Source of the DNA: Minisyncoccota bacterium
Lineage (GTDB): Bacteria > Patescibacteriota > Minisyncoccia > UBA9983
Assembly: GCA_041648395.1 (NCBI GenBank)
Contig: JBAZPC010000003.1
Location: 12,801 to 76,800 of the forward strand
Reading direction: 5' to 3'
Length of the DNA stretch: 64,000 nt
Within the stretch, counting starts at the first letter, position 1. Each line of letters begins with the position of its first letter. Made by a program: the position numbers and the translations under genes. The notes under the pieces are model-generated. The model was not told the DNA's origin and did not search any database. It saw only the letters and a list, made by a program, of their open reading frames with translations. Below are positions 1 to 64,000 of this stretch, piece after piece.

Positions 1-2
1 TG

Positions 3-653
3 TTGAAAGAATTTGAGGAGGTTAGAAAAAGAGACGAATTTTTTGAGAAAGAGCTGGCTGACCTCAAGCAGGCCGTCGGCTCGCTTAAAAATCTTTTGCT
101 TGAACTTGAAGAAAAAATTGACCGGGATTTTAAAGTCGGCATAGAAAAAATAAACAAAGAATTCCAGAAATTTTTTGACGAGATGTTCGGCGGGGGAAAG
201 GCAGAATTGAGAAGAGTTGCGCCAGTAAAGAGGGTAAAAAAAGAAGACCCCGAAGACCCGACGTCCGACGTCGGGGAAGTTGAGAATGAGGAAAAAGAAG
301 AGGGCATAGAAGTTTATGTGAATCTGCCGAAAAAGAGAATTCATTCTTTGGATGCGCTTTCCGGCGGGGAGAGGGCGCTCACTTCCATCGCGTTGCTTTT
401 TGCCATGTCCCAGGTCAATCCGCCGCCGTTTTTGGTTTTAGACGAAACAGACGCGGCTCTTGACGAAGCGAATTCGCAGAAGTACGGCAAGATGCTGAAT
501 AATTTGAGCAAACAAACCCAGCTTATTGTCATCACTCACAATCGCGAAACAATGAAGCAGGCGGGGATTTTGTACGGTGTGACAATGGGCTCGGACAGCG
601 TTTCTAAAATCCTCTCCATAAAATTCACCGAAGCGGAAAAAATTGTAAACTAG
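3..653 (+). CDS. smc: chromosome segregation protein SMC, C-terminal fragment (5' end outside window)
   Basis: ABC signature LSGGERALTSIALLFA, Walker B LVLDETDAALD, D-loop/H-loop ITHNRETM. Ends with TAG stop. Confidence 0.8.
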   Translation: MKEFEEVRKRDEFFEKELADLKQAVGSLKNLLLELEEKIDRDFKVGIEKINKEFQKFFDEMFGGGKAELRRVAPVKRVKKEDPEDPTSDVGEVENEEKEEGIEVYVNLPKKRIHSLDALSGGERALTSIALLFAMSQVNPPPFLVLDETDAALDEANSQKYGKMLNNLSKQTQLIVITHNRETMKQAGILYGVTMGSDSVSKILSIKFTEAEKIVN

Positions 654-694
654 GGGTTGCTGATTATTATTTTTTAAGCTATATTTGTGTCTAT

Positions 695-985
695 ATGAAG
701 CAAGAGAAAATACGCGAACAAATTTATAAACAACTTCCTTTAATAAAGAGCAAATATAATGTAAAAAAGATTGGGGTTTTTGGCTCGTTTGTCCGAGGTG
801 AGCAAAAGAAAGGGAGCGATGTTGATATTTTGGTGGAATTTAAAAGTCCTATCGGATTTTTTGAATTTATTCGGTTGGAAAATTTCTTAAGCCACACCTT
901 ACACAAGAAAGTGGACTTGGTTTCTAAAAAATCTATCAAGCCGGCGGTTAAAAAAGAAATTATGAGAGAAGTGCAATATGTCTAA
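695..985 (+). CDS. nucleotidyltransferase-domain antitoxin (MNT of MNT/HepT pair)
   Basis: GVFGSFVRGE...GSDVDILVEF minimal nucleotidyltransferase motif. Overlaps the next ORF by 8 nt. Confidence 0.7.
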   Translation: MKQEKIREQIYKQLPLIKSKYNVKKIGVFGSFVRGEQKKGSDVDILVEFKSPIGFFEFIRLENFLSHTLHKKVDLVSKKSIKPAVKKEIMREVQYV

Positions 986-1322
986 AAGAGGAATTAAACT
1001 TTATCTCGGAGATATAAAAGATTCTATTAGAAAAATAGAAAAGTATACGCGCGGTGTTAATTTTGCTGATTTTTCAGGCGATGAAGAATTGATTGACGCG
1101 GTGGCTAGGAACATTTCTATAATAGGCGAAGCCGTCATAAATATACCCGGTGAAATAAAAACAAAAAATCCTGATGTGGCGTGGAAAGAAATAAAGGGCA
1201 TGAGGAACAAAGTCATTCATGAATATTTTGGTGTTGATGAGGAAATTTTGTGGAAAACTATTCAGGAAGATATCCCAGTGTTCAAAAAGCAAATCAACAA
1301 GCTTTTGAAGGGGATAAAATAA
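978..1322 (+). CDS. HepT-like (DUF86) RNase toxin
   Basis: Rx4HxY motif (RNKVIHEY), ~114 aa, translationally coupled to the MNT ORF. Confidence 0.7.
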   Translation: MSKRGIKLYLGDIKDSIRKIEKYTRGVNFADFSGDEELIDAVARNISIIGEAVINIPGEIKTKNPDVAWKEIKGMRNKVIHEYFGVDEEILWKTIQEDIPVFKKQINKLLKGIK

Positions 1323-1446
1323 TCATAAAATTCACCGAAGCGGGAAAGATTGTGAGTTAAGACGCTTTTGTTGATTAAAAATAAAATATAGGTTATCTTT
1401 AGATTAGAAGCTTTTAGAAACTTTTTTAAAAAAGGAGGGGATAAAA

Positions 1447-1632
1447 ATGGGTAAACAAAAAGAGATTATCGTAAAATTTGATAATCTTGTGCAGGATCAT
1501 CCTGTTATTACGGGCAAAAAAATTCCCGTATATGCTTCAGTACTTCCCAATCAGTTAGACTCGCTTAGGATGGCGGGGAAACGTGGCAGAGAAGCTGCCG
1601 GAATATTCAAAAAAAGGCTTAGTTCTTTTTAA
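1447..1632 (+). CDS. hypothetical small protein
   Basis: Strong RBS AAAGGAGGGG 7 nt upstream, followed by a terminator hairpin. Confidence 0.4.
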   Translation: MGKQKEIIVKFDNLVQDHPVITGKKIPVYASVLPNQLDSLRMAGKRGREAAGIFKKRLSSF

Positions 1633-1650
1633 AATTTAATAGGAGGTAAT

Positions 1651-1686
1651 AAAGAGGCGTAATAACCAAAAGCCTCTTTTTTATTT
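1651..1686 (+). terminator. rho-independent terminator
   Basis: AAGAGGC...GCCTCTT stem followed by a T-run. Confidence 0.5.
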
Positions 1687-1723
1687 GACTTAAAAATGCG
1701 GTTTTGCTAATATTGATTTTGTT

Positions 1724-2059
1724 ATGTTAATGATACGGCTACAGCGGACTGGAAAAAAGCATGACCCGAGTTTTCGGGTTGTTTTGATTGATTCAAGGCG
1801 CGCGGCGAGCAGCGGTTCGGTCTTGGAGATTTTGGGCGACTACAGCGCCACGAGAAAAAAATATAATCTTAACACGGAAAGAATAAAAAGTTTGATGTCC
1901 AAAGGCGCGAAAGTTTCCGACACGGTTCATAATTATTTAGTGAAAGAAAAAATAATAGGAGGCGAAAAACGCGACGTTCTTCATCACACGAAAATAAAAG
2001 CGAAGTTGGCAAAAAAAGCGCCGAAAGAAGCGGCGACACCAGCTCCAGCAACAGCTTGA
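1724..2059 (+). CDS. rpsP: 30S ribosomal protein S16
   Basis: MIRLQRTGKKHDPSFRVVLIDSR... S16 signature, with a Lys/Ala-rich C-terminal extension. Confidence 0.85.
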   Translation: MLMIRLQRTGKKHDPSFRVVLIDSRRAASSGSVLEILGDYSATRKKYNLNTERIKSLMSKGAKVSDTVHNYLVKEKIIGGEKRDVLHHTKIKAKLAKKAPKEAATPAPATA

Positions 2060-2181
2060 CAAACACATTTTTTCGTCTATAATGGAGATTAATAATTCCA
2101 GCAATTCAGGACGGTCGAACGTCCGCCCAAGGTGGACAAGCTGGAGAAGATTTATAAGATAAATTTACAGAGTTCAATACA

Positions 2182-2493
2182 ATGGCTGACATAGACAAGG
2201 ACTTTCTTGAGTTCGTCGTGAAGTCGCTCGTTGATACCCCTTCAGCAGTCAAAGTTGACCGAAAGGTTGACGAGATGGGAGTTCTCATGACTTTGAGAGT
2301 TGACCCAGCCGACATGGGCAAGATCATTGGACGCGACGGCAACACTGCCAAGGCGATCAGAACCCTTTTGAGGGTTGTGGGTCTTAAGAACAATGCCAGA
2401 GTCAATCTCAAGATTGAGGAGCCGGAAGGAAGCACGAGGCCTCCGAGGGCATCCAGGAGCGTTGACGAAGCGATAGAGGACCTAAAGATATAA
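2182..2493 (+). CDS. khpA: KH-domain RNA-binding protein (KhpA-like)
   Basis: KH motif IIGRDGNTAKAIRTLL, and the conserved rpsP-khpA-trmD neighbourhood. Confidence 0.7.
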   Translation: MADIDKDFLEFVVKSLVDTPSAVKVDRKVDEMGVLMTLRVDPADMGKIIGRDGNTAKAIRTLLRVVGLKNNARVNLKIEEPEGSTRPPRASRSVDEAIEDLKI

Positions 2494-2525
2494 TCAAAGA
2501 CGAAAAACCATGCTAATATACAAGC

Positions 2526-3194
2526 ATGGTTTTTCATTTGGTTACGATTTTTCCCGAGGCGATTAAGAGTTATTTTGACAGCTCTATTTTGAAGCGCGCG
2601 CAGGAAAAAAAAATGGTGAAAATAAAATTTTACAATCCGCGGGATTTCGCGAAAGATAAACATAAGCGGGTTGATGACAAGCCGTTTGGCGGAGGACCGG
2701 GGATGGTAATGAAGATTGAACCGCTTGTTAAAGTAATTCAATTTGTAATCTCAAAAATAAAACCTGCCCGACAGCAAGGCGGGTCTCAAAAATCAAAAAT
2801 TATTATTTTAGCGCCGACAGGAAAACAATTTACACAAAAAATGGCTCAAGATTTTGCCAAGAAATACAAAAATATTATTTTAATTTCTGGCCACTACGAA
2901 GGAATTGACGAACGAGTGGCGAAAATTTTCAAAGCGGAAAAAATTTCCGTCGGCCCATATGTTTTGACGGGCGGGGAATTGGCGGCGGGGGTTGTTATTG
3001 ACGCCGTCTCGCGCCACATCCCTGGCGTGCTCGGCAAAGCGGAATCGCTTGAAGAAAAAAGGGGAGCCCTCGGTTTACAGGTCTACACCCGGCCGGAAGT
3101 TTTCAAATGGCGCGGTAAAAAATACCGCGTGCCGAAGGTTTTATTGTCTGGCAATCACAAAAAAATAGAAGAATGGAAACGATTGACACATTAA
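2526..3194 (+). CDS. trmD: tRNA (guanine37-N1)-methyltransferase
   Basis: MVFHLVTIFPEAI..., GGGPGMVM, ISGHYEGIDERV. Confidence 0.85.
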   Translation: MVFHLVTIFPEAIKSYFDSSILKRAQEKKMVKIKFYNPRDFAKDKHKRVDDKPFGGGPGMVMKIEPLVKVIQFVISKIKPARQQGGSQKSKIIILAPTGKQFTQKMAQDFAKKYKNIILISGHYEGIDERVAKIFKAEKISVGPYVLTGGELAAGVVIDAVSRHIPGVLGKAESLEEKRGALGLQVYTRPEVFKWRGKKYRVPKVLLSGNHKKIEEWKRLTH

Positions 3195-3221
3195 TCAGTT
3201 ATAGTAAAATGGAGAAATAAT

Positions 3222-4373
3222 ATGGAAAATCTCACAAGAACACAAACTATATTCTTGGTTTTATTGGTCAGCTTCGTGGTTTCAGTTGCCACGGGTATTG
3301 TTACTGTCACCTTGGTAAATCAGGCGCCGCCGCCTCTGACCCAAAGCATCAGCAGAATAATTGAAAAAGTTATCCCGGGCGGGACACAGCAAGTACAGCA
3401 GATAATTTCCGACACGCGAGAAGAAATGATAACAAACGCCGTTAAGAATATTTCTCCCGCGGTGGTGAGCGTTATAGCCACTAAAGATGTCCCTGTTTTT
3501 GAAGAATATTATGTAAATCCTTTCGGCAACGACAGTTTTTTTAATTTTCAAATTCCTCAATATAGGCAGAAGGGAACGGAGAAGAAGCAGGTTTCCAGCG
3601 GTACGGGATTTTTCGTTTCGGCGGACGGATTTATTGTCACAAACAAACATGTGGTGCAGGACACAGAAGCGGAGTACACGGTTATCAAAAATGACGGTAA
3701 AAAAATTAATGCGAAAATTTTAGCGAGAGATTCTTTTCAAGACGTCGCTATTTTGAAAGTGGAAGGAAAAGATTTTAGTTTTATACCTTTGGGTGATTCC
3801 GGCAAAATAGAAATAGGCCAGACGGCAATTGCTATCGGCAATGCTTTGGGTGAATTTCAAAATACCGTTTCCGTCGGCATAGTGTCGGGGTTGAACAGAA
3901 ATATTGTTGCGAGCGGGGAGGACTTGCAGGGCTTGATTCAGACGGATGCCGCCATCAATGCCGGCAATTCTGGCGGGCCCCTCTTGAATTTGTCTGGTCA
4001 GGCGATCGGCATTAATACGGCCATGGCAAGCGGAGCGGAAAATATGGGTTTTGCCCTGCCGATAAATATTGCCAAAAAAGACATCCAGGACACAAAGGAC
4101 TTCGGCAAAATAAAATATCCATATCTGGGCGTAAGATATAAAATAACGGACCAAGGAGTTATTTTAACAAAAGGACAGAACGGCGAACCGGCTATTTATC
4201 CAAATAGTCCAGCGGCCAAAGCTGGCCTCAAAGAAGGAGATATTATTAAAAACGACTTATCGGCTCTTTTGAATCAGTATCGCGTGGGCGATAAAGTTGA
4301 TTTAAAAATTATTCGCGACGGGAAAGAAATAGCAATATTTATTACTCTCGAAGAGCGTCCAGAGAATCTTTAA
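3222..4373 (+). CDS. HtrA/DegP-family serine protease with PDZ domain
   Basis: N-terminal TM segment. Catalytic triad context HVV..., D..., GNSGGPLLN. C-terminal PDZ-like region. Confidence 0.8.
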   Translation: MENLTRTQTIFLVLLVSFVVSVATGIVTVTLVNQAPPPLTQSISRIIEKVIPGGTQQVQQIISDTREEMITNAVKNISPAVVSVIATKDVPVFEEYYVNPFGNDSFFNFQIPQYRQKGTEKKQVSSGTGFFVSADGFIVTNKHVVQDTEAEYTVIKNDGKKINAKILARDSFQDVAILKVEGKDFSFIPLGDSGKIEIGQTAIAIGNALGEFQNTVSVGIVSGLNRNIVASGEDLQGLIQTDAAINAGNSGGPLLNLSGQAIGINTAMASGAENMGFALPINIAKKDIQDTKDFGKIKYPYLGVRYKITDQGVILTKGQNGEPAIYPNSPAAKAGLKEGDIIKNDLSALLNQYRVGDKVDLKIIRDGKEIAIFITLEERPENL

Positions 4374-4382
4374 AAAAATAAA

Positions 4383-7109
4383 ATGCCTCCATTTGGAAAT
4401 TTTACAACTAAAGCGCAGGAAGCGGTGCGCAAAGCCCATGAAGTGGCGATTGAGCGCGGGCAGAATCATGTTGATGTGATTCATCTTTTGGCCGCTTTGA
4501 CCATGCAAGACGAAAGCATGGTTCTTTCCGTTTTGGACAAATTGCAGGTGGACGTCGTTTTTTTATCCGATTCTATTCTTGACCACATAAGCGAAACGGA
4601 AAAGTCGTCTCTACTTACGCCTTCTTACCAAATTTTTCTCACCACGGAATTGGCGAAAGTTCTTGAGGCCTCGCACAAAATAGCGAGATTCATGAAAGAC
4701 GATTACGTTTCCACCGAACACCTTTTTTTGGCCATTCTGGAAATTCCTTCAAGTGCCAGAGATATGCTCGCAAAATTCAGAATAACAAAAGAAAATACGA
4801 TGAGCGTTTTAAGCGAACTCCGCCAGGCGAATGTCACGGACGTTGATATGCCGAACAAGTCCAAAATTTTGGAAAAATATTCCAGAAATCTCACCAAGCT
4901 CGCGCGCGAAGACAAACTTGACCCGGTGATAGGAAGAGAGGGCGAAATAAAAAGAGTGATGCAAATTTTAAACAGAAGAACGAAAAATAATCCCATACTC
5001 ATCGGCGAAGCCGGAGTGGGGAAGACGGCCATTGTGGAGGGCTTGGCGCAAATGATAGCCAAGGCGGATGTGCCGGAATCGTTGCGCGACAAAGAACTTA
5101 TTTCTCTTGACCTGGGCGCTTTGGTTGCCGGAACGAAATACAGAGGAGAATTTGAAGAACGCTTAAAAACCGTGATGCGCGAGATAGAGCGCGCCAGCGG
5201 GAAAATTATTCTTTTTATAGACGAGATACACACCATTGTCGGCGCGGGCGCCGCGGAGGGAGCCATAGACGCTTCCAATATGCTGAAACCGGCGCTTTCC
5301 CGAGGGGAACTTCACGCCATCGGCGCCACCACCATAAAGGAATACCAAAAGCACATAGAAAAAGATATGGCCTTAACCAGAAGATTTCAACAGGTTTACG
5401 TTGAGGAGCCGTCGATTGATTCCGCCGTTTCAATTATGCGCGGGCTGAAGGAAAAATATGAGCTTCATCACGGCGTGAGAATTACGGATGACGCCATAAA
5501 ATCGGCCGTGAATTTTTCCAGCCGCTACATAACGGACAGATTTTTGCCGGACAAGGCCGTTGATCTCATTGACGAAGCGGCGAGCGCCATGCGCCTTGAG
5601 TTGGACAGCATGCCGGAGGAACTTGAAATAGCGCACAGGGAAATAATGAAATTGGAAATAGAAAAAGAGGCGCTAAAAAAAGAAGCGGAAGGAAAAGATG
5701 AAGCGGCGAACAAGGCGAAAAAAAGAATAAAGGAAATTGAGAAGAGTGTGAGCGATCTCAAGGAAAGAATTTTTTCGCTTGAATTAAAATGGAAAAACGA
5801 AAAGGAATCAATCGCGAACATCAGACAGCTGAAAAAAGATTTTGAAATATTTAAACTGGAAGCGGACACGGCCGAGAGAAAAGTTGATTTGGCTCGCGTG
5901 GCGGAGTTGCGCTACGGAACCTTGCCGTCTTTGGAGAAAAAAATAACGGAAGAGGAAAAGCGATTAAAAAAACTACAGATATCAAGACGCCTATTGAAAG
6001 AAGAGATAACGGAAGAAGATATCGCTGCCGTTGTTTCGCGCTGGACGGGCATTCCGGTTTCCAAAATGCTGGAGAGCGAGGCGGGCAAACTAATGAAACT
6101 TGAAGATGAATTGAGGAAAAGAGTGGTGGGTCAAGATGAAGCTATAATAAAAATCGCCAACGCCATCAGGCGTTCGCGGGCGGGAATTTCTTTTGAAGAC
6201 AGGCCAATCGGTTCGTTTATGTTTTTAGGTCCCACAGGAGTGGGGAAGACGGAGCTCGCCAAGGCCTTGGCGGAATTTATGTTTAACGACGAAAAAGCGC
6301 TCATCAGGGTTGATATGTCAGAATATATGGAACGGCACACCGTTTCCAAATTTATCGGTTCGCCGCCGGGATATGTGGGGCACGAAGAGGGAGGCCAACT
6401 CACGGAGCTTGTCCGCCATCGCCCCTACTCCATAGTTCTTTTTGACGAAATAGAAAAAGCGCATCCGGAGGTGTTCAACATCATGCTTCAAATTTTAGAC
6501 AACGGCCGGCTTACAGACGCCAAAGGCAGGCACGTTAATTTTAAAAATTCCGTTTTGATAATGACATCAAATATCGGCTCTGAATTCGTGCGCAAAATGG
6601 AAAATCTCGGTTTTGCTGTCGCTAAAAACGGCGAAGAAGAAACAGAAAAACAGCTGAAGGAAAAAATAACGCAGGCGCTTGAAGATAAGTTCAGGCCGGA
6701 GTTTTTAAACCGCTTGGACGAGATAATTATTTTCAACAGCCTCACCCACGAAAATCTCAAAAATATCGTAAAAATCCAAATCGGCATCGTTGTTAGCCAA
6801 TTGGCAAAAAAAGATATTGGTCTTGATATTTCCGACCAGGCCCTTTCTTTTTTGGTAAAAGAAGGTTATAATCCGCATTACGGCGCGCGCCCTTTAAAAC
6901 GCTTAATTCAGAATAAAATTTTGAACCAAGCGGCCAATCTCATCATTGCCGGCAAAGTTAGAGAAGGAGGAATTATTTCCGTTGATGTCAAAAACGGCGA
7001 CTTGGCGATAGAGGCCTGCCCGACGGCAAGGCGGGCGGCGGCAAAAGGCAGAGTTAGGGGTAGGTGGCGGAGTGGTCAATCGCACCAGACTGTAAATCTG
7101 GCGGCCTAA
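4383..7109 (+). CDS. clpB: ATP-dependent chaperone ClpB. The ORF reads ~50 nt into tRNA-Tyr.
   Basis: Two AAA+ modules (GEAGVGKT, GPTGVGKT), coiled-coil M domain, sensor-2 GARPLKR. Unusual GC-rich C-terminal tail. Confidence 0.85.
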   Translation: MPPFGNFTTKAQEAVRKAHEVAIERGQNHVDVIHLLAALTMQDESMVLSVLDKLQVDVVFLSDSILDHISETEKSSLLTPSYQIFLTTELAKVLEASHKIARFMKDDYVSTEHLFLAILEIPSSARDMLAKFRITKENTMSVLSELRQANVTDVDMPNKSKILEKYSRNLTKLAREDKLDPVIGREGEIKRVMQILNRRTKNNPILIGEAGVGKTAIVEGLAQMIAKADVPESLRDKELISLDLGALVAGTKYRGEFEERLKTVMREIERASGKIILFIDEIHTIVGAGAAEGAIDASNMLKPALSRGELHAIGATTIKEYQKHIEKDMALTRRFQQVYVEEPSIDSAVSIMRGLKEKYELHHGVRITDDAIKSAVNFSSRYITDRFLPDKAVDLIDEAASAMRLELDSMPEELEIAHREIMKLEIEKEALKKEAEGKDEAANKAKKRIKEIEKSVSDLKERIFSLELKWKNEKESIANIRQLKKDFEIFKLEADTAERKVDLARVAELRYGTLPSLEKKITEEEKRLKKLQISRRLLKEEITEEDIAAVVSRWTGIPVSKMLESEAGKLMKLEDELRKRVVGQDEAIIKIANAIRRSRAGISFEDRPIGSFMFLGPTGVGKTELAKALAEFMFNDEKALIRVDMSEYMERHTVSKFIGSPPGYVGHEEGGQLTELVRHRPYSIVLFDEIEKAHPEVFNIMLQILDNGRLTDAKGRHVNFKNSVLIMTSNIGSEFVRKMENLGFAVAKNGEEETEKQLKEKITQALEDKFRPEFLNRLDEIIIFNSLTHENLKNIVKIQIGIVVSQLAKKDIGLDISDQALSFLVKEGYNPHYGARPLKRLIQNKILNQAANLIIAGKVREGGIISVDVKNGDLAIEACPTARRAAAKGRVRGRWRSGQSHQTVNLAA

Positions 7110-7142
7110 CGGCCTTCGGGGGTTCAAATCCCTCCCTGCCCA
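7058..7142 (+). tRNA. tRNA-Tyr (anticodon GUA), class II long variable arm
   Basis: Acceptor GGGTAGG/CCTGCCC. Anticodon arm CCAGA-CTGTAAA-TCTGG. T arm GGGGG-TTCAAAT-CCCTC. Long variable arm. Confidence 0.8.
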
Positions 7143-7155
7143 CCCGCTTAAAAAT

Positions 7156-7329
7156 ATGAGTCAAGATAAATTAATAAAACTTCAATGCACAAAGTGCAAG
7201 CGCATCAATTACTGGTCGCGCAAAAACAAGAAAAAATCCGCCTCTGGCGGAGAGCCTCGCAAAATCGAGCTCAAGAAGTTTTGCAATTGGTGCAAAAAAC
7301 AAACACCGCACAAAGAGGCGAAGAAATAA
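7156..7329 (+). CDS. rpmG: 50S ribosomal protein L33 (zinc-ribbon type). 57 aa, absent from the ORF track because it is under 60 aa.
   Basis: MSQDKLIKLQCTKCKRINYWSRKNKK...KFCNWCKKQTPHKEAKK. Two CxxC pairs. Position after tRNA-Tyr and before tRNA-Trp. Confidence 0.65.
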   Translation: MSQDKLIKLQCTKCKRINYWSRKNKKKSASGGEPRKIELKKFCNWCKKQTPHKEAKK

Positions 7330-7341
7330 TTATTCTGAAAG

Positions 7342-8148
7342 ATGAAATTCGGTAGAAAATTTTTCGAGGAGCAAGGGCGCGAGATGGCCGATCCAGAATC
7401 TTCGGCCGAGAAGCTGTTACCTTTTCTCAAAAAAATCTCGGAAAACCTGAGAAACGAAGGAGTGCCGGTTGATGAAAATTGCAGGATTGAAATGCATGAT
7501 TTTTTCGATTTACACGGAAAAGAAACCATAGAAACTGACATTAAGAAAGTAAGGAACTTTGAAAAGAGCAAATATTCTAATATCCCAGAAAAAAGAATTG
7601 AAGAAGAAAAACAAAAAACAAACGGAGAAAAGCTAGAAATGCTAATAGTCGTTTTGTTTTCTAAATTTTTGAAGGATAAATTTATTGTGGCAAGATCTTC
7701 TCGTTATGACGATATTGAGAATGGAGTTGATACCATAATTTTAGAAAGAGAAACAGGGAAATTGGTTTGCGCTCTTGATGAGGTAGCAGACACAGAAGGT
7801 AAACAGTACCATGATAAAGTAGAAAAAATCACAAAGAAAAACAAAAAAGGAAGCAAATTGAAATATGGTTTAAAAATGGAAAACGGCAAACTGTCTAAAG
7901 GGGCAGTGGAAGGCGCGCCGATTTTCTACATAGCCCTATCGGAAAGACATCTTAATGAAGGTATAAAAAACCTATCTTTGTCATTGGAAGAAAAATCTGA
8001 TTATGAAAAAAATTTGTTCAGATATTTTACCAGTTCGCTTCAAAGCCAGTATGATTCTTTGGTTCTAGAAAAGCATGTGGACCAGTTAATAAAAAGCAGA
8101 GTGGAAACATTCAAAGAGGTTCTTGATAAATTCAAAGAAAGCAGATAA
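7342..8148 (+). CDS. hypothetical protein (268 aa)
   Basis: Intact ORF, charged and low-complexity, no motif recognised. Confidence 0.45.
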   Translation: MKFGRKFFEEQGREMADPESSAEKLLPFLKKISENLRNEGVPVDENCRIEMHDFFDLHGKETIETDIKKVRNFEKSKYSNIPEKRIEEEKQKTNGEKLEMLIVVLFSKFLKDKFIVARSSRYDDIENGVDTIILERETGKLVCALDEVADTEGKQYHDKVEKITKKNKKGSKLKYGLKMENGKLSKGAVEGAPIFYIALSERHLNEGIKNLSLSLEEKSDYEKNLFRYFTSSLQSQYDSLVLEKHVDQLIKSRVETFKEVLDKFKESR

Positions 8149-8172
8149 TCTTTATTGTATAGTGAAAATTAA

Positions 8173-8243
8173 GGGAGATTAGTTAAATGGTATAATGTTG
8201 GTCTCCAAAACCAACGTCAGGGGTTCGATTCCCTTATCTCCCG
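8173..8243 (+). tRNA. tRNA-Trp (anticodon CCA)
   Basis: Acceptor GGGAGAT/ATCTCCC. Anticodon arm TTGGT-CTCCAAA-ACCAA. T loop TTCGATT. Upstream TATAGT -10-like box. Confidence 0.8.
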
Positions 8244-9133
8244 CTAGTCCACTTTATATCTTTGTTTCTTTTAAACCAAGTCATTTGACGTTTGGCGTAT
8301 TGGCGGTTTTCTAAAATCATTTTTTCTAACATTTCTGTTTTATTAATCTTTCCTTGCAGAAACATTGCCGGATATTTGTATTCAAAACCGAGTTCATAAA
8401 GCCGTTTCCAACTTAATTTGGAGTCATGCAACCTTTTTGTTTCTTTAATTAAACCTTGCCGAAGCATTTTTTTAACCCGTTTTTCTATGCGTTTTTGCAA
8501 TTCTTTTTCCGGTAATTTAATGCCAATAAAAAGATACTGACTACTGACTACTGGATACTGACTACTAACTTTTGGCACCTTGCCAAGAGTTTTTGCTATC
8601 TCTATCGCCCTAATCAGCCGTCGCGGATTTTTTGCATCTATGTTTTTTGCCCTAATTGAATTTAACTTTTTCAGCATTTTGAATAATTTTTCCACAGGCA
8701 TTTTTTCCAGTTTCTTGCGCAATTTCCAATTTGGCGCCACTTCGGCGATTTGCATTCTACCCAGAAGAATATCAATGTAAAAACCAGTTCCGCCACAGAT
8801 GATCGGTGTTTTCCCGCGCGCTAAAATATCCGCAATCGCTTTCTCTCCACATCTTTTAAAGTCCAAGGCAGTAAAAATCTTTTTCGGCGAAGCAATATCA
8901 AGGCAATAATGTGACACGCCTTTCATTTCTTTTTTACTAATTTTCCCCGAGCCGATATTTAGCCCCTTATAAACCTGCCTAGAGTCAGCGGAAATAATTT
9001 CAGCTCGCCCTGACTTATCCCGAACATTGTTGAGGGAGCCGAGTCGAAGGGCAAACTTAACTGCCAGCTCGCTTTTACCAGAAGCAGTGGGTCCAATAAT
9101 GACGATAATTTTATCATTTGTCATTTTACGCAT
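8234..9133 (-). CDS. miaA: tRNA dimethylallyltransferase
   Basis: IIVIIGPTASGKSELAV P-loop, SADSRQVYKGLNIGSGKI. Contains an in-frame heptamer repeat tract. Confidence 0.85.
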   Translation of the reverse strand: MRKMTNDKIIVIIGPTASGKSELAVKFALRLGSLNNVRDKSGRAEIISADSRQVYKGLNIGSGKISKKEMKGVSHYCLDIASPKKIFTALDFKRCGEKAIADILARGKTPIICGGTGFYIDILLGRMQIAEVAPNWKLRKKLEKMPVEKLFKMLKKLNSIRAKNIDAKNPRRLIRAIEIAKTLGKVPKVSSQYPVVSSQYLFIGIKLPEKELQKRIEKRVKKMLRQGLIKETKRLHDSKLSWKRLYELGFEYKYPAMFLQGKINKTEMLEKMILENRQYAKRQMTWFKRNKDIKWTSGR

Positions 9134-9150
9134 ATGCTGAATTTGACTAA

Positions 9151-9987
9151 CTATTTTTGTTCAATATTTTCCAATGGACTTTTAATATTTCTAATTGCCG
9201 GATTGGTGACTTTGGTATAAAGTTGAGTCGTTCTAATATTTTGATGCCCTAATAATTCCTGCACATAACGCACATCCACACCGTTTTCTAATAAATGTGT
9301 GGCAAAACTATGGCGAAGAGAATGAAAAGTGGCGTCTTTTTGAATACCTGCCTTTTTTAATCCGTTTTCAAAAACTTTCTGTGCCGTGCGTTCCGTTAAT
9401 TTTCCTCCCCTGCCGTTCTCAAAAAAGTAATCGTCAACCGGTCTGCTTGTTGCTAAATTTATAATGTCATTTTTGAGCTTCTCGGGGAAAATAGTTATGC
9501 GGTCTTTATCTCCCTTTGCCCCCTTAATATGGATTGTTAATTCTTCAATATTTATATCTTTAATTCTCAAATTTGTTGCTTCACTAACTCGAAAACCGGT
9601 GCCATAAGATAAAGCGATAATTAATTTATGCTTCTGATTTGAAATTGCGTTTATAATATTTTCTATTTCTATCCGAGAAAGAACGACCGGAAGTTTTTTT
9701 GAAGTTTTGGCAAATTTCAAATCAACCGCAATAGCAGATTTCATTACATCGCGGTAAAAATATTTAATCGCGTTAAGATAAAGATTGATGGTTTGCGATG
9801 ATTGCCTCCTTTCCTGTTTTTCTAACAGATATTTTTTGATTACATCAATATTCGGATCTTTTCCAATGGTTCCGATAAAACGAAAAAAATCAGAAAGGCA
9901 TAAAAGGTAGCTCTTAATTGTCTTCCGGCTATAATTGCGCAATTTTAGCTCAATTTCAGTTTTTTGTAATAATTCTTGTAATTGCAT
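9151..9987 (-). CDS. tyrosine site-specific recombinase (XerC/XerD / phage-integrase family)
   Basis: C-terminal catalytic region HSLRHSFATHLLENGVDVRYVQELLGHQNIRTTQLYTKV (R..HxxR..Y). Ends with TAG. Confidence 0.8.
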   Translation of the reverse strand: MQLQELLQKTEIELKLRNYSRKTIKSYLLCLSDFFRFIGTIGKDPNIDVIKKYLLEKQERRQSSQTINLYLNAIKYFYRDVMKSAIAVDLKFAKTSKKLPVVLSRIEIENIINAISNQKHKLIIALSYGTGFRVSEATNLRIKDINIEELTIHIKGAKGDKDRITIFPEKLKNDIINLATSRPVDDYFFENGRGGKLTERTAQKVFENGLKKAGIQKDATFHSLRHSFATHLLENGVDVRYVQELLGHQNIRTTQLYTKVTNPAIRNIKSPLENIEQK

Positions 9988-10151
9988 AAAATTTATATTA
10001 TATTAAAACCAGTCGAAATTTAAGAAAATGCTATCATGTATTCGCACAATATACAAATTATAGCATATTAACAAACAATTATTCGCATAATAACGAGTTA
10101 GCTGAAATAGCAAAAAACAAAATTGGAAAAGTTATTTTTGGAAATTTTTTA

Positions 10152-10188
10152 ACAAAAAAATCCCGAGATAAAAATCATCTCGGGATTG
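10152..10188 (-). terminator. rho-independent terminator for the 10212..10574 gene
   Basis: AATCCCGAGAT...ATCTCGGGATT inverted repeat, U-run on the minus strand. Confidence 0.5.
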
Positions 10189-10211
10189 ATAATGGCTAAC
10201 CTGAACCGCGC

Positions 10212-10574
10212 CTAGATAGCGAGATAAACCTCTTTGATTGGCATTCCCTCGTAGGTGCATGGGAGGTCTTCGCGGTGAAGACGGAAAAATATTTGCCCAT
10301 CCTGCTTGGTTTCGACAAAGCCACCACCTGAAGCATACTTGTGACCATGGGTAACATCGATCACTTTCATTTCAGCGTTCAGCATACCAATCGCGACCTT
10401 GGCGTCGTACAGCTCAGAAAAGTTAGCTCCTTCTGTGGGCAAACATTTTTCCGGCGATCCGAACACTACACAGTATCCGATATCCTCGCTGATTTTTGCG
10501 AAAAATAGAAGCGTGTGCTCATCAGATACACCCTGTACTATTACAACACCCATCTTTCCAATCGTAACTTTCAT
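10212..10574 (-). CDS. hypothetical protein (120 aa)
   Basis: AGGAGG RBS, TAG stop. No recognisable motif. Followed by a 360-bp AT-rich spacer. Confidence 0.45.
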   Translation of the reverse strand: MKVTIGKMGVVIVQGVSDEHTLLFFAKISEDIGYCVVFGSPEKCLPTEGANFSELYDAKVAIGMLNAEMKVIDVTHGHKYASGGGFVETKQDGQIFFRLHREDLPCTYEGMPIKEVYLAI

Positions 10575-10938
10575 GTGTTCCTCCTATTCGTAGTTTTTTG
10601 TTAAAAAATTTCCAAAAATAACTTAGAAATCGACCTCACTAATGGCTTGTTTAATTTAAAGAGCTTTGTAGTAGTATACAAATTTTGATAGAAATGTCAA
10701 CAGTCAGTCGATTTATTTTGTTTTTTGCTACATCAGCTAACACGGCACATGCGGTTAAAAAATTTTGCGTTATTAGACACTTAAATCAAGGTTTGCAAAA
10801 TTTTTGAACCCAAATTGCGCTGACGAAATGGTAAGTTTAGTGATATAATCAAGATAGGCGATAATTAACAAATTTAATCAATAATCCACGGCGCAACTTC
10901 GCATGTGCCGATACGTTAAGTGAAATAATTAAAGCATT

Positions 10939-11937
10939 TTAATTTAATTTTTTGTTTGCGATTTCATTTAATATTTGCCATCTCCTTTTTTTCTCCTCAA
11001 TTGGCACATTGTCTTTCATTTTTGCCGCCGGGGTGCCGGGGCGGGGAGAGTATTTGCCTATATACGCCTTACTGAATTTCAGTTCCTTGAATAATTTTAC
11101 CGTATTTTGGAATTGTTCTTTTGTTTCGCCCGGAAAACCGACAATTATATCCGTTGAAATTTTTACATCTGGAATGGCCTTGCGTATTTTTTTAATTAGG
11201 TTTTTGTAATGGCTGATAGTGTATTTTCTATTCATTTTTTTAAGAATTGCGTTGTCTCCTGACTGCGCTGGCAAGTGAATTTCTCTGGAGACCTTCTTAC
11301 TTTCACTTATTGTTTTTATTAACTTATCTGAAAAATCTTTTGGATGGCTGGACATAAAATAAATTTTAAAATTGTCCGGAATATCATTAATTATTTTCAA
11401 TAATTCGGGAAAACCATATTTATAACTGTTCACATTTTGGCCCAACAGCCAAATCTCTGTTGCTTTTCCGCCAGCTGGCGGATTTACCGCGTTTTTTATG
11501 TCTTGAATTATATTTTTTGCCGGCCGCGAACGCTCGCGGCCGCGGGTGTAAGGGACCGCGCAATATGTGCAAAAATTGTCGCAACCGGTCATTATGGGAA
11601 TATAAGTGGCATTAGAATTTGAGGCGATAGGTGTTAAATCAAAATATTCATCTGGATGCCAGAATTCTATGTTTTTATTTTTAGCTAATAGTTTTTTCTT
11701 ATCTTCTTTAAGAACACATCCGGCGATAATAATTTTTTTGTTTTTTAAATTTCTAATTTTCCCATAAACTCTGTTTGTCGCTGACTGCCTTACTGAACAA
11801 GCGTTAATAACCACGATGTCCGCCGATTCCGGCTTTGCCGTCATTTTATATCCGCTCATTTCCAATTTTCTCGCTATGCGCTCGCTGTCGGCCAAATTCG
11901 CCTGACAGCCAAAAGTAATGATGTGATAGGTTTTCAT
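10939..11937 (-). CDS. MiaB/RimO-family radical-SAM methylthiotransferase (no TRAM domain)
   Basis: MTTase N-domain cysteines (FGCQAN, NACSV, AGCV). Radical SAM CDNFCTYCAVPYTRG. Start taken as MKTYHI. Contains the PPAGG palindrome. Confidence 0.8.
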   Translation of the reverse strand: MKTYHIITFGCQANLADSERIARKLEMSGYKMTAKPESADIVVINACSVRQSATNRVYGKIRNLKNKKIIIAGCVLKEDKKKLLAKNKNIEFWHPDEYFDLTPIASNSNATYIPIMTGCDNFCTYCAVPYTRGRERSRPAKNIIQDIKNAVNPPAGGKATEIWLLGQNVNSYKYGFPELLKIINDIPDNFKIYFMSSHPKDFSDKLIKTISESKKVSREIHLPAQSGDNAILKKMNRKYTISHYKNLIKKIRKAIPDVKISTDIIVGFPGETKEQFQNTVKLFKELKFSKAYIGKYSPRPGTPAAKMKDNVPIEEKKRRWQILNEIANKKLN

Positions 11938-11941
11938 TTTA

Positions 11942-12002
11942 TGCCCGGGAGAGGGGTCGAACCTCCATGGGATTACTCCCACACGATTTTGAGTCGTGCG
12001 CG
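11942..12002 (-). pseudogene. partial tRNA-Leu copy (anticodon arm through 3' acceptor strand), diverged with compensatory stem changes
   Basis: Aligns to nt ~27-85 of the adjacent tRNA-Leu(CAA). T-stem GGAGG/CCTCT and variable-arm changes are compensatory. No 5' acceptor or D arm. Confidence 0.55.
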
Positions 12003-12023
12003 CCCCGCACTAAATTTTCCCGA

Positions 12024-12107
12024 TGCCGAAGGAGGGGGTCGAACCCTCATGGAATTACTTCCACACGATTTTGAGTCGTGCGCGTCTGCCAATTCCGCCA
12101 CTTCGGC
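12024..12107 (-). tRNA. tRNA-Leu (anticodon CAA), class II
   Basis: Acceptor GCCGAAG/CTTCGGC, disc A. Anticodon arm CACGA-CTCAAAA-TCGTG. Long variable arm. T arm GAGGG-TTCGACC-CCCTC. Confidence 0.8.
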
Positions 12108-12238
12108 AAAATTAGTGCGGGGTAAATCTGCCAACCTGCCCCGTAGTTAATGCAAAGCATTATACTTCGGGGTTCCGCCACTTTCTGAATCTTAATAAAT
12201 TTGCGTTCAAAAATCAATTTTAGTATAATTCCACTATT

Positions 12239-13207
12239 ATGGCGCTTAATATAAATCCAAACGAAGGACTTAGAAAACCAATGAGCGTATTTTGGATAGA
12301 GGTTGAGAAAATTAATCCCAACCCTATGCAACCGCGTTCGGATTTTAACGAAGAACGGCTTGCTGATTTAGCGGAATCAATCAGGCAATACGGCGTGCTT
12401 CAGCCCCTCGTTGTCACAAGAAAAGAAATAGAAATTCCCAACGGCGCGAGGGTTGAATACGAACTCATCGCCGGTGAGAGGCGCCTTCGCGCCTCCAGGA
12501 TGGCAGGTCTTTTTCAAGTTCCCGTCATAATTCGCGATGACTCCGACGACAAGGTCAAGCTTGAACTTGCCATCATAGAAAATCTCCAGCGCGAGGATTT
12601 AAATCCCCTTGAACGCGCCTGGGCCTTCAAAAAATTAATTGACAGCTTTAATCTAAAGCATCACGAAGTCGGCCAGCGCGTGGGGAAAAGCAGGGTATTT
12701 GTCACCAACACTTTGAGAATTTTAAATCTGCCAGAAGAAATTCGGAAGGGATTGAGCGACGGAAATATTTCTGAAGGCCACACCCGTCCGCTTTTAATGT
12801 TAAGCGACAGAAAGGAAGACCAGATGAGATTGTTTCAAGAAATAATAAACAGAAAATTGAACGTGCGCGAGGCGGAAAACATATCAAGGAGAATTGCCGT
12901 GGAGCGAGCGAGAAGGAAAGATAATCTGCCCGACCATGAAACTAGAATTTTGGAGGAAAAATTGTCGGAAAATTTAGGAACGAGAGTGCAGATTGAACGC
13001 GACGGAGAAAAAAGAAAAATTCAAATAGAATTTTTCTCCGACGAGGAACTCCACGCCTTTTTAAAAAAAGTGATGAACACAAAAAGCGAAACTGATAATT
13101 TTTACGATGAATTTGAAAATCAAAATGAATTAGGCGAAGAAGATGTCCCAGTCGAATCAAAGCAACCGGAAGGGGAAGACGATTTAATAAATAATTTTTC
13201 TATTTGA
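12239..13207 (+). CDS. ParB/Spo0J-like partition / nuclease-domain protein (no adjacent parA)
   Basis: ParB N-domain QPLVV...IAGERRLRASRMAG, central HTH, acidic tail. Start may be the downstream MSVFWIEV. Confidence 0.7.
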   Translation: MALNINPNEGLRKPMSVFWIEVEKINPNPMQPRSDFNEERLADLAESIRQYGVLQPLVVTRKEIEIPNGARVEYELIAGERRLRASRMAGLFQVPVIIRDDSDDKVKLELAIIENLQREDLNPLERAWAFKKLIDSFNLKHHEVGQRVGKSRVFVTNTLRILNLPEEIRKGLSDGNISEGHTRPLLMLSDRKEDQMRLFQEIINRKLNVREAENISRRIAVERARRKDNLPDHETRILEEKLSENLGTRVQIERDGEKRKIQIEFFSDEELHAFLKKVMNTKSETDNFYDEFENQNELGEEDVPVESKQPEGEDDLINNFSI

Positions 13208-14635
13208 CCTCACTTTTGATTTAATTTGTTTTCTGGCGAAAGTGGTTTTGGCGTGTTTAAGCCACTCGGCGCTCGGCTTTTTGTTTTTTTGCGTTTTGAT
13301 TTCAATGATATCTCCGTTTTTTAAGGTAGTATCCAATGACACAAATTTGTGATTAATGACGGCGCCGTTGGCGCTGTTGCCGATGTCGGAATGCACGGCG
13401 TAGGCGAAATCAATCGCCGTTGAACCTTCCGGCAGGTCAATAACATCACCTATGGGTGTAAAACAAAATACCCTGTCTTTAAAAAAATCTATTCTTAATG
13501 TTTCTAAAAAATCTTTTGAACCGGAAACGCCTGCCTGCCATCCGATAAGCTGATTTACCCAGGCGAGATGGGGATGAAATTTTCCGCCTTCGTCCGGCTT
13601 GCCCGATTCCGCGTAGGCCCAGTGGGCGGCAATGCCGTGCTCGGCCTCCTCGTGCATTTTTTCCGTCCGTATTTGAATTTCTATTATTATCCCGTCCGTG
13701 GCGAAGACGGTAGTGTGCAAGCTTTGGTAGCCGTTCGGTTTCGGCGTGGCGATGTAGTCCTTTATTCTTCCTGGCAAGGGTCTCCATAATTTATGGATTA
13801 TGCCGAGGATTTTATAACAGTCCTCAATGGTTTTGACGATGATTCTTATGGCAATGAAGTCGTAAATTTTATCTATATTCATTTCCACTTCCGGCGTCTG
13901 AAGTTTCTTGAATAAGCTGTAGAGATGCTTGACCCTTGAGTCCATTTTAAAATCTTTTACGCCGTTTTTTGAAAACTCCTTTTGCAGTTCTTTTTTCACT
14001 TTTTCCAAGTCCTTTTCTTTTTCTTCATATTTTTCTTTCAGTATTTTTATGATTTCTTTGTATTCTTCCGGATGGGCGAAGGGGAATGCCAAATCTTCAA
14101 GCTCTCCTTTCAACTCTCCCATACCCAGCCGGTTTGAGAGCGGGGCGAAAATTTCCAATGTTTCCACAGCGATTCTTTTTTGTTTTTCCTTCGGCACATG
14201 CTCAAGGGTCTCCATGTTGTGAAGGCGGTCGGCTAGTTTAATAAGAACAACGCGGATGTCTTTTGCCATAGCCAAAAACATTTTGCGCAGATTTTCAACT
14301 TGCCGTTCTTCACCGCGGTATTTTAACGTGCCGAGTTTTGTGACGCCGGCGACCAAAAAAGAAATTTCCTCCCCAAATTCTTTTTTCAATTGTTTCTCGG
14401 TTATTCCCGTGTCCTCATAGATGTCGTGAAGAAGTCCTGCGGAGATTGCCTTAGCGTCAAGTTGAAGGTGGGCAAGCGTTTTGGCGGTTTCAAAGGGATG
14501 GGCGAAATACGGCTCGTCGGAAAATCTTTTTTGTCCTTCATGTGCCTGCCTTGCGAACTCAAAAGCGCGGGTAATCAGATCAATATCCGCCCTTGATGGC
14601 CTTTTCAGAATGTTGATAATTTCGTTGACATCCAT
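13184..14635 (-). CDS. short bifunctional (p)ppGpp synthetase/hydrolase, Rel/SpoT family (HD + synthetase + TGS, no ACT)
   Basis: HD motif AGLLHDIYEDT. Synthetase motif DYIATPKPNGYQSLHTTV. TGS GDVIDLPEGSTAIDFAY. Confidence 0.85.
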   Translation of the reverse strand: MDVNEIINILKRPSRADIDLITRAFEFARQAHEGQKRFSDEPYFAHPFETAKTLAHLQLDAKAISAGLLHDIYEDTGITEKQLKKEFGEEISFLVAGVTKLGTLKYRGEERQVENLRKMFLAMAKDIRVVLIKLADRLHNMETLEHVPKEKQKRIAVETLEIFAPLSNRLGMGELKGELEDLAFPFAHPEEYKEIIKILKEKYEEKEKDLEKVKKELQKEFSKNGVKDFKMDSRVKHLYSLFKKLQTPEVEMNIDKIYDFIAIRIIVKTIEDCYKILGIIHKLWRPLPGRIKDYIATPKPNGYQSLHTTVFATDGIIIEIQIRTEKMHEEAEHGIAAHWAYAESGKPDEGGKFHPHLAWVNQLIGWQAGVSGSKDFLETLRIDFFKDRVFCFTPIGDVIDLPEGSTAIDFAYAVHSDIGNSANGAVINHKFVSLDTTLKNGDIIEIKTQKNKKPSAEWLKHAKTTFARKQIKSKVRSNRKIIY

Positions 14636-14680
14636 TGTGTTGTATAGTATACTCTCTTTTAGAATAAAAATTAAGGATAT

Positions 14681-14758
14681 TGGGATGTAGCTCAGCCTGG
14701 TCTAGAGCGCCTGAACTTAAAATTCAGGAGGTCGCAGGTTCGAATCCTGCCATTCCCA
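14681..14758 (+). tRNA. atypical tRNA-like gene: anticodon UAA in a 7-nt loop on a 6-bp anticodon stem, short variable loop, T1-C72 acceptor mismatch
   Basis: D arm GCTC-AGCCTGGTCTA-GAGC. Anticodon arm CCTGAA-CTTAAAA-TTCAGG. T arm GCAGG-TTCGAAT-CCTGC. Acceptor TGGGATG/CATTCCC (6 of 7 pairs). Confidence 0.45.
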
Positions 14759-14804
14759 ACCAAACCTTTTTTAGCACATTTTAAATTTAAGTAAGGAGGG
14801 AGAA

Positions 14805-15074
14805 ATGAAGCAAAAACAAAGATTGGAGCAAAAAACCACAATGAAGCAGGAATTTGATATGACTGACATGCAAAGCGTTTGCATTGGTGCTGATGTAAAG
14901 GCACAGGAACTGATTGAAAAACATAAAGGCAACAAAGGGGAGATTGAGAAAGAAATTCTTGAAATGGAAGTTCCTAAGGGAGTTGCAGATATAAAAGATT
15001 TCAATTACCGTGAAGAAATCTGGGGGGCTGCAAAATGGCTCATATCTTACTATAAACCCGGACTGGCGACTTAG
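14805..15074 (+). CDS. hypothetical small protein (89 aa)
   Basis: RBS AGGAGGG 6 nt upstream, TAG stop, strong terminator immediately downstream. Confidence 0.4.
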   Translation: MKQKQRLEQKTTMKQEFDMTDMQSVCIGADVKAQELIEKHKGNKGEIEKEILEMEVPKGVADIKDFNYREEIWGAAKWLISYYKPGLAT

Positions 15075-15095
15075 TCGCCAGTTTTTTTTATTTTT
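15060..15095. terminator. bidirectional rho-independent terminator
   Basis: CTGGCGACT-TAG-TCGCCAG stem flanked by A-run and T-run. Serves the convergent 14805 ORF and topA. Confidence 0.55.
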
Positions 15096-17262
15096 TATGC
15101 GGGTTATAGTTTGCGCACGATTTATTTGAACACCTTTCCGGAATTGTTTTTGTCCCCTCCATCATTAGCGAGCCGCAGGTTTTGCAAACATTTCCCGTAG
15201 GCCGTGATTTCATTATGAATCTGCATTTCGGATAATTATTGCAGGAAAAAAACGGGCCGAATTTGCCGCGGCGCTCCGTGATTTCCCCTCCGCCAGCTGG
15301 CGGATTGCATTTTGGGCATTTCACCCCCGTTTTTTCTTTTGCCTCCTGCTCCGCGCTTTTTTTAATAAATTTGCATTTCGGATAATTGTTGCAGGAAATG
15401 AATTTGCCGAAACGGCCTTCGCGTTCTATTAATTTTCCTGTCGCGCACTCCGGACACGCCTCGCCTGTTTCCTTTGGCCCTTCCATTATTGAACCGTCTA
15501 TTTTACGCGCGCCGGAGCATTTTGGAAATTTCGCGCAGCTCAAAAATCTTCCGTTGCGGGAAAGTTTTATAACCATTGGCCCTCCGCAGACGGGGCATTT
15601 GTGCTCATCGCCGGCCTCACCAAGGTTCGTTATTTTCTCCGCCGTTTTTTCTTTTAATTTCACGTCTTTGGAAAACGGTCCGTAGAAGTCCTTCAGCATT
15701 TTCTCGTATTTTCTTTTCCCTTCGGCTATTTCGTCCAGCTCTTTTTCCATCTCGGCGGTGAACGAGTCGCTGATGTATTGAGCAAAATTTTGTTCCAAGA
15801 AATCGCTTACCACTTCGCCGGTGTCGGTGGGCTTCAGCGCTCTGCCTTCTTTAATGACATAACCGCGGTCGTTGATTGTTTTTATTATTGAAGCGTAAGT
15901 GCTCGGCCGGCCGATGTCTCTTTTCTCCAACTCCTTGATTAGGCCCGCCTCGGTGTATCTCGGCGGCGGCTCGGTTTGCTTCCCTTCGCTTCCAATATTC
16001 AATAACTCCAAAGATTCTCCTTTTGTCAGCTTCGGCAACTCCACATCCTCTCCGCGCGCCGCTGGATCGGCGACAAGCCAGCCAGGGAAAATCATAATAC
16101 TGCCGTTTGCGGAAAAATTTGGAATTTCTCCTTCATCTATATTGGCGCTCACTTTTGTCCGCAGAATTTTCGCGTCCGCCATCTGCGAGGCGACAGTTCT
16201 CTCCCAAATGAGTTTGTAAAGTTTTTTCTGCTCGTCGTTCGCGCCGGCGGATTTCATTCCGAAATTTGTCGGCCGTACCGCTTCGTGCGCTTCCTGCGCC
16301 GTTTTGCTTTTTGACGCGTAGGTACGTGGCAACAAAAATTCTTTTCCGAATTGTTTTTCAATCGTCGCGTAAATTTGCGGTAGCGCTTCTTTGCTGACAT
16401 TTACGCTGTCGGTTCTCATGTAAGTGATAAGACCTTGTTCGTAAAGTTTTTGGGCGACGGACATCGTGCGCGACGGCGCGTATCCCAAGCGCGAGCTGGC
16501 GGTTTGCTGGAGAGTTGAGGTAATGAACGGCGGCCGCGGCGAACGCTTTGCTTCGGTTTGGGTTACATCAACTATTTGCCATTTATTTTTTTTGGCGGCT
16601 TCAATAATTCTTTCCGTTTCTTTTTCGTTTTTTGGCTGTTCATCGCAAGTGAGAATTATTTTATCTTTATTTTCAGTGGAAAATTCTCCGCTTATTACCC
16701 AAAAATTTTCCGGAACAAAAGCGCGAATTTCGCGTTCGCGTTCCATAATTATGCGCAGGGCGGGGGATTGCACACGCCCCGCGGATAGCCCGTAACGGAC
16801 TTTTTTCCATATCAAGCCACTCAAATCGTAGCCGACCAGGCGGTCCAAAACACGGCGCGCCTCTTGCGCCTTCACTAAATCCGCGTCAATATCGCGCGGA
16901 TGTTTTATTGCTTCTTTTATCGCGCTTTCGGTAATTTCGTTAAAAACGATGCGTTTCGGTTTTTTCAGCTCACATGCTTCTTTGATGTGCCAGGCAATCG
17001 ATTCTCCCTCGCGGTCGGGGTCGGTGGCGAGAATGACTTCGCTGGCTTTCTTTGAGAGATCTTTTATTTCTCTGATGACTTTTTCTTTTCCGTGAGAGAT
17101 TTCATAGCGGGGAACAAAGCCGGCAGGGATGTCGATGGCCGTCTTGTTGCTTTTCGGCAGATCGCGAACATGCCCCACGCTGGCGCGGATAATATATTCG
17201 TCTCCCAAATATTTTGAGATTGTTTTTGTTTTTGTCGGCGATTCAACAATAACTAGTTTCAT
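15088..17262 (-). CDS. topA: DNA topoisomerase I with multiple C-terminal zinc ribbons
   Basis: TOPRIM start MKLVIVESPTKTKTISKYLG, catalytic Tyr region, C4 zinc-ribbon repeats. Contains the PPAGG palindrome. Confidence 0.9.
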   Translation of the reverse strand: MKLVIVESPTKTKTISKYLGDEYIIRASVGHVRDLPKSNKTAIDIPAGFVPRYEISHGKEKVIREIKDLSKKASEVILATDPDREGESIAWHIKEACELKKPKRIVFNEITESAIKEAIKHPRDIDADLVKAQEARRVLDRLVGYDLSGLIWKKVRYGLSAGRVQSPALRIIMEREREIRAFVPENFWVISGEFSTENKDKIILTCDEQPKNEKETERIIEAAKKNKWQIVDVTQTEAKRSPRPPFITSTLQQTASSRLGYAPSRTMSVAQKLYEQGLITYMRTDSVNVSKEALPQIYATIEKQFGKEFLLPRTYASKSKTAQEAHEAVRPTNFGMKSAGANDEQKKLYKLIWERTVASQMADAKILRTKVSANIDEGEIPNFSANGSIMIFPGWLVADPAARGEDVELPKLTKGESLELLNIGSEGKQTEPPPRYTEAGLIKELEKRDIGRPSTYASIIKTINDRGYVIKEGRALKPTDTGEVVSDFLEQNFAQYISDSFTAEMEKELDEIAEGKRKYEKMLKDFYGPFSKDVKLKEKTAEKITNLGEAGDEHKCPVCGGPMVIKLSRNGRFLSCAKFPKCSGARKIDGSIMEGPKETGEACPECATGKLIEREGRFGKFISCNNYPKCKFIKKSAEQEAKEKTGVKCPKCNPPAGGGEITERRGKFGPFFSCNNYPKCRFIMKSRPTGNVCKTCGSLMMEGTKTIPERCSNKSCANYNPHKK

Positions 17263-17296
17263 TAATTATGAAGAGTATTTCATTATTTTAATCTTG

Positions 17297-18151
17297 TCAA
17301 ATTTTGCGGATTTCGCCGCCGGATTCTTTAATGTAGCCGTTGAGTTGCATCATGGAAAGGGCAGGGCTTATTTCGTGCGCTGGCAGGTCCAGTTTTCTGA
17401 TGAGTTCGTCTTTTGACATCGGGTCAGTGAGCGCTTCCATAATTTTTTGTTCAAGAGGCGAGAGCGATTGAAGGTCTAGTTTCAAATTTTCTCCTTCGCG
17501 TACGATATCAAAGGCGTCCAAAATATCATCGGCGGAAGTGACAGGAATTGCGCCCATTTTAATTAATTTATTCGTACCTTTGGAATTTTCCTGAAAAATT
17601 GAGCCGGGCACGGCAAAAACATCTCTATTGAAATCCAGAGAAAAATTGGCGGTAATGAGCGCGCCACTTTTTTCCGGCGCCTCTATTACCAATGTGCCTC
17701 TGCACAGGCCGGCGATAATTCTGTTCCTTTGGGGAAAAGTGTGGAGTCCGGCCGGATAATCCCATGGGAATTCGGAAACAAGCGCTCCGCCGGCGCTCAC
17801 AATATCTTCTGCCAATTTTTTATGAGAATGGGGATGGAGAACTTTTTCGTCCAAGCCGGAACCGGGCACGGCAATGGTCGGCAGATTATTTTCAATTGCC
17901 GCGCGGTGGGCGATGGAGTCAATGCCAAGCGCCAATCCGCTCACGATAACGAAGCCGTAACCTCTCAACCCTTCAATAATTTTCTCGCACACCTCTTTTC
18001 CGTAATTGGAAAATTTACGCGTGCCGACAACCGCTAGCCAAATTAAATCTTCGCTTGGCAACTCGCCGATGACATACAAATCCTTCGGCGGGGAAGGAAT
18101 TTCTTTAAGTAAGGCAGGAAATTGGTTTTGTTTCAAAGTTTTTCTTTGCAT
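17297..18151 (-). CDS. dprA: DNA processing protein DprA (Smf)
   Basis: Rossmann region GLALGIDSIAHRAAIENNLPTIAVPGSGLD...AGGALVSEFP. Confidence 0.8.
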   Translation of the reverse strand: MQRKTLKQNQFPALLKEIPSPPKDLYVIGELPSEDLIWLAVVGTRKFSNYGKEVCEKIIEGLRGYGFVIVSGLALGIDSIAHRAAIENNLPTIAVPGSGLDEKVLHPHSHKKLAEDIVSAGGALVSEFPWDYPAGLHTFPQRNRIIAGLCRGTLVIEAPEKSGALITANFSLDFNRDVFAVPGSIFQENSKGTNKLIKMGAIPVTSADDILDAFDIVREGENLKLDLQSLSPLEQKIMEALTDPMSKDELIRKLDLPAHEISPALSMMQLNGYIKESGGEIRKI

Positions 18152-18271
18152 AATTACTATTCTAGCATATCAACTTAGTTTTTATTAAAATCTTTTTTAT
18201 ATCTTCCGCCAGTTAGCCAAATCACGCATATGCGGAAAATGACTAACTGAATTAGGTAAACTTGCAAAATT

Positions 18272-18733
18272 TTGGCGGAGGTGGTAGAAATTAGGGTAGA
18301 AAAAGGTATTTTAAAAAACAAAAAGGAGGATAAGATAATGTTCGGTTTAAGTGACGAAATCAGAGAACTTGAGGCAAATGCATGTCGCAAGGAACGTGTT
18401 TCTTGCGCTGATTGCGGTTATAGTTTTTGGTCTTGTTATGCTATAGGAAATTTTTGTCCTAATTGTAAATCTACCAATTTTAAATCTGTTCCATGGTGGT
18501 ATGGGAGAGATATACCGTCTTCAATCCATGGTAAAAAATTAGCAGATGGCAGAAAAGTCGTGCCAAAGTTTTTTGTGGAAGTTAGGGCAAATATCCACCC
18601 CGTAAATGGAGGCGACCCATTCCTTTCATGGTTGGAAGCAGAAAAATGGTTTAAGGACCATGGATGGGAAATAATGGGCGATGCTGAGTGGTACGCCCAT
18701 AAATATTACAGGAATAGTTTTTTTGAGAAATAA
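18272..18733 (+). CDS. hypothetical zinc-ribbon protein (153 aa)
   Basis: CADCGYSF...CPNCKS. Strong RBS AAAGGAGG. Lies in a duplicated promoter/terminator cassette. Confidence 0.45.
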   Translation: MAEVVEIRVEKGILKNKKEDKIMFGLSDEIRELEANACRKERVSCADCGYSFWSCYAIGNFCPNCKSTNFKSVPWWYGRDIPSSIHGKKLADGRKVVPKFFVEVRANIHPVNGGDPFLSWLEAEKWFKDHGWEIMGDAEWYAHKYYRNSFFEK

Positions 18734-18743
18734 AATAATAATT

Positions 18744-18782
18744 GTCCGCAGTGAAAAAATATACACTGCGGACTTTTTATTT
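18744..18782 (+). terminator. rho-independent terminator
   Basis: GTCCGCAGTG...CACTGCGGAC 10-bp stem plus TTTTT. Confidence 0.55.
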
Positions 18783-18906
18783 GCTCAAAATGTTGCAAAA
18801 ATCTGCTATCGCCTAAAATAGTAACACTTTATAAAATTTAAAATTGGGCAAACTTGCAAAAATTTTGCGGAGGTGGTAGGAATTAAGACAGAAAAATTTA
18901 CATGTA

Positions 18907-18980
18907 GCTAGGGAAGCTCAAGTGGCAAGAGCGCCAGACTCTAAATCTGGAGGTTGGCGGTTCAAATCCGCCCCCTGGCA
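18907..18980 (+). tRNA. type-I tRNA with anticodon CUA (reads UAG; putative amber suppressor, amino-acid identity unknown)
   Basis: Acceptor GCTAGGG/CCCTGGC (U3-G70), disc A73. D arm GCTC-AAGTGGCAA-GAGC. Anticodon arm CCAGA-CTCTAAA-TCTGG. Variable loop AGGTT. T arm GGCGG-TTCAAAT-CCGCC. Confidence 0.7.
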
Positions 18981-18993
18981 GCCATGCAAATAA

Positions 18994-19024
18994 AGGGCGG
19001 TTGAAATACACCGCCTTTTTGTTT
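18994..19024 (+). terminator. rho-independent terminator after tRNA(CUA)
   Basis: GGCGGT...ACCGCC stem plus TTTTTGTTT. Overlaps the track's upstream serS start, which supports the serS start at 19058. Confidence 0.5.
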
Positions 19025-19057
19025 GCTCAAAACAGGTGGATTTGGTATTATAAAATT

Positions 19058-20332
19058 ATGTTAGACATCAAATTTATCAGGGAACATTTGGATTTAGTAA
19101 AAGAGGCCGCGAGGAAAAAGCGCATTGATTTTGATGTGGATAAACTTATTGAAGTTGACGACAGGCGTTTGAAGCTTTTAAAAGAAGTTGAAGAAATGAG
19201 AGCTAGGCAAAACACGGCGAGCGATAAAATAGCGCAGATGTCGGGCGATGAAAGGCAGGATGCTATTAATGAAGTAAAAAAATTAAAAGAGGAATTAACA
19301 ACCAGCGAGGGCGCGCTGAAGATAATAGAAAAAGAATGGGAGGAAATGATGTTATTGGCGCCGAATGTGCCGGACCCCTCCGTGCCGGAAGGCGAGAGCG
19401 ACGCGGATAATGTTGAAGTGCGCAAGTGGGGCGAGCCGACAAAATTTGGCTCCCCGCCCAGGGATTTTGAACCGAAAGGCCATATTGAACTAATGGAAAA
19501 ATTAGGGCTTGTTGATTTGGAACGAGGCGCGAAGGTTGCCGGCTTCCGCGGATATTTTTTGAAAGGTGATGGCGCCATGCTCGCGTTTGCCGTTATGCAA
19601 TTCACTTTGGAAAAATTGGCGGAGCAGGGTTTTGAGCCGTTCATCGCGCCGTCGCTTGTGCGCGAAGATAGTTTTTTGGGAACGGGCTGGCTGCCGCAGG
19701 GAAAAGATGAAATTTATAAAACGCAAGACGATTTGTATTTGGCGGGAACAGCCGAAGTGCCGATGATGGGATTTCATAAAGATGAAATTTTACGCGAGGA
19801 GGATTTGCCAAAAACTTACGTCGCGTTTTCGCCGTGCTTCAGGCGGGAGGCGGGAAGCTACGGCAAGGACACGAAAGGAATTTATCGCTTGCACGAGTTT
19901 ATGAAAATTGAGCAGATTGTTTTGTGCGAGGCGGACCATCAGGAATCCGTGAAATGGCACGAGGAGATTACGCGCAATTCCGAGAATATCATGCAAGCGC
20001 TGAAAATTCCGTATCGCGTGGTGGTGAACTGCGGCGCCGACCTCGGTTTGGGGCAAGTGAAAAAATATGACATTGAGGCGTGGGTGCCGTCATGGAAGAG
20101 ATACGGCGAGACGCATTCGTCTTCTTATTTTCATGACTTTCAAACGAGGCGCCTGAATATCCGCTATAAAGACAAGGAGGGAAAAATTCGTTTCGCGCAT
20201 TCGCTAAACAACACTGCCATCGCCGTCCCGCGCATTTTAATTTCGCTTTTGGAAAACTATCAACAAAAAGACGGCACCGTCATCGTCCCTGAAGTTTTGA
20301 GAAAATATCTCGGCAAAGACATAATTTCGTAA
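19058..20332 (+). CDS. serS: seryl-tRNA synthetase
   Basis: MLDIKFIREHLDLV N-terminal coiled coil. Class II motifs FRREAGS..., GETHSSS. Confidence 0.85.
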   Translation: MLDIKFIREHLDLVKEAARKKRIDFDVDKLIEVDDRRLKLLKEVEEMRARQNTASDKIAQMSGDERQDAINEVKKLKEELTTSEGALKIIEKEWEEMMLLAPNVPDPSVPEGESDADNVEVRKWGEPTKFGSPPRDFEPKGHIELMEKLGLVDLERGAKVAGFRGYFLKGDGAMLAFAVMQFTLEKLAEQGFEPFIAPSLVREDSFLGTGWLPQGKDEIYKTQDDLYLAGTAEVPMMGFHKDEILREEDLPKTYVAFSPCFRREAGSYGKDTKGIYRLHEFMKIEQIVLCEADHQESVKWHEEITRNSENIMQALKIPYRVVVNCGADLGLGQVKKYDIEAWVPSWKRYGETHSSSYFHDFQTRRLNIRYKDKEGKIRFAHSLNNTAIAVPRILISLLENYQQKDGTVIVPEVLRKYLGKDIIS

Positions 20333-20478
20333 AAAATCGCCAAAATTCTCTTTTTAAAATCTTACCACTAGCAAGCGATCGCTTGGGAACGGTAAGATTT
20401 TTATTTGACAAAATTTGCGGGTATGATACACTCATACCAGATTTAAAATTTGAACAAAAAAAGAAAGGAGGCAAAATA

Positions 20479-20673
20479 ATGAGAAAAAGAATTATTCTTT
20501 TTGAAGAAGAGGGGTGCAAATTTAAGGCATACTTAGAAAATATTGATACTCAGAAAGTTATAAGCAGAGAGGATGGGAAAACCAAACTTGAAGCGATAGG
20601 CATGCTTGTCGTAAAACATTATAAGGACTTCGGCTTGCATGAAGTTATCAAAATTGACCCTATTCTTGAATAG
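20479..20673 (+). CDS. hypothetical small protein (64 aa)
   Basis: RBS AAAGGAGG 6 nt upstream of MRKRIILF. Terminator hairpin downstream. Confidence 0.35.
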   Translation: MRKRIILFEEEGCKFKAYLENIDTQKVISREDGKTKLEAIGMLVVKHYKDFGLHEVIKIDPILE

Positions 20674-20738
20674 TGTGTACAAGAGGCGGGGAGGATTAAT
20701 CAATACCCGCCTTTTTTATTTTTTGCTAGAATAAGTTT

Positions 20739-21530
20739 ATGCGGAAGGATATTTTGGAGTCATCCAGAAAAATGAGGCGGCAGAGGACGCTTAGAGGTTT
20801 TTCTGTTTTTGGCGCCGTTGTTTTGGTTTTAATTTTCGCTTTTGCCGGCTTGGCGCGAATTCCTTATTTTAAAATTAAAAAAGTGGCGATTGAAGGCAAC
20901 GCCACTTTAGGCAGCGAAGAATTGATGTCGGGTGTGCTCGGCGCCATGGCGGGAAATTATTTTTTCATTTTTCCAAAAAACAACATCTTACTTGCTTTAA
21001 GCGGAGAGATTGAGAAAAAAATAATAAATGAGTTTCCTCGTGTGAAATCAATTTCAATATCAAAAAACCTCCCCGACTCCCTTTCGACAAAAATAGAAGA
21101 GAGAAAATCAACAGCGCTTTTATGCAAAGACGCCGAATGCTATTTTTTGGACGAGAACGGCTTCGCTTTTGAAAAGTCGCCGTATTTTTCCGGCAATATT
21201 TTCATAAAATTTTCAGACGAAAGAGAATCCTCTACTTGGAAGTCCGGCTTCCAAGTGATTTCTGAAGAGCAATTCAAGGGGCTAATGGCGCTTATTGGTT
21301 CTGCTGCTAGAGAGGGCGTAATAGTGACAGATGTTATTTTAAAAAAAGAGGGGATTTATAATTTAAACACGCAAGAGGGGTGGCAGATTATTTTAAGCGA
21401 GAGAAACGACTTTAAAATCGCGACTGACAATTTTAAAATAACTTTGGATAACCAAATAAAAGACAAACGTTCAAAGCTCGAATACATTGATTTGCGCCTG
21501 GCGAACAAAGTTTTCTACAAATTTAAGTAA
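20739..21530 (+). CDS. FtsQ/DivIB-like cell division protein (POTRA)
   Basis: N-terminal TM, then POTRA-like IKKVAIEGNATLGSEEL... and FtsQ-type C-domain. Weak similarity only. Confidence 0.5.
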   Translation: MRKDILESSRKMRRQRTLRGFSVFGAVVLVLIFAFAGLARIPYFKIKKVAIEGNATLGSEELMSGVLGAMAGNYFFIFPKNNILLALSGEIEKKIINEFPRVKSISISKNLPDSLSTKIEERKSTALLCKDAECYFLDENGFAFEKSPYFSGNIFIKFSDERESSTWKSGFQVISEEQFKGLMALIGSAAREGVIVTDVILKKEGIYNLNTQEGWQIILSERNDFKIATDNFKITLDNQIKDKRSKLEYIDLRLANKVFYKFK

Positions 21531-21531
21531 T

Positions 21532-23268
21532 CTAGAATTTATAAATAAATATTGACGAGCCTGCTCGAGCAACCGGTTCTTTTCCTTTCAGCCAGGAATA
21601 AGTGTCATCCGGTTTTATCGTGAATCCGCGCACAGGTTTTGCTATTGAGCCCTCGCGGGCGTTGGCGGATATGGCAAACCACGAGCCGGCGGACGGCTGA
21701 CCTTTTGATGACCACCAATCCTCATATTTGTCGCCGAAATAATATTTGCCGTCGCCGCCGCCGAAATAATGCAAATCAATTTTGTTGACGCTGTTCTCGT
21801 CCATCCAATCGCGCAGCCGCTTCATATCCTGTCCCCAGTCGTAATTTGAGTCGGTGGCGATTTTATAACCGTTGGCCGTACCGCCGGCAAGAATATTGTA
21901 ATAAGAAAGATAGTAAGGATAAGTGACGATTGTTGAAATAAACATAACGGCAAGCAAAATCCCCGTGAGTATGGTTTTGTTAAATTTGGCTATCACTAGC
22001 GCCACTAAAAAATAAGCGAAGGGCAGAATCGGCATAATGTGACGATGGCCGATATTTAAATTTCCGGTGATTGATTGGAAAACGTAGAAGGCGATAAAAA
22101 ATAAACTGGCGATGATGGTAAAATTATTCTTCATCCATTCGCGCGAAAAAGTTGAGCGCCCTCCTGCGCGGGCAAGAGAAATACTTTTTATGGCAAAGAA
22201 AATGGCGATAATAGTGAGAATATGAAAAATCAAACTTTCTTTGAATAGATAAAGGGTCGGGAAATACCATGGCGTCGCTTCGGAATAAACCGTTCCCATA
22301 AAATGCGAAGCGTTTCCTCCGCCCGCGCGTTGAACCACGGAAACGACGCCGAACAAATATTCAGCCAATGGTTTCAAAACATTCGTTCTTATCATCCACG
22401 CAAACGCAGGCATTGTTTTTCTGCCTAAATTGGAAGAGAGGGTGTCGCTTATGTCTTTTATTTGCAGGTCGCTCGGATAATTCCAGACGTGAAAAATATA
22501 AACAATATAAACAAGCGCCAAAGCAATCAATCCAATCATAATTATTTTCCAGAGTAAAGATAAAATTTTTCCCCTGTTAAGAATCCACCACAGCGCGACA
22601 AGGACAAAAAATATGGGCGCCAGGATGACGGTGGAAAATTTAAAAAGCAAGGCGACGCCCAAAAGCGCGCCGGCGATAAAAACATTTCTCCACGACTGAT
22701 TTTTTAAAAAAGCCAAAAAAGAGGCGATGGCGATAAAAAATCCGAAGGCCGCCGCCATGTCCGTGGTGACGTAGCGCGAGTGGGCGATGATGGTTGGTGA
22801 CATAGTGAAAAGGAAAAGTGTGAGAAAGCCAACTTTATCTCCGTAATTTTTTCGCGTCCAATAAAACAAAATCGCGCCGAACAAAACGGCAAGCAGTATC
22901 ATAGGCAGGCGGGCGAGACGGATTATTTTATCCGCGTCATTACCCGCTCGGTATAGAAAAATCTTTCCCATATCCCATTGGCGGCTAGAAATTTTTTCGC
23001 TCCAAGTCGGAATGTTTGTCGGAAAATTAAGATTTAAAAACATAAGCGGAAGAGCGGAAATGTCTTTCATTAACGGCGGGTGTTCAGGATTGAGGCGCAT
23101 ATCTTTCTGTGTCAGATAGGAATAGCCGGCGGGGATGTGCGCCACTTCGTCAAAAGTGGCAGTTTCGTCCCAAGCGGAAAGGAACGACAGCGCGAACATC
23201 AGCGCCAGCAGGCCGCCCGCGGCGATCCGCCAGCCGGCGGATACAAAATTGTTTTTTATTTTATCCAT
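21532..23268 (-). CDS. GT-C family membrane glycosyltransferase (PMT/ArnT-like)
   Basis: ~12 predicted TM helices and a C-terminal soluble domain. Tandem with a second GT-C gene. Confidence 0.6.
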   Translation of the reverse strand: MDKIKNNFVSAGWRIAAGGLLALMFALSFLSAWDETATFDEVAHIPAGYSYLTQKDMRLNPEHPPLMKDISALPLMFLNLNFPTNIPTWSEKISSRQWDMGKIFLYRAGNDADKIIRLARLPMILLAVLFGAILFYWTRKNYGDKVGFLTLFLFTMSPTIIAHSRYVTTDMAAAFGFFIAIASFLAFLKNQSWRNVFIAGALLGVALLFKFSTVILAPIFFVLVALWWILNRGKILSLLWKIIMIGLIALALVYIVYIFHVWNYPSDLQIKDISDTLSSNLGRKTMPAFAWMIRTNVLKPLAEYLFGVVSVVQRAGGGNASHFMGTVYSEATPWYFPTLYLFKESLIFHILTIIAIFFAIKSISLARAGGRSTFSREWMKNNFTIIASLFFIAFYVFQSITGNLNIGHRHIMPILPFAYFLVALVIAKFNKTILTGILLAVMFISTIVTYPYYLSYYNILAGGTANGYKIATDSNYDWGQDMKRLRDWMDENSVNKIDLHYFGGGDGKYYFGDKYEDWWSSKGQPSAGSWFAISANAREGSIAKPVRGFTIKPDDTYSWLKGKEPVARAGSSIFIYKF

Positions 23269-24734
23269 ACTTTTATTACACCAGAAGGAACAAGCCCTTC
23301 ATCTTTTTTAAAAATATATTTGATATTTTTTTCTTTCTGATATTTTTCCAAATAAGTGTCGGTTAAAAACATAACCGTGTTGACCGACATTGGCATATTT
23401 TGATTTTCCGATTCCATGATAACGTATTTGGGCGTTTCTTTCGGCAGGGAATTAAGATAATTGGCCGTGTCGGCGGCATCTTTGGAAAAAGCGCTCGGGA
23501 CATTAGGGTTGTTTGCCCATTTTATAAAATATTGGTTGAATGTCTGAAGAGAAACAAGAGTGAATAAAATAATAACCAGAACTGCGGCCTTCTGGGGAAT
23601 TTTTTGAAGAACAGCATCAAGGCCGAGGGCGGCGAAAATCATAACGGCAGGAATAACAATAATGGCGCGCAGGGCATGCGGAATACCTTCGTTTGAAATC
23701 ATGACAGGAGCGAGGGCGAGAATAATCCATAAAACGAGTAACGCGTAACGGGGGACGAGGAATTTTTTAAAACTTATTACCAACCCTATTAAAAACAATG
23801 CCGCCACTGGCCACCAGAGTTCGGGCGCGCCGGCGAAGTTGTGCCGCCAGTTGAAATCGCCCGCCACAAAAAACATGCCAATAGTGAGGACGACATTTTT
23901 CCCAAGATCAAAGAGGGGAGTGGGGGAAGTGAAAACGGAAACCTGCGAAGTCCGGCCGAGGAACTCGCTGGGATGGACATAAAAGTAAACAGCCAGAGGC
24001 ATTACGGCGATAAAAATTCCCAGCAGAAAAATAAGTATCTCTTTAAAATATTTATCTTTTAATAAAATTATAAAAGCCGGAATCAAAAGAATTGGCATGA
24101 CGCGGTAGGCGATATAGGAATGGAAACCAAAGCCGAAAATGAGACCGGCGAAAAAAAGAGCGGCAGAGGAAATTATTTTTTTTCTGTGCAATTCCACGTG
24201 CTGTTGGGAGTGAAGCCGTTGGGCGAGAGAATCAGGAAATTCATCTTTATGGTCTTCTTTGGGAATGAGTCGCCAAAGCAGCCACAATCCCCAAACCAAA
24301 AAAAACGGCGCCATGATAGCGCGAAAACCGATGCGGGAAAAATTTATGTGCCAATAACTTGTCGCCAAAAAAAACGAAGCGAAGAGGGCGACGGACTCTT
24401 TTTTAAATAACCCTTTCGTTAAAAGATAAAGTCCGAGTATGGTAAAAATTCCAAACATCGCGCTCACGCCTCGCAACGCCCACGGCTTGTTGCCGAAAAT
24501 CTGCACGGACAGCGCCTGGATGTTTATGAACAATCCCTCGCGGCCGTTGTTTTCGGGATAAAAAACTTTGTAGTTTCCTGTGTCATTCGCTTCCAGGGTG
24601 TTTATGCCATTCACCGCCTCGTCCGAAAAAAGCCCCGGCGGGATGGTTGTTATCTGATAGAAGCGAAAAAACGCGGCAAGAGCCAAAATGGCGAACAAAA
24701 CAATCGTCCTATTTTTTCTCAACCATTCTTCCAT
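23256..24734 (-). CDS. GT39/GT83 (ArnT/PMT-like) membrane glycosyltransferase
   Basis: Start taken at MEEWLRKNRTIV. DE motif in the first loop (LFSDEAVNG). Multi-TM. Confidence 0.65.
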   Translation of the reverse strand: MEEWLRKNRTIVLFAILALAAFFRFYQITTIPPGLFSDEAVNGINTLEANDTGNYKVFYPENNGREGLFINIQALSVQIFGNKPWALRGVSAMFGIFTILGLYLLTKGLFKKESVALFASFFLATSYWHINFSRIGFRAIMAPFFLVWGLWLLWRLIPKEDHKDEFPDSLAQRLHSQQHVELHRKKIISSAALFFAGLIFGFGFHSYIAYRVMPILLIPAFIILLKDKYFKEILIFLLGIFIAVMPLAVYFYVHPSEFLGRTSQVSVFTSPTPLFDLGKNVVLTIGMFFVAGDFNWRHNFAGAPELWWPVAALFLIGLVISFKKFLVPRYALLVLWIILALAPVMISNEGIPHALRAIIVIPAVMIFAALGLDAVLQKIPQKAAVLVIILFTLVSLQTFNQYFIKWANNPNVPSAFSKDAADTANYLNSLPKETPKYVIMESENQNMPMSVNTVMFLTDTYLEKYQKEKNIKYIFKKDEGLVPSGVIKVWIK

Positions 24735-24764
24735 TGATTTATATTTTATCGTATAATTAAAACA

Positions 24765-25130
24765 ATGGAAAGCGAAATTGAATATCTTAAACAAAGGATT
24801 GCGGAGCTGGAGAAGCAGGACGTTAATAAAGAAAAGCCGGAGATAATAAAAGAGGCGATTAATGAGCATGTTGAAAAACAGCCGAAGGAGTTTTCCGGCG
24901 CGGAGCAAAAATTTTCCCAGCAGGAAATACAAGCACGCTCTCAAAAAATAAGTGAGATGAAATCGGGGGAGGCGGGACACAATGACCAGGTGGCCGAACT
25001 TCTTCAAATCGCGCATGATAAGGGAATCCTGAACGCCGTTTCTGTAGTTAGGGCGACAGACGACCCGCACCTTGAAGACGAATTTCACGACGCGCTGGTA
25101 AAATATTTCCAAAACGTTAAAAATGTTTAG
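24765..25130 (+). CDS. hypothetical coiled-coil protein (121 aa)
   Basis: Heptad-rich N-terminus. Overlaps the next gene start by 8 nt (operon). Confidence 0.4.
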   Translation: MESEIEYLKQRIAELEKQDVNKEKPEIIKEAINEHVEKQPKEFSGAEQKFSQQEIQARSQKISEMKSGEAGHNDQVAELLQIAHDKGILNAVSVVRATDDPHLEDEFHDALVKYFQNVKNV

Positions 25131-27540
25131 CTCCCAAATTTCTTTTTATATTTTTCTCTTGCTGGTATTTTTTTTAGTTGTTGTTATTCCCGCGTGGCTT
25201 TTGGCGGGCTATTTTAAAAAGAAAAAAGATATCAGCAAGGCGCTCAATCTTGTTCTCTTTGAAATAACTTTTCCCCAAACCGGCGGATTGCAGGAAGGCG
25301 AAAAGAAAAATTTCAAAGAACTGGTGGCGGCGATGGAGCAATTCTACGCCGGCATGTCTGCCTTCGGCCATTATTTCGCGCTTGAAATCGGCTTGCCTTA
25401 TTTTGGCGACGAAATAGTTTTTTACGCCGCTGTGCCCAAAGACAAAAGCCAACTTTTTGAAAAACAGGTACAAGGGCTTTATCCATTAGCAAGAACGGAA
25501 ATTAAAAAAGACGATTACAATATTTTTAGACCCCAAGGATATTCGTTCGGTACAATTATCAAATTAAAACAGAACGCAATTTTGCCGATTAAGACCTACG
25601 ACAAATTTGAACTGGACCCTCTCCAAATTATCGTCAATGTTTTTTCCAAACTGCAGAAGGAGGGCGAGGGGGCGGCGTTGCAAATTATCGTTTCTCCGTC
25701 CGACGATTCCATTATTAAAAAAGCGAAAACGGCGGCGTCCAAAATGAAAAGCGGAAAAAGTTTCAGAGAGGCAAGCCACGACAAAGGCCTGATTGGCGAG
25801 ATGATAGGTGATTTAGAAGCGGCGTTTTTTGGCAGTCCGCACAACGAGAAAAAAAATAAAGAAGAACCGAAACCAGTGGACGACGAAATAGTGAAGCTCT
25901 TGGAAAGCAAGGCGTCAAAACAGGCGATGCCGGCGAACGTCCGCCTCGTCATTTCCGCCGAAGACAAATCCAAGGCGGAACTTATTTTATCGGAATTGGA
26001 AAGCGCGTTTTTGCAGTTCAATGAAACGCAAGGGAACAGCTTTTATTTCATCCGTCCGTCCGGCCGCCGGCTCAAAAATTTCTTTCATGATTTTTCTTTC
26101 AGGATTCCCCGAAAAGACGACGCCATTCTTTTAAACACAGCCGAGCTTACTTCGCTTTTTCATTTTCCATCCGACTTCACCTCCGCCGTCGCGCCCCAGC
26201 TGAAATATTCGCGGCTGAAAGAAGCGGCGCCGCCGTTGAATCTGCCGCAGTCAGGGCTTCTTCTCGGCAAAAGCGTTTTCAGGGGCGAAGAGAAAAATGT
26301 TTTTATAAATGAAGACGACAGGCGAAGGCATTTTTACATCATCGGCCAGACGGGCACAGGCAAGTCCGTTCTGCTTAAGAATATGATTGCCCAAGACATT
26401 GAAGCGGGACGCGGTGTTTGCTTCATTGACCCGCATGGCTCCGACCTTCAGGATATTCTCTCGCGCATACCAAAAGAACGCGTTGACGATTTGATTTATT
26501 TCAATCCCGGCGATGTCCAGCGCCCGATGGGACTCAATATGCTTGAATACGACCAGAATTATCCGGAACAAAAAACTTTTATTGTCAACGAACTGCTCGG
26601 CATCTTTAATAAACTTTTTGATATGAAGACCGCCGGCGGACCGATGTTTGAACAATATTTTAGAAATGCCGTAATGCTGGTGATGGACGACCCCGCCTCT
26701 GGCAACACGCTTTTTGAAGTGAGCAGAGTTTTGAGCGACAAGGCATTCCGCGAGCTTAAATTATCAAAATGTTCCAATCCGATTACCAAATCATTTTGGA
26801 AAGAAGTGGCGGAGAAGGCGGGCGGAGAGGCGTCGCTTGCCAACATGGTGCCTTACATCACCAGCAAGTTTGATAATTTTCTTTCCAACGACATCATGCG
26901 TCCGATAATCTCGCAGGAAAAATCGGCATTCAATTTCAGAAAAGCGATGGACGAAGGAAAAATTCTGCTGGTCAATCTTTCTAAAGGGCGGCTCGGCGAC
27001 CTCAACTCAAATCTTCTCGGGCTTATCATTGTCGGCAAACTTTTGATGGCGTCATTGTCGCGCGCGGATATGGCGGAGAGCGAACGCAAAGATTTTTATC
27101 TTTACATTGACGAATTCCAAAACGTGACGACCGATTCCATCGCCACCATTCTTTCCGAGGCGAGAAAATATAAATTGGATTTAACTATCGCGCATCAATA
27201 TATCGGCCAGCTGGAAGAGAGCATCAAGAAGGCGGTGTTCGGCAACGTTGGTTCTATGGCGGCGTTTAGAATTGGTGCGGAGGACGCGGAATTTTTGAAG
27301 AATCAATACGAACCGGTTTTCAATTCTCACGACCTCCTCAACATTGATAATTACAACGCCTACCTTAAGCTTTTGGTGGAGGGTCAGACGTCGCGGCCGT
27401 TCAACATCCAAACCGTTGCGTTTAAAAAAGGCAACCCCGAGCTTGGCAAAATGATGGCGCAATTGTCGTCATCGCGCTACGGCAGGACAAAAATGGAAGT
27501 GGAAGAGGAGATAAATAAAAGATATAATATTCAGACATGA
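25123..27540 (+). CDS. membrane-anchored P-loop ATPase, VirD4/TraG/HerA(DUF87)-like, with an uncharacterised N-terminal domain
   Basis: TM helix. Walker A IIGQTGTGKS, IDPHGSD, Walker B LYIDEFQN, TIAHQYIGQL. N-terminal 300 aa paralogous to the 57406..58578 protein. Confidence 0.6.
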   Translation: MFSSQISFYIFLLLVFFLVVVIPAWLLAGYFKKKKDISKALNLVLFEITFPQTGGLQEGEKKNFKELVAAMEQFYAGMSAFGHYFALEIGLPYFGDEIVFYAAVPKDKSQLFEKQVQGLYPLARTEIKKDDYNIFRPQGYSFGTIIKLKQNAILPIKTYDKFELDPLQIIVNVFSKLQKEGEGAALQIIVSPSDDSIIKKAKTAASKMKSGKSFREASHDKGLIGEMIGDLEAAFFGSPHNEKKNKEEPKPVDDEIVKLLESKASKQAMPANVRLVISAEDKSKAELILSELESAFLQFNETQGNSFYFIRPSGRRLKNFFHDFSFRIPRKDDAILLNTAELTSLFHFPSDFTSAVAPQLKYSRLKEAAPPLNLPQSGLLLGKSVFRGEEKNVFINEDDRRRHFYIIGQTGTGKSVLLKNMIAQDIEAGRGVCFIDPHGSDLQDILSRIPKERVDDLIYFNPGDVQRPMGLNMLEYDQNYPEQKTFIVNELLGIFNKLFDMKTAGGPMFEQYFRNAVMLVMDDPASGNTLFEVSRVLSDKAFRELKLSKCSNPITKSFWKEVAEKAGGEASLANMVPYITSKFDNFLSNDIMRPIISQEKSAFNFRKAMDEGKILLVNLSKGRLGDLNSNLLGLIIVGKLLMASLSRADMAESERKDFYLYIDEFQNVTTDSIATILSEARKYKLDLTIAHQYIGQLEESIKKAVFGNVGSMAAFRIGAEDAEFLKNQYEPVFNSHDLLNIDNYNAYLKLLVEGQTSRPFNIQTVAFKKGNPELGKMMAQLSSSRYGRTKMEVEEEINKRYNIQT

Positions 27541-28172
27541 AGAAAAACGACTTAGTAATGGCTTTAGTTCTCGGCGAAGTTTGCGCTTGGTTGATGTTTT
27601 TAATAGGAAAGAATTTAGCATTGGAAAATCCGGCGATGGCGGTGGCTTTGCCGTATTTTAAGTATTTGCCGATTGTTTTTCCTGTTCTTTGCGCGCTTGG
27701 ATTGGCGGCAGCTTATTTCATCAGCAAAATAATCCCGATTGTTTATCAGCTCGGAAAATTTATTCTGGTAGGCGGAACGAATTTCCTCATTGATATGGGC
27801 GTGCTCAATTTTCTTATTTTTTACACCGGCATTTCCGCGGGCCTGCCGCAGTCGGGCTTCAAGGGAGTTTCTTTTTTGGTGGCCGTTTGGAATAGTTATT
27901 TTTTGAATAAATATTGGACATTCAAAAGGGAAACAACTGAAAGCGCGATGAAAGAATTTTCCCAATTTCTTATTGTCACACTCATCGGCTTTGCCATAAA
28001 TCTTGGCGTGGATTACGTTGCTGTTAATATGATAAACCCGCTGGGGGGAATGTTGCCGAAGACATGGGCGCAAGTGGGAGCGATAATTGCCGCCGTCACA
28101 GCGCTGGGATGGAACTTCCTTGGCTACAAATTTTTAGTTTTTGAAACGAAACCAAAAGAGGCGATAAAATAA
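27537..28172 (+). CDS. GtrA-family polysaccharide-synthesis membrane protein
   Basis: ILVGGTNFLIDMGVLNFL...NKYWTFK GtrA motifs. ATGA start/stop overlap with the upstream gene. Confidence 0.55.
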   Translation: MKKNDLVMALVLGEVCAWLMFLIGKNLALENPAMAVALPYFKYLPIVFPVLCALGLAAAYFISKIIPIVYQLGKFILVGGTNFLIDMGVLNFLIFYTGISAGLPQSGFKGVSFLVAVWNSYFLNKYWTFKRETTESAMKEFSQFLIVTLIGFAINLGVDYVAVNMINPLGGMLPKTWAQVGAIIAAVTALGWNFLGYKFLVFETKPKEAIK

Positions 28173-28178
28173 TTTTAA

Positions 28179-29225
28179 ATGAACAAATTAGCTTTATACC
28201 GAAAATACAGACCGAAGGGGTTTGACGAGGTGCTTGGACAGGACCACATCGTGAGCATCTTGAAGAACGCCGTCAAGGCGGGGCGCGTGAGCCACGCCTA
28301 CCTTTTTTCCGGTCCGCGTGGCACGGGCAAAACCAGCGTGGCGAGAATTCTGGCGAAAGAGATCGGCTGTTCCGACATTGACCTTCTAGAAATAGACGCC
28401 GCCTCCTCCCGCGGCATTGACGAAATCCGCGCTCTGCGCGACGCCACCCACTTCGTTCCCCTCCAAGGCAAGGTGAAGGTCTACATAATTGACGAAGTGC
28501 ACATGCTCACCAAGGAGGCGTTCAACGCGCTTTTGAAAACATTAGAAGAACCGCCAGAGCATGTCATTTTTATTCTTGCCACCACGGAACTGGAAAAAGT
28601 GCCGGAAACCATTATTTCCCGTTGCCAAAATTTTTCCTTCCGAAAAATTCCGGAAAATATTTTGCGGGATTCCGTTGTTTCCATTGCCAGAAAAGAGGGT
28701 TTTGATATGGATGAGGAGGCGGCGGGGCTGGTGGCGCTTTTCGCGGACGGTTCGTTCCGCGACAGCCAAGGCATGCTTGACCAAGTTTTTTCTTTGGGTG
28801 ACAAGAACCGCGACCATAAAATCACCGGCAAAGAGATAAGGGAATTTTTGGCGGTGCCGGCAGTGGAAATGGTGGAAAATTTTATCCTCTCAATAATTGA
28901 AAAGAATACAGAGAAGGGTTTGGAGATAATTCAAAAAACGGCAGAGCAAAATAATGACGCAAAAGTTTTTTTGAAGCTGATTTTGCGCGGCGTGCGCTCC
29001 TTGCTCATTTTGCGCCTCGCGCCGGGCATGCAGGAGAAGCTAAAAAAAGCGTTGGGCGAAAGGGAATTCAAATTTTTGGAAGAGCACAAAGACAAACCCC
29101 AGTCGGGCGAGATGGAAAGGGCGCTGAAAATCCTTTTGGACGCCCATGACGCGCGGTCGCGCTCCTATCTGCCTCAGCTTCCATTGGAGTTGGCGCTTAT
29201 GAGAATAACCAGCCAAGAAAATTGA
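28179..29225 (+). CDS. dnaX: DNA polymerase III subunit gamma/tau (short form)
   Basis: YRPKGFDEVLGQDH, GPRGTGKTS, IIDEVHML, SRCQ. Confidence 0.8.
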   Translation: MNKLALYRKYRPKGFDEVLGQDHIVSILKNAVKAGRVSHAYLFSGPRGTGKTSVARILAKEIGCSDIDLLEIDAASSRGIDEIRALRDATHFVPLQGKVKVYIIDEVHMLTKEAFNALLKTLEEPPEHVIFILATTELEKVPETIISRCQNFSFRKIPENILRDSVVSIARKEGFDMDEEAAGLVALFADGSFRDSQGMLDQVFSLGDKNRDHKITGKEIREFLAVPAVEMVENFILSIIEKNTEKGLEIIQKTAEQNNDAKVFLKLILRGVRSLLILRLAPGMQEKLKKALGEREFKFLEEHKDKPQSGEMERALKILLDAHDARSRSYLPQLPLELALMRITSQEN

Positions 29226-29233
29226 AATAAATT

Positions 29234-30130
29234 ATGAATATTGATTTTTTAATATCTGATTCCACTCTCAAATTTTTCGGAGCTATCCTTTTTGTTTTGC
29301 TTTTGGTGATGATTATTCTTATTGTCGCTTTGCAAAATTCAAGGAAACAAAACAGGGAACTCAAAATAAATAATTCGCGGTTGACCGAGGAAGAGAAAAA
29401 ATTCAAAGAGTTGGAAAAAACAAAGGCGGATTTCATTACCACCGTGGCGCATCAATTGAGAACGCCGTTGACCAAAATAAAATGGGCGTTTCAGGCGGTG
29501 GTAAGCGGGGAAGGGGGGAAAATAAGCGCGGAGCAGAAAAAAATCCTTCAGGTCGGAATGGAGGCGAATAATATGATGATAAAGCTGGTGAACGATTTGA
29601 TGGACATAGACAGGACAGACGACACCTACATGGGATACAATTTTGAAATCATTCCCTTGGGAATAATTATTGCCAAAGTCGTCCATGATTTTTCTTTTGA
29701 GGCGAAAGAGAAAAAAATTAATCTGGAATTTCTCATTTCCGACGAAGACACGCCGGACGTGAAAATTGACCAGGTAAAAATGGAGCTGGCGTTGAGCAAT
29801 CTTGTGGACAACGCGCTGGATTACACGCCGGAAGGCGGGGCGGTTAAAATCATTTTGGAAAAAATGGGGAATTATGCTAAGGTTTCCGTGAAAGACAGCG
29901 GGATAGGAATACCAAAAGAAGAGGCGGCGAATTTATTCACGCGCTTTTATCGGGCGAAAAACGCGGTGCGGATAAAAACGGAAGGCACGGGTTTGGGGCT
30001 TTACATTTCTAAAAACATAATAGAAGCGCACGGGGGAAAAATTTGGGTGGAGAGCCCTGCCTCGCCGAGTCAAGGCGGGGAAGAAAACAAAGGCGCGACA
30101 TTTTTCTTCACCGTGCCGTTCGCGATGTAG
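29234..30130 (+). CDS. sensor histidine kinase (HisKA + HATPase_c)
   Basis: TM helix. H-box FITTVAHQLRTPLT. N box LVDNALDYT. G boxes DSGIGIP, GTGLGLYISK. Confidence 0.8.
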   Translation: MNIDFLISDSTLKFFGAILFVLLLVMIILIVALQNSRKQNRELKINNSRLTEEEKKFKELEKTKADFITTVAHQLRTPLTKIKWAFQAVVSGEGGKISAEQKKILQVGMEANNMMIKLVNDLMDIDRTDDTYMGYNFEIIPLGIIIAKVVHDFSFEAKEKKINLEFLISDEDTPDVKIDQVKMELALSNLVDNALDYTPEGGAVKIILEKMGNYAKVSVKDSGIGIPKEEAANLFTRFYRAKNAVRIKTEGTGLGLYISKNIIEAHGGKIWVESPASPSQGGEENKGATFFFTVPFAM

Positions 30131-30181
30131 ATTTATATAAACTGGGGGACAACAAAGGACTTTGTAAAAAGTTTGTAGGTA

Positions 30182-31057
30182 TTAACTAATCGTTGAATTT
30201 TTAACTGGCCACAATTTTAAGTCTAATGAGGATACTTCTTTTTCTATTAGATTTAAATATTTTTTGAGGCCTCTTTTAGTAATAAAATCTATTATATAAA
30301 ACTCACCTAATCTCTCGGCACTTTCTTTGGCTATTTTACTATCAGGGTCAATTTTTTTTATCTCACTTACTTTATAACCACCAGTAAGACGAGAAAGCGA
30401 TGAAAAATCAAGTTTTTCATAATATGCTGGTGTTTCCAGTGCTGTTTGAAATTGTACAAGCTTTTTTTCTTTGACGATTATTTTCTTATCATAATTAGCA
30501 ACAAAAATTTTACCATTAAACAATGTGACGGGTAAGTAAATAGTAGGAACATCTTTTTTGTTGCGGGCAAACCATACTACTGCTTTTGGCAACTTGAACA
30601 CAGCCTCTGTTATTTGCAACGGTTCTATTTTTGATTTTTTACCCTTTTCTCTTCTATAAACAAGATAATTTTGTGCTAGAGAAAATTTAAAATTATATAC
30701 ATGCAAATCACTATACTCTTTGTTTTTTAAAATTTCTGTAGGAATTTCTGGCGAGTGTTTAAACTCATTATACTTACGTCGAGGGCTCTTTTGAGTGCAA
30801 ATAAAAACCCAGTCATCACCTAAATTTTGTTTACATTCAATGATAAGGTAAAGAGTGATACCATTTACCACTTTCGTGGCAATTAAATCAATTTCTCTCT
30901 TTTTTTCTTCGTCTGCGTCAAAAAAATATTGACTCGGAAAAACTTTGTATCCTTGTTTTTCTAAAAAATCTGCAGTCTCTAATTCCAAAACAAATCCGCT
31001 CTCATAGAGAAAATCAACTATTGCACTACTTTCACTTTTTTTCTTTTGTTTGAGCAT
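30182..31057 (-). CDS. hypothetical protein, possible PD-(D/E)xK nuclease fold
   Basis: EIDLIATK...LIIECKQ arrangement (D...ExK). Low-GC region next to tRNA-Gln and a GIY-YIG gene. Weak. Confidence 0.35.
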   Translation of the reverse strand: MLKQKKKSESSAIVDFLYESGFVLELETADFLEKQGYKVFPSQYFFDADEEKKREIDLIATKVVNGITLYLIIECKQNLGDDWVFICTQKSPRRKYNEFKHSPEIPTEILKNKEYSDLHVYNFKFSLAQNYLVYRREKGKKSKIEPLQITEAVFKLPKAVVWFARNKKDVPTIYLPVTLFNGKIFVANYDKKIIVKEKKLVQFQTALETPAYYEKLDFSSLSRLTGGYKVSEIKKIDPDSKIAKESAERLGEFYIIDFITKRGLKKYLNLIEKEVSSLDLKLWPVKNSTIS

Positions 31058-31086
31058 TTATTTGAATTCGTTAAAAACCTTACCAA

Positions 31087-31157
31087 CTGGGGGACATGGA
31101 TTCGAACCATGATTAACGGCTTCAAAGGCCGCTGTCCTACCATTAGACGATCCCCCA
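31087..31157 (-). tRNA. tRNA-Gln (anticodon UUG)
   Basis: U1-A72, G73. Acceptor TGGGGGA/TCCCCCA. Anticodon arm GCGGC-CTTTGAA-GCCGT. T arm CATGG-TTCGAAT-CCATG. Confidence 0.8.
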
Positions 31158-31162
31158 AAATT

Positions 31163-31411
31163 CTATATTTTTTCTAAAATACTTAATTTTTCTTTTGACC
31201 CTTTATAACTTTTTAAATATTTTTCTCTTTCCCTCGCATCCAGCCTATTCTGAAATATTTCTTTGTAAACTATTATAAATGGTGTTCTGCTTTTCGTCGA
31301 CCTTACAAAACCCTTATTATGATAATTTAATCTTATTATTAAGTCCTTGGTAATACCTACATAATAACCATTATCCTTTAAACTTTTTAAAATATAAACG
31401 TAGTAATTCAT
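31163..31411 (-). CDS. standalone GIY-YIG nuclease domain protein (YhbQ/COG2827-like)
   Basis: YYVYIL...GYYVGIT...R..H...E motif spacing. Starts 0 nt after the tRNA-Gln fragment. Confidence 0.7.
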   Translation of the reverse strand: MNYYVYILKSLKDNGYYVGITKDLIIRLNYHNKGFVRSTKSRTPFIIVYKEIFQNRLDAREREKYLKSYKGSKEKLSILEKI

Positions 31412-31454
31412 AGCTGTCCTACCATTAGCCTGCCCGGCCAGGGACGATCCCCCA
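31412..31454 (-). pseudogene. tRNA-Gln 5' fragment (nt 1 to ~29) interrupted by a 15-nt GC-rich insert CCTGCCCGGCCAGGG
   Basis: TGGGGGATCGT[insert]CTAATGGTAGGACAGC is identical to tRNA-Gln positions 1-11 and 12-27. Insert at 31429-31443. Confidence 0.55.
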
Positions 31455-31525
31455 ATATTTTCGCCTTTTTTATTTTTAACATAAATTCGCCAATTTTGCT
31501 ATAATCTGTGCTATAATAAATTTAT

Positions 31526-31921
31526 ATGACAAGTTATGTAATAAACATAGAAAAAGAGACAATAGATAATGCGAATTTTCGCAAAGTTCTTTTTACGGCA
31601 AAAAACAGCCAGCTGGTTGTTATGAGCTTGAAGCCGAAAGAAGAAATCGGCGAGGAGACGCACGGCTTGGACCAATTTTTGAGAATTGAAGAAGGGGAGG
31701 GGAAGGCGGTTTTGGACGGCGTGGAGCATGCCATCAGCGCCGGTTTCGCCGTCGTTGTTCCCGCAGGCGTGAAGCACAATATTATAAATACTTCCAGTGA
31801 AAAAGAAATGAAAATTTACACAGTTTATTCTCCGCCGAATCATCGCGACGGCGTCATGCACGCGACAAAAGAAGAGGCCGAAAAAGACGACGAACATTTT
31901 GACGGAAAAACAACAGAGTAA
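31526..31921 (+). CDS. cupin-domain protein
   Basis: Cupin motifs G(X)5HxH-like (EETHGLDQFLRIEEGEG) and PAGVKHNI. Confidence 0.6.
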   Translation: MTSYVINIEKETIDNANFRKVLFTAKNSQLVVMSLKPKEEIGEETHGLDQFLRIEEGEGKAVLDGVEHAISAGFAVVVPAGVKHNIINTSSEKEMKIYTVYSPPNHRDGVMHATKEEAEKDDEHFDGKTTE

Positions 31922-33162
31922 TGACAAAAGATAAAGAAATAAAAACAGAAGCAAATTTTTACGGACTGGGAATCGCCCCCAGTCTTTTGGATATTTTAGG
32001 AAAATCGGGATTTAAGTCGCCGACGCCGATTCAGACGCAGGCGATTCCCGTGGCGATTCAAGGCAAAGATATTGTCGGCATTGCCCAAACCGGCACAGGC
32101 AAGACATTGGCTTTCGGCATTCCCATGCTCCAGCGTTTGAATCAAATCAAGGGGCAGGGTTTGGTGGTTTTGCCGACGCGCGAGTTGGCTTTGCAGGTGG
32201 AAGAGGCGCTTATTGGAATCGGCCGCGACATAAAATTAAGGACGGCGGTGCTAATCGGCGGCGCTCCATCGGGACCGCAGAAGCGGGCCATTGCAAACAA
32301 ACCGCAAATTATTATTGCCACCCCCGGGCGGCTGATAGACCATCTCCAGCAAAAAAATATTCATCTGAATGACGTCCGAATAATTGTGCTGGATGAAGCC
32401 GACAGAATGCTGGACATGGGGTTCGCTCCGCAAATAAATCAAATTCTTCGCGTACTGCCCAAAGAGCGCCAGACCATGCTTTTTTCCGCCACTATGCCGC
32501 CGGAGATTATGAAGATGGCGGCTGGGCACATGAAGCTGCCTATTCGGGTGGAAATCGCGCCGACGGGCACAACCGTTGAAAAAGTGACCCAAGAACTTTT
32601 TATCGTATCCGGCGCGCAAAAATTCTCTCTTTTAAAAAAATTACTGGAAAGTTATTTGGGCTCGGTTCTTATTTTTTCCAGAACCAAGCATGGCGCCAAA
32701 AAAATCATGCAGCAGTTAAAGGCCGCCGGTGTCAGCGCGGCGGAAATTCATTCCAATCGCTCTTTAAACCAAAGGCGGGAAGCGTTGGCGGGATTCAAGT
32801 CGGGCAGATATCGGACGCTGGTTGCCACTGATATCGCTTCGCGAGGAATAGACGTAAGCGGTATTGAGTTGGTGGTGAATTACGATTTGCCTTCAACCTC
32901 CGATGATTACGTGCATCGCATCGGCCGCACCGCTCGCGCCGGCGCCAGCGGACACGCCATCACTTTTGCCAAACCGGATGAGTTCAGAGAAATTCGCGCC
33001 ATTGAGCGCCTTATCAGGAAAAGTTTGCCTGTATCAAAATTACCGGAACTGCCCGTCGTGCGGACAATTCCAACACCACCTTCAAATCCTCACAGGGCTA
33101 GGCCATCGTATAGCCGCCCTAAAAGAAATTTCCGCCATAGCAGATTTCGCTCAAGAAAATAA
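31921..33162 (+). CDS. DEAD-box ATP-dependent RNA helicase
   Basis: Q motif, AQTGTGKT, PTRELA, DEAD (VLDEADRM), SAT, HRIGRTARAG. Arg-rich tail. Confidence 0.85.
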   Translation: MTKDKEIKTEANFYGLGIAPSLLDILGKSGFKSPTPIQTQAIPVAIQGKDIVGIAQTGTGKTLAFGIPMLQRLNQIKGQGLVVLPTRELALQVEEALIGIGRDIKLRTAVLIGGAPSGPQKRAIANKPQIIIATPGRLIDHLQQKNIHLNDVRIIVLDEADRMLDMGFAPQINQILRVLPKERQTMLFSATMPPEIMKMAAGHMKLPIRVEIAPTGTTVEKVTQELFIVSGAQKFSLLKKLLESYLGSVLIFSRTKHGAKKIMQQLKAAGVSAAEIHSNRSLNQRREALAGFKSGRYRTLVATDIASRGIDVSGIELVVNYDLPSTSDDYVHRIGRTARAGASGHAITFAKPDEFREIRAIERLIRKSLPVSKLPELPVVRTIPTPPSNPHRARPSYSRPKRNFRHSRFRSRK

Positions 33163-33167
33163 ATTTT

Positions 33168-34991
33168 ATGGAAATTAGAAACATTGCAATTATTGCCCAT
33201 GTTGACCACGGGAAGACCACTTTGACCGACGCTTTGTTGCGCCAGACGGGCGTCGGTGAGGAAGGCGTTTCTATGGATTCAAACGCGCTTGAACTTGAGC
33301 GCGGCATTACTATTTATTCAAAAAACGCCGCGATATTTTATCCCTCGACAAGCTCGGGACGAGTCGCAACGAAAATAAATATCGTTGACACGCCCGGCCA
33401 TGCCGATTTCGGTTCCGAAGTGGAGCGTGTTTTGCGTTCTATTGATTCTGTTTTACTGGTTGTGGACGCGCAGGAAGGACCGATGCCGCAAACCCGTTTC
33501 GTTTTGAAAAAATCATTGGAACTCGGTTTGAAGCCGATTGTGGTAATAAATAAAATTGACAAGCCAGCCGCCGATCCGGCGCGATGCGAGGAGCAAGTGC
33601 TGGAATTATTTCTTGAGCTCGGCGCGACGGACGAGCAGGCGAATTTTCCTGTCGTCTATACAAACGGCCGCGCCGGAATCGCCAAGAAAAAACTGGCGGA
33701 TAAGTCGGACAATCTTGAGCCGCTTTTGGAAACAATTCTTGAACATATTCCTTCTTCTGCTAAGGCAACGGACGGCAAAGTCCTCATGCTGCAGCCGTTT
33801 AATCTCGGTTATGATAATTTTTTGGGGCGGCTCGCCGTGGGCCGTGTCCATGAAGGCGTTGTCATGCCGAATCAAAATATTTTTATTAAAAAGCCGAATG
33901 CCGCGCCCGCAACGCCTGAGCGTAGCGATGGCGGGCGGGGCGAAACGCGCGCAGGAAAACTTTCAAAAATTTTTACTTTCAAAGGGCTTCAGAGAATTGA
34001 GGCAACAAGCGCCAACGCCGGCGACATTGTTTTGGTCGCGGGACTTTCAAATATCGATATCGGCGAGACAATCACGACTGACGAAAACGCGCAGCCGCTT
34101 CCTGCCATCGCCATTGATGAGCCGACCATCGCGCTAACTTTTTTGGCGAACAATTCTCCTTTCGGCGGGCGAGAGGGAAAATTTGTGACATCACGGCAAC
34201 TGCGCGAACGTCTTGAACGCGAGCTTGAGGTTAATGTCGGACTAAAAATTGATTTCAGTGTTGCCGATAATTTTCGGGTTTTGGGCCGAGGCGAATTGCA
34301 TGTCGCGATATTGCTTGAAAATATGCGCCGCGAAGGATTTGAACTTCAGGTTTCCCAGCCGCAGGTAATCATTCGGGAAGAAAACGGCGTTAAGATGGAA
34401 CCGTTTGAAGAAGTAATAGTTGATACGCCAAGCGAATATCAAGGAGTAATAATTGAACGGCTCGGAACGCGCGGTTTTGTTTTGCAAAATATGCGCGCTC
34501 ACGACGCCAACACGCGCCTTATTTTTAGCGGGCCAACCCGGGGGCTTCTTGGTTATCGCAATCAGTTTGTCATTGATACGAGAGGCGAGGGCATTCTTGC
34601 TTCGCGTTTTACGAATTTTTCTCCATACGCGGGAGAAATAAAAAAGCGTCCGACTGGTTCCATGGTTTCCATGATTAAGGGCAAAGCGCTTGGCTACGCT
34701 TTGTGGAATTTGCAGGAGCGGGGCATGCTTTACATCGGCCCGGGCGCGGAAGTGTACGAGGGCCAGGTGATTGGCAACACGGCGAAAGGAGAGGAAATGT
34801 TTGTAAATCCAACAAAAGGAAAACAACTCACCAACATGCGGGCATCCGGTTCGGATGACGCCATAAATCTCGTGCCACCCTTTCTTCTCACTGTTGAGCG
34901 GGGGCTGGAAGTTATGGCGGAAGACGATTATTTGGAAATCACGCCAAAGAGTGTGAGATTGCGGAAACAGCATTTTACGGCAAAGAAATGA
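33168..34991 (+). CDS. typA: translational GTPase TypA/BipA
   Basis: [29 protein letters not shown]. Carries an in-frame GC-rich element ([10 protein letters not shown]). Confidence 0.9.
33903..33940. repeat. GC-rich imperfect-palindromic in-frame element (typA copy, encodes [10 protein letters not shown])
   Basis: The core CCCGCCATCGCTACGCTCAGGCGTTGCGGGCG recurs at 41671-41705 (fmt) and, with 3 substitutions and a 1-nt deletion, at 59365-59408 (mnmA). Confidence 0.8.
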
Positions 34992-36250
34992 ACTCGGAAG
35001 AAAAAATTTTTGATGTCGTTGTCGTGGGCGGCGGGCCGGCCGGAATGATGGCGGCCGGCCGGGCGGGTGAATCGGGAGCCAGCGTCGCGCTCTTGGAAAA
35101 AAATAACGCCTTGGGCAGAAAACTTTTACTGACGGGAAAAGGCAGATGCAATATCACGCGGGCGGAATTTGACCCCAAAGATATTATTAAAGAACTGGGC
35201 AAGGAAGGAGATTTTCTCCGCCACGCTTTGTCTGTTTTTGGGACAAGAGAGACGGTTGATTTTTTTGAGAAAAACGGACTGAAAACAAAAGTTGAAAGAG
35301 GTAAAAGAATTTTTCCCCAAAGCGGCGAGGCCGGCGACGTTTTAAAAATTCTAGCCGCATATTTAAAACAAAATAAAGTGAAAATGATGCTTGGCGCGGA
35401 GGTTAAGGAAATCGCGGTTGATAAAAACAAAAAAAAGATTTCAAAAATAATTTTACAAAATGGCGAAGAAATTTACGCGAAAAATTTTATCATTACGACC
35501 GGCGGGAAGTCCTATCCCGGCACCGGTTCCACTGGCGACGGCTATAGATGGATGGGAAAAATTGGCCACACTATTGTTGAAACGAGGCCGGCTTTGGTTC
35601 CCGTGGCAATCAAGGAAAGTTGGCCGAAAGTGGCGCAAGGGTTGTCTCTAAAAAATGTCGGATTATCCGTTTTTCAAAACGGCAAAAAGAAAGCCAGCCG
35701 TTTTGGGGAACTTCTTTTTACTCATTTCGGGTTAAGCGGCCCCATTGTTTTGGATTTGAGCGGGGAGATCGGCGCGCTTTTGAAAAAGGGCGCCGTTAAA
35801 TTATTTCTTGATTTGAAACCCGCGTTGGATTTTCAAACAATGGATAAAAGATTGCAGAATGATTTTTCCAAATACAGCAATAAATTTTTTAAAAATTGCC
35901 TGGATGATTTGCTCCCCAAAAAAATGATTCCGGTTATTGTTGAATTATCAGGAATTCCTGCGTTGAAGAAAGTTAACGAAATAACAAAACAGGAAAGGCA
36001 GAAATTGGTTAAGTTGTTGAAGGGACTGGAAATGACCGCTGGTTCTCTTTTGGGCATGGAGACGGCGATAATCACATTGGGCGGAGTTTCTTTGAAAGAA
36101 ATAGACGCCAAGACGATGAAATCAAAACTGATTGAAAATTTATTTTTTGCCGGAGAAATAATAAATTTACACGGCCCGACCGGCGGTTATAATTTGCAAA
36201 TTTGCTGGAGCACCGGCCGTCTCGCCGGCCAAACCGCGGGAAAAGTTTAA
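34988..36250 (+). CDS. HI0933/BaiN-family FAD-dependent flavoprotein
   Basis: FDVVVVGGGPAGMMAA dinucleotide fold, then LLLTGKGRCNIT. Confidence 0.75.
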   Translation: MNSEEKIFDVVVVGGGPAGMMAAGRAGESGASVALLEKNNALGRKLLLTGKGRCNITRAEFDPKDIIKELGKEGDFLRHALSVFGTRETVDFFEKNGLKTKVERGKRIFPQSGEAGDVLKILAAYLKQNKVKMMLGAEVKEIAVDKNKKKISKIILQNGEEIYAKNFIITTGGKSYPGTGSTGDGYRWMGKIGHTIVETRPALVPVAIKESWPKVAQGLSLKNVGLSVFQNGKKKASRFGELLFTHFGLSGPIVLDLSGEIGALLKKGAVKLFLDLKPALDFQTMDKRLQNDFSKYSNKFFKNCLDDLLPKKMIPVIVELSGIPALKKVNEITKQERQKLVKLLKGLEMTAGSLLGMETAIITLGGVSLKEIDAKTMKSKLIENLFFAGEIINLHGPTGGYNLQICWSTGRLAGQTAGKV

Positions 36251-36364
36251 ACAAACAACAACTGTTGTCGTTTGGCCTTGGAAATTACACCAAAAAGCAT
36301 CCGCTTGCGCAAACAGGAGAAGAGGTAATTTAATTATTCTTGGATTTGTGATAAAATAGAAAAT

Positions 36365-37063
36365 ATGATAATGAACTTTTTTAGAAAGGATTTAAACCTT
36401 AAAAATAGATGGTGGCACCGACTTTTGTTTGTTGCTTTTATTCTAGCTTTTGTCGTAGTTGTTGGTTTTAGTATTTCAAATATGTCGAACGATGCGCAAT
36501 TGCCGAAATATACAAAAGTCGGCATGTTGTCTGACCGCATGGATACAGAAATTCGCCTCATAGGTAATTTAGTTAAACCTGACGAAAAAATTGCCGTTCA
36601 TGAACATAATTTATACGGTTCATATCTTGGTGAAAGCTTTTATGACGGGAATGGCGGCTGGTTATTGGAACAAGAATATTATTGCTCAAAAAATATTTCT
36701 GACAAAGTTGAAGAGATTTCACGCCAAACTGGTATATATGACTATAGTGGTCCAAAAGATTACACCATCGGCGGCTCATTAGAAGATTTTAAAAAATATT
36801 TACTAAAAGTTAATGCGAATTGTGTGGACGTTAGAAAACTAGACCCTAGCGATCAAATTGGAAATGTAAAAACAGTACTTGGATGGGGACTAGAAGCAGA
36901 TGGAATGGCAGTATGGCAAGAATCGTTAATCAAATCTATTTTTGCAGTTTTGCAAACGCTATTCTTTATAGCTATCGGCTCCCTTGTTCTCTTGGTGCTT
37001 TATTATAAAGTTTTTCTTTACATCGTTTTTGGTCGCTGGAGAAACGATAAAGATAAAAATTGA
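36365..37063 (+). CDS. hypothetical membrane protein (N- and C-terminal TM)
   Basis: Extended -10 TGTGATAAAAT upstream. No motif. Confidence 0.4.
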   Translation: MIMNFFRKDLNLKNRWWHRLLFVAFILAFVVVVGFSISNMSNDAQLPKYTKVGMLSDRMDTEIRLIGNLVKPDEKIAVHEHNLYGSYLGESFYDGNGGWLLEQEYYCSKNISDKVEEISRQTGIYDYSGPKDYTIGGSLEDFKKYLLKVNANCVDVRKLDPSDQIGNVKTVLGWGLEADGMAVWQESLIKSIFAVLQTLFFIAIGSLVLLVLYYKVFLYIVFGRWRNDKDKN

Positions 37064-37145
37064 TTATAAATAACATGCCAAAAAATACAAAAAATTAACA
37101 ATTCTTTTGATAATTTTGTTGGTTTTTTGGTAGTATCTACGCTGG

Positions 37146-37604
37146 TTGAGGTTTGTTGTAAAAATCAAGAAAATTTTGGCAAGGAATATGAACGAAGAAA
37201 AACTACGACAAATTAATTTGGAGAGGATAAAGGTTTATTACGAACTTCTTATCACGGCGGTATGGGAACGATATAAGCTGTTGCCACAAATTAGCGCCCT
37301 CGCCGCAACTTTATTAATCATTGCCACTTTTAACGAGAAAGTTATTTTATTAACAAATCGTGTCCGTTTCTTGATAATCATTTTTATTTTATTAATACCA
37401 ATTAGTATTATTGGCTATCTTGTTGCTTTACATCAAGCAGAAAATCACGCAAAAAAGAAAATAAAAGAAATTACTGGTAAAGAATTACCAACAAAAAAAC
37501 AAAGCAATTTTTTTATAGCTTATCTTCCTTGGTGTATAGCAGGGATTATTTCTATACTCGTTATTTTCGTAGCTTTTTTGGTATGGCAAGGTTTTACTCG
37601 TTAA
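37146..37604 (+). CDS. hypothetical membrane protein (start may be at 37188, MNEEKL)
   Basis: Three predicted TM segments. AAGGA RBS before the 37188 start. Confidence 0.4.
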   Translation: MRFVVKIKKILARNMNEEKLRQINLERIKVYYELLITAVWERYKLLPQISALAATLLIIATFNEKVILLTNRVRFLIIIFILLIPISIIGYLVALHQAENHAKKKIKEITGKELPTKKQSNFFIAYLPWCIAGIISILVIFVAFLVWQGFTR

Positions 37605-37869
37605 ACAATTAAATTTATCCTTTTCGCAACCCATTTCGGCGAGCGAGTAGGTAATTAGGCAAAAGTAATGTTGCATTTTTCAGCGATAGCATAATTTTGC
37701 AACAATATTTATTAATCGACTTGCGATATCAGTTTTTAAAAACTCAAATCAAATTAGTCATTTTCTGCATATGCTGGATTTGACTAATCTTAATATGACC
37801 CACAAACTGACTTACGATGTCGGTTTTTTGTATTTATGGCGGGATTTTGTTATCATTTTATTTAATCTT

Positions 37870-38637
37870 ATGACCCAGGATAAAGTTTATATTTATGGAA
37901 GGCATGCCGTTGCCGAGGCGCTTAAGCGCGCGCCGAAGGCGTTGAGAAAGATATTTCTCTCATCGCCCTCCAAAGGCGGGCAAGCAGGTGCTGACGCAAA
38001 CCTAAAAGAGCTTATCCGCCAATCCGGGGTTCCGACGGTGCCGCTTGCGTCGGGAAGGGAATTGCGGGACATCAGCGGTTCAGAGGCGCATCAAGGCGTT
38101 ATTGGGCTTATATCTTTGAAGGGCTTAATGCGTCAATATGATGAATTTGCCGGCGGGCTTTCGATCAGTCCTAACACGGCGCTTGTTCTTCTTGATGAAA
38201 TTCAGGACCCGCACAATGTGGGAGCGATAATCCGCTCGGCTGCCGCTTTCGGAATTTCCGGTGTCTTAATCCCCGAACACAATCAGGCGCCAATCACTAG
38301 CGCGGTGGTGAAGGTCTCCGCTGGCATGGCATTCAGTATCCCGTTGGTTTCAATCGGCAACATTAATGGCACGGTTCGCGATTTGAAGAAGCGCGGTTTT
38401 TGGGTTCTTGGTCTTGATGGAAACGCCAAGAAATCAATCGCCGATGAATCTTTTGACACCCCGACTTTATTTATTCTCGGCAACGAAGCGAAGGGCATCC
38501 GTCAGAAAACGCGCGAACTCTGCGACGCGCTTGTTTCCATTCCGATAGACCCGAAATGCGAATCGCTGAATGTGGCGGCCTCCGCCGCCGTAGCGCTTTA
38601 CGCATGGAGCGCGAAACATGATATAATTAAGCCATGA
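37870..38637 (+). CDS. rlmB: TrmH/SpoU-family rRNA 2'-O-methyltransferase (RlmB-like)
   Basis: KVYIYGRHAVAEAL, LLDEIQDPHNVGAIIRSAAAFG, LGNEAKGIR, SLNVAASAAVALY. Confidence 0.8.
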   Translation: MTQDKVYIYGRHAVAEALKRAPKALRKIFLSSPSKGGQAGADANLKELIRQSGVPTVPLASGRELRDISGSEAHQGVIGLISLKGLMRQYDEFAGGLSISPNTALVLLDEIQDPHNVGAIIRSAAAFGISGVLIPEHNQAPITSAVVKVSAGMAFSIPLVSIGNINGTVRDLKKRGFWVLGLDGNAKKSIADESFDTPTLFILGNEAKGIRQKTRELCDALVSIPIDPKCESLNVAASAAVALYAWSAKHDIIKP

Positions 38638-39005
38638 ACATAAATATAAAAGCGACAAACATGGAGCTCACGTCGGCCATCAGAGATTTTACGGAGAAAA
38701 AAATCAGCGGACTGGGAAAATTTATCGGTCGCGATGACGACGCAATCAAAGTATTTGTGGAAGTGGGGATAACCACACGCCATCATCATTCTGGAAACAT
38801 TTTCCGCGCCGAGATTCAAATTACCGCTCCGCATATAGAGAAAGGAGTAAGAACAGAGGCGGTTGATGACGATTTGTACACGGCCATTGAAAAGGCGAAA
38901 GACGAGATGAAATTAGAGCTCACGAAAATTAAAGACAGGAAAATTTCTTTGATAAGAAGGGGAGTGAGGGCGTTTAGAAAATTCATTCCGTTTTTAGGAG
39001 AGTGA
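38634..39005 (+). CDS. hpf: ribosome hibernation promoting factor / RaiA family
   Basis: MNINIKATNMELT...IEKAKDEM typical YfiA/HPF fold sequence. Confidence 0.75.
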   Translation: MNINIKATNMELTSAIRDFTEKKISGLGKFIGRDDDAIKVFVEVGITTRHHHSGNIFRAEIQITAPHIEKGVRTEAVDDDLYTAIEKAKDEMKLELTKIKDRKISLIRRGVRAFRKFIPFLGE

Positions 39006-39011
39006 ACTAAA

Positions 39012-39626
39012 ATGAAAAACTTGATAAAAGAATTAATTTCTTCCGGGTATCTCAAGACGTCGCGGCTTATTGAGGCGTTTCAAAAAATAGACAGAAAGGA
39101 CTTTGTGCCGGAAAAAATAAAAGATGAGGCCTACATGAATTCCGCTTTGCTTATCGGCCACGGCCAAACGATTTCCCAGCCGTTGACTGTCGCTTTCATG
39201 CTGGAGTTATTGCAGCCGGAAGAGGGGAATAAAATTATGGAAATCGGCTCCGGTTCGGGATGGCAGACGGCGTTGCTGGCTTCGGCGGTGGGGGATAAAG
39301 GCAAAGTGCTTGCCATAGAACTTATTCCCGAATTGTGCGCTTTTGGAAAGAAAAATGTTTTAAAATACGATTTTATTAAAAAGGGTGTCGTTAAATTTTT
39401 CTGTTTCAATGCCGCAAAAGGCCTGCCGGAAGAAGCGCCTTTTGACAGAATAATTTCCGCCGCCTCGGCGGAAGAAATTCCCAAGGCGTGGAAAGAGCAG
39501 TTAAAAATAGGCGGAAGAATGGTTTTGCCGATAAAAGACGCTGTGTATTTGCTTATCAAAAAAAGCGAAGATAAATTTGAAGAACAAGTTTTCCCTGGTT
39601 TCGCTTTCGTGCCGTTTGTAGTATAA
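39012..39626 (+). CDS. pcm: protein-L-isoaspartate O-methyltransferase
   Basis: IGHGQTISQPLTVAFMLELL, EIGSGSGWQTALLA SAM-binding motif. Confidence 0.85.
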   Translation: MKNLIKELISSGYLKTSRLIEAFQKIDRKDFVPEKIKDEAYMNSALLIGHGQTISQPLTVAFMLELLQPEEGNKIMEIGSGSGWQTALLASAVGDKGKVLAIELIPELCAFGKKNVLKYDFIKKGVVKFFCFNAAKGLPEEAPFDRIISAASAEEIPKAWKEQLKIGGRMVLPIKDAVYLLIKKSEDKFEEQVFPGFAFVPFVV

Positions 39627-39674
39627 TAAAATTATATTATCAGAATAATATTATTAATAATTTAGTATAAATAT

Positions 39675-39929
39675 ATGCAAGACAACAAAAAAGTGATTTT
39701 GATAGCCGTGGTCGCAATAATTTTAGGGCTGGCGGGCGGATATTACGCCGGCAATTTGCAAGGCAATAAAGCGGGAATTGCTTCCGGCCGCCAGCAGGTT
39801 CTAGACGAGCAAAAGAAGGTGCAGGAGGAGGCGCTGAAAGCGGCGCAGAAAGCCGCCAATCCGTTTTCCGACGTGACGGAAAAAGCGAATCCGTTCAAAG
39901 ACGTTTATACGAATCCTTTCGCGCAATAA
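39675..39929 (+). CDS. hypothetical small membrane-anchored protein
   Basis: Single N-terminal TM, coiled-coil remainder. Confidence 0.4.
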   Translation: MQDNKKVILIAVVAIILGLAGGYYAGNLQGNKAGIASGRQQVLDEQKKVQEEALKAAQKAANPFSDVTEKANPFKDVYTNPFAQ

Positions 39930-39933
39930 AAAT

Positions 39934-41550
39934 ATGGCAAGCAAAAAATTTGCAAGCAAAAAAATATTTTTGAATGTTGCCGCTATAATTTTTTCTTTGG
40001 GAATCATCAGTGTCGCCAATGCGGTGAACCCTTTTGATATTTCCTATCCCGTGGCGGAACTGGGAAATTGTGGTTCACAGGAAGAGTGTAAGTCGTTTTG
40101 TGACAATCCCGACAATCAGGTCGCGTGCGTTGAATGGGCGCAAGGCAAGGGCTTTGTGACGGAGGGAGAAGTTAAGCGGGTCAAGGACATGAGGAGATTT
40201 GATGATGGAGCAGCGCCGATAGAGGACTTCGGCCCTAATGGGTGCAAAACCCCGCAGGAATGTGACGCGTTCTGTAAGGTTTTAGAAAACTTAAACGAGT
40301 GTTTGAGTTATAGTGTTTCTCATGGGTATATGCCTCAAGAAGAGGCGGACAAGATATTGGCAAAAGTAAACAAAGGAGGCCCCGGCGGATGCAAGGGTCC
40401 GCAGGAATGCGATACATTTTGCCGCAATCCGGAAAATATTGAGACATGTATGAACTTTGCCGTTGAGGATGGGAAAATCAGCAAAGAAGAAGCGGACTTT
40501 ATAATAACCCAGACGAAAGAATTCGGCGCCGGACATGGAAGAAAAGGGGGGGCAGGAAAATCAGGCCAACAACGCGGACCGGCGGAACCGAAAATTGACG
40601 AGCAAAAAGCGCTAAAGGTCTTAGAAGAAAAAGGCGGAGGACCGGGCGGGTGCAAATCAATGGAGGAATGCGGAAATTATTGCGGCACTCCGGAACACGG
40701 AGAAGAGTGCATGAACTTTGCCGTTGAGAACGGATTCATGCCTCCGGAGGAAATGGAAAAAGCAAAAAAAATGATGACGATGGCAGGTCCCGGCGGATGC
40801 AAAGGTCCGCAGGAATGCGACGCATATTGCAGCCAGGAAGGCCATGGCGAAGAGTGTATGAATTTTTCTCTGCAAAACGGATTAGTATCGCCTGAAGAAG
40901 GGGAGAAAATGAAGAGAGAAATGGAAATTGTCAAAAAGCTTCAAGGGGGAGGAATGTCCGGCCCGGGCGGGTGCAAGGGTCCGCAGGAATGCCAGGCTTA
41001 TTGTTCGGACCAATCTCACATGGAGGAGTGCATGAGTTTTGCCACTCAAAACGGAATGATGAACAGAGGCGATGCTAATATGAGAATGCAACAAGTGCAA
41101 GACGCGCAATCAATGATACAAATGGGAGAACAAAGCAGACAAAGATTCATGATGCCTCCTCAAGGGGGCCTGCCCGATGGCAAGGCGGGCGAAATGGGTC
41201 CGCCTCCCGAAGGATTTCGGGGATTTATGTCGCCACCGCCTGGCAGTATGCAACCACCGCCACAAGGAGGAATGCTGCCTCCGGAAGGATACCAAATGCC
41301 GCCTCAGGGAATAATGCCACCAACGACAGGAGGAGGTTTTGTTCCGCCTGGGGGATTTATACCGCCGCCATATGGCAGTATGCAGCCGCCACCGGGAATG
41401 ATGCAGCCAGCGAATATGATGCCACCGGAAGGAATGATACAGCCACCGCCGACAAATATGATACCTCCTCCGCCATCAGAACTGATGCCGTCTACTAATT
41501 TACCTGGGCTTATTCTTAAGCCGTTTCTGGATATTTTTAGGGCTTGGTAG
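39934..41550 (+). CDS. secreted/anchored cysteine-rich repeat protein with Pro/Gln/Met-rich low-complexity tail
   Basis: Signal/TM at the N-terminus. About 7 repeats of ~45 aa: GPGGCKGPQECD(A/T)(F/Y)C...E(E/T)CMNFA..NG. C-terminal PPxG/MxPP tract. Confidence 0.55.
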   Translation: MASKKFASKKIFLNVAAIIFSLGIISVANAVNPFDISYPVAELGNCGSQEECKSFCDNPDNQVACVEWAQGKGFVTEGEVKRVKDMRRFDDGAAPIEDFGPNGCKTPQECDAFCKVLENLNECLSYSVSHGYMPQEEADKILAKVNKGGPGGCKGPQECDTFCRNPENIETCMNFAVEDGKISKEEADFIITQTKEFGAGHGRKGGAGKSGQQRGPAEPKIDEQKALKVLEEKGGGPGGCKSMEECGNYCGTPEHGEECMNFAVENGFMPPEEMEKAKKMMTMAGPGGCKGPQECDAYCSQEGHGEECMNFSLQNGLVSPEEGEKMKREMEIVKKLQGGGMSGPGGCKGPQECQAYCSDQSHMEECMSFATQNGMMNRGDANMRMQQVQDAQSMIQMGEQSRQRFMMPPQGGLPDGKAGEMGPPPEGFRGFMSPPPGSMQPPPQGGMLPPEGYQMPPQGIMPPTTGGGFVPPGGFIPPPYGSMQPPPGMMQPANMMPPEGMIQPPPTNMIPPPPSELMPSTNLPGLILKPFLDIFRAW

Positions 41551-42442
41551 ATCTATTACCCCTCAAAAAATCTTCATAAAGCATTTCGTTTTTGCCTTCC
41601 GGTTTGACGCGTTTGATGGCGAGTTTACCGTCTTCTATTTCTACTTCGGTTATTATGATTCTTTTGCCGTGCCCGCCATCGCTACGCTCAGGCGTTGCGG
41701 GCGGGTTGTTTAGAAAAAAATAAGTCCCAGGCCATGGAGTTAGAGCGCGGACTTTGCGCGCGATGTTTTCCGCCGGCTCGTTCAAATTTATTAAGCTGTC
41801 TTCTTTTGTTATTTTTTTGGTGAAAGTCGCTTGGCTATGATCTTGCTCTTGCGTCTTTATTTTTCCTTCAATCCAATCGGGAATAACTTTCACAAGCAGC
41901 TCACCACCTAACTCCGCCAGTTTTTCTTCCAACTCTTTGTGATATAACTTGGAACTTAGAGCTTGGAGCTTGGAGCTTGCGACAATGTCGCCGTGGTCAA
42001 CTTCCTCGTCTATTTTTATTATCGTCACCCCCGTTTCTTCTTCATCGCTCAAAATAAATGACTGGATAGGCGAGGGACCGCGGAATTTCGGCAGAAGAGA
42101 AGGATGGACATTAAGCGCGCCGTATTTCGGAATGTTTAAAATTTCAAGAGGAATAATTTTGCCGTAATCGGCGACAATGAATAGGTCTGGCTTGAATCTT
42201 GAAACTTGAATCATGAAACTCGAATCTAGTTTATCTGGCTGGTCTAATTTTATGTTCCATGTTTTATGTTCCATGTTCCATAACTTTACCGGTGACGGCT
42301 GGAGTTCCATTTTTCTGCCTTTTGGCTTGTCGGGCGTGGTGACAACCAATTCCGGTACAAAGCCGTTCTGGCATAAAACTTCCAAAACCTTCGCGGCAAA
42401 ATCCCCGGTGCCAAAAAAAACGAATTTAACGCCGTTTTTCAT
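41537..42442 (-). CDS. fmt: methionyl-tRNA formyltransferase
   Basis: VKFVFFGTGDFAAKVLEVL. Formyltransferase core HPSLLPKFRG. Carries a GC-rich in-frame element and heptamer repeat tracts. Confidence 0.8.
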   Translation of the reverse strand: MKNGVKFVFFGTGDFAAKVLEVLCQNGFVPELVVTTPDKPKGRKMELQPSPVKLWNMEHKTWNIKLDQPDKLDSSFMIQVSRFKPDLFIVADYGKIIPLEILNIPKYGALNVHPSLLPKFRGPSPIQSFILSDEEETGVTIIKIDEEVDHGDIVASSKLQALSSKLYHKELEEKLAELGGELLVKVIPDWIEGKIKTQEQDHSQATFTKKITKEDSLINLNEPAENIARKVRALTPWPGTYFFLNNPPATPERSDGGHGKRIIITEVEIEDGKLAIKRVKPEGKNEMLYEDFLRGNRSTKP

Positions 42443-42546
42443 ATTTTTAGTATTATAAAATTTTATCAGCTTTCTTTCCTAGTGGCAAATTTTAGCAAAA
42501 AAATAAAAGAGGCTAGGTAGTCCAAGCCTCTTTTACAGACCTCCTT

Positions 42547-42909
42547 TTAATTTAATGATAAGAAAGTTTTTATGGGCCCGTAATCTCCTATATGCCCACT
42601 ATAGCCCTTATTGTCTCTAATTGTATCTAAACCGTTTCTGCTATCAACCTTTTGCCAATCGTTGTTTTCATAAAATTCTCTTGGAAGTTTCATTTTTGGT
42701 GCTTCTAACCAGGCAGTATATACATTTAGAGACTCGTGATAAGACACCTCAATAATCTCAAGTTCTTCTACCATGCACTCCAAATTCATCTTCATTCCCG
42801 CATAGACAATTGGCAGTTCTATTAATTTTCTACACAATGAATAATCGTTTTTTCTATCATCTTTTTCATTATCTGGACGAAAAATTACAATAACCCTCAT
42901 TTTATTCAC
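42547..42909 (-). CDS. hypothetical protein (120 aa)
   Basis: Strong RBS GGAGGTG. No motif. Confidence 0.4.
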   Translation of the reverse strand: MNKMRVIVIFRPDNEKDDRKNDYSLCRKLIELPIVYAGMKMNLECMVEELEIIEVSYHESLNVYTAWLEAPKMKLPREFYENNDWQKVDSRNGLDTIRDNKGYSGHIGDYGPIKTFLSLN

Positions 42910-43075
42910 CTCCCCCTCATCATTTATTTTTAAGATGCGAAAATCGCACTTTACTTTCTATAAAATAGTGTAGCAAATTACGCAACAAAAGTCAATATCA
43001 AGCAATATTATAATTGGACAAAATTCTGCTATCGCCGAAAAGTGTCCAAGTGCCAAAAAATAAATACTTTCTACT

Positions 43076-43624
43076 TTATACTTTATACTTCTCTAGAATT
43101 TCCGCTTTGTCTGTAAATATAATTCCATTTAGGTGGTCTGTTTCGTGCTGGATTATTTGCGCCAAGAGACCGGAGGCGCCACGGGTGAATTTTTTGCCGT
43201 TTTCATCATATGCTTCCACGGACAATTTATCCGCGCGTTTTACCGTGCCAAACATTCCCTCCACACTCAAACATCCTTCGCCGACAACCTGTTTCTTTTT
43301 TGATATTTTTTTAATAACGGGATTTATAAAAACCCACGGGTCGGTTTTCTCTTTCTTTTTTTGTCTCTGACGTCCGACATCGGGGCTATCAGGACTCGAT
43401 GTCGGACGTCGAGGGATGAGGGCGTTCTTATCTATAATAAAAAGGCGGACAGATTCGCCGATTTGCGGCGCCGCCAAGGCCACGCCGTTTTCCGCGAGAG
43501 ACAAAACGTCGGACATCTTCTTAATCAAGTCCTTTATTTTTTTCTCTTTAATATCCTTCACCGGCACTTCCTTCGCAATTTGCCGAAGAACCTTATTTCC
43601 TTTTTGTACGATTTTTGCAATCAT
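43076..43624 (-). CDS. def: peptide deformylase with a 14-codon palindromic insertion
   Basis: GVALAAPQIG, EGCLSVEG, HETDHLNG motifs. Insert RRPTSSPDSPDVGRQ is encoded by a 42-nt foldback. Confidence 0.85.
   Translation of the reverse strand: MIAKIVQKGNKVLRQIAKEVPVKDIKEKKIKDLIKKMSDVLSLAENGVALAAPQIGESVRLFIIDKNALIPRRPTSSPDSPDVGRQRQKKKEKTDPWVFINPVIKKISKKKQVVGEGCLSVEGMFGTVKRADKLSVEAYDENGKKFTRGASGLLAQIIQHETDHLNGIIFTDKAEILEKYKV
43369..43410. repeat. 42-nt foldback inside def: 14-bp perfect inverted repeat GACGTCCGACATCG / CGATGTCGGACGTC with a 14-nt loop
   Basis: A related 19-bp palindrome CCCGACGTC-C-GACGTCGGG lies at 257-276 inside smc. Confidence 0.8.
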
Positions 43625-43634
43625 GTTTTGTAAA

Positions 43635-45494
43635 TTATAGCAAACTTTCGGGGTCTATGTTTATTTTCCACGCCGGAGACAAGGAAGAAAGAATTTCCCG
43701 CAGTTCTTTTTGCCCGGCGGGCCAGGTGCCCTGCTCCACTTTCAATAAAATATTCCAGATGTATTTATTTTTTATTTTTGGCGTAAAAGAGGAATAACTT
43801 ATCGGCTTCCATTTGGCAAGCCGTTTTTCCAATTCATCTATGTCTTTTTTAAGCTTGGGCTTATTTTTATTTTCTCCCGTAATTTTAATGAGCAAGGAGA
43901 ACGGCGGGTAATCGGATTCCTTTCTAGACTCTATTTCCGCTCTGTAAAACCCCGAAACATTTCCCTTTATTGCCTCTTCAAACACTTTTTGCTCCGGCAT
44001 TTTTGTTTGTATGTAAAATTTTTTCTTTGCCAGCAATTTCAGTTTTATGAGAAGCTGAAAAATTTTTTCATTTATTTTGAAATCAGGCAAGGTGAAAAGG
44101 GGATCAATGGAGGCGACGGCAACAACATCAACCAGCTTGTCCGCCAGCTGGCGGAGATAAGAAAACATTATTTCCGTTCCTATTAAAATTGCCCCGGGTG
44201 TTGCCAAAAAACTATCCGCTATTTCTCTACCTTGTTTTTCCGTTTTTATGGCGTCGCTGTCCATTATAAATATCTTTGCTTGCGGGAATGATTTCTTTAT
44301 TTCCTCGGCTGTTTTTCTTATACCTGCGCCATATTCTTCAAGTTTCCAGCTTTGGCAGGAAGGACATTTTTCAGGTGTAATAGTTTCTTTCAGGCATTTA
44401 TGGCAAAGCCACACTCCGCCAGCTGGCGGATTTCCTTCTTTTTTATGAAGGACAAGCGGCGATTCGCATTTTTCGCATAAAACAGGACGGGAACAGTCTT
44501 TGCACACCGTGATGGGCGAATACCCCCGCCGGTTGGAGAATAAAATTATTTTTTCTTTTTTTTCTACGGCCTCGCCGATTTTCTTTTTCAATTCGTCTTC
44601 GCCGATTACCGCCTGCTCAATTTCCGAAAAAATTCTCCGACCGGCCGTGAAGTTATTTCTATGGCAAGTTTCCGCTCTCAAAACGACATCTCCGAAAATA
44701 AGGCGAACCCCTCTTTTTTGAGCGATGAATTCCGCCACTTTTCTCACGTCAATGTACGGTCTAGTTTGAAGCTTGTAAAAAGGCGAGCTTTCTTTGTCTA
44801 TTATCAAAGTACCGATGTCTTCTCTAGGTAAAGAAAGAAACGACCTAGTGGTGGCTATAAGAAGCGGATGTTCTTCTTTTAAGGCGAAAGACCATAACTC
44901 TTTTATTTTTTTCTTTTTTAATCCGAAGTGCATTACTATGGCGTACCTTTCTATACCCTTTTGCAGTTCAGGAAAAATATTTTCCATATCGGCCGCCGTC
45001 GGCAGGCAGAGAAAAATGGAACGATTCCTAGCAAATTCTTCACGGGTGATTCTTTTGTAATATTGGATTCTTTCTTCTCTGTCTCCCTGAAAAAGAACGG
45101 TCTCGTGATATTTATTCGCGCCGGCGTCTGATTCCGTTTGGCTAGAATTTGACGCCGCCGGGTCTTCCAAAATTATTTGAGGCACAAGATCTTTAATGAC
45201 TGACCCGACCGGCGCTAGAAAATAATTTGATATCCCCTTGCACGCTTCCATAAATTTCGGCAAAAGAAATTTTTCTGCCTTTACCGTTTTTATTGATTTG
45301 AGAGAAAAATCCGCCCGGCGCAAATCCGTTTTCGCCGTTCTCAATTCCTGCGAGGAGACGACTATGGCCGGAATTATTTTTTTGCGCACCGGCACTGTGA
45401 CCAAAGCGCCCGCTTCAATGTTTTTTGAAGTGAAATAAGAGAGGTTTTCCCTAAAAACTCCTTTAGTAATCGGCACGACACTTAGAATCCTCAT
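43635..45494 (-). CDS. priA: primosomal protein N' (PriA helicase)
   Basis: Helicase motifs (GVTGSGKT-like, DEEH), Cys4-Cys4 zinc-binding region CKDCSRP...CEKC...CHKC...CPSC. PPAGG palindrome between the Cys pairs. Confidence 0.85.
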   Translation of the reverse strand: MRILSVVPITKGVFRENLSYFTSKNIEAGALVTVPVRKKIIPAIVVSSQELRTAKTDLRRADFSLKSIKTVKAEKFLLPKFMEACKGISNYFLAPVGSVIKDLVPQIILEDPAASNSSQTESDAGANKYHETVLFQGDREERIQYYKRITREEFARNRSIFLCLPTAADMENIFPELQKGIERYAIVMHFGLKKKKIKELWSFALKEEHPLLIATTRSFLSLPREDIGTLIIDKESSPFYKLQTRPYIDVRKVAEFIAQKRGVRLIFGDVVLRAETCHRNNFTAGRRIFSEIEQAVIGEDELKKKIGEAVEKKEKIILFSNRRGYSPITVCKDCSRPVLCEKCESPLVLHKKEGNPPAGGVWLCHKCLKETITPEKCPSCQSWKLEEYGAGIRKTAEEIKKSFPQAKIFIMDSDAIKTEKQGREIADSFLATPGAILIGTEIMFSYLRQLADKLVDVVAVASIDPLFTLPDFKINEKIFQLLIKLKLLAKKKFYIQTKMPEQKVFEEAIKGNVSGFYRAEIESRKESDYPPFSLLIKITGENKNKPKLKKDIDELEKRLAKWKPISYSSFTPKIKNKYIWNILLKVEQGTWPAGQKELREILSSLSPAWKINIDPESLL

Positions 45495-45495
45495 T

Positions 45496-46329
45496 TTACG
45501 GAAGTTGTATCTTTATTAATGCGTCCTCGTCCAGAATGTAAATAGAAGAGCTGTTTTTGTAAGTAATGAATATCGGGTCTTTTCCTTTATAAATCGGCTG
45601 TTTGGATTGCCCGCCCCTCTTGTCTATTTCCATGGCGAAGATGCCGTTTTGATAGGCGACGATGATGGCGTCTTTTCTTCCCGGATAGAAGTCCGCGTTT
45701 TTTATCTGACTTGGTGATTTAAATACAAGATTTTTACTTGTCTCCAGATAATAAGGCCGGGAATTTTCATCTCCGTTCCACTCAACCCAGATTCCGTTTT
45801 CTTTCCGGTTCCACCACAACTTTTGGCGGTCTCGGCTCACCAACCTTTCAATGGTCGTCGTTGATGTTGAAGAAATTTTCTTCGTTCCTTTTATTATGTT
45901 GTAGATATCGTCGTATTCGGTTTTTTGGAGAGGAGAAAAATTTTCGCGTTTTACAATTTCTCCGTCAATTTCTTTCGGCAGAAGCAATGCGCGAGCCTCG
46001 GCCACCATCTGGCTTTTGACTTCCATTTTTTTTGACCACGGCCAATATCCGTCTTTGGCTATCAAAATTGAATAAGTGTTCGGGCGCAGGCCGGAAAGAT
46101 AGAGGCCGCTCTGAATGATATTCGTTTCTTTTTCCAGCTTGTCGTTGACGAAAATTTGCGCGCCGGAAACAGGCGAGGCGACATAAAGCCCGCCGGTTTT
46201 TTTAAGCGTCCAGTTTGAGCCAAGCCGGTAGCCGTTGGAATAAAGAAGAACAACCGGTGCCGCGGCTAAAAAGACCAAAACGCAGATTATCAAAGCCATT
46301 CTCCTTTTCCCGATAGTAAGTCCTCCCAT
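45496..46329 (-). CDS. PEGA-domain membrane-anchored protein
   Basis: N-terminal TM. PEGA-like segment SGAQIFVNDK...YSILIAKDGYWPW. Confidence 0.5.
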   Translation of the reverse strand: MGGLTIGKRRMALIICVLVFLAAAPVVLLYSNGYRLGSNWTLKKTGGLYVASPVSGAQIFVNDKLEKETNIIQSGLYLSGLRPNTYSILIAKDGYWPWSKKMEVKSQMVAEARALLLPKEIDGEIVKRENFSPLQKTEYDDIYNIIKGTKKISSTSTTTIERLVSRDRQKLWWNRKENGIWVEWNGDENSRPYYLETSKNLVFKSPSQIKNADFYPGRKDAIIVAYQNGIFAMEIDKRGGQSKQPIYKGKDPIFITYKNSSSIYILDEDALIKIQLP

Positions 46330-46377
46330 AATCCCTTAATTTTTGCAAAAAAACGGAAAAAAGTAAATAATAGCATT

Positions 46378-47700
46378 ATGCATAGTTATATTGTTGACGG
46401 CGGAAGGAGGTTGAAGGGGAGCGTGACGATTAACGCTTCCAAGAATTCGGCAACGGCGATTTTAATCGCCTCGCTTTTGAATGAAGGAAAAACGACCATC
46501 AAAAATCTTCCAAAGATAGAAGAGGTCTTTAGAATCATAGAAGTGCTGGAAAGCATCGGCGTAAAAACGGAATGGAAGGGCAGGGCGCTTGAAATCATTC
46601 CACCTAAAAATTTTTCTATAAATAAAATAAACGTGGAGGCGGCGCAGAAGACGCGGAGCGTCGTGCTTCTGATCGGCGCCTTGGCGCGCAAGCTGAAAAA
46701 ATTTTCCTTGCCCGACTCCGGCGGCTGCAAACTTGGCCGGCGCACCATAATGCCGCACATTTACGCTTTGGAGGACTTCGGTATAAAAATAAGCTCATCC
46801 TGCGACAAGCTGGACATAGACGCTTCAAAAATAAAACCGGCGAAAGAAATAATAATGTACGAATCAGGCGACACGGCCACGGAAAACGCCATCATGATTG
46901 CCTCCATAATTCCACAAAAGACGATTATTAAATTCGCTTCCGCGAATTACCAAGTGCAGGATTTGTGCTACTTTTTGAAAAAATTAGGAGTGAAGATAAA
47001 GGGGATTGGCGCGACTACATTGGAAATTATTGGCAGAAAAAAATTAAATCAAGACATTGAATATTATCTTACGGAAGATCCGGTGGAATCAATGCTTTTT
47101 ATTTCCGCGGCAATAGTGACAAAATCATCCATTATTCTTAAAAGATGTCCCATGGAGTTTTTGGAGCTGGAGCTTTTCAAGTTGAAAAAGATGGGATTTA
47201 AGTTTAAAATAACAAAGGAATACAAAGCGAGAAACGGCTTCAACCGGCTGGCGGACATAAAAACTTTTCCTTCCAAACTTGTCGCGCCGGTGGAAAAAAT
47301 TTACGGCCGTCCTTTTCCCGGAGTGAACATAGACAATCTGCCGTTCTTTGTACCCATTGCCACCCAGGCGAAAGGCGAGACGCTCATTCACGATTGGGTT
47401 TACGAAAATCGCGCGATTTATTACGCAGAACTGAATCGCTTGGGCGCGAACATAAGATTGGCTGACCCGCACCGCGTTTTCATAGAGGGGCCGACAAAAC
47501 TAAGAGCAGCGGAAATTACGTGTCCATTCGCTCTTCGTCCATCGGCGATAATTCTAGTGGCGATGCTCGCAGCCAAAGGAAGGTCAATACTAAAAAATAC
47601 TTATACTATTGAGAGAGGATATGAAGATTTGTGCGGAAGATTTAGAAAATTAGGAGCGATGGTTGAAAAAAAGAAAGCGAATATTGAATTTTTGGAGTAA
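46378..47700 (+). CDS. murA: UDP-N-acetylglucosamine 1-carboxyvinyltransferase
   Basis: EPSP-synthase fold. MHSYIVDGGRRLKGSVTINASKNSATAILIASLL. Catalytic Cys region KLGRRTI (Cys to Asp-type variant context). Confidence 0.85.
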   Translation: MHSYIVDGGRRLKGSVTINASKNSATAILIASLLNEGKTTIKNLPKIEEVFRIIEVLESIGVKTEWKGRALEIIPPKNFSINKINVEAAQKTRSVVLLIGALARKLKKFSLPDSGGCKLGRRTIMPHIYALEDFGIKISSSCDKLDIDASKIKPAKEIIMYESGDTATENAIMIASIIPQKTIIKFASANYQVQDLCYFLKKLGVKIKGIGATTLEIIGRKKLNQDIEYYLTEDPVESMLFISAAIVTKSSIILKRCPMEFLELELFKLKKMGFKFKITKEYKARNGFNRLADIKTFPSKLVAPVEKIYGRPFPGVNIDNLPFFVPIATQAKGETLIHDWVYENRAIYYAELNRLGANIRLADPHRVFIEGPTKLRAAEITCPFALRPSAIILVAMLAAKGRSILKNTYTIERGYEDLCGRFRKLGAMVEKKKANIEFLE

Positions 47701-47764
47701 AAATGTTAAGGTGAAGATGGAAAGTAAGATTGAAAATTGAAAATTAAATAAGGAGGATTTAGAG

Positions 47765-48313
47765 ATGAAATTCATTACCCCGATTTTACACAAGGAACAA
47801 ACTGGTTTAGCTAAATTCTGCGACGATGTTACACAACTCTTCTTAAGATGGATGAACAACCCGGCAGTTTACAGGTTTTTAGGAGACAGAGAGATTACTT
47901 TTTATTCTATAAGAGATGCCCAAAACCATGTTATGGCCATAGAAAAGGAGTCGCTTTTAATAGTGGCTAAAGAAGAAGATGTATGGATACCTATTGGCTA
48001 CATCTGTCTAAATCTCAGACCAAGACACAAAATTGCGAACTTTACCATCGTAATTGGTGAAGAAAAATTTAGGGACAAAGGGCATGGCAAAACGGCAACG
48101 AGTTTAACACTGACTTATGCGTTTAAACAACTCGGATTGTTTGCTGTTCACCTTGTTGTTTCTAAAAACAATCAAAATGCGATAGCCGTGTATGAGAAAA
48201 CCGGTTTCAAGGTTTGCGGAATTAGACATGGAGCTAGAATGGAAGACGGCGAGAGAACTGACGAGATTTTGATGGAGTGTACCCAAGATATGTATTATAA
48301 TAGGAGGCGATGA
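47765..48313 (+). CDS. GNAT family N-acetyltransferase (RimJ/RimL-like)
   Basis: Acetyl-CoA binding region RDKGHGKTATSLTLTYAF... Confidence 0.7.
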   Translation: MKFITPILHKEQTGLAKFCDDVTQLFLRWMNNPAVYRFLGDREITFYSIRDAQNHVMAIEKESLLIVAKEEDVWIPIGYICLNLRPRHKIANFTIVIGEEKFRDKGHGKTATSLTLTYAFKQLGLFAVHLVVSKNNQNAIAVYEKTGFKVCGIRHGARMEDGERTDEILMECTQDMYYNRRR

Positions 48314-48984
48314 GTATGATAAAGCCGATTGTAAACTATATTCTTTGGCTCATGGGAATAAGAAAAATCTTACCCCAAAAGTTTGTGAACAGAGTTGTTG
48401 TGGAAGAAAACAGGGAGGGTTTGGTGCAGGTATGCGAAACCGCGCGTCTCAAAATAAGCAAATACTACCCGGGAATTCCAAAACTTAGGAAGGAGGTTGT
48501 TAGGCGTCTCGCAACGGTTGCTGATAGTCTTCCGAACGAATATCTTATTATTTTGGCAGAGGGCTTCCGTTCATTGGAACGTCAAAAAGAACTGTGGAAT
48601 GAGCAGTATGCCAAGATAGAAGGGGAAAATCCTGAACTATCATCCTCGGAAATAGACAGAAGGACTCGACTTTTTGTCGCTAAACCAGTAAACGGATATG
48701 GTGGCCATCAGACTGGCGGCGCTGTTGACGTAACGCTTGGCGACAAAAACAGCAAAGAGTTATTTCTTGGCACGAAAATGCACGAGTGCTCGTCGAAGAC
48801 CGTAATCGACTCAAAAGGCATCAGTTCTGAAGCCAAAAATCTGAGAGCAATTCTTCTTGAAGCCATGCGCTCAGCCGGGTTCGTAAACTATCCTGGTGAG
48901 TGGTGGCATTTTTCCTACGGGGACAGATTATGGGCGGCATATAGTTGTTTCAAAAAATGCCAATACGGTCCAGTCAGGGAGTAA
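48310..48984 (+). CDS. peptidase M15 (VanY-like D-Ala-D-Ala carboxypeptidase)
   Basis: HQTGGAVDV, EWWHFSYGD zinc-binding motifs. Confidence 0.7.
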   Translation: MSMIKPIVNYILWLMGIRKILPQKFVNRVVVEENREGLVQVCETARLKISKYYPGIPKLRKEVVRRLATVADSLPNEYLIILAEGFRSLERQKELWNEQYAKIEGENPELSSSEIDRRTRLFVAKPVNGYGGHQTGGAVDVTLGDKNSKELFLGTKMHECSSKTVIDSKGISSEAKNLRAILLEAMRSAGFVNYPGEWWHFSYGDRLWAAYSCFKKCQYGPVRE

Positions 48985-49062
48985 GTGGGGGGTTCATTGC
49001 GAACCCCTCTTTTTAATTTGCAAAAAACGAAGGAAAAGTTTAGAGTGGGAATAAAGAATACT

Positions 49063-50076
49063 ATGGCGTTTTTTATAAAAAAAATTGGAATTGATTTGGG
49101 AACGGCGAACACGCTGGTTTTTTTGCCGGGCCAAGGCGTGATTCTGAACGAGCCGTCCGTGGTTGCCATTTCCGTGCCTGACAATAAAGTTTTGGCAGTG
49201 GGCGACGAGGCGAAAGTTATGATAGGAAAAACACCCGACAACATTATCGCTTATCGGCCGATGAAAGACGGAGTGATAGCCGACTATCGCGTGACAGAGG
49301 TGATGCTCAAATATTATATTTCCAAAGCGCTGGGCAAATGGAATATCCTGAAGCCGGAGGTTATGATTTCCGTGCCGGCGGGCGTGACGTCCACCGAAAG
49401 GCGCGCGGTCGTTGAGGCGGCAATGAAAGCGGGAGCGAAGGCGGCCTACGTGGTAAAAGAGCCGATTTTGGCGGCCATCGGCGCCGACATTCCTATCTAC
49501 GAGCCGTCGGGACATATGATTGTGGACATCGGCGGAGGCACGACGGACGCGGCTGTTATTTCGCTTGGCGGAATCGTGGCGTCCACATCCGTGAAAGTGG
49601 CGGGAAATAAAATTGACCAGGCGATTGCCGATTACATCAAAAAAACTTTTAATCTCGCCATTGGCGAAAAGACAGCAGAAGAAATAAAAATAAAAATCGG
49701 CTCGGCGGTGCCAGTGGAAGACGAACTCACTTATAAAATAAAAGGAAGAGATTTTTTGACGGGACTCCCGCGAAGCACGGACATCACGACGAACGAAATT
49801 GTCAAAGCGATTGAGAGCGAACTTAGGGAGATGATGAAGGCGATAAAAGTCGTTCTTCAAAACACTCCGCCGGAACTTTCCTCCGACATTATAGATAACG
49901 GCATTACCATGACAGGCGGCACTTCTCTTTTGCGCAACATGGACGAGTTGGTCTACCGCGCGACAGGCGTGAAGGCAAGAATCGCCGAAGACGCTTTGCT
50001 CTGCGTGGCAAAGGGCACCGGCGTGGCGTTGGAACACCTGGACACTTACAAAAAGAGCATCATCGCGAAGAGATAA
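49063..50076 (+). CDS. mreB: rod shape-determining protein MreB
   Basis: IGIDLGTANTLVF, DIGGGTTDAAVIS actin-fold phosphate motifs. Confidence 0.85.
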   Translation: MAFFIKKIGIDLGTANTLVFLPGQGVILNEPSVVAISVPDNKVLAVGDEAKVMIGKTPDNIIAYRPMKDGVIADYRVTEVMLKYYISKALGKWNILKPEVMISVPAGVTSTERRAVVEAAMKAGAKAAYVVKEPILAAIGADIPIYEPSGHMIVDIGGGTTDAAVISLGGIVASTSVKVAGNKIDQAIADYIKKTFNLAIGEKTAEEIKIKIGSAVPVEDELTYKIKGRDFLTGLPRSTDITTNEIVKAIESELREMMKAIKVVLQNTPPELSSDIIDNGITMTGGTSLLRNMDELVYRATGVKARIAEDALLCVAKGTGVALEHLDTYKKSIIAKR

Positions 50077-50863
50077 GTTTTTTCAAGATTTTTATATCTT
50101 CCGTTACTTCCGGATAATCGGTCTCGCAGATGAGGTCGTTTTTTTGTTTTTTGGCGAAGGCGGCGATTTGCGCGAAACCCTCCATGCCGATTTTTCCTTT
50201 GCCGATGTGCTCATGCCTGTCTTTGCGCGAGCCGAGGTCGGTGGCGCTGTCGTTGGCGTGGATGAGTTTTATGTTTTTGAAGTTAATGCTGCCGGATTTC
50301 CAATCATAACCGGAAGCGAAGCCGTGTTGAGTGTCCAAGCAGATGCCGGCAAGAGCGGGCGATTTTATTTTACTTAAAATTTCTTCAATTTCTTTTATAT
50401 CCGCGCCAATTATTTTTCCCGCGCCGGCGGAATTTTCAATGAGTAACTTCGCGCTCCCATTGTATCCGTCCAAAACTTTTTCCAAACCCTCTATTACTTT
50501 TTTTATTGCTTCTGCGTTTTCCATTTCCTTTGCCGAGCCGAGATGGGTCATGACGTATTTCGCGCCAAGCAGGGAAGCGCGCTCCAGTTCTGTTCTAATC
50601 GCGCTTATTGAACCATATCTTATCCTGTTATCGGTGGAGGCGAGATTTATATAATAGGGCGCGTGGATGTAGACATCGTGTAACCCGTAACGTGTAACGC
50701 GTAACTTGAAATTTTTTACAACTTCTGGAGTGAGCTCCTGACCGCTTCCGCCCTGTGGCGGGCGGGAAAAAATCTGCATCACCTCGCAACCCAACTCTCG
50801 CGCCATCTTTGGCGCGTTCTCAATCCCTCCCCGTATGGACACATGACAACCAACTCGTGTCAT
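50060..50863 (-). CDS. nfo: endonuclease IV (AP endonuclease family 2)
   Basis: HAPYYINLAS, LIENSAG, ICLDTQHGFASG, HANDS metal-binding motifs. Contains a heptamer repeat tract. Confidence 0.85.
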   Translation of the reverse strand: MTRVGCHVSIRGGIENAPKMARELGCEVMQIFSRPPQGGSGQELTPEVVKNFKLRVTRYGLHDVYIHAPYYINLASTDNRIRYGSISAIRTELERASLLGAKYVMTHLGSAKEMENAEAIKKVIEGLEKVLDGYNGSAKLLIENSAGAGKIIGADIKEIEEILSKIKSPALAGICLDTQHGFASGYDWKSGSINFKNIKLIHANDSATDLGSRKDRHEHIGKGKIGMEGFAQIAAFAKKQKNDLICETDYPEVTEDIKILKKLISSR

Positions 50864-50903
50864 AATGTTTGTAATTATAACTCAATTTTGTTATTTTGTT
50901 TTT

Positions 50904-51926
50904 ATGTCATTAAGTATTGGTATTGTTGGGCTTCCTAATGTCGGTAAAAGTACGCTTTTTAAGGCGTTGACGAAGAAACAAGTTGATATTGCTAATTATC
51001 CTTTTTGCACTATTGACCCGAATGTCGGCGTGGTGCAGGTGCCGGACCCTAGACTTGCCAAACTCTCGGAGTTTAGCAAGTCGGGCAAGACGGTGCCGGC
51101 AGCCATTGAATTTGTGGACATCGCCGGTTTGGTGAAAGGCGCGGCGGAAGGGGAGGGGCTGGGAAATAAATTTTTGTCGCACATTCGCGAAGTGGACGCC
51201 ATCTGCGAAGTGGTGCGCGCGTTCAAGAATGACAACATCATTCACGTTCACAATAAAATTGACCCGGAAAATGACATCGGAGTTATTGAAACGGAACTTA
51301 TTCTTGCTGATTTGGAAACAGCGACAAAACGACTGGGAACCTTGGAAAAAGAGGTGCGTTCGCTGGACAAGGAGGCGATCAAGAAACAGGAAATCGTAAA
51401 AAAAATTAAAGCGGGGCTGGAGGCGGGGAAGCCGGCAAGGGGAATTGTTTCTCCTGACGAATTTATTTTAGTAAAAGATTTGCAACTACTTACTTTTAAG
51501 CCGATTCTTTATGTTTACAATGTTTCTGGTGATGAACCGACGCCCGGCGTCGGTTTAAAGCTAGATATTAAAACAGAAGAGGATTTAATGGACATGAGCG
51601 AAGAAGAAAAAAAAGAGCTGGGCGTGGAAAGCAATATTGATAAATTAATTATAGAAGCGTATAAATTACTCGGCCTGATGACTTTTTTCACGACGGGCGA
51701 GGATGAGAGTCGCGCGTGGACGGTCAAAATCGGTTCAACGGCGCCGGAGGCGGGCGTCGCCATTCACACCGACTTCAAGGAAAAATTTATCCGCGCCGAG
51801 GTGATAAATTGGCAGGATTTGCTCAACGCCGGATCCTACGCCGCCGCGCGCGAAAAAGGCCTCATCCGCACCGAGGGCAAAACTTATGTCGTCAAAGACG
51901 GGGATGTGATAGAGTTTAAAATATGA
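50904..51926 (+). CDS. ychF: ribosome-binding ATPase YchF
   Basis: GIVGLPNVGKSTLF, DIAGLVKGA, C-terminal TGS GDVIEFK. Confidence 0.85.
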   Translation: MSLSIGIVGLPNVGKSTLFKALTKKQVDIANYPFCTIDPNVGVVQVPDPRLAKLSEFSKSGKTVPAAIEFVDIAGLVKGAAEGEGLGNKFLSHIREVDAICEVVRAFKNDNIIHVHNKIDPENDIGVIETELILADLETATKRLGTLEKEVRSLDKEAIKKQEIVKKIKAGLEAGKPARGIVSPDEFILVKDLQLLTFKPILYVYNVSGDEPTPGVGLKLDIKTEEDLMDMSEEEKKELGVESNIDKLIIEAYKLLGLMTFFTTGEDESRAWTVKIGSTAPEAGVAIHTDFKEKFIRAEVINWQDLLNAGSYAAAREKGLIRTEGKTYVVKDGDVIEFKI

Positions 51927-52183
51927 AAATAATTGAAATTTTAGCATTAATAGCCGGTGTTGCCATGAGTTTCGCCAGTTATCCGCAGATATTTAAAATT
52001 TATAAGGCAAAAAGCGCACAAAATATTTCTTTAATCACATTTAGCATTTTTTTATTTGGATGCATTATTTGGATAATTTATGGCGTGAGTATTAAAAATC
52101 AACCGATAATTTTGAGTTATTCTATTGGACTACTTGGAAATTCAGGAGTTTTATTAGGGATACTAAAATTTAAGCGTTCATGA
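51923..52183 (+). CDS. SemiSWEET / PQ-loop family small membrane transporter
   Basis: 86 aa, three TM helices, SYPQIFKIY PQ motif. Confidence 0.6.
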   Translation: MKIIEILALIAGVAMSFASYPQIFKIYKAKSAQNISLITFSIFLFGCIIWIIYGVSIKNQPIILSYSIGLLGNSGVLLGILKFKRS

Positions 52184-52755
52184 AACAAAAAAATATTATT
52201 CAATTACTAGAATTGTTGTCTGAACTGGACGGATTAAAAAATATACAAAGGCTTAGTCCTGTAAAAGGAAGAAAATTAGCGGAAAACGATGCAGAACATA
52301 CATGGCATACACTAATGTGGTTTTTGCTTTTAGAGCCGTTTTTAGAAAAGAAAATAAATTCTGAAAAAATTTTAAAAATGATTTTAATTCATGATTTGCC
52401 GGAAATTTATACAGGAGATATAGTGGCTTTTTCTAAAAACCATACCCATACTAAAAAAGAACATGAAGGGGCCAAAAAAATATTCAAAAAATTTCCCAAA
52501 CAAATAAATAAAAAATACTTAAATTTATGGAAAGAATTTGAAAGCAACAAAACAAAAGAAGCAAAAATTGCGAAAGCATTAGATAAACTTCAGCCGCTTT
52601 TACAGCACACAGAACTGGAATGGAAAGGGTGGAAATGGACGAAAGAAAGTATAAAAGTTGTAGAAAAAAACAAAAGAAACCATATTGAATTTAATAATAC
52701 TCTTTTGGATATCTATGAGTATTTGATAAAAAGAGCCCACAAAATATCAAAATAA
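52180..52755 (+). CDS. HD-domain phosphohydrolase (YfbR-like)
   Basis: AEHTWHT...ILIHDLPEIYTGD HD motif. Confidence 0.65.
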   Translation: MKQKNIIQLLELLSELDGLKNIQRLSPVKGRKLAENDAEHTWHTLMWFLLLEPFLEKKINSEKILKMILIHDLPEIYTGDIVAFSKNHTHTKKEHEGAKKIFKKFPKQINKKYLNLWKEFESNKTKEAKIAKALDKLQPLLQHTELEWKGWKWTKESIKVVEKNKRNHIEFNNTLLDIYEYLIKRAHKISK

Positions 52756-52864
52756 TCACCCAATCCCTATTCTACCTAAAAAGGCCGATCGGCCCACAGA
52801 GGGAGAATGGGAAAAATAAAAAAGCTAACGGAAAAACCATTAGCTTTTTAGCGCACCCAGAAAA

Positions 52865-53104
52865 TTATTTTAAAAGAAGTCCACCGAGTTTTTCTCCACT
52901 TAATTCGTACTCGATTTGCGACTTGTAAATTTCTTCATCTTTGTTGGTGGGGATAGATGCGAGAGCAACCATGTATCCCAAAAGATATGATCTTCTCGCT
53001 CTGAGAACTTTTATTTCCTCGGCAATGCGCTCTTTTTTTGTTCTTTTTTGATCAAGAATAAAACCAAGAGCAAGTAAAACGATGCCTATAAAAATAATCT
53101 CCAT
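52865..53104 (-). CDS. hypothetical small membrane protein
   Basis: N-terminal TM. RBS GGAGG. Confidence 0.35.
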   Translation of the reverse strand: MEIIFIGIVLLALGFILDQKRTKKERIAEEIKVLRARRSYLLGYMVALASIPTNKDEEIYKSQIEYELSGEKLGGLLLK

Positions 53105-53131
53105 AACGACCTCCTATTTTACTGTTAATCT

Positions 53132-53211
53132 GCAAGATTTTATCCCACCAAGGCAAGATTTTATCCCACCAAGGCAAGATTTTATCCCACCAAGGCAAGA
53201 TTTTATTCTGC
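53132..53211. repeat. intergenic 21-nt tandem repeat GCAAGATTTTATCCCACCAAG, 3 perfect units plus 1 partial
   Basis: Units at 53132-53152, 53153-53173, 53174-53194, partial 53195-53211. Lies in the divergent promoter region between 52865(-) and 53286(+). Confidence 0.75.
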
Positions 53212-53285
53212 GATGAGTATAGCAAATTGTCAAAAAAAGTCAAGGGTTTTGTAAAAAAGTTATAACAAGAGTATAATATCGTCAT

Positions 53286-53834
53286 ATGAAAAACATAAAA
53301 AAATGGGTATTGGCAATTTCTATTGTAGTCGTTTTGAACTTATTTTTTAATTACGGAATCTATACATTTTATAAAAATCCAAAATTTGAAAATTTTTGCA
53401 AACCGGAATTAAACAGCAATTTTTACACAACGAGGCAAGCATGTGAAGCGGTTGGCGGTTTATGGAATGAAAATTTTCCAAAAGCTGTTCCGATGCCGGC
53501 GGCTCCCGCTGAAAATGTCCGAACGGGAAATATCCAAACCGGCTATTGCGACGTTTATCACACCTGCCAGAAAGATTTCAATAAAACTGAAGCTATTTAC
53601 AACAGAAATGTTTTTATTATTTTAGTGCCACTCGGATTAATTTCTCTAGTAGTGGGATTACTGATGGGAATTTCTGGAGCCGTTTCAACAGGGCTCTCCT
53701 TCGGCGGTATTTTGTCCATGATAATCGGCTCCATAAGATATTGGTCTGACATGAATGATTACTTGAGGTTCGGTTTGCTCGGAGTGGCGCTTATTATTCT
53801 CATCTGGCTGGGTATCAGAAAATTCAAGGATTAG
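53286..53834 (+). CDS. hypothetical membrane protein
   Basis: N-terminal TM, Cys-containing ectodomain, two C-terminal TMs. Confidence 0.4.
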   Translation: MKNIKKWVLAISIVVVLNLFFNYGIYTFYKNPKFENFCKPELNSNFYTTRQACEAVGGLWNENFPKAVPMPAAPAENVRTGNIQTGYCDVYHTCQKDFNKTEAIYNRNVFIILVPLGLISLVVGLLMGISGAVSTGLSFGGILSMIIGSIRYWSDMNDYLRFGLLGVALIILIWLGIRKFKD

Positions 53835-53838
53835 AAAA

Positions 53839-56352
53839 ATGAATCCGTACAGCCATAAAAAAATTGAAAAGAAGTGGCAAAAGTATTGGGAGAAAAATAA
53901 ACTTGACCAGGCGAAAGATTTTTCCAAAAGGCCTAAATATTATTGTCTCGTAGAATTTCCTTATCCGTCGGGAGACGGCTTGCATGTAGGCCACACTCGA
54001 AGCTATACTGCCATGGATATAATTGCCCGCAAAAGAAGAATGCAGGGCTACAACGTGCTTTATCCCATGGGCTGGGACGCTTTCGGTTTGCCGACGGAAA
54101 ATTACGCTATTAAAAAAGGAGTTCACCCAAGCGTTATTACAAAAAAGAATACAGATAATTTTAGAAGGCAATTAAAATCATTAGCTTTTTCTTTTGATTG
54201 GAGCAGGGAAATAAATACTACCGACCCGAAATATTATAAATGGACGCAGTGGATATTTTTGCAGCTTTTTAAGAAGGGCTTGGCGTACAAGCATAAAATG
54301 CCGATAAACTGGTGCTTGTCTTGCAAAGTCGGTTTGGCGAACGAGGAGGTGGTGGACGGCAAGTGCGAGCGTTGCGGGGGGCAGACGGAAAAAAGGGAAA
54401 AAGAGCAATGGATGTTGGCCATAACGAAATACGCCGACCGGCTAGATAAGGATTTGGATCCGCCAGCTGGCGGATTAGATTATCTGGAAAAAATAAAAAT
54501 CCAGCAGAGAAATTGGATAGGGAAATCAGAAGGAGCGGAGATTGAATTCAAGATTCAAGATTCAAGTTTCAAGTTTCAAGTTTTTACCACACGCGTTGAT
54601 ACTATTTTTGGTTGCACTTATGTAGTTGTTGCGCCCGAGCATGAGATAATCTCAAAACTAAAATCGCAAATATTAAATCTGAGCGAAGTTGAAAAATATA
54701 TTAATGAAGCGAAAAGAAAATCAGACCTGCAAAGGACGGAATTGCAAAAAGAAAAAACTGGCGTTGAATTGAAGGGCATGAAAGCCATTAATCCTTTCAA
54801 TAATGAAGAAGTGTCGGTGTTTGTGGCGGACTATGTTTTGGGGCATTATGGCACAGGCGCGGTAATGGCCGTCCCCGCGCACGACGAACGCGATTTTGAA
54901 TTCGCGAAGAAATATGGATTACCGGTGCGGCAATCGGTCGCCAGAAATTCTAATTTCTTAAGGACGGACGACGAGGGAAATCCTACGAAATCAGAAATTT
55001 CTGGCTCCCTTAGTGAGTGTTTTGTTGAAGATGGCGTCCTTGCTGATTCCGGCCAGTTTTCCGGCCTGACTTCTGCCGAGGCGTGCGGGGAGATGGTGAA
55101 ATGGCTGGAGGAAAAGAAGTTGGGGAAAAAAGTGGTTAAATTTCACTTGCGCGACTGGGTTTTCTCCCGCCAGCATTATTGGGGCGAGCCGATACCGATA
55201 GTGAATTGTCCAAAATGCGGCCTAGTACCGGTGCCGGAAAAAGATTTGCCGGTAAAATTGCCTGATGTAAAAAAATACGAACCGACTGACACGGGCGAAT
55301 CGCCGTTGGCGGCTATTTTAAAATGGGTGAATGTAAAATGCCCGAAGTGCAAAGGTCCGGCAAAAAGGGAAACCGACACCATGCCAAACTGGGCGGGATC
55401 GTCTTGGTATTATCTCGCATATTTAATGCTCGAAAATAAAAAATCAAATCTCAAAAATCAAAAATATGTTTGGGATAAGAAAAAATTAAAATATTGGATG
55501 CCCGTTGATTGGTACAACGGCGGAATGGAGCACACAACTTTGCATTTATTATATTCACGATTTTGGAATAAATTTTTATTTGACATCAAGGCGGCGCCGA
55601 CAAGCGAGCCGTATAAAAAAAGAACTTCGCATGGAATGATACTTGGACCGGACGGAGAGAAGATGTCCAAGTCGCGCGGCAATGTGATAAATCCGGACGA
55701 TATGGTTTCCGCTTATGGCGCAGACGCTTACCGTTTGTACCAAATGTTTATGGGGCCGTTTGATCAAGCGATACCATGGGACCCGAAAGGCATTGAAGGC
55801 ACGAGTAGGTTTTTGGGAAGAGTGTGGAAGTTGTTATCAGCCGTCAGCTATCAGTCGTCAACCAAAGAGCAAAAGCTGAAAGCTGAAAGCGGAAAGCTGA
55901 AGACTTTATTGCACAAAACCATCAAAAAAGTTTCTGAAGATATTGAAAGCATGCGGTTCAACACAGCTGTCAGTTCACTCATGATTTTATCAAACGAGAT
56001 GGAGAAACAGGAAGAAATACTGACTACTGATTACCTAATACTGGTTACTCTTTTAAGTCCTTTTGCTCCTCATATCTGCGAAGAAATTTGGAGCAAGCTT
56101 GGTAACAAAAAATCAATCTTTTTGGAAAAATGGCCGAAGTTTGATTCCCAAAAAATAAGAGAAGATAGTTTTGAATTGGTGATGCAAGTGAACGGCAAAG
56201 TGAGAGACAGGTTTGAGGCGCCGACGGATATTTCCGAAAATGACGCCATGTTATTGACATTGAAACGCGAAAATGTTAAAAAGTGGATAGGCGATAAACA
56301 AGTCAAAAAAGTCATATTTATCCAAAATAAGCTGATAAATTTAATAGCATAA
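53839..56352 (+). CDS. leuS: leucyl-tRNA synthetase
   Basis: HVGHTRSYT (HIGH), KMSKS. Editing domain. Carries the 18-bp palindrome and two heptamer tracts. Confidence 0.9.
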   Translation: MNPYSHKKIEKKWQKYWEKNKLDQAKDFSKRPKYYCLVEFPYPSGDGLHVGHTRSYTAMDIIARKRRMQGYNVLYPMGWDAFGLPTENYAIKKGVHPSVITKKNTDNFRRQLKSLAFSFDWSREINTTDPKYYKWTQWIFLQLFKKGLAYKHKMPINWCLSCKVGLANEEVVDGKCERCGGQTEKREKEQWMLAITKYADRLDKDLDPPAGGLDYLEKIKIQQRNWIGKSEGAEIEFKIQDSSFKFQVFTTRVDTIFGCTYVVVAPEHEIISKLKSQILNLSEVEKYINEAKRKSDLQRTELQKEKTGVELKGMKAINPFNNEEVSVFVADYVLGHYGTGAVMAVPAHDERDFEFAKKYGLPVRQSVARNSNFLRTDDEGNPTKSEISGSLSECFVEDGVLADSGQFSGLTSAEACGEMVKWLEEKKLGKKVVKFHLRDWVFSRQHYWGEPIPIVNCPKCGLVPVPEKDLPVKLPDVKKYEPTDTGESPLAAILKWVNVKCPKCKGPAKRETDTMPNWAGSSWYYLAYLMLENKKSNLKNQKYVWDKKKLKYWMPVDWYNGGMEHTTLHLLYSRFWNKFLFDIKAAPTSEPYKKRTSHGMILGPDGEKMSKSRGNVINPDDMVSAYGADAYRLYQMFMGPFDQAIPWDPKGIEGTSRFLGRVWKLLSAVSYQSSTKEQKLKAESGKLKTLLHKTIKKVSEDIESMRFNTAVSSLMILSNEMEKQEEILTTDYLILVTLLSPFAPHICEEIWSKLGNKKSIFLEKWPKFDSQKIREDSFELVMQVNGKVRDRFEAPTDISENDAMLLTLKRENVKKWIGDKQVKKVIFIQNKLINLIA
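54458..54475. repeat. 18-bp perfect palindrome ATCCGCCAGCTGGCGGAT inside leuS (encodes DPPAGG)
   Basis: Self-complementary. Related copies at 11468-11483, 15289-15304, 44415-44430, 62793-62809. Confidence 0.85.
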
Positions 56353-56368
56353 GAAAATAAACAATATA

Positions 56369-57403
56369 ATGGTTATTCTTTCGTTCAACCCAAAAGACGT
56401 TAATAAGAATTTAACCTCTGTTTTAAACGACAGAGCGAGAGACATAATTCTCCAGCGTTACGGCATGGCCAAGTCGCCGGAAAGAAAAACCCTTGAGGCT
56501 ATCGGCCAGGTTTACGGCATCACCCGCGAGAGGGTGAGGCAGCTTGAGAATTTCGCCCTTAATTCCATCAGACAGAGCAAAAATTTTTCAACCCAAGAAG
56601 ACGCGTTGGCGGAGCTGAACGATTATATCTCAAAAAAAGGAGGCCTTTTGTCAGAACAAGATATTCTTAATGAGTTATCAGATAATGGAGACCAGTATAC
56701 TAAAAATAATATTTACTTTTTGCTTGTTCTCGGAGACGATTTCAAAAAAATAAAAGAAGACGATTATTTCAACCATCGCTGGACGACTAACGAAGGCAGA
56801 GCGCAAAAAATCCACGAAGTTTTAGACAAGCTCCATAAAAAAGTCAAAGAAGATATTTTATTGGCAGAGAAGGAAATAATTTCCATCACGCAAGATTATG
56901 CGAAAGATGTTATGGGAGAAAAGACAAAAGACGACATTGTCCGTTCCTGGCTCAATATGTCAAAAGTGGTTGATAAAAATGTTTTAGGAGAATGGGGAAA
57001 TGTAAAATCGTCAAACATTCATCCGCGAGGTGTGCGCGATCTCGCCTTTACGGTTTTGAGAAAAAACGGATCGCCCATGCACTTCAGTGAAATAACAAAA
57101 GCGATATCCGAAATTTTTCCTAAAAAAGCGCACCCTGCCACCGTTCACAATGAACTCATCAAAGATTCGCGTTTCGTTCTTGTCGGACGCGGCATGTATG
57201 CCCTGAAAGAATGGGGATACGCTTCAGGCACGGTTCGCCAGATAATCAAAAGTATTCTTAAGTCATCCGGACCCCTCACAAAAGAGGAAATTATAAAGAA
57301 AGTCCTGAAAGAACGATACGTGAAAGAAAACACCATTTTGGTAAATTTGCAAAACAGCAAATATTTTAAGAGAAATAAAAACGGCGCTTATTCAGCTGTT
57401 TAA
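56369..57403 (+). CDS. sigma-70 region-4-like HTH domain protein (344 aa)
   Basis: LNDRARDIILQRYGM...TLEAIGQVYGITRERVRQLEN resembles sigma70 r4. Remainder unknown. Confidence 0.5.
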   Translation: MVILSFNPKDVNKNLTSVLNDRARDIILQRYGMAKSPERKTLEAIGQVYGITRERVRQLENFALNSIRQSKNFSTQEDALAELNDYISKKGGLLSEQDILNELSDNGDQYTKNNIYFLLVLGDDFKKIKEDDYFNHRWTTNEGRAQKIHEVLDKLHKKVKEDILLAEKEIISITQDYAKDVMGEKTKDDIVRSWLNMSKVVDKNVLGEWGNVKSSNIHPRGVRDLAFTVLRKNGSPMHFSEITKAISEIFPKKAHPATVHNELIKDSRFVLVGRGMYALKEWGYASGTVRQIIKSILKSSGPLTKEEIIKKVLKERYVKENTILVNLQNSKYFKRNKNGAYSAV

Positions 57404-57405
57404 TT

Positions 57406-58578
57406 ATGCCAGCTTTTATTCAGGATATTTTTATTTTAACCAAGGGTTTTTTATTTGAGAATTGGTATTTCTTTTTACCGCTTTTTCTAACCCTTGTTTT
57501 TTGGGATTTTTGGGTAAATTATATTAGGACCAAATTTATTTATAATCTCAAATGGACCACTTTGGAAGTGAAATTGCCGAGGGAAATAACAAAGAGTCCG
57601 CGGGCGATGGAGATTGTCTTAAATATGTTCCATCAAACAAAGGATGGAAATTTTTGGGAAAAATATTGGTTAGGATTTTTGAGGCCGTGGTTCAGCTTGG
57701 AAATAGTCGGCATCAACGGAGAAATTCATTTTTTTATTTGCACTCAATCGTTTTTTAGAAATCTTATTGAGGCGCAGATTTACGCCCAATATCCGGAAGT
57801 GGAAATCGTGGAAGTTGAAGATTATTCCAAAATGGCTTTTACGGAAGGCCTTGGCACAGAATGGGGATGTTTTGGGACGGAGTTTGAACTTATAGCGGAA
57901 GATGCTTATCCCATAAGAACTTATGTTGATTACGGCCTTCATGAGACATTGACTAAGGAAGAGCAAAAGAGCGATCCTATGACCTCCTTTATTGAGCTTC
58001 TCGGCTCTTTGAAAGAAGGGGAGAATATTTGGTTTCAAATTTTAATACGAGCGACAAAAAAGGAATGGAGAGATGAAGGCAAGGCGCTGATTGACGAAAT
58101 AATGGAGAGAGGTAAAAAACTTGCTGAAGGGGAACAGGCGAAAAAATTATCTTCTGGCGAGATAGAAATAATAAAAGCAATTGAGCGCGACGTCTCTAAG
58201 CTTGGCTTTGACGTGGGGATAAGGGCGCTTTATCTTGCCAGAACAGATAAATTTAATGCCATAAATATTTCATCAATAATAGGTTCAATGAAGCAATATA
58301 ATGCCGTGAATTTAAACGGCTTTAAGCCGGCGCGCGCAACTTCTTTGGACTATTGGTGGAGATTGAAAAAGTGGCGGGAGCCAAGAATGAAAATAAAAAT
58401 GATGGATGCCTATAGAAAGCGCTCGTATTTTTATGTGCCTTATTCGCGCAAGCCGTTTGTTTTAAACACCGAAGAGTTGGCGACGATTTTTCACTTCCCG
58501 GGCAGGGTGGCAGAAACCCCGACCTTCGGCAGGATTGAAGCGAAGAAGGGCGAACCGCCGGCGGGCTTGCCCGTATAG
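57406..58578 (+). CDS. membrane protein paralogous to the N-terminal domain of the 25123..27540 ATPase
   Basis: Shared blocks FSLEIVGINGEIHFF / FALEIGLPYFGDEIVFY, and FVLNTEELATIFHFPG / ILLNTAELTSLFHFPS. Confidence 0.5.
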   Translation: MPAFIQDIFILTKGFLFENWYFFLPLFLTLVFWDFWVNYIRTKFIYNLKWTTLEVKLPREITKSPRAMEIVLNMFHQTKDGNFWEKYWLGFLRPWFSLEIVGINGEIHFFICTQSFFRNLIEAQIYAQYPEVEIVEVEDYSKMAFTEGLGTEWGCFGTEFELIAEDAYPIRTYVDYGLHETLTKEEQKSDPMTSFIELLGSLKEGENIWFQILIRATKKEWRDEGKALIDEIMERGKKLAEGEQAKKLSSGEIEIIKAIERDVSKLGFDVGIRALYLARTDKFNAINISSIIGSMKQYNAVNLNGFKPARATSLDYWWRLKKWREPRMKIKMMDAYRKRSYFYVPYSRKPFVLNTEELATIFHFPGRVAETPTFGRIEAKKGEPPAGLPV

Positions 58579-58602
58579 GATAGGGATTGCCTGTTTAAAA
58601 TA

Positions 58603-59253
58603 ATGTTTTCAATTTCAAGGATACAAACAATTATTGCTGTTCTTTTCCTCTGCGCTCTGATTTTGCCGGGTCTGTTTTATCGTTTGTTTTTTAGGGAAGA
58701 TATCCAAATATTGGCTCCTCAAATAAGAATTACTATTCCTGAGGGTTATACCACAAAAGACATCGCGGAACGCTTGAAAAATTTCAGAAATTTTAACAAA
58801 GAAGAATTTTTAAAAATTGCCGAAGATAAAGAAGGATATTTATTCCCAGACACTTATTTTTTTACCAGCAAGGAAATGCCGGAAGAAATTATAGAAAAGA
58901 TGGAAAATAATTTTAAAGTGAAAGCCGGCGATGTTCAAAAAGATATTCTCATAATGGCGTCCATCATAGAAAAAGAAGCGCGCAACAAAGAAGATAGGAG
59001 AATTATCTCCGGTATTTTATGGAAACGATTGAAAATAAATATGCCCTTGCAGGTGGATGTCAGTTTGTACACTTATGACAATAAAGGTCTTCCTCCAATG
59101 CCGATTTGCAATCCCGGGCTGGATGCCATAGACGCGGCAAAAAACCCTGTTGATTCAAAATATTGGTATTATCTTTCCGACAAAAAGGGTGTGACCCACT
59201 TTGCCAGAACTTTTGAAGAGCATAAGCGGAATAGGGCAAAATATGGCATCTAA
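58603..59253 (+). CDS. mltG: endolytic murein transglycosylase MltG (YceG-like)
   Basis: N-terminal TM. YceG motifs GYLFPDTYFF, E...MASIIEKEA. Confidence 0.75.
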   Translation: MFSISRIQTIIAVLFLCALILPGLFYRLFFREDIQILAPQIRITIPEGYTTKDIAERLKNFRNFNKEEFLKIAEDKEGYLFPDTYFFTSKEMPEEIIEKMENNFKVKAGDVQKDILIMASIIEKEARNKEDRRIISGILWKRLKINMPLQVDVSLYTYDNKGLPPMPICNPGLDAIDAAKNPVDSKYWYYLSDKKGVTHFARTFEEHKRNRAKYGI

Positions 59254-60376
59254 AAAACTGAAAGTTTTTGTGGGGATGAGCGGGGGCGTGGACTCTTCTG
59301 TGGCGGCTTTGCTTTTACAAAAACAAAATTATGACTTGGTTGGCTGTTTTATAAAGGGCTGGTACCCGCCCGCCTTCGCAAGCTCAGGCGTTGCGGGCGG
59401 GCCCGCTGGTTTTTATTGTTCCTGGAAAGAAGACAGGCGTGACGTCATGCGCGTGTGCGCCAAGCTCGGCATTCCATTCATCACCATTGATGCGGAAAAA
59501 GAGTATAAGCGCGACGTGGTTGATTACATGCTGCGCGAATACAAGGCGGGACGGACGCCGAATCCCGACGTAATGTGCAATAAAAACATCAAGTTTGGAA
59601 TTTTTTTAAAAAAAGCGCTGGCGATGGGGGCGGATTACATAGCCACAGGGCATTATGTGAAAATTGAAAATTGTAAATTGAAAATTGCTCATGATTTAAA
59701 CAAAGACCAATCTTATTTTCTTTGGACGCTTACGCAAAAGCAATTAAAATACTGCCTTTTTCCGATTGGCGATTTATCAAAACCGCAGGTAAGGGAATTG
59801 GCGAGAAAAAATAATTTGCCCACGGCGGAAAAAGACGAAAGCATGGGTGTTTGTTTTATCGGCGAATTCCCGATGGCGGATTTTCTTAAGAAATATATAA
59901 AAACAAAAAAGGGGAAAGTGGTTACAACAGAGGGGAAGATTATCGGCGAACATGAAGGCGTGATGTTTTATACTATCGGTCAACGTCATGGTTGGGGCGG
60001 GCTTGCCCGCCGAAGCTTTAGCGAAGGCGGGGTGCCGTATTATATCGTGGCAAAAGACATTAAGAAAAATTTAATTATAGTAGCGGATAAAGCGAGCGAG
60101 GAAAATTTTTACAAAAAAGAAGTGGAAATAGAAAATGTAAATTGGATTTCCGGGAAAACGCCACTTGGAAACTTAGTTTCCAAGTTATACAAAGCGCGTA
60201 TTAGATACCGCCAGCCGTTGCAAAATTGCCGCATTAAAATTACAAAAGATGAGAAAAATCAGCGATCGCATAATTATCGAATCTTTTTTACTAGGCCACA
60301 AAGGGCGGTAACCTCGGGTCAGTCGTTGGTTTTGTATGACGGGCAAACAATGCTCGGCGGAGGGATTATAAAATAA
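59243..60376 (+). CDS. mnmA: tRNA-specific 2-thiouridylase MnmA
   Basis: VFVGMSGGVDSSVAA PP-loop. Catalytic Cys context. Carries a GC-rich element and a heptamer tract. Confidence 0.85.
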   Translation: MASKKLKVFVGMSGGVDSSVAALLLQKQNYDLVGCFIKGWYPPAFASSGVAGGPAGFYCSWKEDRRDVMRVCAKLGIPFITIDAEKEYKRDVVDYMLREYKAGRTPNPDVMCNKNIKFGIFLKKALAMGADYIATGHYVKIENCKLKIAHDLNKDQSYFLWTLTQKQLKYCLFPIGDLSKPQVRELARKNNLPTAEKDESMGVCFIGEFPMADFLKKYIKTKKGKVVTTEGKIIGEHEGVMFYTIGQRHGWGGLARRSFSEGGVPYYIVAKDIKKNLIIVADKASEENFYKKEVEIENVNWISGKTPLGNLVSKLYKARIRYRQPLQNCRIKITKDEKNQRSHNYRIFFTRPQRAVTSGQSLVLYDGQTMLGGGIIK

Positions 60377-60452
60377 GTTGCAAAAAACTGGATAATTTGG
60401 TAGGAATAAAAACAGAAAGAAGCTTAAAAATTTCAAATAAGAAGGAGGATGT

Positions 60453-60887
60453 ATGGTAAAATTGATTGTTTTGGAAACGGATACAACAGAGGAAAACCTT
60501 TTCTTTAACTTAGTCAGCCGCGGGAGATGGGATAGGCCTTATTATTTTTCGGTGGACAATTACGACTGGAGCAAAGGAGTAGTCACTTTTTCAATGCTTT
60601 GCTGTTCGCCGTCGCCTGTAATGAAAGTGGGTATTGCTGGAAATCTGATTGTAACGAGTGAAAAATGTATTGAAGAATTAAAGGATTGGTTGAAAGAATG
60701 GGGCGTACAATCAAGAAAGAAAATGACAAGGTCTTTCTTAGAACCAGCAAAAGCTCAGACCTTTCACAAAAAGTTAAGAGAAGAAGTTTCCGAAAAAGAA
60801 AGGCAAAAGGCAGGAGAAAGGGTTGCAAAAAGGATCAAAAGTTTTCTAAGTGCGGTAGATGAGGACCTTTTGGCAATGTGCAGATAA
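60453..60887 (+). CDS. hypothetical protein (144 aa)
   Basis: RBS AAGGAGG. Upstream promoter-like motif related to the 18258/18849 copies. Terminator downstream. Confidence 0.4.
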   Translation: MVKLIVLETDTTEENLFFNLVSRGRWDRPYYFSVDNYDWSKGVVTFSMLCCSPSPVMKVGIAGNLIVTSEKCIEELKDWLKEWGVQSRKKMTRSFLEPAKAQTFHKKLREEVSEKERQKAGERVAKRIKSFLSAVDEDLLAMCR

Positions 60888-60960
60888 AGGCGATTTTGTA
60901 AAAGCGGGGAGATGATATCAAGCCGCTTTTTATTTTTTGTATTTTATTTATAATACTCTT

Positions 60961-62676
60961 ATGACTTCCCATGAAATTCGTGAAAAATTCTTAAAGTTTT
61001 TTGAGGAAAAAGGGCATGCGGTTATTCCGTCTGCCTCTTTGATTCCTTCGGAAACAGACCCAACTGTGCTTTTTACCACTGCCGGCATGCACCCGTTGGT
61101 GCCTTATCTTTTAGGTGAGGAACATCCAGGCGGGAAGCGCGTGGCGAATTCGCAAAAATGCATCCGCACGGGCGACATAGACGAAGTGGGCGATGAAAGC
61201 CATCTCACTTTTTTTGAAATGTTGGGAAATTGGTCATTTGGGGACTATTTTAAAAAAGAAGCGATTGAATGGAGCTGGGAGTTTTTAACGGATAAAAAAT
61301 GGCTGGGGATTGATAAAAATAAATTAAGCGTGACGGTTTTTGAAGGCGACTCAAACGCCCCGCGCGATGAAGAATCGGCGCAAATTTGGCAGTCACTCGG
61401 CGTGCCAAAAGAAAAAATTTTTTATAAAGGAAAAGAAGATAACTGGTGGGGGCCGGCGGGCGCGACAGGGCCGTGCGGACCATGCACGGAAATGTTTATA
61501 GATAATATGGAGGTGTGGAATGACGTTTTTATGCAATACAACAAAACGGCGGATGGCAGTTTTGAACCACTCAAGCAAAAACCTGCCCGCAATGCTACGC
61601 ATAGCGTTGCAGGCGGGAATGTTGATACGGGGATGGGGCTGGAAAGAATCGCCATGGTGATACAGGGCGTCAATTCAGTTTACGAAACGGATTTGTTTGC
61701 GCCGATAATAAATAAAATAGAAAAGCTATCAGCAAACAGCTATCAGCTATCAGCTAAATCTTATCGCATTATCGCCGACCATATTAAGGCGAGCGTATTT
61801 ATAATTGCCGACGGGGTGATGACGTCCAATACAGGTAAAGGATATGTTTTACGTCGCTTAATAAGGCGCGCGGTAAGACACGGAAAATTATTGGGTATAG
61901 AAAAAGATTTTACAAAAGAAATTGCCGAGGTTGTTGTTGAAATTTATAAAGAACATTATCCAGAGGTAAAGAATAACGAATCAAGAATTATGAATGAATT
62001 GGAAAAAGAGGAAAAGAAATTTAAAGAGACATTAGAAAAAGGTCTGAAAGAATTTGAAAAAGGAACGGAACCATTTATTCTTTTTACGACCTTCGGTTTT
62101 CCGTTTGAATTAACCCAAGAGTTGGCAAAGGAAAAGGGGATTAAAATTGATATTGAAAATTTTAATGAGCAATTAAAAGCTCATCAACAGCTTTCCCGCA
62201 CGGCTTCCGTGGGTATGTTTAAGGGCGGGTTGGCGGACGCGGGTGAGATGACCACAAAATATCATACTGCCACGCATTTGCTTTTGGCGGCGTTAAGAGA
62301 GATTTTAGACGGGGATATAATTCAAAAAGGGAGTAATATCACAGCCGAGCGTTTGCGTTTTGATTTCAATTATCCGCAAAAAATAACAGACGAGCAGATT
62401 AAAAAAATTGAGGACTTAGTTAATGAAAAAATTCAGGAAAAAATTCCGGTGGAAATGATTGAATTGCCGAAAGAAGAAGCGTTGAAGGCGACCAAGTCGT
62501 CTTTTGATGAAGGTAAATACGGAGATATTGTGAAAGTTTATAAAATAGGAAATTTTAGCGTGGAATTGTGTGGCGGACCCCATGTCGCCAATACCGGCGA
62601 ACTCGGCCGTTTTAAAATCACCAAAGAAGAAGCGTCTTCTGCGGGCGTGCGGAGAATCAAGGCGGTATTGGAGTAA
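60961..62676 (+). CDS. alaS: alanyl-tRNA synthetase, short form (catalytic + editing core, no C-terminal domain)
   Basis: MTSHEIREKFLKFFEEKGH, class II motifs, editing HxxxH...CGGPH. Contains a heptamer tract. Confidence 0.85.
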   Translation: MTSHEIREKFLKFFEEKGHAVIPSASLIPSETDPTVLFTTAGMHPLVPYLLGEEHPGGKRVANSQKCIRTGDIDEVGDESHLTFFEMLGNWSFGDYFKKEAIEWSWEFLTDKKWLGIDKNKLSVTVFEGDSNAPRDEESAQIWQSLGVPKEKIFYKGKEDNWWGPAGATGPCGPCTEMFIDNMEVWNDVFMQYNKTADGSFEPLKQKPARNATHSVAGGNVDTGMGLERIAMVIQGVNSVYETDLFAPIINKIEKLSANSYQLSAKSYRIIADHIKASVFIIADGVMTSNTGKGYVLRRLIRRAVRHGKLLGIEKDFTKEIAEVVVEIYKEHYPEVKNNESRIMNELEKEEKKFKETLEKGLKEFEKGTEPFILFTTFGFPFELTQELAKEKGIKIDIENFNEQLKAHQQLSRTASVGMFKGGLADAGEMTTKYHTATHLLLAALREILDGDIIQKGSNITAERLRFDFNYPQKITDEQIKKIEDLVNEKIQEKIPVEMIELPKEEALKATKSSFDEGKYGDIVKVYKIGNFSVELCGGPHVANTGELGRFKITKEEASSAGVRRIKAVLE

Positions 62677-62695
62677 AAATGTTATAATTCAACCA

Positions 62696-63880
62696 ATGAG
62701 TTTTTTAGGAAAAAAGAAGGATGAAATTATTGCCGTCATAAATATCGGCAGCGCTTCGGTTAGCGGAATGATGGTAAAAAAATCGGCCGGCAATCCGCCG
62801 GCTGGCGGAGCCGAAATAATAACCAGCGCCAAAATTCCAGTAAACTTTCTAGCAGATGTGGATTATGCCGCCTTTTGGCGATGCACTTGCGACTCGCTTA
62901 AAAAAGTCATTGATAAATTGCTGGTTGGTTATCCAAAAGGCCCCGATAAAGTTCTTTGTGTTTTTTCGCCTCTTTGGGGAATTTCCCAGACAAGGGTGAT
63001 AAGAGTGAGGAGGGAGGAACCGTTCACGGCGACTCAAGAATTTCTGGATGAACTTATTGATAACGAAATAAAAATTTTTCAAGCCCAATGGCACAATAGA
63101 ATCCCGTATCTGAAAGACGATTCAGAGCTGGTTGAGAAAGAAATAATCAAAACAACTTTAAACGGCTACAGCGTAAAAAATCCGTTTGGCAAAAAAGCAA
63201 AAAAGATGGATGTTTTTGTACATTTGAGTTTGGTAGTAAGGGGGGCGAAGGACTCTATCCAAAAATATTTTTTTGATAATTTTGGAGATGTGCTGGTTGT
63301 TTTCCATACCTTGCCTTTTGTTGTTTTTTCCTCGCTGAAAGGCATAATAAACGCGGAGGAGGGATTCCTTTTTTCCGACATCGGCGGAGAGACAAGCGAC
63401 ATCTCTCTCGTGCGTAAAAATATTATTGAAGAAACTTTGACCTTTCCGCGCGGGAGGAATTTTTTAATAAGAAACATAGCCAAAGAATTTAAAACTTTCA
63501 TTGATGAGGCAAAATCGCTTCTGGCGAGCTTTAGGAAGGGAGATTTAAACAAAGCGTCTTCTGATAAAATTTCAGCAGTCATAAACGCCGCTCAAGCAGA
63601 ATGGTGCGGATTTGCGGAAAAGGCGCTGGGGGAAATTTATCAAAATTCGCCGTTACCGATGGCTTTTATAATGGTAAGTGACGAAAATGTCGGACAGGAA
63701 TTTTCCGAATGCGCCAAGAACGAATCTTTCGCGAAATTCACCGTCCTCGGCAAGCCGTTTGATGTAAAACAAATTTCCGCCGACGCCTTAAAACACAACT
63801 TCAAATTCAAGCGCAGCTTTGCGCAAGACAACGACGTCTTCCTGATGCTCATCTCCCTCTTCGCCGACAAAAATTTGTAA
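62696..63880 (+). CDS. actin-like ATPase, FtsA/PilM-like
   Basis: VINIGSASVSG and DIGGETSDISLV phosphate motifs. Contains a PPAGG element variant. Confidence 0.5.
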   Translation: MSFLGKKKDEIIAVINIGSASVSGMMVKKSAGNPPAGGAEIITSAKIPVNFLADVDYAAFWRCTCDSLKKVIDKLLVGYPKGPDKVLCVFSPLWGISQTRVIRVRREEPFTATQEFLDELIDNEIKIFQAQWHNRIPYLKDDSELVEKEIIKTTLNGYSVKNPFGKKAKKMDVFVHLSLVVRGAKDSIQKYFFDNFGDVLVVFHTLPFVVFSSLKGIINAEEGFLFSDIGGETSDISLVRKNIIEETLTFPRGRNFLIRNIAKEFKTFIDEAKSLLASFRKGDLNKASSDKISAVINAAQAEWCGFAEKALGEIYQNSPLPMAFIMVSDENVGQEFSECAKNESFAKFTVLGKPFDVKQISADALKHNFKFKRSFAQDNDVFLMLISLFADKNL

Positions 63881-64000
63881 AGGTGTAGAAAAACACGAAA
63901 AATAGCACAAAAAATAACACAGAAATAAATTTTCAATGCAAAGTATCCCCTAACCATTGCTATCGCATCGTATAGGTGATAGTATGAGTTAGTATGAAGT

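Follow-up and report, generated by a model that had tools for sequence, protein, structure and literature searches.

An oddly built tRNA gene with anticodon UAA at a variable site next to relA in two Paceibacteria lineages

Introduction

The stretch of DNA analysed here (the window, 64,000 nucleotides from a Minisyncoccota bacterium) carries, close to relA, a tRNA-like sequence with the anticodon UAA, a short variable loop and an anticodon arm of unusual length. A leucine-box anticodon on such a body raises the question of what the gene is for. A first-pass annotation of the window left three possibilities: a pseudogene, a non-canonical decoder or a second suppressor-type tRNA. We have compared the locus with its relatives, with the codon usage of its own genome and with known irregular tRNAs. 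The gene is real, evolutionarily maintained and oddly built.

Results and discussion

Detection and anatomy of the gene

By direct reading, positions 14681-14758 are TGGGATG-TA-GCTC-AGCCTGGTCTA-GAGC-G-CCTGAA-CTTAAAA-TTCAGG-AGGTC-GCAGG-TTCGAAT-CCTGC-CATTCCC-A. When the whole 64-kb window was searched on both strands with the Rfam tRNA model (RF00005), this gene scored 54.2 bits, where the gathering score is 29 (E = 7e-9), in an alignment that inserts one base in each strand of the anticodon stem and marks pair 1:72 as non-standard. ARAGORN reported a tRNA(taa) at 14680-14762, with an anticodon stem of 6 bp, a loop of 7 nt, a variable loop of 5 nt and an acceptor running into a terminal CCA. The earlier reading of this segment as a tRNA-like gene with canonical D and T arms is thus borne out by all three approaches, and the covariance-model fold that it had suggested as a check lies well over the gathering score. 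In addition to this score, the gene has G18 G19 in the D loop, a T loop of the form UUCRANY, and U8, A14 and U33. Its dimensions are not canonical: the anticodon arm has 19 nt, not 17, and the acceptor requires either a 1:72 mismatch or a bulge. Single-sequence folding says little here, as is usual for tRNAs: the minimum free energy structure is not the cloverleaf (z-score -1.5).

All features of the gene lie on the + strand. Including its encoded 3' A-CCA, it extends from 14681 to 14762, as judged from the direct read, ARAGORN, Rfam and the comparison of acceptor registers described below. The acceptor stem (14681-14687 with 14751-14758) is followed by U8 A9 (14688-14689), the D arm (14690-14708), G26 (14709), the anticodon arm (14710-14728), the variable loop AGGUC of 5 nt (14729-14733), the T arm (14734-14750), the discriminator A (14759) and the CCA (14760-14762). 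The anticodon arm reads CCUGA-A-CUUAAAA-U-UCAGG, that is, five conserved pairs and one extra layer. ARAGORN places the anticodon UAA (T-A-A) at 14718-14720, from position 39 of its call, with C32 U33 before it and A37 A38 after it.

The sequence of the gene (83 nt) is identical in the ENA assembly ERZ27249422, and the Logan assembly of a different run, SRR8449827, contains the locus with 0 mismatches over 1806 nt. Since independent assemblies carry the same sequence, a one-base assembly error is excluded as the source of the odd features. This rules out the event that the first-pass annotation had named as fatal to its proposal, namely a 1-nt sequencing correction that would restore a standard tRNA.

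The window contains five other tRNAs (Tyr, Trp, Leu-CAA, CUA and Gln), none of which encodes its CCA. The tRNALeu(CAA), at 12022-12108, is a normal class-II molecule of 87 nt with a long arm. The CUA tRNA (18907-18980) lies 4.2 kb from the UAA tRNA gene, and its proximity had been remarked upon earlier. We found no specific relation between the two, as their identity of 66% is generic for class-I tRNAs. The annotated tRNAs closest to the UAA tRNA are those for Pro, Ala and Asn, at 75-80% identity, which again are generic matches and do not decide the isotype.

A single orthologue and the pattern of substitutions

RelA homologues, which are labelled Patescibacteria or Parcubacteria, were used as anchors to fetch ten syntenic loci. 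Only one of the ten has the tRNA at the same place. This locus (L097, from Logan SRR33468575) encodes a RelA about 85-89% identical to that of the window (~85% by BLAST), and its tRNA reads TGGGGTGTAGCTCAGCCTGGTAGAGCGCCTGGTCTTAAAACCCGGGAGGTCGCAGGTTCGAATCCTGTCACGCCCAACCA. The search for orthologues and compensatory changes proposed in the first-pass annotation therefore yielded one orthologue, with two compensatory pair changes.

The two copies differ by nine substitutions, and their D loops differ in length by 2 nt. From window to orthologue, A-U becomes G-C at both 5:68 and 31:39, and these are the compensatory changes. Two further changes are wobble-neutral: U-A becomes U·G at 29:41, and G-C becomes G·U at 49:65. 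In the extra layer of the anticodon arm both sides are altered and the pair is lost (A-U to U·C). The last substitution, U to G, affects one base of the 3' acceptor strand, which we propose below to be bulged. Thus all nine substitutions fall in helices or in the bulge, none breaks a canonical pair, and no loop base is substituted; the two copies agree in the anticodon, variable and T loops and at positions 8, 9 and 26. By our own calculation, nine substitutions placed at random would leave the 34 unpaired of 79 positions untouched with a probability of ~0.006. Shuffle controls on pair counts and registers, run on these two sequences, were not significant. Divergence is visibly greater in the non-coding DNA that flanks the gene.

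The confinement of the substitutions to helices and bulge, together with the two compensatory changes, suggests purifying selection on the cloverleaf, its anticodon stem included; coming from two sequences, the evidence is suggestive and not strong.

The same data bear on the idea that the gene is a functionless pseudogene, a recently acquired or decaying paralogue in which the extra arm bases and the acceptor irregularity are simply defects. Its two structural irregularities, its patchy distribution (2 of about 90 syntenic loci examined) and the unpaired sixth layer of the orthologue would all be in keeping with decay. However, both irregularities have been kept in two lineages as far apart as their RelA proteins indicate, the substitutions have spared every canonical pair and every loop, the surrounding non-coding DNA has changed more, and the promoter described below is intact. 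The pseudogene proposed earlier is therefore disfavoured, and we regard it as unlikely.

Register of the acceptor stem

In the first-pass annotation the acceptor paired at 6 of 7 positions, with a T1-C72 mismatch. This is one possible register. In an alternative one, seven Watson-Crick pairs run from U1-A72 to G7-C66 (T14681-A14758 ... G14687-C14751) and T14754 is bulged out of the 3' strand. When the window copy and the orthologue are scored together, the bulge register pairs 14 of 14 acceptor cells and the U1×C72 register 11 of 14. The bulge register is also the more stable by 0.7-2.2 kcal/mol, and it aligns with ...CCCGACCA, the end of a tRNAPro that is the nearest look-alike at full length. 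Moreover, it would explain the conservation of ...CCCAACCAAACC. Because it fits better, the bounds of the gene are better set as 14681-14762. We therefore propose the bulge register as the better model of the acceptor, on the comparison of two sequences. The bulged base would be that at 14754 on the + strand, a U in the window and a G in the orthologue, as suggested by register comparison and fold energy for the same pair of copies.

Several identity-related positions do not depend on this choice. Pair 3:70 is G-C in either register and in both orthologues, so that the tRNAAla-type G3:U70 is absent. A G·U pair arises in the acceptor at one place, 4:69, and there it is confined to the window copy read in the U1×C72 register. 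In both registers the discriminator, 14758 or 14759, is an A, and it accompanies the leucine-box anticodon UAA.

The anticodon arm and the codons it could read

As judged from the two copies, the conserved feature of the anticodon arm is an extra layer, giving a 19-nt arm of the form N-CUUAAAA-N on five pairs, and not a sixth Watson-Crick pair. In the window the extra layer is A-U, which makes a stem of 6 bp with a 7-nt loop. In the orthologue it is U·C, which makes either 5 bp with a 9-nt loop or a non-Watson-Crick layer. The 6-bp stem and 7-nt loop described earlier thus hold for the window copy, as ARAGORN also finds, but the sixth pair is not kept in the orthologue.

The first-pass annotation had also noted that in a 9-nt loop the central triplet could be UUA, which would read the ochre stop codon. 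In fact the central triplet of ACUUAAAAU is UAA, and UUA lies off-centre, preceded by C instead of U33. An ochre suppressor with UUA at 34-36 behind U33 was therefore rejected as a candidate: the loop C-U-U-A-A-A-A puts UAA at 34-36, and UUA would require C33 and an asymmetric loop. Among 45 ORFs tallied, TAA is the commonest stop codon (29 ORFs, with TGA in 10 and TAG in 6). An ochre suppressor at this site, and with it the proposed second suppressor-type tRNA, is not supported.

A wider version of this proposal, in which the tRNA is an ochre suppressor through a 9-nt loop or a decoder of quadruplets or quintuplets, draws on the orthologue, whose arm can be read as a 5-bp stem with the 9-nt loop UCUUAAAAC, and on two similar tRNAs (L068 and L230) with the 8-nt loop A-CUUAAAA. 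Expanded anticodon loops are a hallmark of frameshift-suppressor tRNAs. But here UUA sits behind C and not behind the near-universal U33, TAA ends 29 of the 45 ORFs tallied, and the two extra bases are symmetric and pair as A-U in the window, which restores a normal 7-nt loop. We consider this version highly improbable.

TTA accounts for 300 of 17,627 codons, and it behaves as an ordinary leucine codon. Each of the six TTA codons of RelA aligns with a column in which Leu is the most frequent residue across 100 homologues; in two of these columns Leu reaches 99-100%. At 34 TTA codons of topA, dprA, serS, ftsQ and parB, 81% of the orthologue residues are Leu, compared with 76% for CTT and 76% for TTG. 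Most of the orthologues in this comparison come from genomes without the UAA tRNA. Sense-codon reassignment of TTA is thus ruled out, as TTA aligns to Leu at the same level as CTT and TTG.

These counts also constrain a missense or ambiguous decoder, that is, a tRNA reading UUA/UUG and charged with an amino acid other than leucine, for instance with Phe or by an enzyme that reads the acceptor stem only. The body of the molecule is not like that of a tRNALeu, its closest relatives being those for Pro, Ala and Asn. Moreover, other class-I UAA tRNAs exist that carry G3:U70 or a tRNAPhe-like body, such as that of L052 (a Parcubacteria MAG); the tRNAPhe-like look is our judgement by eye. PheRS recognises A35, A36 and A73 as identity elements, and G34 is a major determinant. 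Against such a decoder, G3:U70 is missing in either register, G34 is absent, and TTA and TTG occur at leucine positions as often as CTT, so that any insertion of a non-leucine residue must be minor. We consider such a decoder very unlikely.

Transcription unit and genomic context

A sigma-70-like promoter (TTGACA-17 nt-TATACT, matching 11 of 12 consensus positions) lies at 14625-14653 on the + strand, ~28 nt upstream of the 5' end of the tRNA. Its -35 box overlaps the first codons of relA, which is divergent from the tRNA gene, and its -10 box lies inside the palindrome AGTATACT. The -10 region and the subsequent ...AAAAATTAAG are kept in all syntenic relatives. Downstream of the tRNA, an ORF of 89 aa with a strong RBS (AAGGAGG) occupies 14805-15074 on the + strand. 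Its product is identical to a protein of an NCBI MAG, Candidatus Paceibacterota bacterium, and a search for homologues of the small ORF returned only the same genome and one relative. A hairpin with a T-run resembling an intrinsic terminator is found at 15060-15084 on the + strand, closing the unit. It is the only such hairpin and lies 3' of the 89-aa ORF. From the promoter before the tRNA and this sole terminator past the ORF, we infer a transcription unit made of promoter, tRNA and ORF, and the 89-aa ORF is probably co-transcribed with the tRNA.

The neighbouring genes are core chromosomal ones (parB, a short relA/spoT, topA, dprA, serS and ftsQ) and are syntenic in relatives. A phage or mobile origin was considered and rejected, as the 7.5-kb neighbourhood gave no phage match and its flanks are these core, syntenic genes. 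Genes for LeuRS (53839-56352) and AlaRS (60937-62676) are found elsewhere in the window.

Occupants of the site near relA

The tRNA lies in a slot delimited by the conserved leader that ends in ...AAAAATTAAG and by the RBS of the small ORF. Across relA loci this slot exists in three states. It contains the UAA tRNA in the window genome and in L097; it is empty in L099, L104, L105 and L232/L233; and it contains a different RNA of 73-100 nt in L096, L098, L101, L103, L108 and L111. The relative that also returned a homologue of the small ORF has the empty slot. The closest relatives, L103 and L096, are among those that do not have the UAA tRNA, and their slot RNA ends in ACCA and has no conserved anticodon arm.

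In the alternative RNA, a closing stem of 7 bp (consensus CGGGGCG/CGYCYYG), in which three pairs covary, precedes ACC(A) and encloses a highly variable interior. In L096 this RNA takes the form of a cloverleaf of 74 nt without canonical D, T and anticodon loops when folded. Searching Rfam with the alternative RNA returned no family, even at E <= 5. When tRNA alleles and alternative-RNA alleles are compared, homology restarts exactly at ACCAAA, and in the RelA tree the genomes bearing one or the other are interleaved within one shallow clade. The two RNAs thus behave as exchangeable occupants of one site. Both encode CCA, unlike the five other tRNAs of the window.

Sampling was then extended to 80 metagenome loci fetched by RelA, of which 77, all more distant, were usable; none of the 77 has a tRNA upstream of relA. 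The UAA tRNA gene is accessory and, as far as searched, is confined to two related Paceibacteria lineages.

The occurrence of a different ACCA-ended RNA in the same slot of the closest relatives is a hint that the function of the slot may not be decoding. This leads to the main rival of a decoding role, namely a tRNA-like leader element that acts through its acceptor/T "top half" and ACCA, its anticodon being a relic. It might, for example, be a module recognised by RNase P and the CCA enzyme that processes or stabilises the small-ORF mRNA, or a non-ribosomal acceptor, and would be equivalent to the ACCA-ended RNA of the relatives. Six relatives place an RNA exactly there, between the same promoter and leader on one side and the RBS of the small ORF on the other. 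Its covarying closing stem, its variable interior and the cloverleaf without canonical loops in L096 all suit a top-half function, as do the exact restart of homology, the CCA encoded in both RNAs and the interleaving of the two kinds of genome. On the other hand, a top half would not need the anticodon stem, which nevertheless shows the compensatory change at 31:39 and one wobble-neutral change under an unchanged loop. The full set of canonical D-loop and T-loop elbow nucleotides has also been kept. Finally, the slot is empty in three or four relatives, so the downstream ORF does not require such an element. Taken together, a leader element is possible, if somewhat less likely than a decoder.

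A more specific form of recoding can also be imagined. With its lengthened anticodon arm and bulged acceptor, the molecule could be a natural CPR recoding tRNA, inserting a non-leucine residue at a subset of UUA/UUG codons or reading a 4-5-base codon through a 9-membered loop, at a few specific sites or under specific conditions, and exchanged between strains at the slot. We see only a slight chance of this.

Rarity of the architecture

One genome of each of 185,579 species was scanned with the pattern GAGC-N6/7-CUUAAAA-N12-15-GGTTCRANTCC. This returned 94 loci with class-I-sized tRNAs carrying CUUAAAA, nearly all with an anticodon arm of normal size and none with the same architecture. By eye, we take some of these 94 loci for tRNAPhe-like bodies, others for a Gln-like family in Planctomycetes or for plasmid copies in Streptomyces. 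A tighter, specific pattern gave no match in JGI metagenomes, and a scan of IMG/VR gave 44 loci, none of them orthologous. The nearest look-alikes are the two tRNAs with an 8-nt loop mentioned above, L068 from a Saccharibacteria MAG and L230 from a viral contig, at 71-72% identity. A literature search on CPR tRNAs with expanded anticodon arms found nothing specific.

A possible supplementary decoder of UUA and UUG

The reading that we tentatively favour is that of a supplementary type-I tRNA for UUA/UUG, processed, accessory and probably charged with leucine. On a class-I body, UAA is presented in a normal C32-U33-UAA-A37-A38 loop on a helix one layer longer than usual. Transcription would start at the strong promoter of the gene itself, with the tRNA as the first element of a transcript that also contains the small ORF, and the tRNA would be excised by RNase P and a 3' nuclease. 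It would then read UUA, and UUG by wobble, as leucine. The non-canonical decoder of the first-pass annotation is compatible with the conserved fold, the unchanged loop and the UAA anticodon.

Charging with leucine is proposed because LeuRS is blind to the anticodon and because a type-I tRNALeu is a known substrate in bacteria. The first-pass annotation had objected that the molecule lacks the long variable arm that tRNALeu needs. The observation is correct, as the variable loop has 5 nt, against more than 10 nt in a class-II arm, and the molecule is not of class II. The premise is too strong, because the type-I tRNALeu of Streptomyces coelicolor is leucylated by its LeuRS (PMC6614811). The LeuRS encoded in the window has HLRDW..SRQHYWG, which matches the A73-binding R/KLRDWGVSRQRYWG motif of EcLeuRS (PMC6614811). 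It has only ~40 residues between its YSRFW segment and KMSKS, with no insert of the size of a leucine-specific domain, and for this reason the outcome of type-I charging is uncertain. The D arm has a 4-bp stem and G15:C48, not A15:U48, and we take it to be without tRNALeu-type features. Another point against a decoder is that nothing is shortened elsewhere in the molecule to offset the longer anticodon arm: U8-A9, G26, the 5-nt variable loop and a large D loop are all kept.

Since near relatives do without the gene, it appears dispensable, and a canonical long-arm tRNALeu(UAA) is presumably encoded elsewhere in the genome. None was found in the Patescibacteria loci, which cover relA neighbourhoods only. 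As a speculation, its altered anticodon arm and acceptor could suit the supplementary decoder to a specialised or backup role among the isoacceptors, for instance by sparing it cleavage by an anticodon-loop nuclease or the need for a modification.

If the molecule takes part in translation, it would provide, in a free-living lineage, an example of a leucine-codon tRNA that combines a short arm with a longer anticodon helix. It would then test which anticodon-to-acceptor geometries are tolerated by the bacterial ribosome, EF-Tu and LeuRS, and might offer a scaffold for orthogonal tRNAs. If instead it does not decode, it and the ACCA-ended RNA of its relatives would point to a class of tRNA-top-half mimics, so far undescribed, in the mRNA leaders of Patescibacteria. 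In either case, an annotation as "tRNA-Leu" from the anticodon alone is unsafe. The locus would carry more weight if this tRNA were the sole reader of UUA, were charged with a residue other than leucine, or belonged to a wider family of ACCA-ended leader RNAs.

Comparison with known irregular tRNAs

Among known precedents, each feature of the UAA tRNA occurs singly, and their combination does not. The tRNALeu(CAA) of S. coelicolor resembles it in its leucine-box anticodon and in a variable loop of 5 nt, and likewise coexists with class-II tRNALeu and a single LeuRS (PMC6614811). In contrast, its anticodon arm (5 bp, 7 nt) and acceptor are normal, whereas the UAA tRNA has an extra layer and an irregular acceptor. 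The S. coelicolor gene could not be deleted and appears essential (PMC6614811), whereas the UAA tRNA gene is accessory. In addition, ScoLeuRS depends on its leucine-specific domain to charge type-I tRNALeu (PMC6614811), a domain for which the LeuRS of the window has no insert of matching size.

Animal mitochondrial tRNALeu(UUR) is also of class I, with a UAA anticodon and A73, and it reads UUA/UUG as leucine. Unlike the UAA tRNA it is organellar, with relaxed D and T loops and an arm of canonical length, and human mt-LeuRS is sensitive to how long the anticodon stem is and to the size of the loop (PMC6614811).

Anticodon stems of 6 bp are known from tRNAPyl, mt-tRNASer(UCN) and tRNASec, and both tRNAPyl and mt-tRNASer(UCN) have shorter connectors and a shorter variable loop (PMC7609411). 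In these three the helix is one pair longer under a 7-nt loop, as in the window copy of the UAA tRNA. They offset this elsewhere, by one connector base in place of two, by a 3-nt variable loop together with a small D loop, or by a 13-bp acceptor/T domain, whereas the UAA tRNA has none of these adjustments. They work with dedicated partners, too, and their anticodons are CUA, UGA or UCA, unlike that of the UAA tRNA. With tRNAPyl in particular, the 6-bp stem is the only feature in common, and for the window copy only; the CUA anticodon, the 3-nt variable loop, the single connector base, the small D loop without G18 G19 and the missing T-Psi-C of tRNAPyl are not found in the UAA tRNA. Nor does the molecule group with tRNASec or allo-tRNA, as its acceptor/T lengths are 7/5 with a 5-nt variable loop, against 8/5, 9/4, 8/4 or 9/3 with a long arm.

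Yeast mt-tRNAThr(UAG), which has an 8-nt anticodon loop (PMC7609411), and frameshift suppressors resemble the UAA tRNA in having a leucine-box anticodon on a class-I body or a loop of 8-9 nt. They differ from it in having a single extra loop base and demonstrated recoding; in the UAA tRNA two extra bases are placed symmetrically and can pair, and no reassignment is seen. Finally, allo-tRNA and selC* tRNACys are rare and patchy metagenomic tRNAs with irregular stems, including a bulge, and a mismatch between anticodon and body (PMC5389517 via PMC7609411). Their acceptor/T stems are 8/4 or 9/3 and their variable arms are long, unlike the 7/5 stems and short loop of the UAA tRNA, and the bulge of selC* tRNACys lies in the T stem, whereas that proposed for the UAA tRNA lies in the acceptor stem.

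An alternative RNA at the tRNA slot

Exactly where the window carries the UAA tRNA, between relA and the small ORF, relatives carry a different RNA of 73-100 nt. This RNA is encoded on the reverse strand at 6853-7001 of L096, a syntenic relA locus, and also lies at the same slot in the related loci L098, L101, L103, L108 and L111. It starts with A-CGGGGCG at its 5' end and finishes with CGYCYYG-ACCA, and covariation was observed at three pairs of its 7-bp closing stem. The interior is variable. In four copies the first hairpin is GGAGG-AAGY-CCUC or closely resembles it, and the loop of this hairpin in the L096 copy is UAAACAA. When folded, the L096 copy gives a cloverleaf of 74 nt that lacks canonical loops. 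ARAGORN called no tRNA in the alternative RNA, and no Rfam family was matched, even at E <= 5. It is an undescribed RNA, which may imitate the top half of a tRNA within an mRNA leader.

Upstream of the slot tRNA, the palindrome AGTATACT (14640-14660) contains the -10 element. It is kept in nearly all relatives, a few of which have AGTATATT or ATTATACT instead. The palindrome could be an element shared between the promoter of the tRNA and small ORF and that of the divergent relA, in which case the relA leader would be very short.

Class-I-sized UAA tRNAs in other genomes

A scattered set of approximately 94 species genomes (L002-L095) and 44 viral contigs from IMG/VR (L188-L231) carries tRNAs of class-I size whose anticodon is UAA (leucine). 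Judged by eye, these tRNAs include bodies that we take to be tRNAPhe-like, a presumably Gln-like family in Planctomycetes, copies on Streptomyces plasmids, and Bacteroidales tRNAs with the 8-nt loop UCUUAAAA, in some cases in tandem. A tandem class-I pair with the leucine anticodons UAA and CAA was found in the Candidatus Parcubacteria MAG BM519 (L052, 295-370 and 393-469). Both tRNAs end in an encoded ACCA, and the UAA member displays a C31·U39 mismatch and a G3·U70 pair, the latter being the alanine identity mark.

In two look-alikes the anticodon loop has 8 nt, A-CUUAAAA, and the variable loop reads GCGUC. One, in a Saccharibacteria MAG (L068, 1329-1404), is flanked by dus and dnaX, with an ORF for a PBECR1 (Barnase/EndoU/colicin-E5/D/RelE-like) nuclease approximately 1.7 kb away. 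The other, on a viral contig (L230, 2981-3057), belongs to a phage tRNA array and adjoins another tRNA with an 8-nt loop.

Other translation genes and recombinases of the window

A further tRNA, with anticodon CUA (18907-18980, plus strand), lies just upstream of serS (19001-20332) and was labelled 'Pyl' by ARAGORN. It looks like a canonical class-I tRNA; it has A8 in place of U8, U3 pairs with G70, and the base at position 73 is A. In L096, L097, L099 and L101 no tRNA was found at the equivalent position, indicating that this tRNA is accessory too. Despite its presence, TAG serves as stop in 6 of the 45 ORFs tallied.

In the LeuRS (53839-56352), only about 40 residues separate the YSRFW segment from KMSKS; therefore the enzyme seems to lack the leucine-specific-domain insert, which is present in the E. 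coli and Streptomyces enzymes. The AlaRS ORF (579 aa, within 60937-63880) ends in the SAD domain, and its 3' end is overlapped in another frame by a second long ORF (62570-63880). This arrangement may mean that AlaRS is split or frameshifted, or that the second ORF is a gene of its own.

Finally, the 3' end of tRNA-Trp (8173-8244) is directly adjoined by two tyrosine-recombinase genes on the minus strand (8234-9133 and 9151-9987). The window is identical to ENA contig k141_544071 from approximately 10,890 on; upstream of this point the two diverge progressively, with about 95% identity back to approximately 10,809 and no match beyond. The 8173-10890 segment could be a small integrated element, or it could reflect strain-level variation.

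What the first reader, a model, noticed from the sequence alone, without database searches (positions are those of the whole stretch)
18907..18980. Canonical type-I tRNA gene with anticodon CUA (amber-reading) in a genome that uses TAG as a stop codon
The gene has a clean cloverleaf. The acceptor has 7 pairs including U3-G70, with A73. D stem is GCTC/GAGC. The anticodon arm is CCAGA-CTCTAAA-TCTGG with U33, C34-U35-A36 and A37. It has a 5-nt variable loop, a GGCGG-TTCAAAT-CCGCC T arm, its own promoter-like motif and a terminator. Anticodon CUA pairs with UAG. In this window TAG is used as a stop for smc, the recombinase, and the 120-aa and 89-aa ORFs. So this is either a suppressor tRNA, possibly acquired since it sits in a duplicated cassette, or a recent anticodon mutant of a sense tRNA (Lys CUU, Gln CUG, Glu CUC or Trp CCA are each one change away). 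Its anticodon stem-loop differs from tRNA-Tyr in this window only at position 34.
Basis: partly seen in the sequence, partly recalled or inferred. Interest (0 to 1): 0.85.

Follow-up and report, generated by a model that had tools for sequence, protein, structure and literature searches.

The report
Orphan amber-suppressor tRNA, CPR bacterium
A well-formed tRNA gene that reads the UAG stop codon, with its own terminator and probably its own promoter, is a recent insertion in the chromosome of one Patescibacteria species that still uses UAG as a normal stop; it is most likely a natural nonsense suppressor whose amino acid and purpose are unknown.

Summary
Window 18907-18980 (+) is a canonical class-I elongator tRNA with anticodon CUA (ARAGORN; Rfam tRNA 65.6 bits). 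It is base-for-base identical in three assemblies, so the anticodon is not a sequencing error. The host is a Paceibacteria-type CPR bacterium. In all 54 related genomes scanned the tRNA is absent, and in the 26 tabulated the conserved dprA|serS spacer has a median of about 90 nt. Here it is 907 nt and holds two small units, an ORFan (orf131) and the tRNA. Each sits behind the same 55-nt promoter-like element and ends in a terminator. A sister lineage has a membrane-protein gene in the tRNA's slot. TAG is a genuine stop here: it ends SMC, an integrase, a glycosyltransferase and a histidine kinase at their natural ends. No gene in 64 kb needs UAG read-through. The tRNA is not a point mutant of the lineage's tRNA-Gln, Glu or Trp. 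Its anticodon arm equals the resident tRNA-Tyr arm apart from G34C, and it shares that tRNA's T loop and A73, on an unrelated short-variable-loop body. No homologue was found in viral, metagenome or phage collections. Best reading: a recently acquired, probably functional amber suppressor. This is a new member of a known kind and moderately interesting.

The parts
18907..18980 (+). tRNA gene, anticodon CUA (reads UAG); class-I elongator cloverleaf with A73, U3-G70 and A8; CCA not encoded
   Evidence: ARAGORN; Rfam RF00005 65.6 bits; tertiary pairs and cloverleaf energy; identical in three assemblies
18842..18896 (+). Promoter-like element, copy 2 (TTGCAA-N17-TGGTAGGAAT), ending 10 nt before the tRNA
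   Evidence: Direct repeat D9, 85% identical to 18250-18304; only two matches in the window, 0 expected; conserved before four different units in two species; core motif found intergenically only at this slot in 0.96 Mb of Paceibacteria DNA. Promoter function is inferred; the strict sigma-70 scan does not call it
18992..19019 (+). Intrinsic terminator after the tRNA (10-bp stem, T run)
   Evidence: Terminator scan
19015..19032 (+). Post-terminator motif CTTTTTGTTTGCTCAAAA, copy 2; TTGCTC may be the -35 of the serS promoter (inferred)
   Evidence: Same 18-mer with one R position at 18773-18790; about one such match is expected by chance, so it is weak evidence on its own
18250..18304 (+). Promoter-like element, copy 1, in front of orf131
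18338..18733 (+). orf131 (listed as a 153-aa ORF from TTG 18272; the ATG at 18338 matches the called 131-aa protein): a zinc-ribbon-containing ORFan and first unit of the insertion
   Evidence: No Pfam or PHROG hit; only two close homologues among 5.8 billion proteins; 22 remote homologues without known function; AF2 model pLDDT 57
18744..18790 (+). Hairpin GTCCGCAGTG...CACTGCGGAC plus T run (terminator of orf131) and post-terminator motif copy 1
   Evidence: Read from the sequence; motif match. The scan missed it because its loop exceeds 8 nt
17297..18151 (-). dprA, left border of the conserved divergent pair dprA|serS into which the two units are inserted
   Evidence: Pfam DNA_processg_A; synteny in relatives
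19058..20332 (+). serS (seryl-tRNA synthetase), right border of the insertion site
   Evidence: Pfam Seryl_tRNA_N + tRNA-synt_2b; synteny
7058..7144 (+). Resident class-II tRNA-Tyr(GUA), intact; its anticodon arm (16 of 17), T loop and A73 match the CUA tRNA
8234..9133 (-). miaA (tRNA isopentenyltransferase); expected to modify A37 in the A36-A37-A38 context that this tRNA has (inferred from established MiaA specificity)
   Evidence: Pfam IPPT 218 bits
10939..11982 (-). MiaB-like radical-SAM methylthiotransferase (UPF0004 + Radical_SAM); possible second step of A37 modification (inferred)

Best explanation
This is a structurally intact amber-suppressor tRNA gene that a single Paceibacteria (CPR) species gained recently. 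It occupies a hypervariable slot between dprA and serS. SHOWN: the gene, its cloverleaf, its CUA anticodon, its terminator, its absence from relatives, the shared flanking elements, and the fact that TAG is still a stop codon here. INFERRED: it is transcribed from the slot-specific TTGCAA-N17-TGGTAGGAAT element, processed, and given its CCA end. A37 is inferred to be modified by the MiaA and MiaB-like enzymes encoded 8-10 kb away. It would then be charged by a host synthetase and compete with RF1 at UAG codons. The consequence would be partial read-through of the roughly 13-20% of genes that end in TAG, adding tails of 2-28 residues. The most likely amino acid is tyrosine. The tRNA has the resident tRNA-Tyr anticodon arm with only G34 changed to C (the classical supF change), and it also has U35, A36, A73, G1-C72 and the Tyr-type T loop. 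Glutamine or lysine, the usual mischarging fates of CUA tRNAs, are the alternatives. The benefit to the cell is unknown. It may be tolerated at low efficiency, or it may serve a TAG-containing gene or element outside this window.
For: The tRNA is called by two independent methods. All tertiary pairs are canonical and the cloverleaf is isoenergetic with the MFE. The anticodon loop CUCUAAA has U33, A37 and A38, the context of efficient UNN-reading tRNAs, and the arm matches the resident tRNA-Tyr at 16 of 17 positions. tRNA-Tyr anticodon stems differ among five relatives (CCAGG, CTAGA, TCAGA), so the match is to the local variant. A terminator follows the gene. A conserved upstream element is shared with three other expressed-looking units in two species. 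The sequence is identical in three assemblies. No tRNA lies between dprA and serS in 49 relatives' serS loci or in the two clpB loci that reach that spacer, while the synteny is conserved. A sister lineage (L158) has a 116-aa membrane ORF in the same promoter-terminator slot. miaA and a miaB-like gene are present. TAG stop usage is lower than in GC-matched relatives (6 of 47 vs 42 of 177), in the direction expected under suppressor pressure, but this is not significant (p=0.11).
Against: There is no direct evidence of expression, charging or read-through. The strict sigma-70 scan does not call the upstream element a promoter. U8, which is nearly universal in tRNAs, is A here. The tRNA lacks the long variable arm that bacterial TyrRS normally contacts (established knowledge, not tested here), so Tyr identity is uncertain. 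It is known from one species only, so there is no evolutionary depth to show purifying selection. No gene in 64 kb needs UAG read-through. TAG still terminates conserved genes at their natural ends. No homologue exists in the collections searched.
Confidence: 0.5

Rival explanations
1. It is an intact-looking but functionally idle gene. On this view it is a by-product of rapid cassette turnover at the dprA|serS hotspot that is poorly expressed, poorly charged or poorly used by the ribosome. It would be effectively neutral and destined for loss.
For: It is restricted to one species, absent from all relatives and without homologues. The slot demonstrably swaps cargo: L158 has orf116, and L011 has an IS200/RAYT-like ORF. 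It has A8 instead of U8. Its body is a hybrid, with a Tyr-type anticodon arm on a class-I scaffold, which may fit no synthetase well. There is no significant depletion of TAG stops and no client gene in the window.
Against: The cloverleaf and tertiary network are flawless, the anticodon-loop context is optimal, and a terminator and a conserved upstream element are present. The sequence is identical in three independent assemblies. A dead tRNA gene would be expected to show stem mismatches.
Confidence: 0.25
2. It belongs to the biology of a mobile element or phage that uses TAG as a sense codon. It could be a captured phage suppressor, a leftover 'moron', or a host copy exploited by such a phage. 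Its client genes would then lie outside this window.
For: CUA suppressor tRNAs are typical of TAG-recoded phages and prophages that infect standard-code hosts (10.1101/2021.08.26.457843), and many occur in IMG/VR contigs. L010, a contig with a CUA tRNA carrying the same anticodon arm, gains coding density when TAG is read as sense, 0.57 to 0.75. The gene is a recent insertion in a cargo-swapping slot. Other small mobile features are present in the window: a GIY-YIG ORF beside tRNA-Gln, an integrase with inverted repeats, and a duplicated tRNA-Leu end.
Against: There are no phage or conjugative structural genes around it, and the neighbours are housekeeping genes in conserved synteny. The window itself is standard-code, 0.95 vs 0.97. 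No viral or phage tRNA is a close relative; the best phage BLAST hits are generic tRNA-Lys, Ile, Met and Asn at about 80% over 55 nt. The upstream element is shared with resident units of a sister lineage rather than with any phage.
Confidence: 0.15
3. The tRNA is used outside ribosomal decoding, for example as an aminoacyl donor for cell-wall, lipid or peptide synthesis or as a regulatory or decoy RNA. The CUA anticodon would be incidental.
For: Only circumstantial. It is an extra, orphan tRNA next to an aminoacyl-tRNA synthetase gene, and dedicated non-proteinogenic tRNAs are known in some bacteria (established knowledge).
Against: It keeps every feature of an elongator tRNA, including the T loop and the anticodon-loop context tuned for decoding. 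No Fem, MprF, cyclodipeptide-synthase or LanB-type gene is nearby. It lacks the long variable arm needed for SerRS (established knowledge).
Confidence: 0.05
4. UAG is reassigned or ambiguously decoded genome-wide in this organism, that is, it uses an alternative genetic code.
For: There is a chromosomal UAG-reading tRNA, apparently with its own promoter. TAG stop usage is somewhat lower than in relatives (13% vs 24%, p=0.11).
Against: TAG ends SMC, the integrase, PMT_2 and the histidine kinase exactly where the Pfam domains end. Read-through tails are short and non-coding-looking. All same-frame ORF pairs joined only by TAG are antisense artefacts or independent genes. Coding density does not rise when TAG is read as sense.
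Confidence: 0.03

Closest known systems
supF-type amber suppressor (tRNA-Tyr with anticodon GUA changed to CUA, E. coli tyrT)
   Same: The anticodon arm is that of the resident tRNA-Tyr with only G34 changed to C. It has U35, A36, the A37-A38 context, A73, G1-C72 and the Tyr-type TTCAAAT T loop.
   Different: It is not a mutated copy of the tRNA-Tyr gene. The resident class-II tRNA-Tyr is intact at 7058-7144, and the CUA tRNA has a 5-nt variable loop and unrelated acceptor, D and T stems. It arose in nature, not under laboratory selection.
Suppressor tRNA(CUA) genes of TAG-recoded phages and prophages (Lak, crAss-like, Garnet, Topaz; 10.1101/2021.08.26.457843)
   Same: It is a CUA tRNA acting in a cell whose own genes use the standard code. 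It is an accessory, horizontally mobile-looking gene.
   Different: It lies in a conserved housekeeping locus of the chromosome with no phage genes nearby. It has no sequence relative among IMG/VR or INPHARED tRNAs. No TAG-containing client genes are in view.
tRNA-Pyl (pyrrolysine tRNA, anticodon CUA)
   Same: Anticodon CUA; ARAGORN's automatic label.
   Different: tRNA-Pyl has a 6-bp anticodon stem, a 3-nt variable loop, a tiny D loop and no G18G19/T-loop consensus (established knowledge). This tRNA is fully canonical, and no pylS or pylBCD genes are in the window.
tRNA-Gly(UCA) of Gracilibacteria/Absconditabacteria (code 25, UGA read as Gly)
   Same: It is a chromosomal stop-codon-reading tRNA in a member of the Patescibacteria/CPR (PMC13059738, PMC8629427).
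   Different: It reads a different codon. In code 25 the reassignment is genome-wide and clade-wide, whereas here UAG remains a stop and the tRNA is confined to one species.

Membership tests
Canonical elongator tRNA (Rfam RF00005) | Cloverleaf scoring above the family's gathering threshold | tested here: met
   65.6 bits vs 29, full-length match; also called by ARAGORN
Canonical elongator tRNA (Rfam RF00005) | Conserved tertiary nucleotides (U8-A14, R15-Y48, G18-U55, G19-C56, U54-A58, U33, purine 37) | tested here: inconclusive
   All are present except position 8, which is A rather than U. A8 also occurs in several phage-contig tRNAs, so it is probably tolerated.
tRNA-Pyl | 6-bp anticodon stem, 3-nt variable loop, shortened D loop without G18G19 | tested here: not met
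   5-bp stem, 5-nt variable loop, 9-nt D loop with GG
tRNA-Pyl | pylS/pylBCD genes in the genome | tested here: inconclusive
   None found in the genes scanned with Pfam, which cover most of the 64-kb window; the rest of the genome was not available
tRNA-Sec / allo-tRNA with CUA anticodon | 8/5 or 9/4 acceptor/T helices and a long variable arm | tested here: not met
   7/5 helices and a 5-nt variable loop
supF-type tRNA-Tyr suppressor | Anticodon arm of tRNA-Tyr with G34 changed to C | tested here: met
   16 of 17 identical to the resident tRNA-Tyr, differing only at position 34; relatives' tRNA-Tyr stems differ
supF-type tRNA-Tyr suppressor | Bacterial class-II tRNA-Tyr body (long variable arm; homologous acceptor, D and T stems) | tested here: not met
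   5-nt variable loop; D stem GCTC/GAGC vs GCGG/TCGC; different acceptor and T stems
Point-mutant suppressor of tRNA-Gln, tRNA-Glu or tRNA-Trp (supE/su7 type) | Body near-identical to the lineage's sense tRNA | tested here: not met
   Paceibacteria tRNA-Gln shares at most 45 of 71 positions, tRNA-Glu at most 39 of 71, and the window's tRNA-Trp is far lower
Point-mutant suppressor of tRNA-Lys(CUU) | Body near-identical to the lineage's tRNA-Lys | not testable with these tools
   No Paceibacteria tRNA-Lys was among the loci that could be fetched. tRNA-Lys from other organisms are no closer than other isotypes, at about 50 of 71.
Phage suppressor tRNA of a TAG-recoded phage | Encoded in a phage or prophage genome whose genes contain in-frame TAG | tested here: not met
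   Housekeeping neighbours in conserved synteny; no gain in coding density with TAG read as sense; no TAG-interrupted genes
Genome-wide UAG reassignment | In-frame TAG in conserved genes; TAG not used as a terminator | tested here: not met
   TAG ends four Pfam-annotated genes at their natural ends; RF1 presence could not be checked outside the window

The most novel reading that the evidence does not exclude
This species may be caught at the very first, 'ambiguous-intermediate' step of a UAG reassignment in a CPR bacterium. It would carry a chromosomal amber suppressor, apparently with its own promoter, built on a new class-I scaffold with a tRNA-Tyr-type anticodon arm. The suppressor would be tolerated alongside RF1 while TAG stops begin to decline (13% here vs 24% in relatives). 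A second lineage-specific hybrid tRNA 4 kb away carries a Leu(UAA)-type anticodon arm on a class-I body. That hints that this lineage generates or acquires re-engineered tRNAs.
Probability: 0.08. Interest if true: 0.85.

Novelty: new member of a known kind. Interest (0 to 1): 0.45.

Why it matters
Natural nonsense suppressors in standard-code cells are the proposed entry point for stop-codon reassignment. The CPR is the bacterial group where such a reassignment (UGA to Gly) became fixed across whole clades. A chromosomal UAG-reading tRNA in a standard-code Paceibacteria species would be a natural test case. It could show how much read-through a minimal-genome cell tolerates, which synthetase adopts a CUA tRNA, and whether TAG-recoded phages exist for CPR hosts. 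Practically, annotators should not call it tRNA-Pyl and should not switch the translation table for this genome. The tRNA is also a candidate natural class-I amber suppressor for genetic-code engineering. The evidence covers only one species and is all in silico, so the value is as a lead and not yet as a finding.

Tried and rejected
1. tRNA-Arg ancestry. Phage-contig tRNAs sharing the A8-A9/GCTCAA body were mostly tRNA-Arg. The metagenome scan with a free anticodon then showed the same D-arm and T-loop in Met, His, Arg, Thr, Gln and Trp tRNAs, so the body is not diagnostic and I dropped the lead.

2. Kinship with the only other A8-A9 CUA tRNA family (L102, L123, L128). The similarity is limited to generic positions, and those short contigs gain coding density with either TAG or TGA read as sense. 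This was uninformative.

3. Exact anticodon-arm search in viral contigs. Most hits were tRNA-Leu(UAG) read on the other strand. The single CUA tRNA found (L010) has an unrelated body.

4. BLAST against 50,697 phage genomes. It returned only generic hits at about 80% identity to tRNA-Lys, Ile, Met and Asn.

5. Function of the neighbouring orf131. It has no Pfam or PHROG hit and a low-confidence AF2 model (pLDDT 57), so I ran no fold search. It has 22 remote homologues without annotation. L158 has orf131 without the tRNA, so a functional link is unlikely.

6. TAG-interrupted genes. Seven same-frame ORF pairs are joined only by TAG. Five are antisense to annotated genes. One is the independent YceG gene. 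One is a spurious ORF antisense to a Cupin_2 gene joined to a GIY-YIG ORF.

7. Apparent TAG-sense gain in relative L011. It is due to spurious intergenic ORFs.

8. Extending the contig to enlarge the gene and tRNA sample. Only about 3 kb was gained on one side, and the AlaRS look-up found nothing.

9. Literature. I found no report of an amber suppressor in Paceibacteria or Parcubacteria.

Full report
OBSERVATION. ARAGORN finds six tRNAs in the window, one at 18907-18980 (+) with anticodon CTA. Rfam's tRNA model matches the same coordinates and strand, full length, at 65.6 bits against a gathering score of 29. The cloverleaf is isoenergetic with the MFE, -31.2 vs -31.4 kcal/mol. Every canonical tertiary contact is present: A15-U48, G18-U55, G19-C56, G26-A44, U54-A58, G10-G45, G22-G46, A9-A23, U33 and A37. 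The only departure is A8 in place of the near-universal U8. CCA is not encoded, as for most other tRNAs here. The tRNA and 330 nt of flanks are identical in two further assemblies, Logan SRR8449827 and ENA ERZ27249422.

HOST AND LOCUS. The window is ordinary chromosome from a Patescibacteria (CPR) bacterium of the Paceibacteria/Parcubacteria type. The best SerRS match in GTDB species genomes is 76% identical, to MAG nzgw438, followed by many Paceibacteria MAGs. The genes are housekeeping: SMC, TrmD, ClpB, MiaA, a MiaB-like enzyme, ParB, RelA/SpoT, TopA, DprA, SerRS, FtsQ, DnaX, BipA, Fmt, Def, PriA, MurA, MreB, LeuRS, MnmA and AlaRS. The order clpB, tRNA-Tyr, tRNA-Trp, miaA, miaB-like, parB, relA, topA, dprA(-) | serS(+), ftsQ is conserved in relatives. 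In 26 relatives the dprA|serS spacer has a median of about 90 nt. Here it is 907 nt. None of the 49 relatives' serS loci scanned has a tRNA in that spacer, and neither do the two clpB loci that reach it (L257, L258). The tRNA is therefore a lineage-specific gain and not a mutated ancestral sense tRNA at this position.

ANATOMY OF THE INSERTION. The spacer holds two units. Unit 1 is a 55-nt element (18250-18304), then orf131 (ATG 18338 to 18733), then a hairpin with a T run. Unit 2 is the same element at 85% identity (18842-18896), then the tRNA 10 nt later, then a terminator at 18992-19019. The element occurs nowhere else in the window, with 0 matches expected by chance. Its conserved core, TTGCAA-N17-TGGTAGGAAT, is found intergenically only at this slot across 0.96 Mb of Paceibacteria DNA. 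Both units end with CTTTTTRTTTGCTCAAAA. A sister lineage, with orf131 78% identical (Hainich groundwater, L158), has the same layout. Its second slot, between the same upstream element and a terminator, holds a 116-aa membrane-protein ORF instead of the tRNA. The closest GTDB genome (L011) has yet other cargo in this spacer, an IS200/RAYT-like ORF. So the site is a cargo-swapping hotspot, and the tRNA is one interchangeable, separately terminated unit that is probably also separately promoted. Promoter activity of the element is an inference; the strict sigma-70 consensus scan does not call it.

IS TAG A STOP HERE? Yes. Among non-overlapping ORFs, 14 of 68 (at least 70 aa) or 6 of 47 (at least 150 aa) end in TAG. 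TAG ends SMC, the XerC/D-type integrase, a PMT_2 glycosyltransferase and a histidine kinase just where their Pfam domains end. Read-through would add only 2-28 non-coding-looking residues. The one long same-frame follower is an independent YceG/MltG gene with its own N-terminal membrane segment. A systematic list of ORFs joined only by TAG gave seven candidates. Five are antisense to annotated genes and one is the YceG case. The seventh (31058-32011, minus strand) resolves into a spurious ORF antisense to a Cupin_2 gene plus a GIY-YIG ORF with its own start codon. Coding density is 0.95 under the standard code and 0.97 with TAG read as sense. A TAG-recoded phage contig, by contrast, goes from 0.57 to 0.75. 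TAG stop usage is lower than in GC-matched relatives, 13% vs 24%, but not significantly so (Fisher p=0.11). There is no evidence of recoding and no client gene in 64 kb.

ORIGIN AND IDENTITY. The tRNA is not a point mutant of this lineage's tRNA-Gln, tRNA-Glu or tRNA-Trp. With the anticodon masked, they share at most 45, at most 39 and far fewer of 71 positions, respectively. tRNA-Lys could not be tested. None of them had a CUA anticodon. Viral contigs contain many CUA tRNAs, but none resembles this one. BLAST against 50,697 phage genomes gives only generic similarity. The one specific resemblance is to the resident tRNA-Tyr. The anticodon arm is identical at 16 of 17 positions, differing only by G34 to C. 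The T loop TTCAAAT is shared, whereas the window's tRNA-Gln, tRNA-Trp, tRNA-Leu(CAA) and the odd UAA tRNA have TTCGAAT, TTCGATT or TTCGACC. A73 and G1-C72 are shared. The D loop is similar. Both acceptor stems contain a U-G, A-U, G-C, G-C run, offset by one pair. tRNA-Tyr anticodon stems differ among five relatives (CCAGG, CTAGA, TCAGA), so the match is to the local variant. The rest of the body is unrelated and is class I rather than class II. I read this as a hybrid or convergent design. It has the decoding end of a supF-type suppressor on a different scaffold.

MECHANISM (inferred). The tRNA is transcribed from the slot element, processed, and given its CCA end. MiaA and the MiaB-like enzyme, both encoded in the window, are expected to modify A37 in the A36-A37-A38 context; this follows from established MiaA specificity. 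The tRNA would then compete with RF1 at UAG. Tyrosine is the best guess for the amino acid, because U35, A36, A73 and G1-C72 are bacterial TyrRS determinants and supF shows that C34 is tolerated. The missing long variable arm counts against it. CUA tRNAs are also classically mischarged by GlnRS and LysRS. The U3-G70 pair is the reverse of the alanine determinant G3-U70, so I do not take it as evidence for alanine. These identity rules are established knowledge from E. coli and were not tested in this lineage.

COMPARISON AND NOVELTY. It works like a natural amber suppressor, of the supF type or the phage tRNA-Sup(CUA) type. It is not tRNA-Pyl, because the architecture is wrong and no pyl genes are in view. 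It is not tRNA-Sec or an allo-tRNA. It does not sit in a phage and it is not part of a recoded genome. I found no report of an amber suppressor in Paceibacteria. According to the code-screening paper, all known bacterial stop-codon changes reassign UGA (PMC8629427). It is therefore a new member of a known kind, with an unusual scaffold and setting.

VERDICT. The tRNA gene is real (near certain). It was recently acquired in a variable slot (well supported). The genome uses the standard code (well supported for this window). Function as an active suppressor is plausible but unproven (about 0.5). Interest is moderate, 0.45. It is a good lead for genetic-code evolution in the CPR, but it rests on one species and has no functional data.

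Noticed in passing
window 14681-14758 (+) (ARAGORN 14680-14762): A second odd, lineage-specific tRNA. ARAGORN calls it tRNA-Leu(UAA), but it has a 5-nt variable loop (class-I body), a 6-bp anticodon stem (CCTGAA/TTCAGG), an irregular acceptor stem and an encoded CCA (Rfam tRNA 54 bits). Its anticodon arm is the same 17-mer as in ordinary class-II tRNA-Leu(UAA) of phage contigs. Like the CUA tRNA, it therefore carries a class-II-type anticodon arm on a class-I scaffold. No relative has a tRNA between relA and topA. A near-consensus TTGACA-N17-TATACT lies just upstream.
   Followed up: partly
window 31163-31470 (-), beside tRNA-Gln 31086-31158 (-): An 82-aa GIY-YIG nuclease ORF (Pfam 52.7 bits) is wedged between the intact tRNA-Gln(UUG) and a partial duplicate of that tRNA's 5' part (TGGGGGATCGTC...CTAATGGTAGGACAGC, interrupted by 14 nt). 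This looks like a small homing-type insertion at a tRNA gene.
   Followed up: partly
window 10094-10744, next to the integrase at 9151-9987 (-): Nested inverted repeats flank a 120-aa ORFan (10212-10574): 31 nt perfect at 10129-10159/10594-10624 and 30 nt at 90% at 10094-10123/10715-10744. They lie beside a XerC/D-type tyrosine recombinase. The ENA assembly breaks here; contigs L238 and L160 overlap at about window 10452-10878. This suggests an invertible (phase-variable) segment.
   Followed up: no
window 11953-12002 and 12035-12084: A 50-nt copy, 92% identical, of the 3' half of tRNA-Leu(CAA) (gene at 12022-12108, minus strand) lies 82 nt downstream and overlaps the start of the MiaB-like ORF. 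It may be an att-like scar of an integrative element.
   Followed up: no
L011 1176-3104 (closest GTDB relative, MAG nzgw438): The same dprA|serS spacer is expanded to 1.9 kb. It carries an IS200/RAYT-like 254-aa ORF (HYHLLL motif) and a 58-aa zinc-ribbon ORF, so the site is an insertion hotspot in more than one lineage.
   Followed up: partly
window 695-985 (+) and 978-1322 (+): An MNT (nucleotidyltransferase) / HepT (HEPN RNase) toxin-antitoxin pair lies directly after smc.
   Followed up: no
window 39934-41550 (+): A 538-aa protein contains five roughly 49-nt cysteine-rich repeats (GPGGCKGPQECD..C) and a proline-rich MQPPP-type repeat region. It has no solid Pfam hit and ends in TAG. It is probably a secreted or surface repeat protein.
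   Followed up: no
window 33904-33945, 41662-41703 and 59382-59414: A 42-nt GC-rich sequence (CGCCCGCAACGCCTGAGCGTAGCGATGGCGGGCGGGG...) recurs in inverted orientation at 93% identity, inside or next to the bipA and fmt coding regions. A third, partial copy lies near 59.4 kb. It is an unexplained dispersed repeat.
   Followed up: no
window 53132-53206: There are 3.5 perfect tandem copies of a 21-nt unit (GCAAGATTTTATCCCACCAAG) just upstream of the 182-aa ORF at 53286-53834, which precedes leuS.
   Followed up: no

Follow-up and report, generated by a model that had tools for sequence, protein, structure and literature searches.

A DUF8128 domain found alone beside mltG and fused to a coupling-protein-type ATPase in a Patescibacterial genome

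Two proteins that share DUF8128

The 64-kb window, which is the whole stretch of DNA analyzed, encodes two proteins that have a collinear domain of ~340 residues in common, one a standalone protein and the other fused to a P-loop ATPase (Table 1). In BLASTP, residues 71-375 of the fused protein align with residues 84-389 of the standalone one at 24% identity (E=4e-12). A profile built from the standalone family only (A3) matches that of the fused family (A2) over 315 columns in hhalign (Prob 99.9%, E=1.2e-32), pairing standalone residues 38-390 with fused residues 31-377. The AlphaFold models of the fused (pLDDT 89.3, pTM 0.80) and standalone (pLDDT 89.9, pTM 0.87) proteins have an identical order of secondary-structure elements, and phrog_5156 matches both, the fused protein over its full length (2.7e-79). 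The standalone protein ends at the domain boundary, where its final EPPAGLPV corresponds to APPLNLPQSG of the fused protein, ~30 residues before Walker A.

These results confirm the original prediction that the first ~300 residues of the ATPase and the 390-residue protein are collinear paralogues, and that the standalone copy stops where the fused copy continues into the Walker A region. The refutation test proposed there, shared blocks lacking significance in a profile-profile search, fails because of the A3-A2 match given above. The quoted blocks are indeed present, but their spacing had been given slightly wrongly (the fused protein has G-D-E-I-V-F, YP....EI and EGE....QI). The IDPHG, IDEFQN and AHQYIGQL motifs of the fused protein were all found.

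The sharing of the domain is real, yet its component parts fall in known families. The domain is Pfam DUF8128 (PF26449), an assignment that for the window proteins comes through the precomputed annotation of homologues and not from a model score of their own. It is carried by close homologues in both families (85-91% identical) and all listed relatives, among them >6,300 homologues of the standalone protein. No mention of DUF8128 was found in the literature searched. Homologues of the ATPase are commonly annotated as ‘type IV secretion system DNA-binding domain-containing protein’ or ‘TraM recognition domain-containing protein’ and VirD4-type homologues in Patescibacteria have been catalogued in their thousands (PMC12102498), so the earlier description of the system as uncharacterized and unannotated is not supported.

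Table 1. Features of the two loci, with positions counted from the first nucleotide of the window
Feature	Position	Strand	Description or basis
cc121, 121-aa soluble helical protein	24765..25130	+	Accessory module of fused ATPase; 8-nt overlap
Fused ATPase, 805 aa	25123..27540	+	Membrane helix, DUF8128 and coupling-protein-type P-loop motor; ORF confirmed
N-terminal membrane helix of fused protein, ~aa 5-29, then KKKK	25135..25209	+	Kyte-Doolittle
DUF8128 (PF26449) domain of fused protein, aa ~31-377	25213..26253	+	hhalign; orthologues' precomputed PF26449
Coupling-protein-type ATPase domain of fused protein, aa 378-805	26254..27537	+	Foldseek, PDB sequence search
Walker A GQTGTGKS, aa 408-415	26344..26367	+	Sequence read directly
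Helical insert in ATPase domain, aa ~483-610	26569..26952	+	AlphaFold model
Walker B FYLYIDE, aa 658-664	27094..27114	+	Sequence read directly
GtrA-family membrane protein	27537..28172	+	Pfam GtrA_DPMS_TM 4.2e-21; 4-nt overlap with fused gene
Sigma-70 region 4 + HARE-HTH protein	56369..57403	+	Pfam Sigma70_r4 2.8e-14, HARE-HTH 1.1e-11
Standalone DUF8128 protein, 390 aa, no ATPase	57406..58578	+	ORF confirmed
N-terminal hydrophobic helix of standalone protein, aa ~20-41	57463..57528	+	Kyte-Doolittle
MltG/YceG endolytic transglycosylase	58603..59253	+	Pfam YceG 1.7e-51

Both proteins had been predicted to start with a transmembrane helix. This helix is clear in the fused protein (Kyte-Doolittle 19-residue maximum 3.06, within residues 1-33) but borderline in the standalone protein, where it is aromatic-rich (1.56, residues 22-40). 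The standalone family as a whole has a median of 1.8-2.0, with values of at least 1.6 in 84% of the representatives of its 50% clusters. Among orthologues of the fused protein, the helix is found in 88% of those of ~800 aa versus 0/60 of those of ~920 aa. The fused protein combines a single N-terminal helix followed by KKKK with a cytoplasmic ATPase; on the basis of the positive-inside rule and of the ATP requirement, we infer a topology that places its DUF8128 domain on the cytoplasmic side. This location, the predicted VirB4-like fold described below and the many orthologues that have no membrane helix all argue against the proposal that the domain is a substrate- or envelope-recognition module.

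Motor class and predicted fold

The motor belongs to the coupling-protein (TrwB/VirD4/TraD) branch of the FtsK-HerA ATPases and is neither FtsK nor HerA. Three Pfam families of coupling-protein or HerA type exceed their gathering cut-offs, as expected for the predicted VirD4-class motor: TrwB_AAD_bind (25.5 bits, cut-off 20.5), T4SS-DNA_transf (24.1, cut-off 20.1; residues 394-701) and DUF87 (27.8, cut-off 23.2), the last confined to the P-loop segment 401-439. TrwB is also the best PDB sequence match of the fused protein (E=5e-4), and Foldseek aligns the model with nearly the whole chain of TrwBΔN70 (407-441 columns, chains of 411-427 residues) at TMt 0.63-0.68, rmsd 4.3-5 Å and 16-18% identity. 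In the AlphaFold model, an all-helical insert (residues 483-610) lies between strands 457-460 and 614-618.

The other classes named in the original prediction, HerA-like and FtsK/HerA, were rejected. FtsK_SpoIIIE reaches 17.5 bits (cut-off 24) and covers only P-loop residues 392-423, so the protein is not the ordinary FtsK or SpoIIIE orthologue that had been suggested as grounds for refutation. For HerA, NF040819 gives 15 bits versus 970, HerA_C gives 14.3 versus 22, and the DUF87 match is limited to the P-loop.

Type IV coupling proteins usually have an N-terminal two-helix membrane domain with a short external loop. The fused protein shares with VirD4, TrwB and TraD a RecA-like P-loop motor with Walker A and B, a helical insert, matches to TrwB_AAD_bind, T4SS-DNA_transf and TraG-D_C, and a TMt of 0.66 to TrwB. 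It differs in having one N-terminal helix (or none, in orthologues) plus the 340-residue DUF8128 in place of the two-helix domain, and in its chromosomal, housekeeping surroundings with no relaxase or T4SS neighbour. It also scores far under the cut-offs of the NCBIfam coupling-protein equivalogs, with SXT_TraD at 55.3 bits versus 366 and the others lower.

The predicted fold of DUF8128 itself is nearest to that of the VirB4/TrwK N-terminal domain, a relationship that comes from fold comparison only. When the standalone model was compared with the PDB in Foldseek, the nine best matches were all TrwK/VirB4 (E 8.3e-6 to 2e-3, prob >=0.99), the best of them having E=8.3e-6, prob 1.0 and TMq 0.41; the TM-scores for this likeness are only 0.35-0.41. 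The full-length fused model aligns with TrwK/VirB4 over ~900 columns (E=1.9e-15), which makes VirB4 the best Foldseek match of both models. VirB4 proteins (TrwK of R388; TcpF/ConE in monoderms) likewise have ~800 residues, with an N-terminal alpha/beta domain and a C-terminal ATPase. At the profile level, the fused family matches TcpF-type VirB4 (14 sequences; Prob 97.3%, E=2.1e-11) in an alignment that starts 145 residues before Walker A, and comparisons limited to the N-domain are non-significant (E=0.09, 0.25, and 5.9e-4 at Prob 29%). DUF8128 had no match in the PDB sequence search, and no member of the DUF8128 alignment (A1) matched Pfam CagE_TrbE_VirB. The fused protein also fails against the VirB4 sequence families considered (AAA_10, P-loop_TraG, CagE_TrbE_VirB and TIGR00929), with AAA_10 at 13 bits (cut-off 27.5) and VirB4_CagE at 17 bits (cut-off 643). 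In contrast to VirB4, its motor is closer in sequence to coupling proteins, and its gene has no VirB3, VirB6 or VirB8 neighbours.

Gene contexts and mobile-element relatives

The neighbouring genes emphasized in the original prediction proved relevant at both loci. Directly downstream of the standalone gene lies mltG in 72/80 species loci, with a median gap of 4 nt and gaps of <=30 nt in 64/72. The gene for a Sigma-70 region 4 + HARE-HTH protein lies upstream in 74/80, at a median distance of ~100 nt; in the window this gap is 2 nt and not the 3 nt first given. In three genomes (loci L012, L083 and L087), a motor-only gene directly follows the standalone orthologue instead of mltG. In these split versions, the motor-only gene shares 41-45% identity with residues 376-803 of the fused protein, and that of L012 matches TrwB_AAD_bind at 2.3e-13. 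No motor-only gene occurs within the window.

At the fused locus, the 8-nt (25123..25130) and 4-nt (27537..27540) overlaps were correctly predicted. The cc121 ORF is a real module: it is homologous (E down to 4e-16) to the first ~130 residues of orthologues of ~900-930 aa, in which this module is fused straight to DUF8128 and replaces the membrane helix. A separate copy lies directly upstream in 22/33 loci of the ~800-aa type. No Pfam, NCBIfam or PDB match was found for cc121. The predicted linkage to GtrA holds for the ~800-aa subgroup (next or next-but-one gene downstream in 14/33 loci, some of them truncated) but not for the ~920-aa subgroup, whose loci have no GtrA. The contexts of the fused gene vary between subgroups, and they indicate no substrate.

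Relatives with the same DUF8128-plus-motor architecture are found on mobile elements. They include gp156 of Bacillus phage G, phrog_5156 and, on small Bacillus plasmids, ‘DUF87’ proteins of 885 aa. The resemblance to the fused protein extends over its full length by phrog_5156 and over residues 92-804 by tblastn, and hhalign of the standalone profile A3 against the B. subtilis plasmid ATPase gives Prob 98.7% (E=3.9e-16). They differ in that they are mobile-element genes beside VirB4-like, TcpC/TcpE and relaxase-like genes, and identity is 23-26%. The order on the B. subtilis plasmid is DUF8128-ATPase, Replic_Relax, TcpC, TcpE, AAA_10 VirB4, and in phage G gp155 (VirB4-like) adjoins gp156. The actinomycete Embleya has the order VirB4, 819-aa T4CP, Replic_Relax, SLT/NlpC-P60, but the match of its T4CP N-domain to DUF8128 is weak (Prob 12%, E=0.0025). 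The DUF8128-ATPase lineage appears to be conjugative in origin, since this architecture has a relaxase-like neighbour in a conjugation cluster of a monoderm. Both window genes lie on the chromosome, and the 64-kb window holds no T4SS or relaxase genes, only housekeeping genes. The fused protein is best explained as having been domesticated as a chromosomal gene in Patescibacteria, in line with the uniform GC, conserved synteny and nearly empty IMG/VR scan given below.

Proposed roles and alternatives

Building on the observed homology, family assignment, predicted fold, gene contexts and split versions, we consider it fairly probable that the window encodes a domesticated coupling-type ATPase with a VirB4-N-like DUF8128 platform, together with a membrane-anchored copy of the platform that lacks the motor. 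As to oligomeric state and substrate, we infer that the fused motor would assemble into a ring and translocate a polymer, nucleic acid being the likeliest one; a DNA-transfer-type function would be plausible. DUF8128 would be a membrane-proximal platform for docking and oligomerization, tethered by the membrane helix in this lineage and, in other lineages, connected to soluble cc121 instead. The standalone protein, presumably co-expressed with the cell-wall cutter MltG, could either recruit a motor by docking in trans or co-assemble with the fused protein.

A much broader version of this model, which we regard as a long shot, is that DUF8128 is a VirB4-type N-domain kept in the coupling-protein lineage, and that in Patescibacteria this lineage became a core machine working without a T4SS in nucleic-acid transport across the envelope. 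If so, the lineage would stand between VirB4 and VirD4 as a living intermediate, and the machine would consist of a standalone membrane platform coupled to wall-cutting MltG and of one or two coupling-type motors to drive the nucleic acid across. This could be a route by which Patescibacteria take up host DNA or RNA. The Patescibacteria concerned are unable to make nucleotides.

The family assignment and the conjugative relatives would equally fit a working coupling protein that feeds substrates to a T4SS encoded elsewhere, with the standalone protein as a TrsD-like accessory. Coupling-protein genes are often far from virB4, and T4SS genes occur widely in Patescibacteria and were essential in the single strain tested (PMC12102498). 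However, only 148 of the 5,713 VirD4-type homologues in 2,918 Patescibacteria genomes lie near virB4, and the homologue in Ca. S. epibionticum ML1 is non-essential, unlike other T4SS genes (PMC12102498). The 64-kb neighbourhood free of T4SS genes and the many orthologues that have no membrane anchor also speak against this arrangement. TrsD of pGO1/pSK41 is a precedent for a standalone protein equivalent to the N-terminal portion of such an ATPase and lacking the motor, but its Patescibacterial homologues mostly adjoin virB4 (PMC12102498), whereas the standalone DUF8128 gene is partnered with mltG. No similarity between A1 and pSK41 TrsD was detectable by hhalign (E=0.69), in a comparison whose single-sequence template gives low sensitivity. 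We therefore view such a role as unlikely.

Less likely again is that both proteins act in cell division or wall growth, as an FtsK-like DNA pump or envelope-assembly ATPase and a regulator of MltG. The tight, conserved standalone-mltG coupling would suit this role, as would the position of the fused gene, in the window as well as at orthologous loci, downstream of ftsQ and two PMT-type glycosyltransferase genes and upstream of GtrA, and MurJ upstream in locus L006. But the motor is not of the FtsK type, in the ~920-aa subgroup the gene is found between secY-adk-map and ndk, away from division genes, and housekeeping blocks can stay in order without a functional link. Finally, relatives on plasmids and in Bacillus phages might suggest paralogy without present function, with the standalone gene left over in degenerate form from duplication of an ATPase gene, or both genes a relic of an integrated conjugative element or prophage. 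This very improbable reading is already largely refuted: GC is uniform across the window, there is no adjacent integrase or relaxase, and an IMG/VR scan was nearly empty (one partial match). Moreover, the standalone gene belongs to a large family, with 4,793 clusters at 50% identity (E<=1e-3), which keeps 16 invariant columns in 76 sequences at identities down to 32%, and retains its synteny across 80 species.

Shared domain and motor

The domain shared by the 805-aa fused protein and the 390-aa standalone protein is real, because the profile of the standalone family alone (A3, 76 sequences) significantly matches that of the fused family (A2, 84 sequences) over 315 columns (profile-profile comparison, Prob 99.9 %, E=1.2e-32; standalone 38-390 to fused 31-377), as the original prediction held. 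The two sequences also align directly (standalone 84-389 to fused 71-375, 24 % identity, BLASTP E=4e-12). The quoted shared blocks are found in both, and Walker A (GQTGTGKS, 408-415), IDPHG, IDEFQN and AHQYIGQL are all found in the fused sequence. Both reading frames lie where predicted, as do the 8-nt and 4-nt overlaps at the fused locus; the gap 5' of the standalone gene is 2 nt, not 3.

The domain had been called uncharacterised, but it is catalogued already, as is the ATPase family. Pfam PF26449 (DUF8128) is precomputed on all listed homologues of the two proteins; our direct Pfam scans of the standalone protein were empty because the local copy lacked this model. No mention of DUF8128 was found in the literature searched. 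The standalone protein has >6,300 relatives, the fused protein 7,965 at E<=1e-10, and the DUF8128 profile matches 4,793 clusters at 50 % identity; of those with a named source or a record title, nearly every match comes from Patescibacteria (Parcubacteria/Paceibacteria lineages). In NCBI the fused protein goes by names such as ‘type IV secretion system DNA-binding domain-containing protein’, ‘TraM recognition domain-containing protein’ and ‘DUF87 domain-containing protein’. That almost every protein from the first domain search fell short of full length may be due to truncated entries of the fused gene and to genes cut off at contig ends.

At its N-terminus the fused protein has one strong hydrophobic helix, with KKKK after it. 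The standalone helix is conserved and aromatic-rich, borderline here (Kyte-Doolittle 1.56) and at least 1.6 in 84 % of standalone-family representatives. Since the ATPase must be cytoplasmic, DUF8128 would be cytoplasmic and membrane-proximal. This topology makes an extracellular role unlikely, and the suggested envelope-recognition module is therefore not supported.

In the C-terminal half of the fused protein, the Pfam gathering cut-offs are passed by TrwB_AAD_bind (25.5 against 20.5 bits), T4SS-DNA_transf (residues 394-701, 24.1 against 20.1) and DUF87 (27.8 against 23.2), whereas FtsK_SpoIIIE falls short (17.5 against 24 bits), as do AAA_10 and HerA_C. The best NCBIfam match, SXT_TraD (4e-15), is far under its own cut-off, and the best PDB sequence match is TrwB. 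In the AlphaFold model of the whole fused protein (pLDDT 89.3, pTM 0.80), TrwBΔN70 superposes on the C-terminal half over nearly the whole chain (Foldseek, rmsd about 4.5 Å, TM 0.63-0.68). From these cut-offs, the PDB match and the superposition, the motor is of the coupling-protein type, which bears out the predicted VirD4 class, and is not an orthologue of FtsK/SpoIIIE or HerA. An all-helical insert in the model (residues 483-610) matches in place the all-alpha domain of coupling proteins. A defence-system reading was rejected: PADLOC gave a generic P-loop match to mad8 only, with no defence context.

Predicted likeness of DUF8128 to the VirB4 N-domain

A PDB sequence search with the A3 profile found no solved structure for DUF8128. 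For the AlphaFold model of the standalone protein (pLDDT 89.9, pTM 0.87), the nine best PDB matches are TrwK/VirB4 chains of the R388 secretion system (Foldseek, E 8.3e-6 to 2e-3, probability at least 0.99, TM 0.35-0.41), below which come unrelated alpha+beta proteins. TrwK aligns with the full-length fused model over about 900 columns (Foldseek, E=1.9e-15), so the two-domain layout of the fused protein is collinear with that of VirB4. In a viral structure library, DUF8128 matches Bacillus phage Slash U5Q0H6 (1.9e-17), phage G gp156 (5.5e-17), phage JL (5e-16) and phage G gp155 (4e-8).

A 14-sequence profile of TcpF-type VirB4 matches the fused profile (Prob 97.3 %, E=2.1e-11), the alignment starting at fused residue 262, 145 residues upstream of Walker A. 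With the ATPase removed, N-domain-only profiles gave no significant match to VirB4 (E=0.09; E=5.9e-4 at Prob 29 %; E=0.25). DUF8128 profiles had no hhalign match to pSK41 TrsD, pSK41 TrsE or phage G gp155, single-sequence templates for which low sensitivity is expected, and a local Pfam scan of all 82 A1 members found no VirB4 N-domain family, only scattered chance matches. The predicted structures support a VirB4 N-domain-like fold for DUF8128, short of proven homology. A coupling protein with such an N-domain would bear on how VirB4 and the coupling proteins, the two sister ATPases, diverged in T4SS evolution.

Gene neighbourhoods in Patescibacteria

Among 80 metagenomic relatives (loci of about ±6 kb), the fused gene takes two forms. 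The ~800-aa form, as here (33 loci), typically lies in the context serS-ftsQ-PMT-PMT / cc121-fused-gtrA-holB, and 88 % of its 59 database orthologues have a membrane helix. The ~900-930-aa form (47 loci) typically lies after secY-adk-map and before ndk, with a membrane helix in 0/60 database orthologues; its N-terminus carries about 130 fused residues homologous to cc121, the small soluble helical protein (E to 4e-16). Because cc121, the predicted coiled-coil ORF, is a separate gene immediately upstream in 22/33 loci of the shorter form and is fused in the longer one, it is a genuine module of the system. No PDB sequence match was found for cc121. The GtrA neighbour held for the ~800-aa subgroup but not for the longer form.

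On the opposite strand, a 618-aa ORF with a TTG start overlaps cc121. Its PMT_2 glycosyltransferase match starts well within it, and the true start is probably a Met near 24749 (MEEWLRKNRT…); with that start the two genes no longer overlap. The fused gene is split into two or three ORFs in two assemblies with long contigs, probably by assembly frameshifts.

Synteny around the standalone gene is strong across 80 GTDB species (38-71 % identity), with a sigma-70 region 4/HARE-HTH gene 5' in 74/80 loci and mltG directly 3' in 72/80 (median gap 4 nt). In three loci, mltG is replaced by a motor-only gene (546-634 aa), 41-45 % identical to fused residues 376-803 and starting exactly at the domain boundary. 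In such pairs the fused protein occurs naturally in split form, which is the strongest evidence for the standalone platform working with a motor of this kind. The L012 copy has TrwB_AAD_bind (Pfam, 2.3e-13) and, at its C-terminal end, a zinc finger of the treble-clef type, zf_Tbcl_2, whose cysteine motif is also visible in the L083 and L087 sequences. No motor-only gene occurs within the 64-kb window.

Coordinates of the genes and loci discussed (window unless a locus is named)
Feature	Locus	Position	Strand
Fused DUF8128-motor gene		25123..27540	+
Standalone DUF8128 gene		57406..58578	+
cc121		24765..25130	+
618-aa ORF		23256..25112	-
Sigma-70 region 4 N-terminal/HARE-HTH (RNA polymerase delta-like) hybrid		56369..57403	+
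dprA directly upstream of topA		15088..18151	-
XerC/D-type tyrosine recombinase		9151..9987	-
Lowest-GC segment		8001..12000	
ORF without Pfam match		7342..8148	+
ORF without Pfam match		30182..31057	-
ORF without Pfam match		36365..37063	+
ORF without Pfam match		39934..41550	+
ORF without Pfam match		45496..46329	-
Split fused gene	L006	8001..10777	
Split fused gene	L007	8001..10767	
Motor-only coupling-type ATPase, directly 3' of standalone gene	L012	4885..6789	
Motor-only coupling-type ATPase, directly 3' of standalone gene	L083	7355..8995	
Motor-only coupling-type ATPase, directly 3' of standalone gene	L087	1942..3729	
Embleya (Streptomycetaceae) sp. linear replicon: VirB4, 819-aa helix/N-domain/T4CP, Replic_Relax, SLT + NlpC/P60 wall hydrolase	L172	1339..8548	
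Bacillus phage G: gp155 (VirB4-like) adjoining gp156 (DUF8128 + coupling-type ATPase)	L169	4192..8334	

Mobile-element relatives and proposed mechanism

A tblastn search matched 624 plasmid records, 293 of them from Bacillus. On a 27.5-kb Bacillus subtilis plasmid, a Tcp/ICEBs1-type conjugation cluster opens with an 885-aa protein that shares this N-domain (hhalign, Prob 98.7 %, E=3.9e-16), followed by Replic_Relax, TcpC, TcpE, AAA_10 VirB4 and a large membrane protein. The Embleya protein aligns collinearly with the N-domain, though the match is weak (Prob 12 %, E=0.0025). In phage G, gp155 matches P-loop_TraG, AAA_10 and, weakly, CagE_TrbE_VirB (Pfam). Given these three gene orders, a class of mobile elements in monoderms has the fused architecture as its coupling protein, partnered with VirB4. 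Such an origin agrees with the conclusion that conjugation systems of monoderms gave rise to the Patescibacterial T4SS (PMC12102498).

The phage G genes form a conjugation-style ATPase pair in a giant virus, gp156 being mis-annotated as MsbA-like; scans of IMG/VR gave one partial DUF8128 match and no VirB4 relative. In Embleya a lytic transglycosylase lies close to the coupling ATPase, which recalls the Patescibacterial DUF8128-mltG pairing; none of these Embleya genes is in the record's PLSDB gene table.

We propose that a coupling-type translocase would form a ring, anchored to the membrane through a platform made of the VirB4-like N-domain. Its standalone paralogue, co-expressed with MltG, would be a platform lacking the motor, which either docks a motor in trans or assembles together with the fused protein. 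Both paralogues conserve the tail LNTEELATIFHFP…PPxNLP, which in the fused protein leads directly to the motor and is a candidate for the docking element. The substrate would most likely be nucleic acid, the default for the coupling-protein family.

It is rather unlikely that the fused protein instead serves a T4SS encoded elsewhere as its coupling protein; within the 64-kb window there are no T4SS, pilus or relaxase genes, and the genes are all housekeeping (clpB, miaA, miaB, parB, relA/spoT, topA, dprA, serS, ftsQ, holB, typA, mreB, priA, fmt, def, leuS, mnmA, alaS). The mltG, ftsQ and murJ neighbours would fit a division or cell-wall role, which we consider improbable. A relic without present function is scarcely credible, being contradicted by conservation and synteny, and a mobile-element relic was rejected on uniform GC across the window and class-wide synteny.

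Patescibacteria account for much of bacterial diversity and cannot make nucleotides. For their orphan VirD4 homologues, our analysis offers an anatomy: an N-domain predicted to be VirB4-like, which may be joined by a membrane helix or by the soluble cc121 module; a paralogue that lacks the motor and is coupled to MltG; and natural split versions. As far as the literature searched goes, the predicted fold, the derivation of the fused architecture from conjugation systems, the cc121 module and the mltG-coupled paralogue with its split versions are new. Previously, 5,713 VirD4-type homologues were counted in 2,918 Patescibacteria genomes, about two per genome, with virB4 nearby for only 148; in the single strain tested the homologue proved non-essential, and the authors left the role of these homologues open, writing that exaptation ‘cannot be ruled out’ (PMC12102498). 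A cultivated member of the phylum is reported to take up host RNA, by a route left unresolved (2026 preprint); a link to DUF8128 proteins would be speculation.

Elsewhere in the window, five ORFs (232-538 aa) had no Pfam match at E<=1e-3 (or 1e-4). The competence-type gene dprA, which encodes a DNA-processing protein for transformation, is unlinked to both DUF8128 loci. The segment with the lowest GC of the window (0.366) includes the tyrosine recombinase gene, which lies beside miaA.
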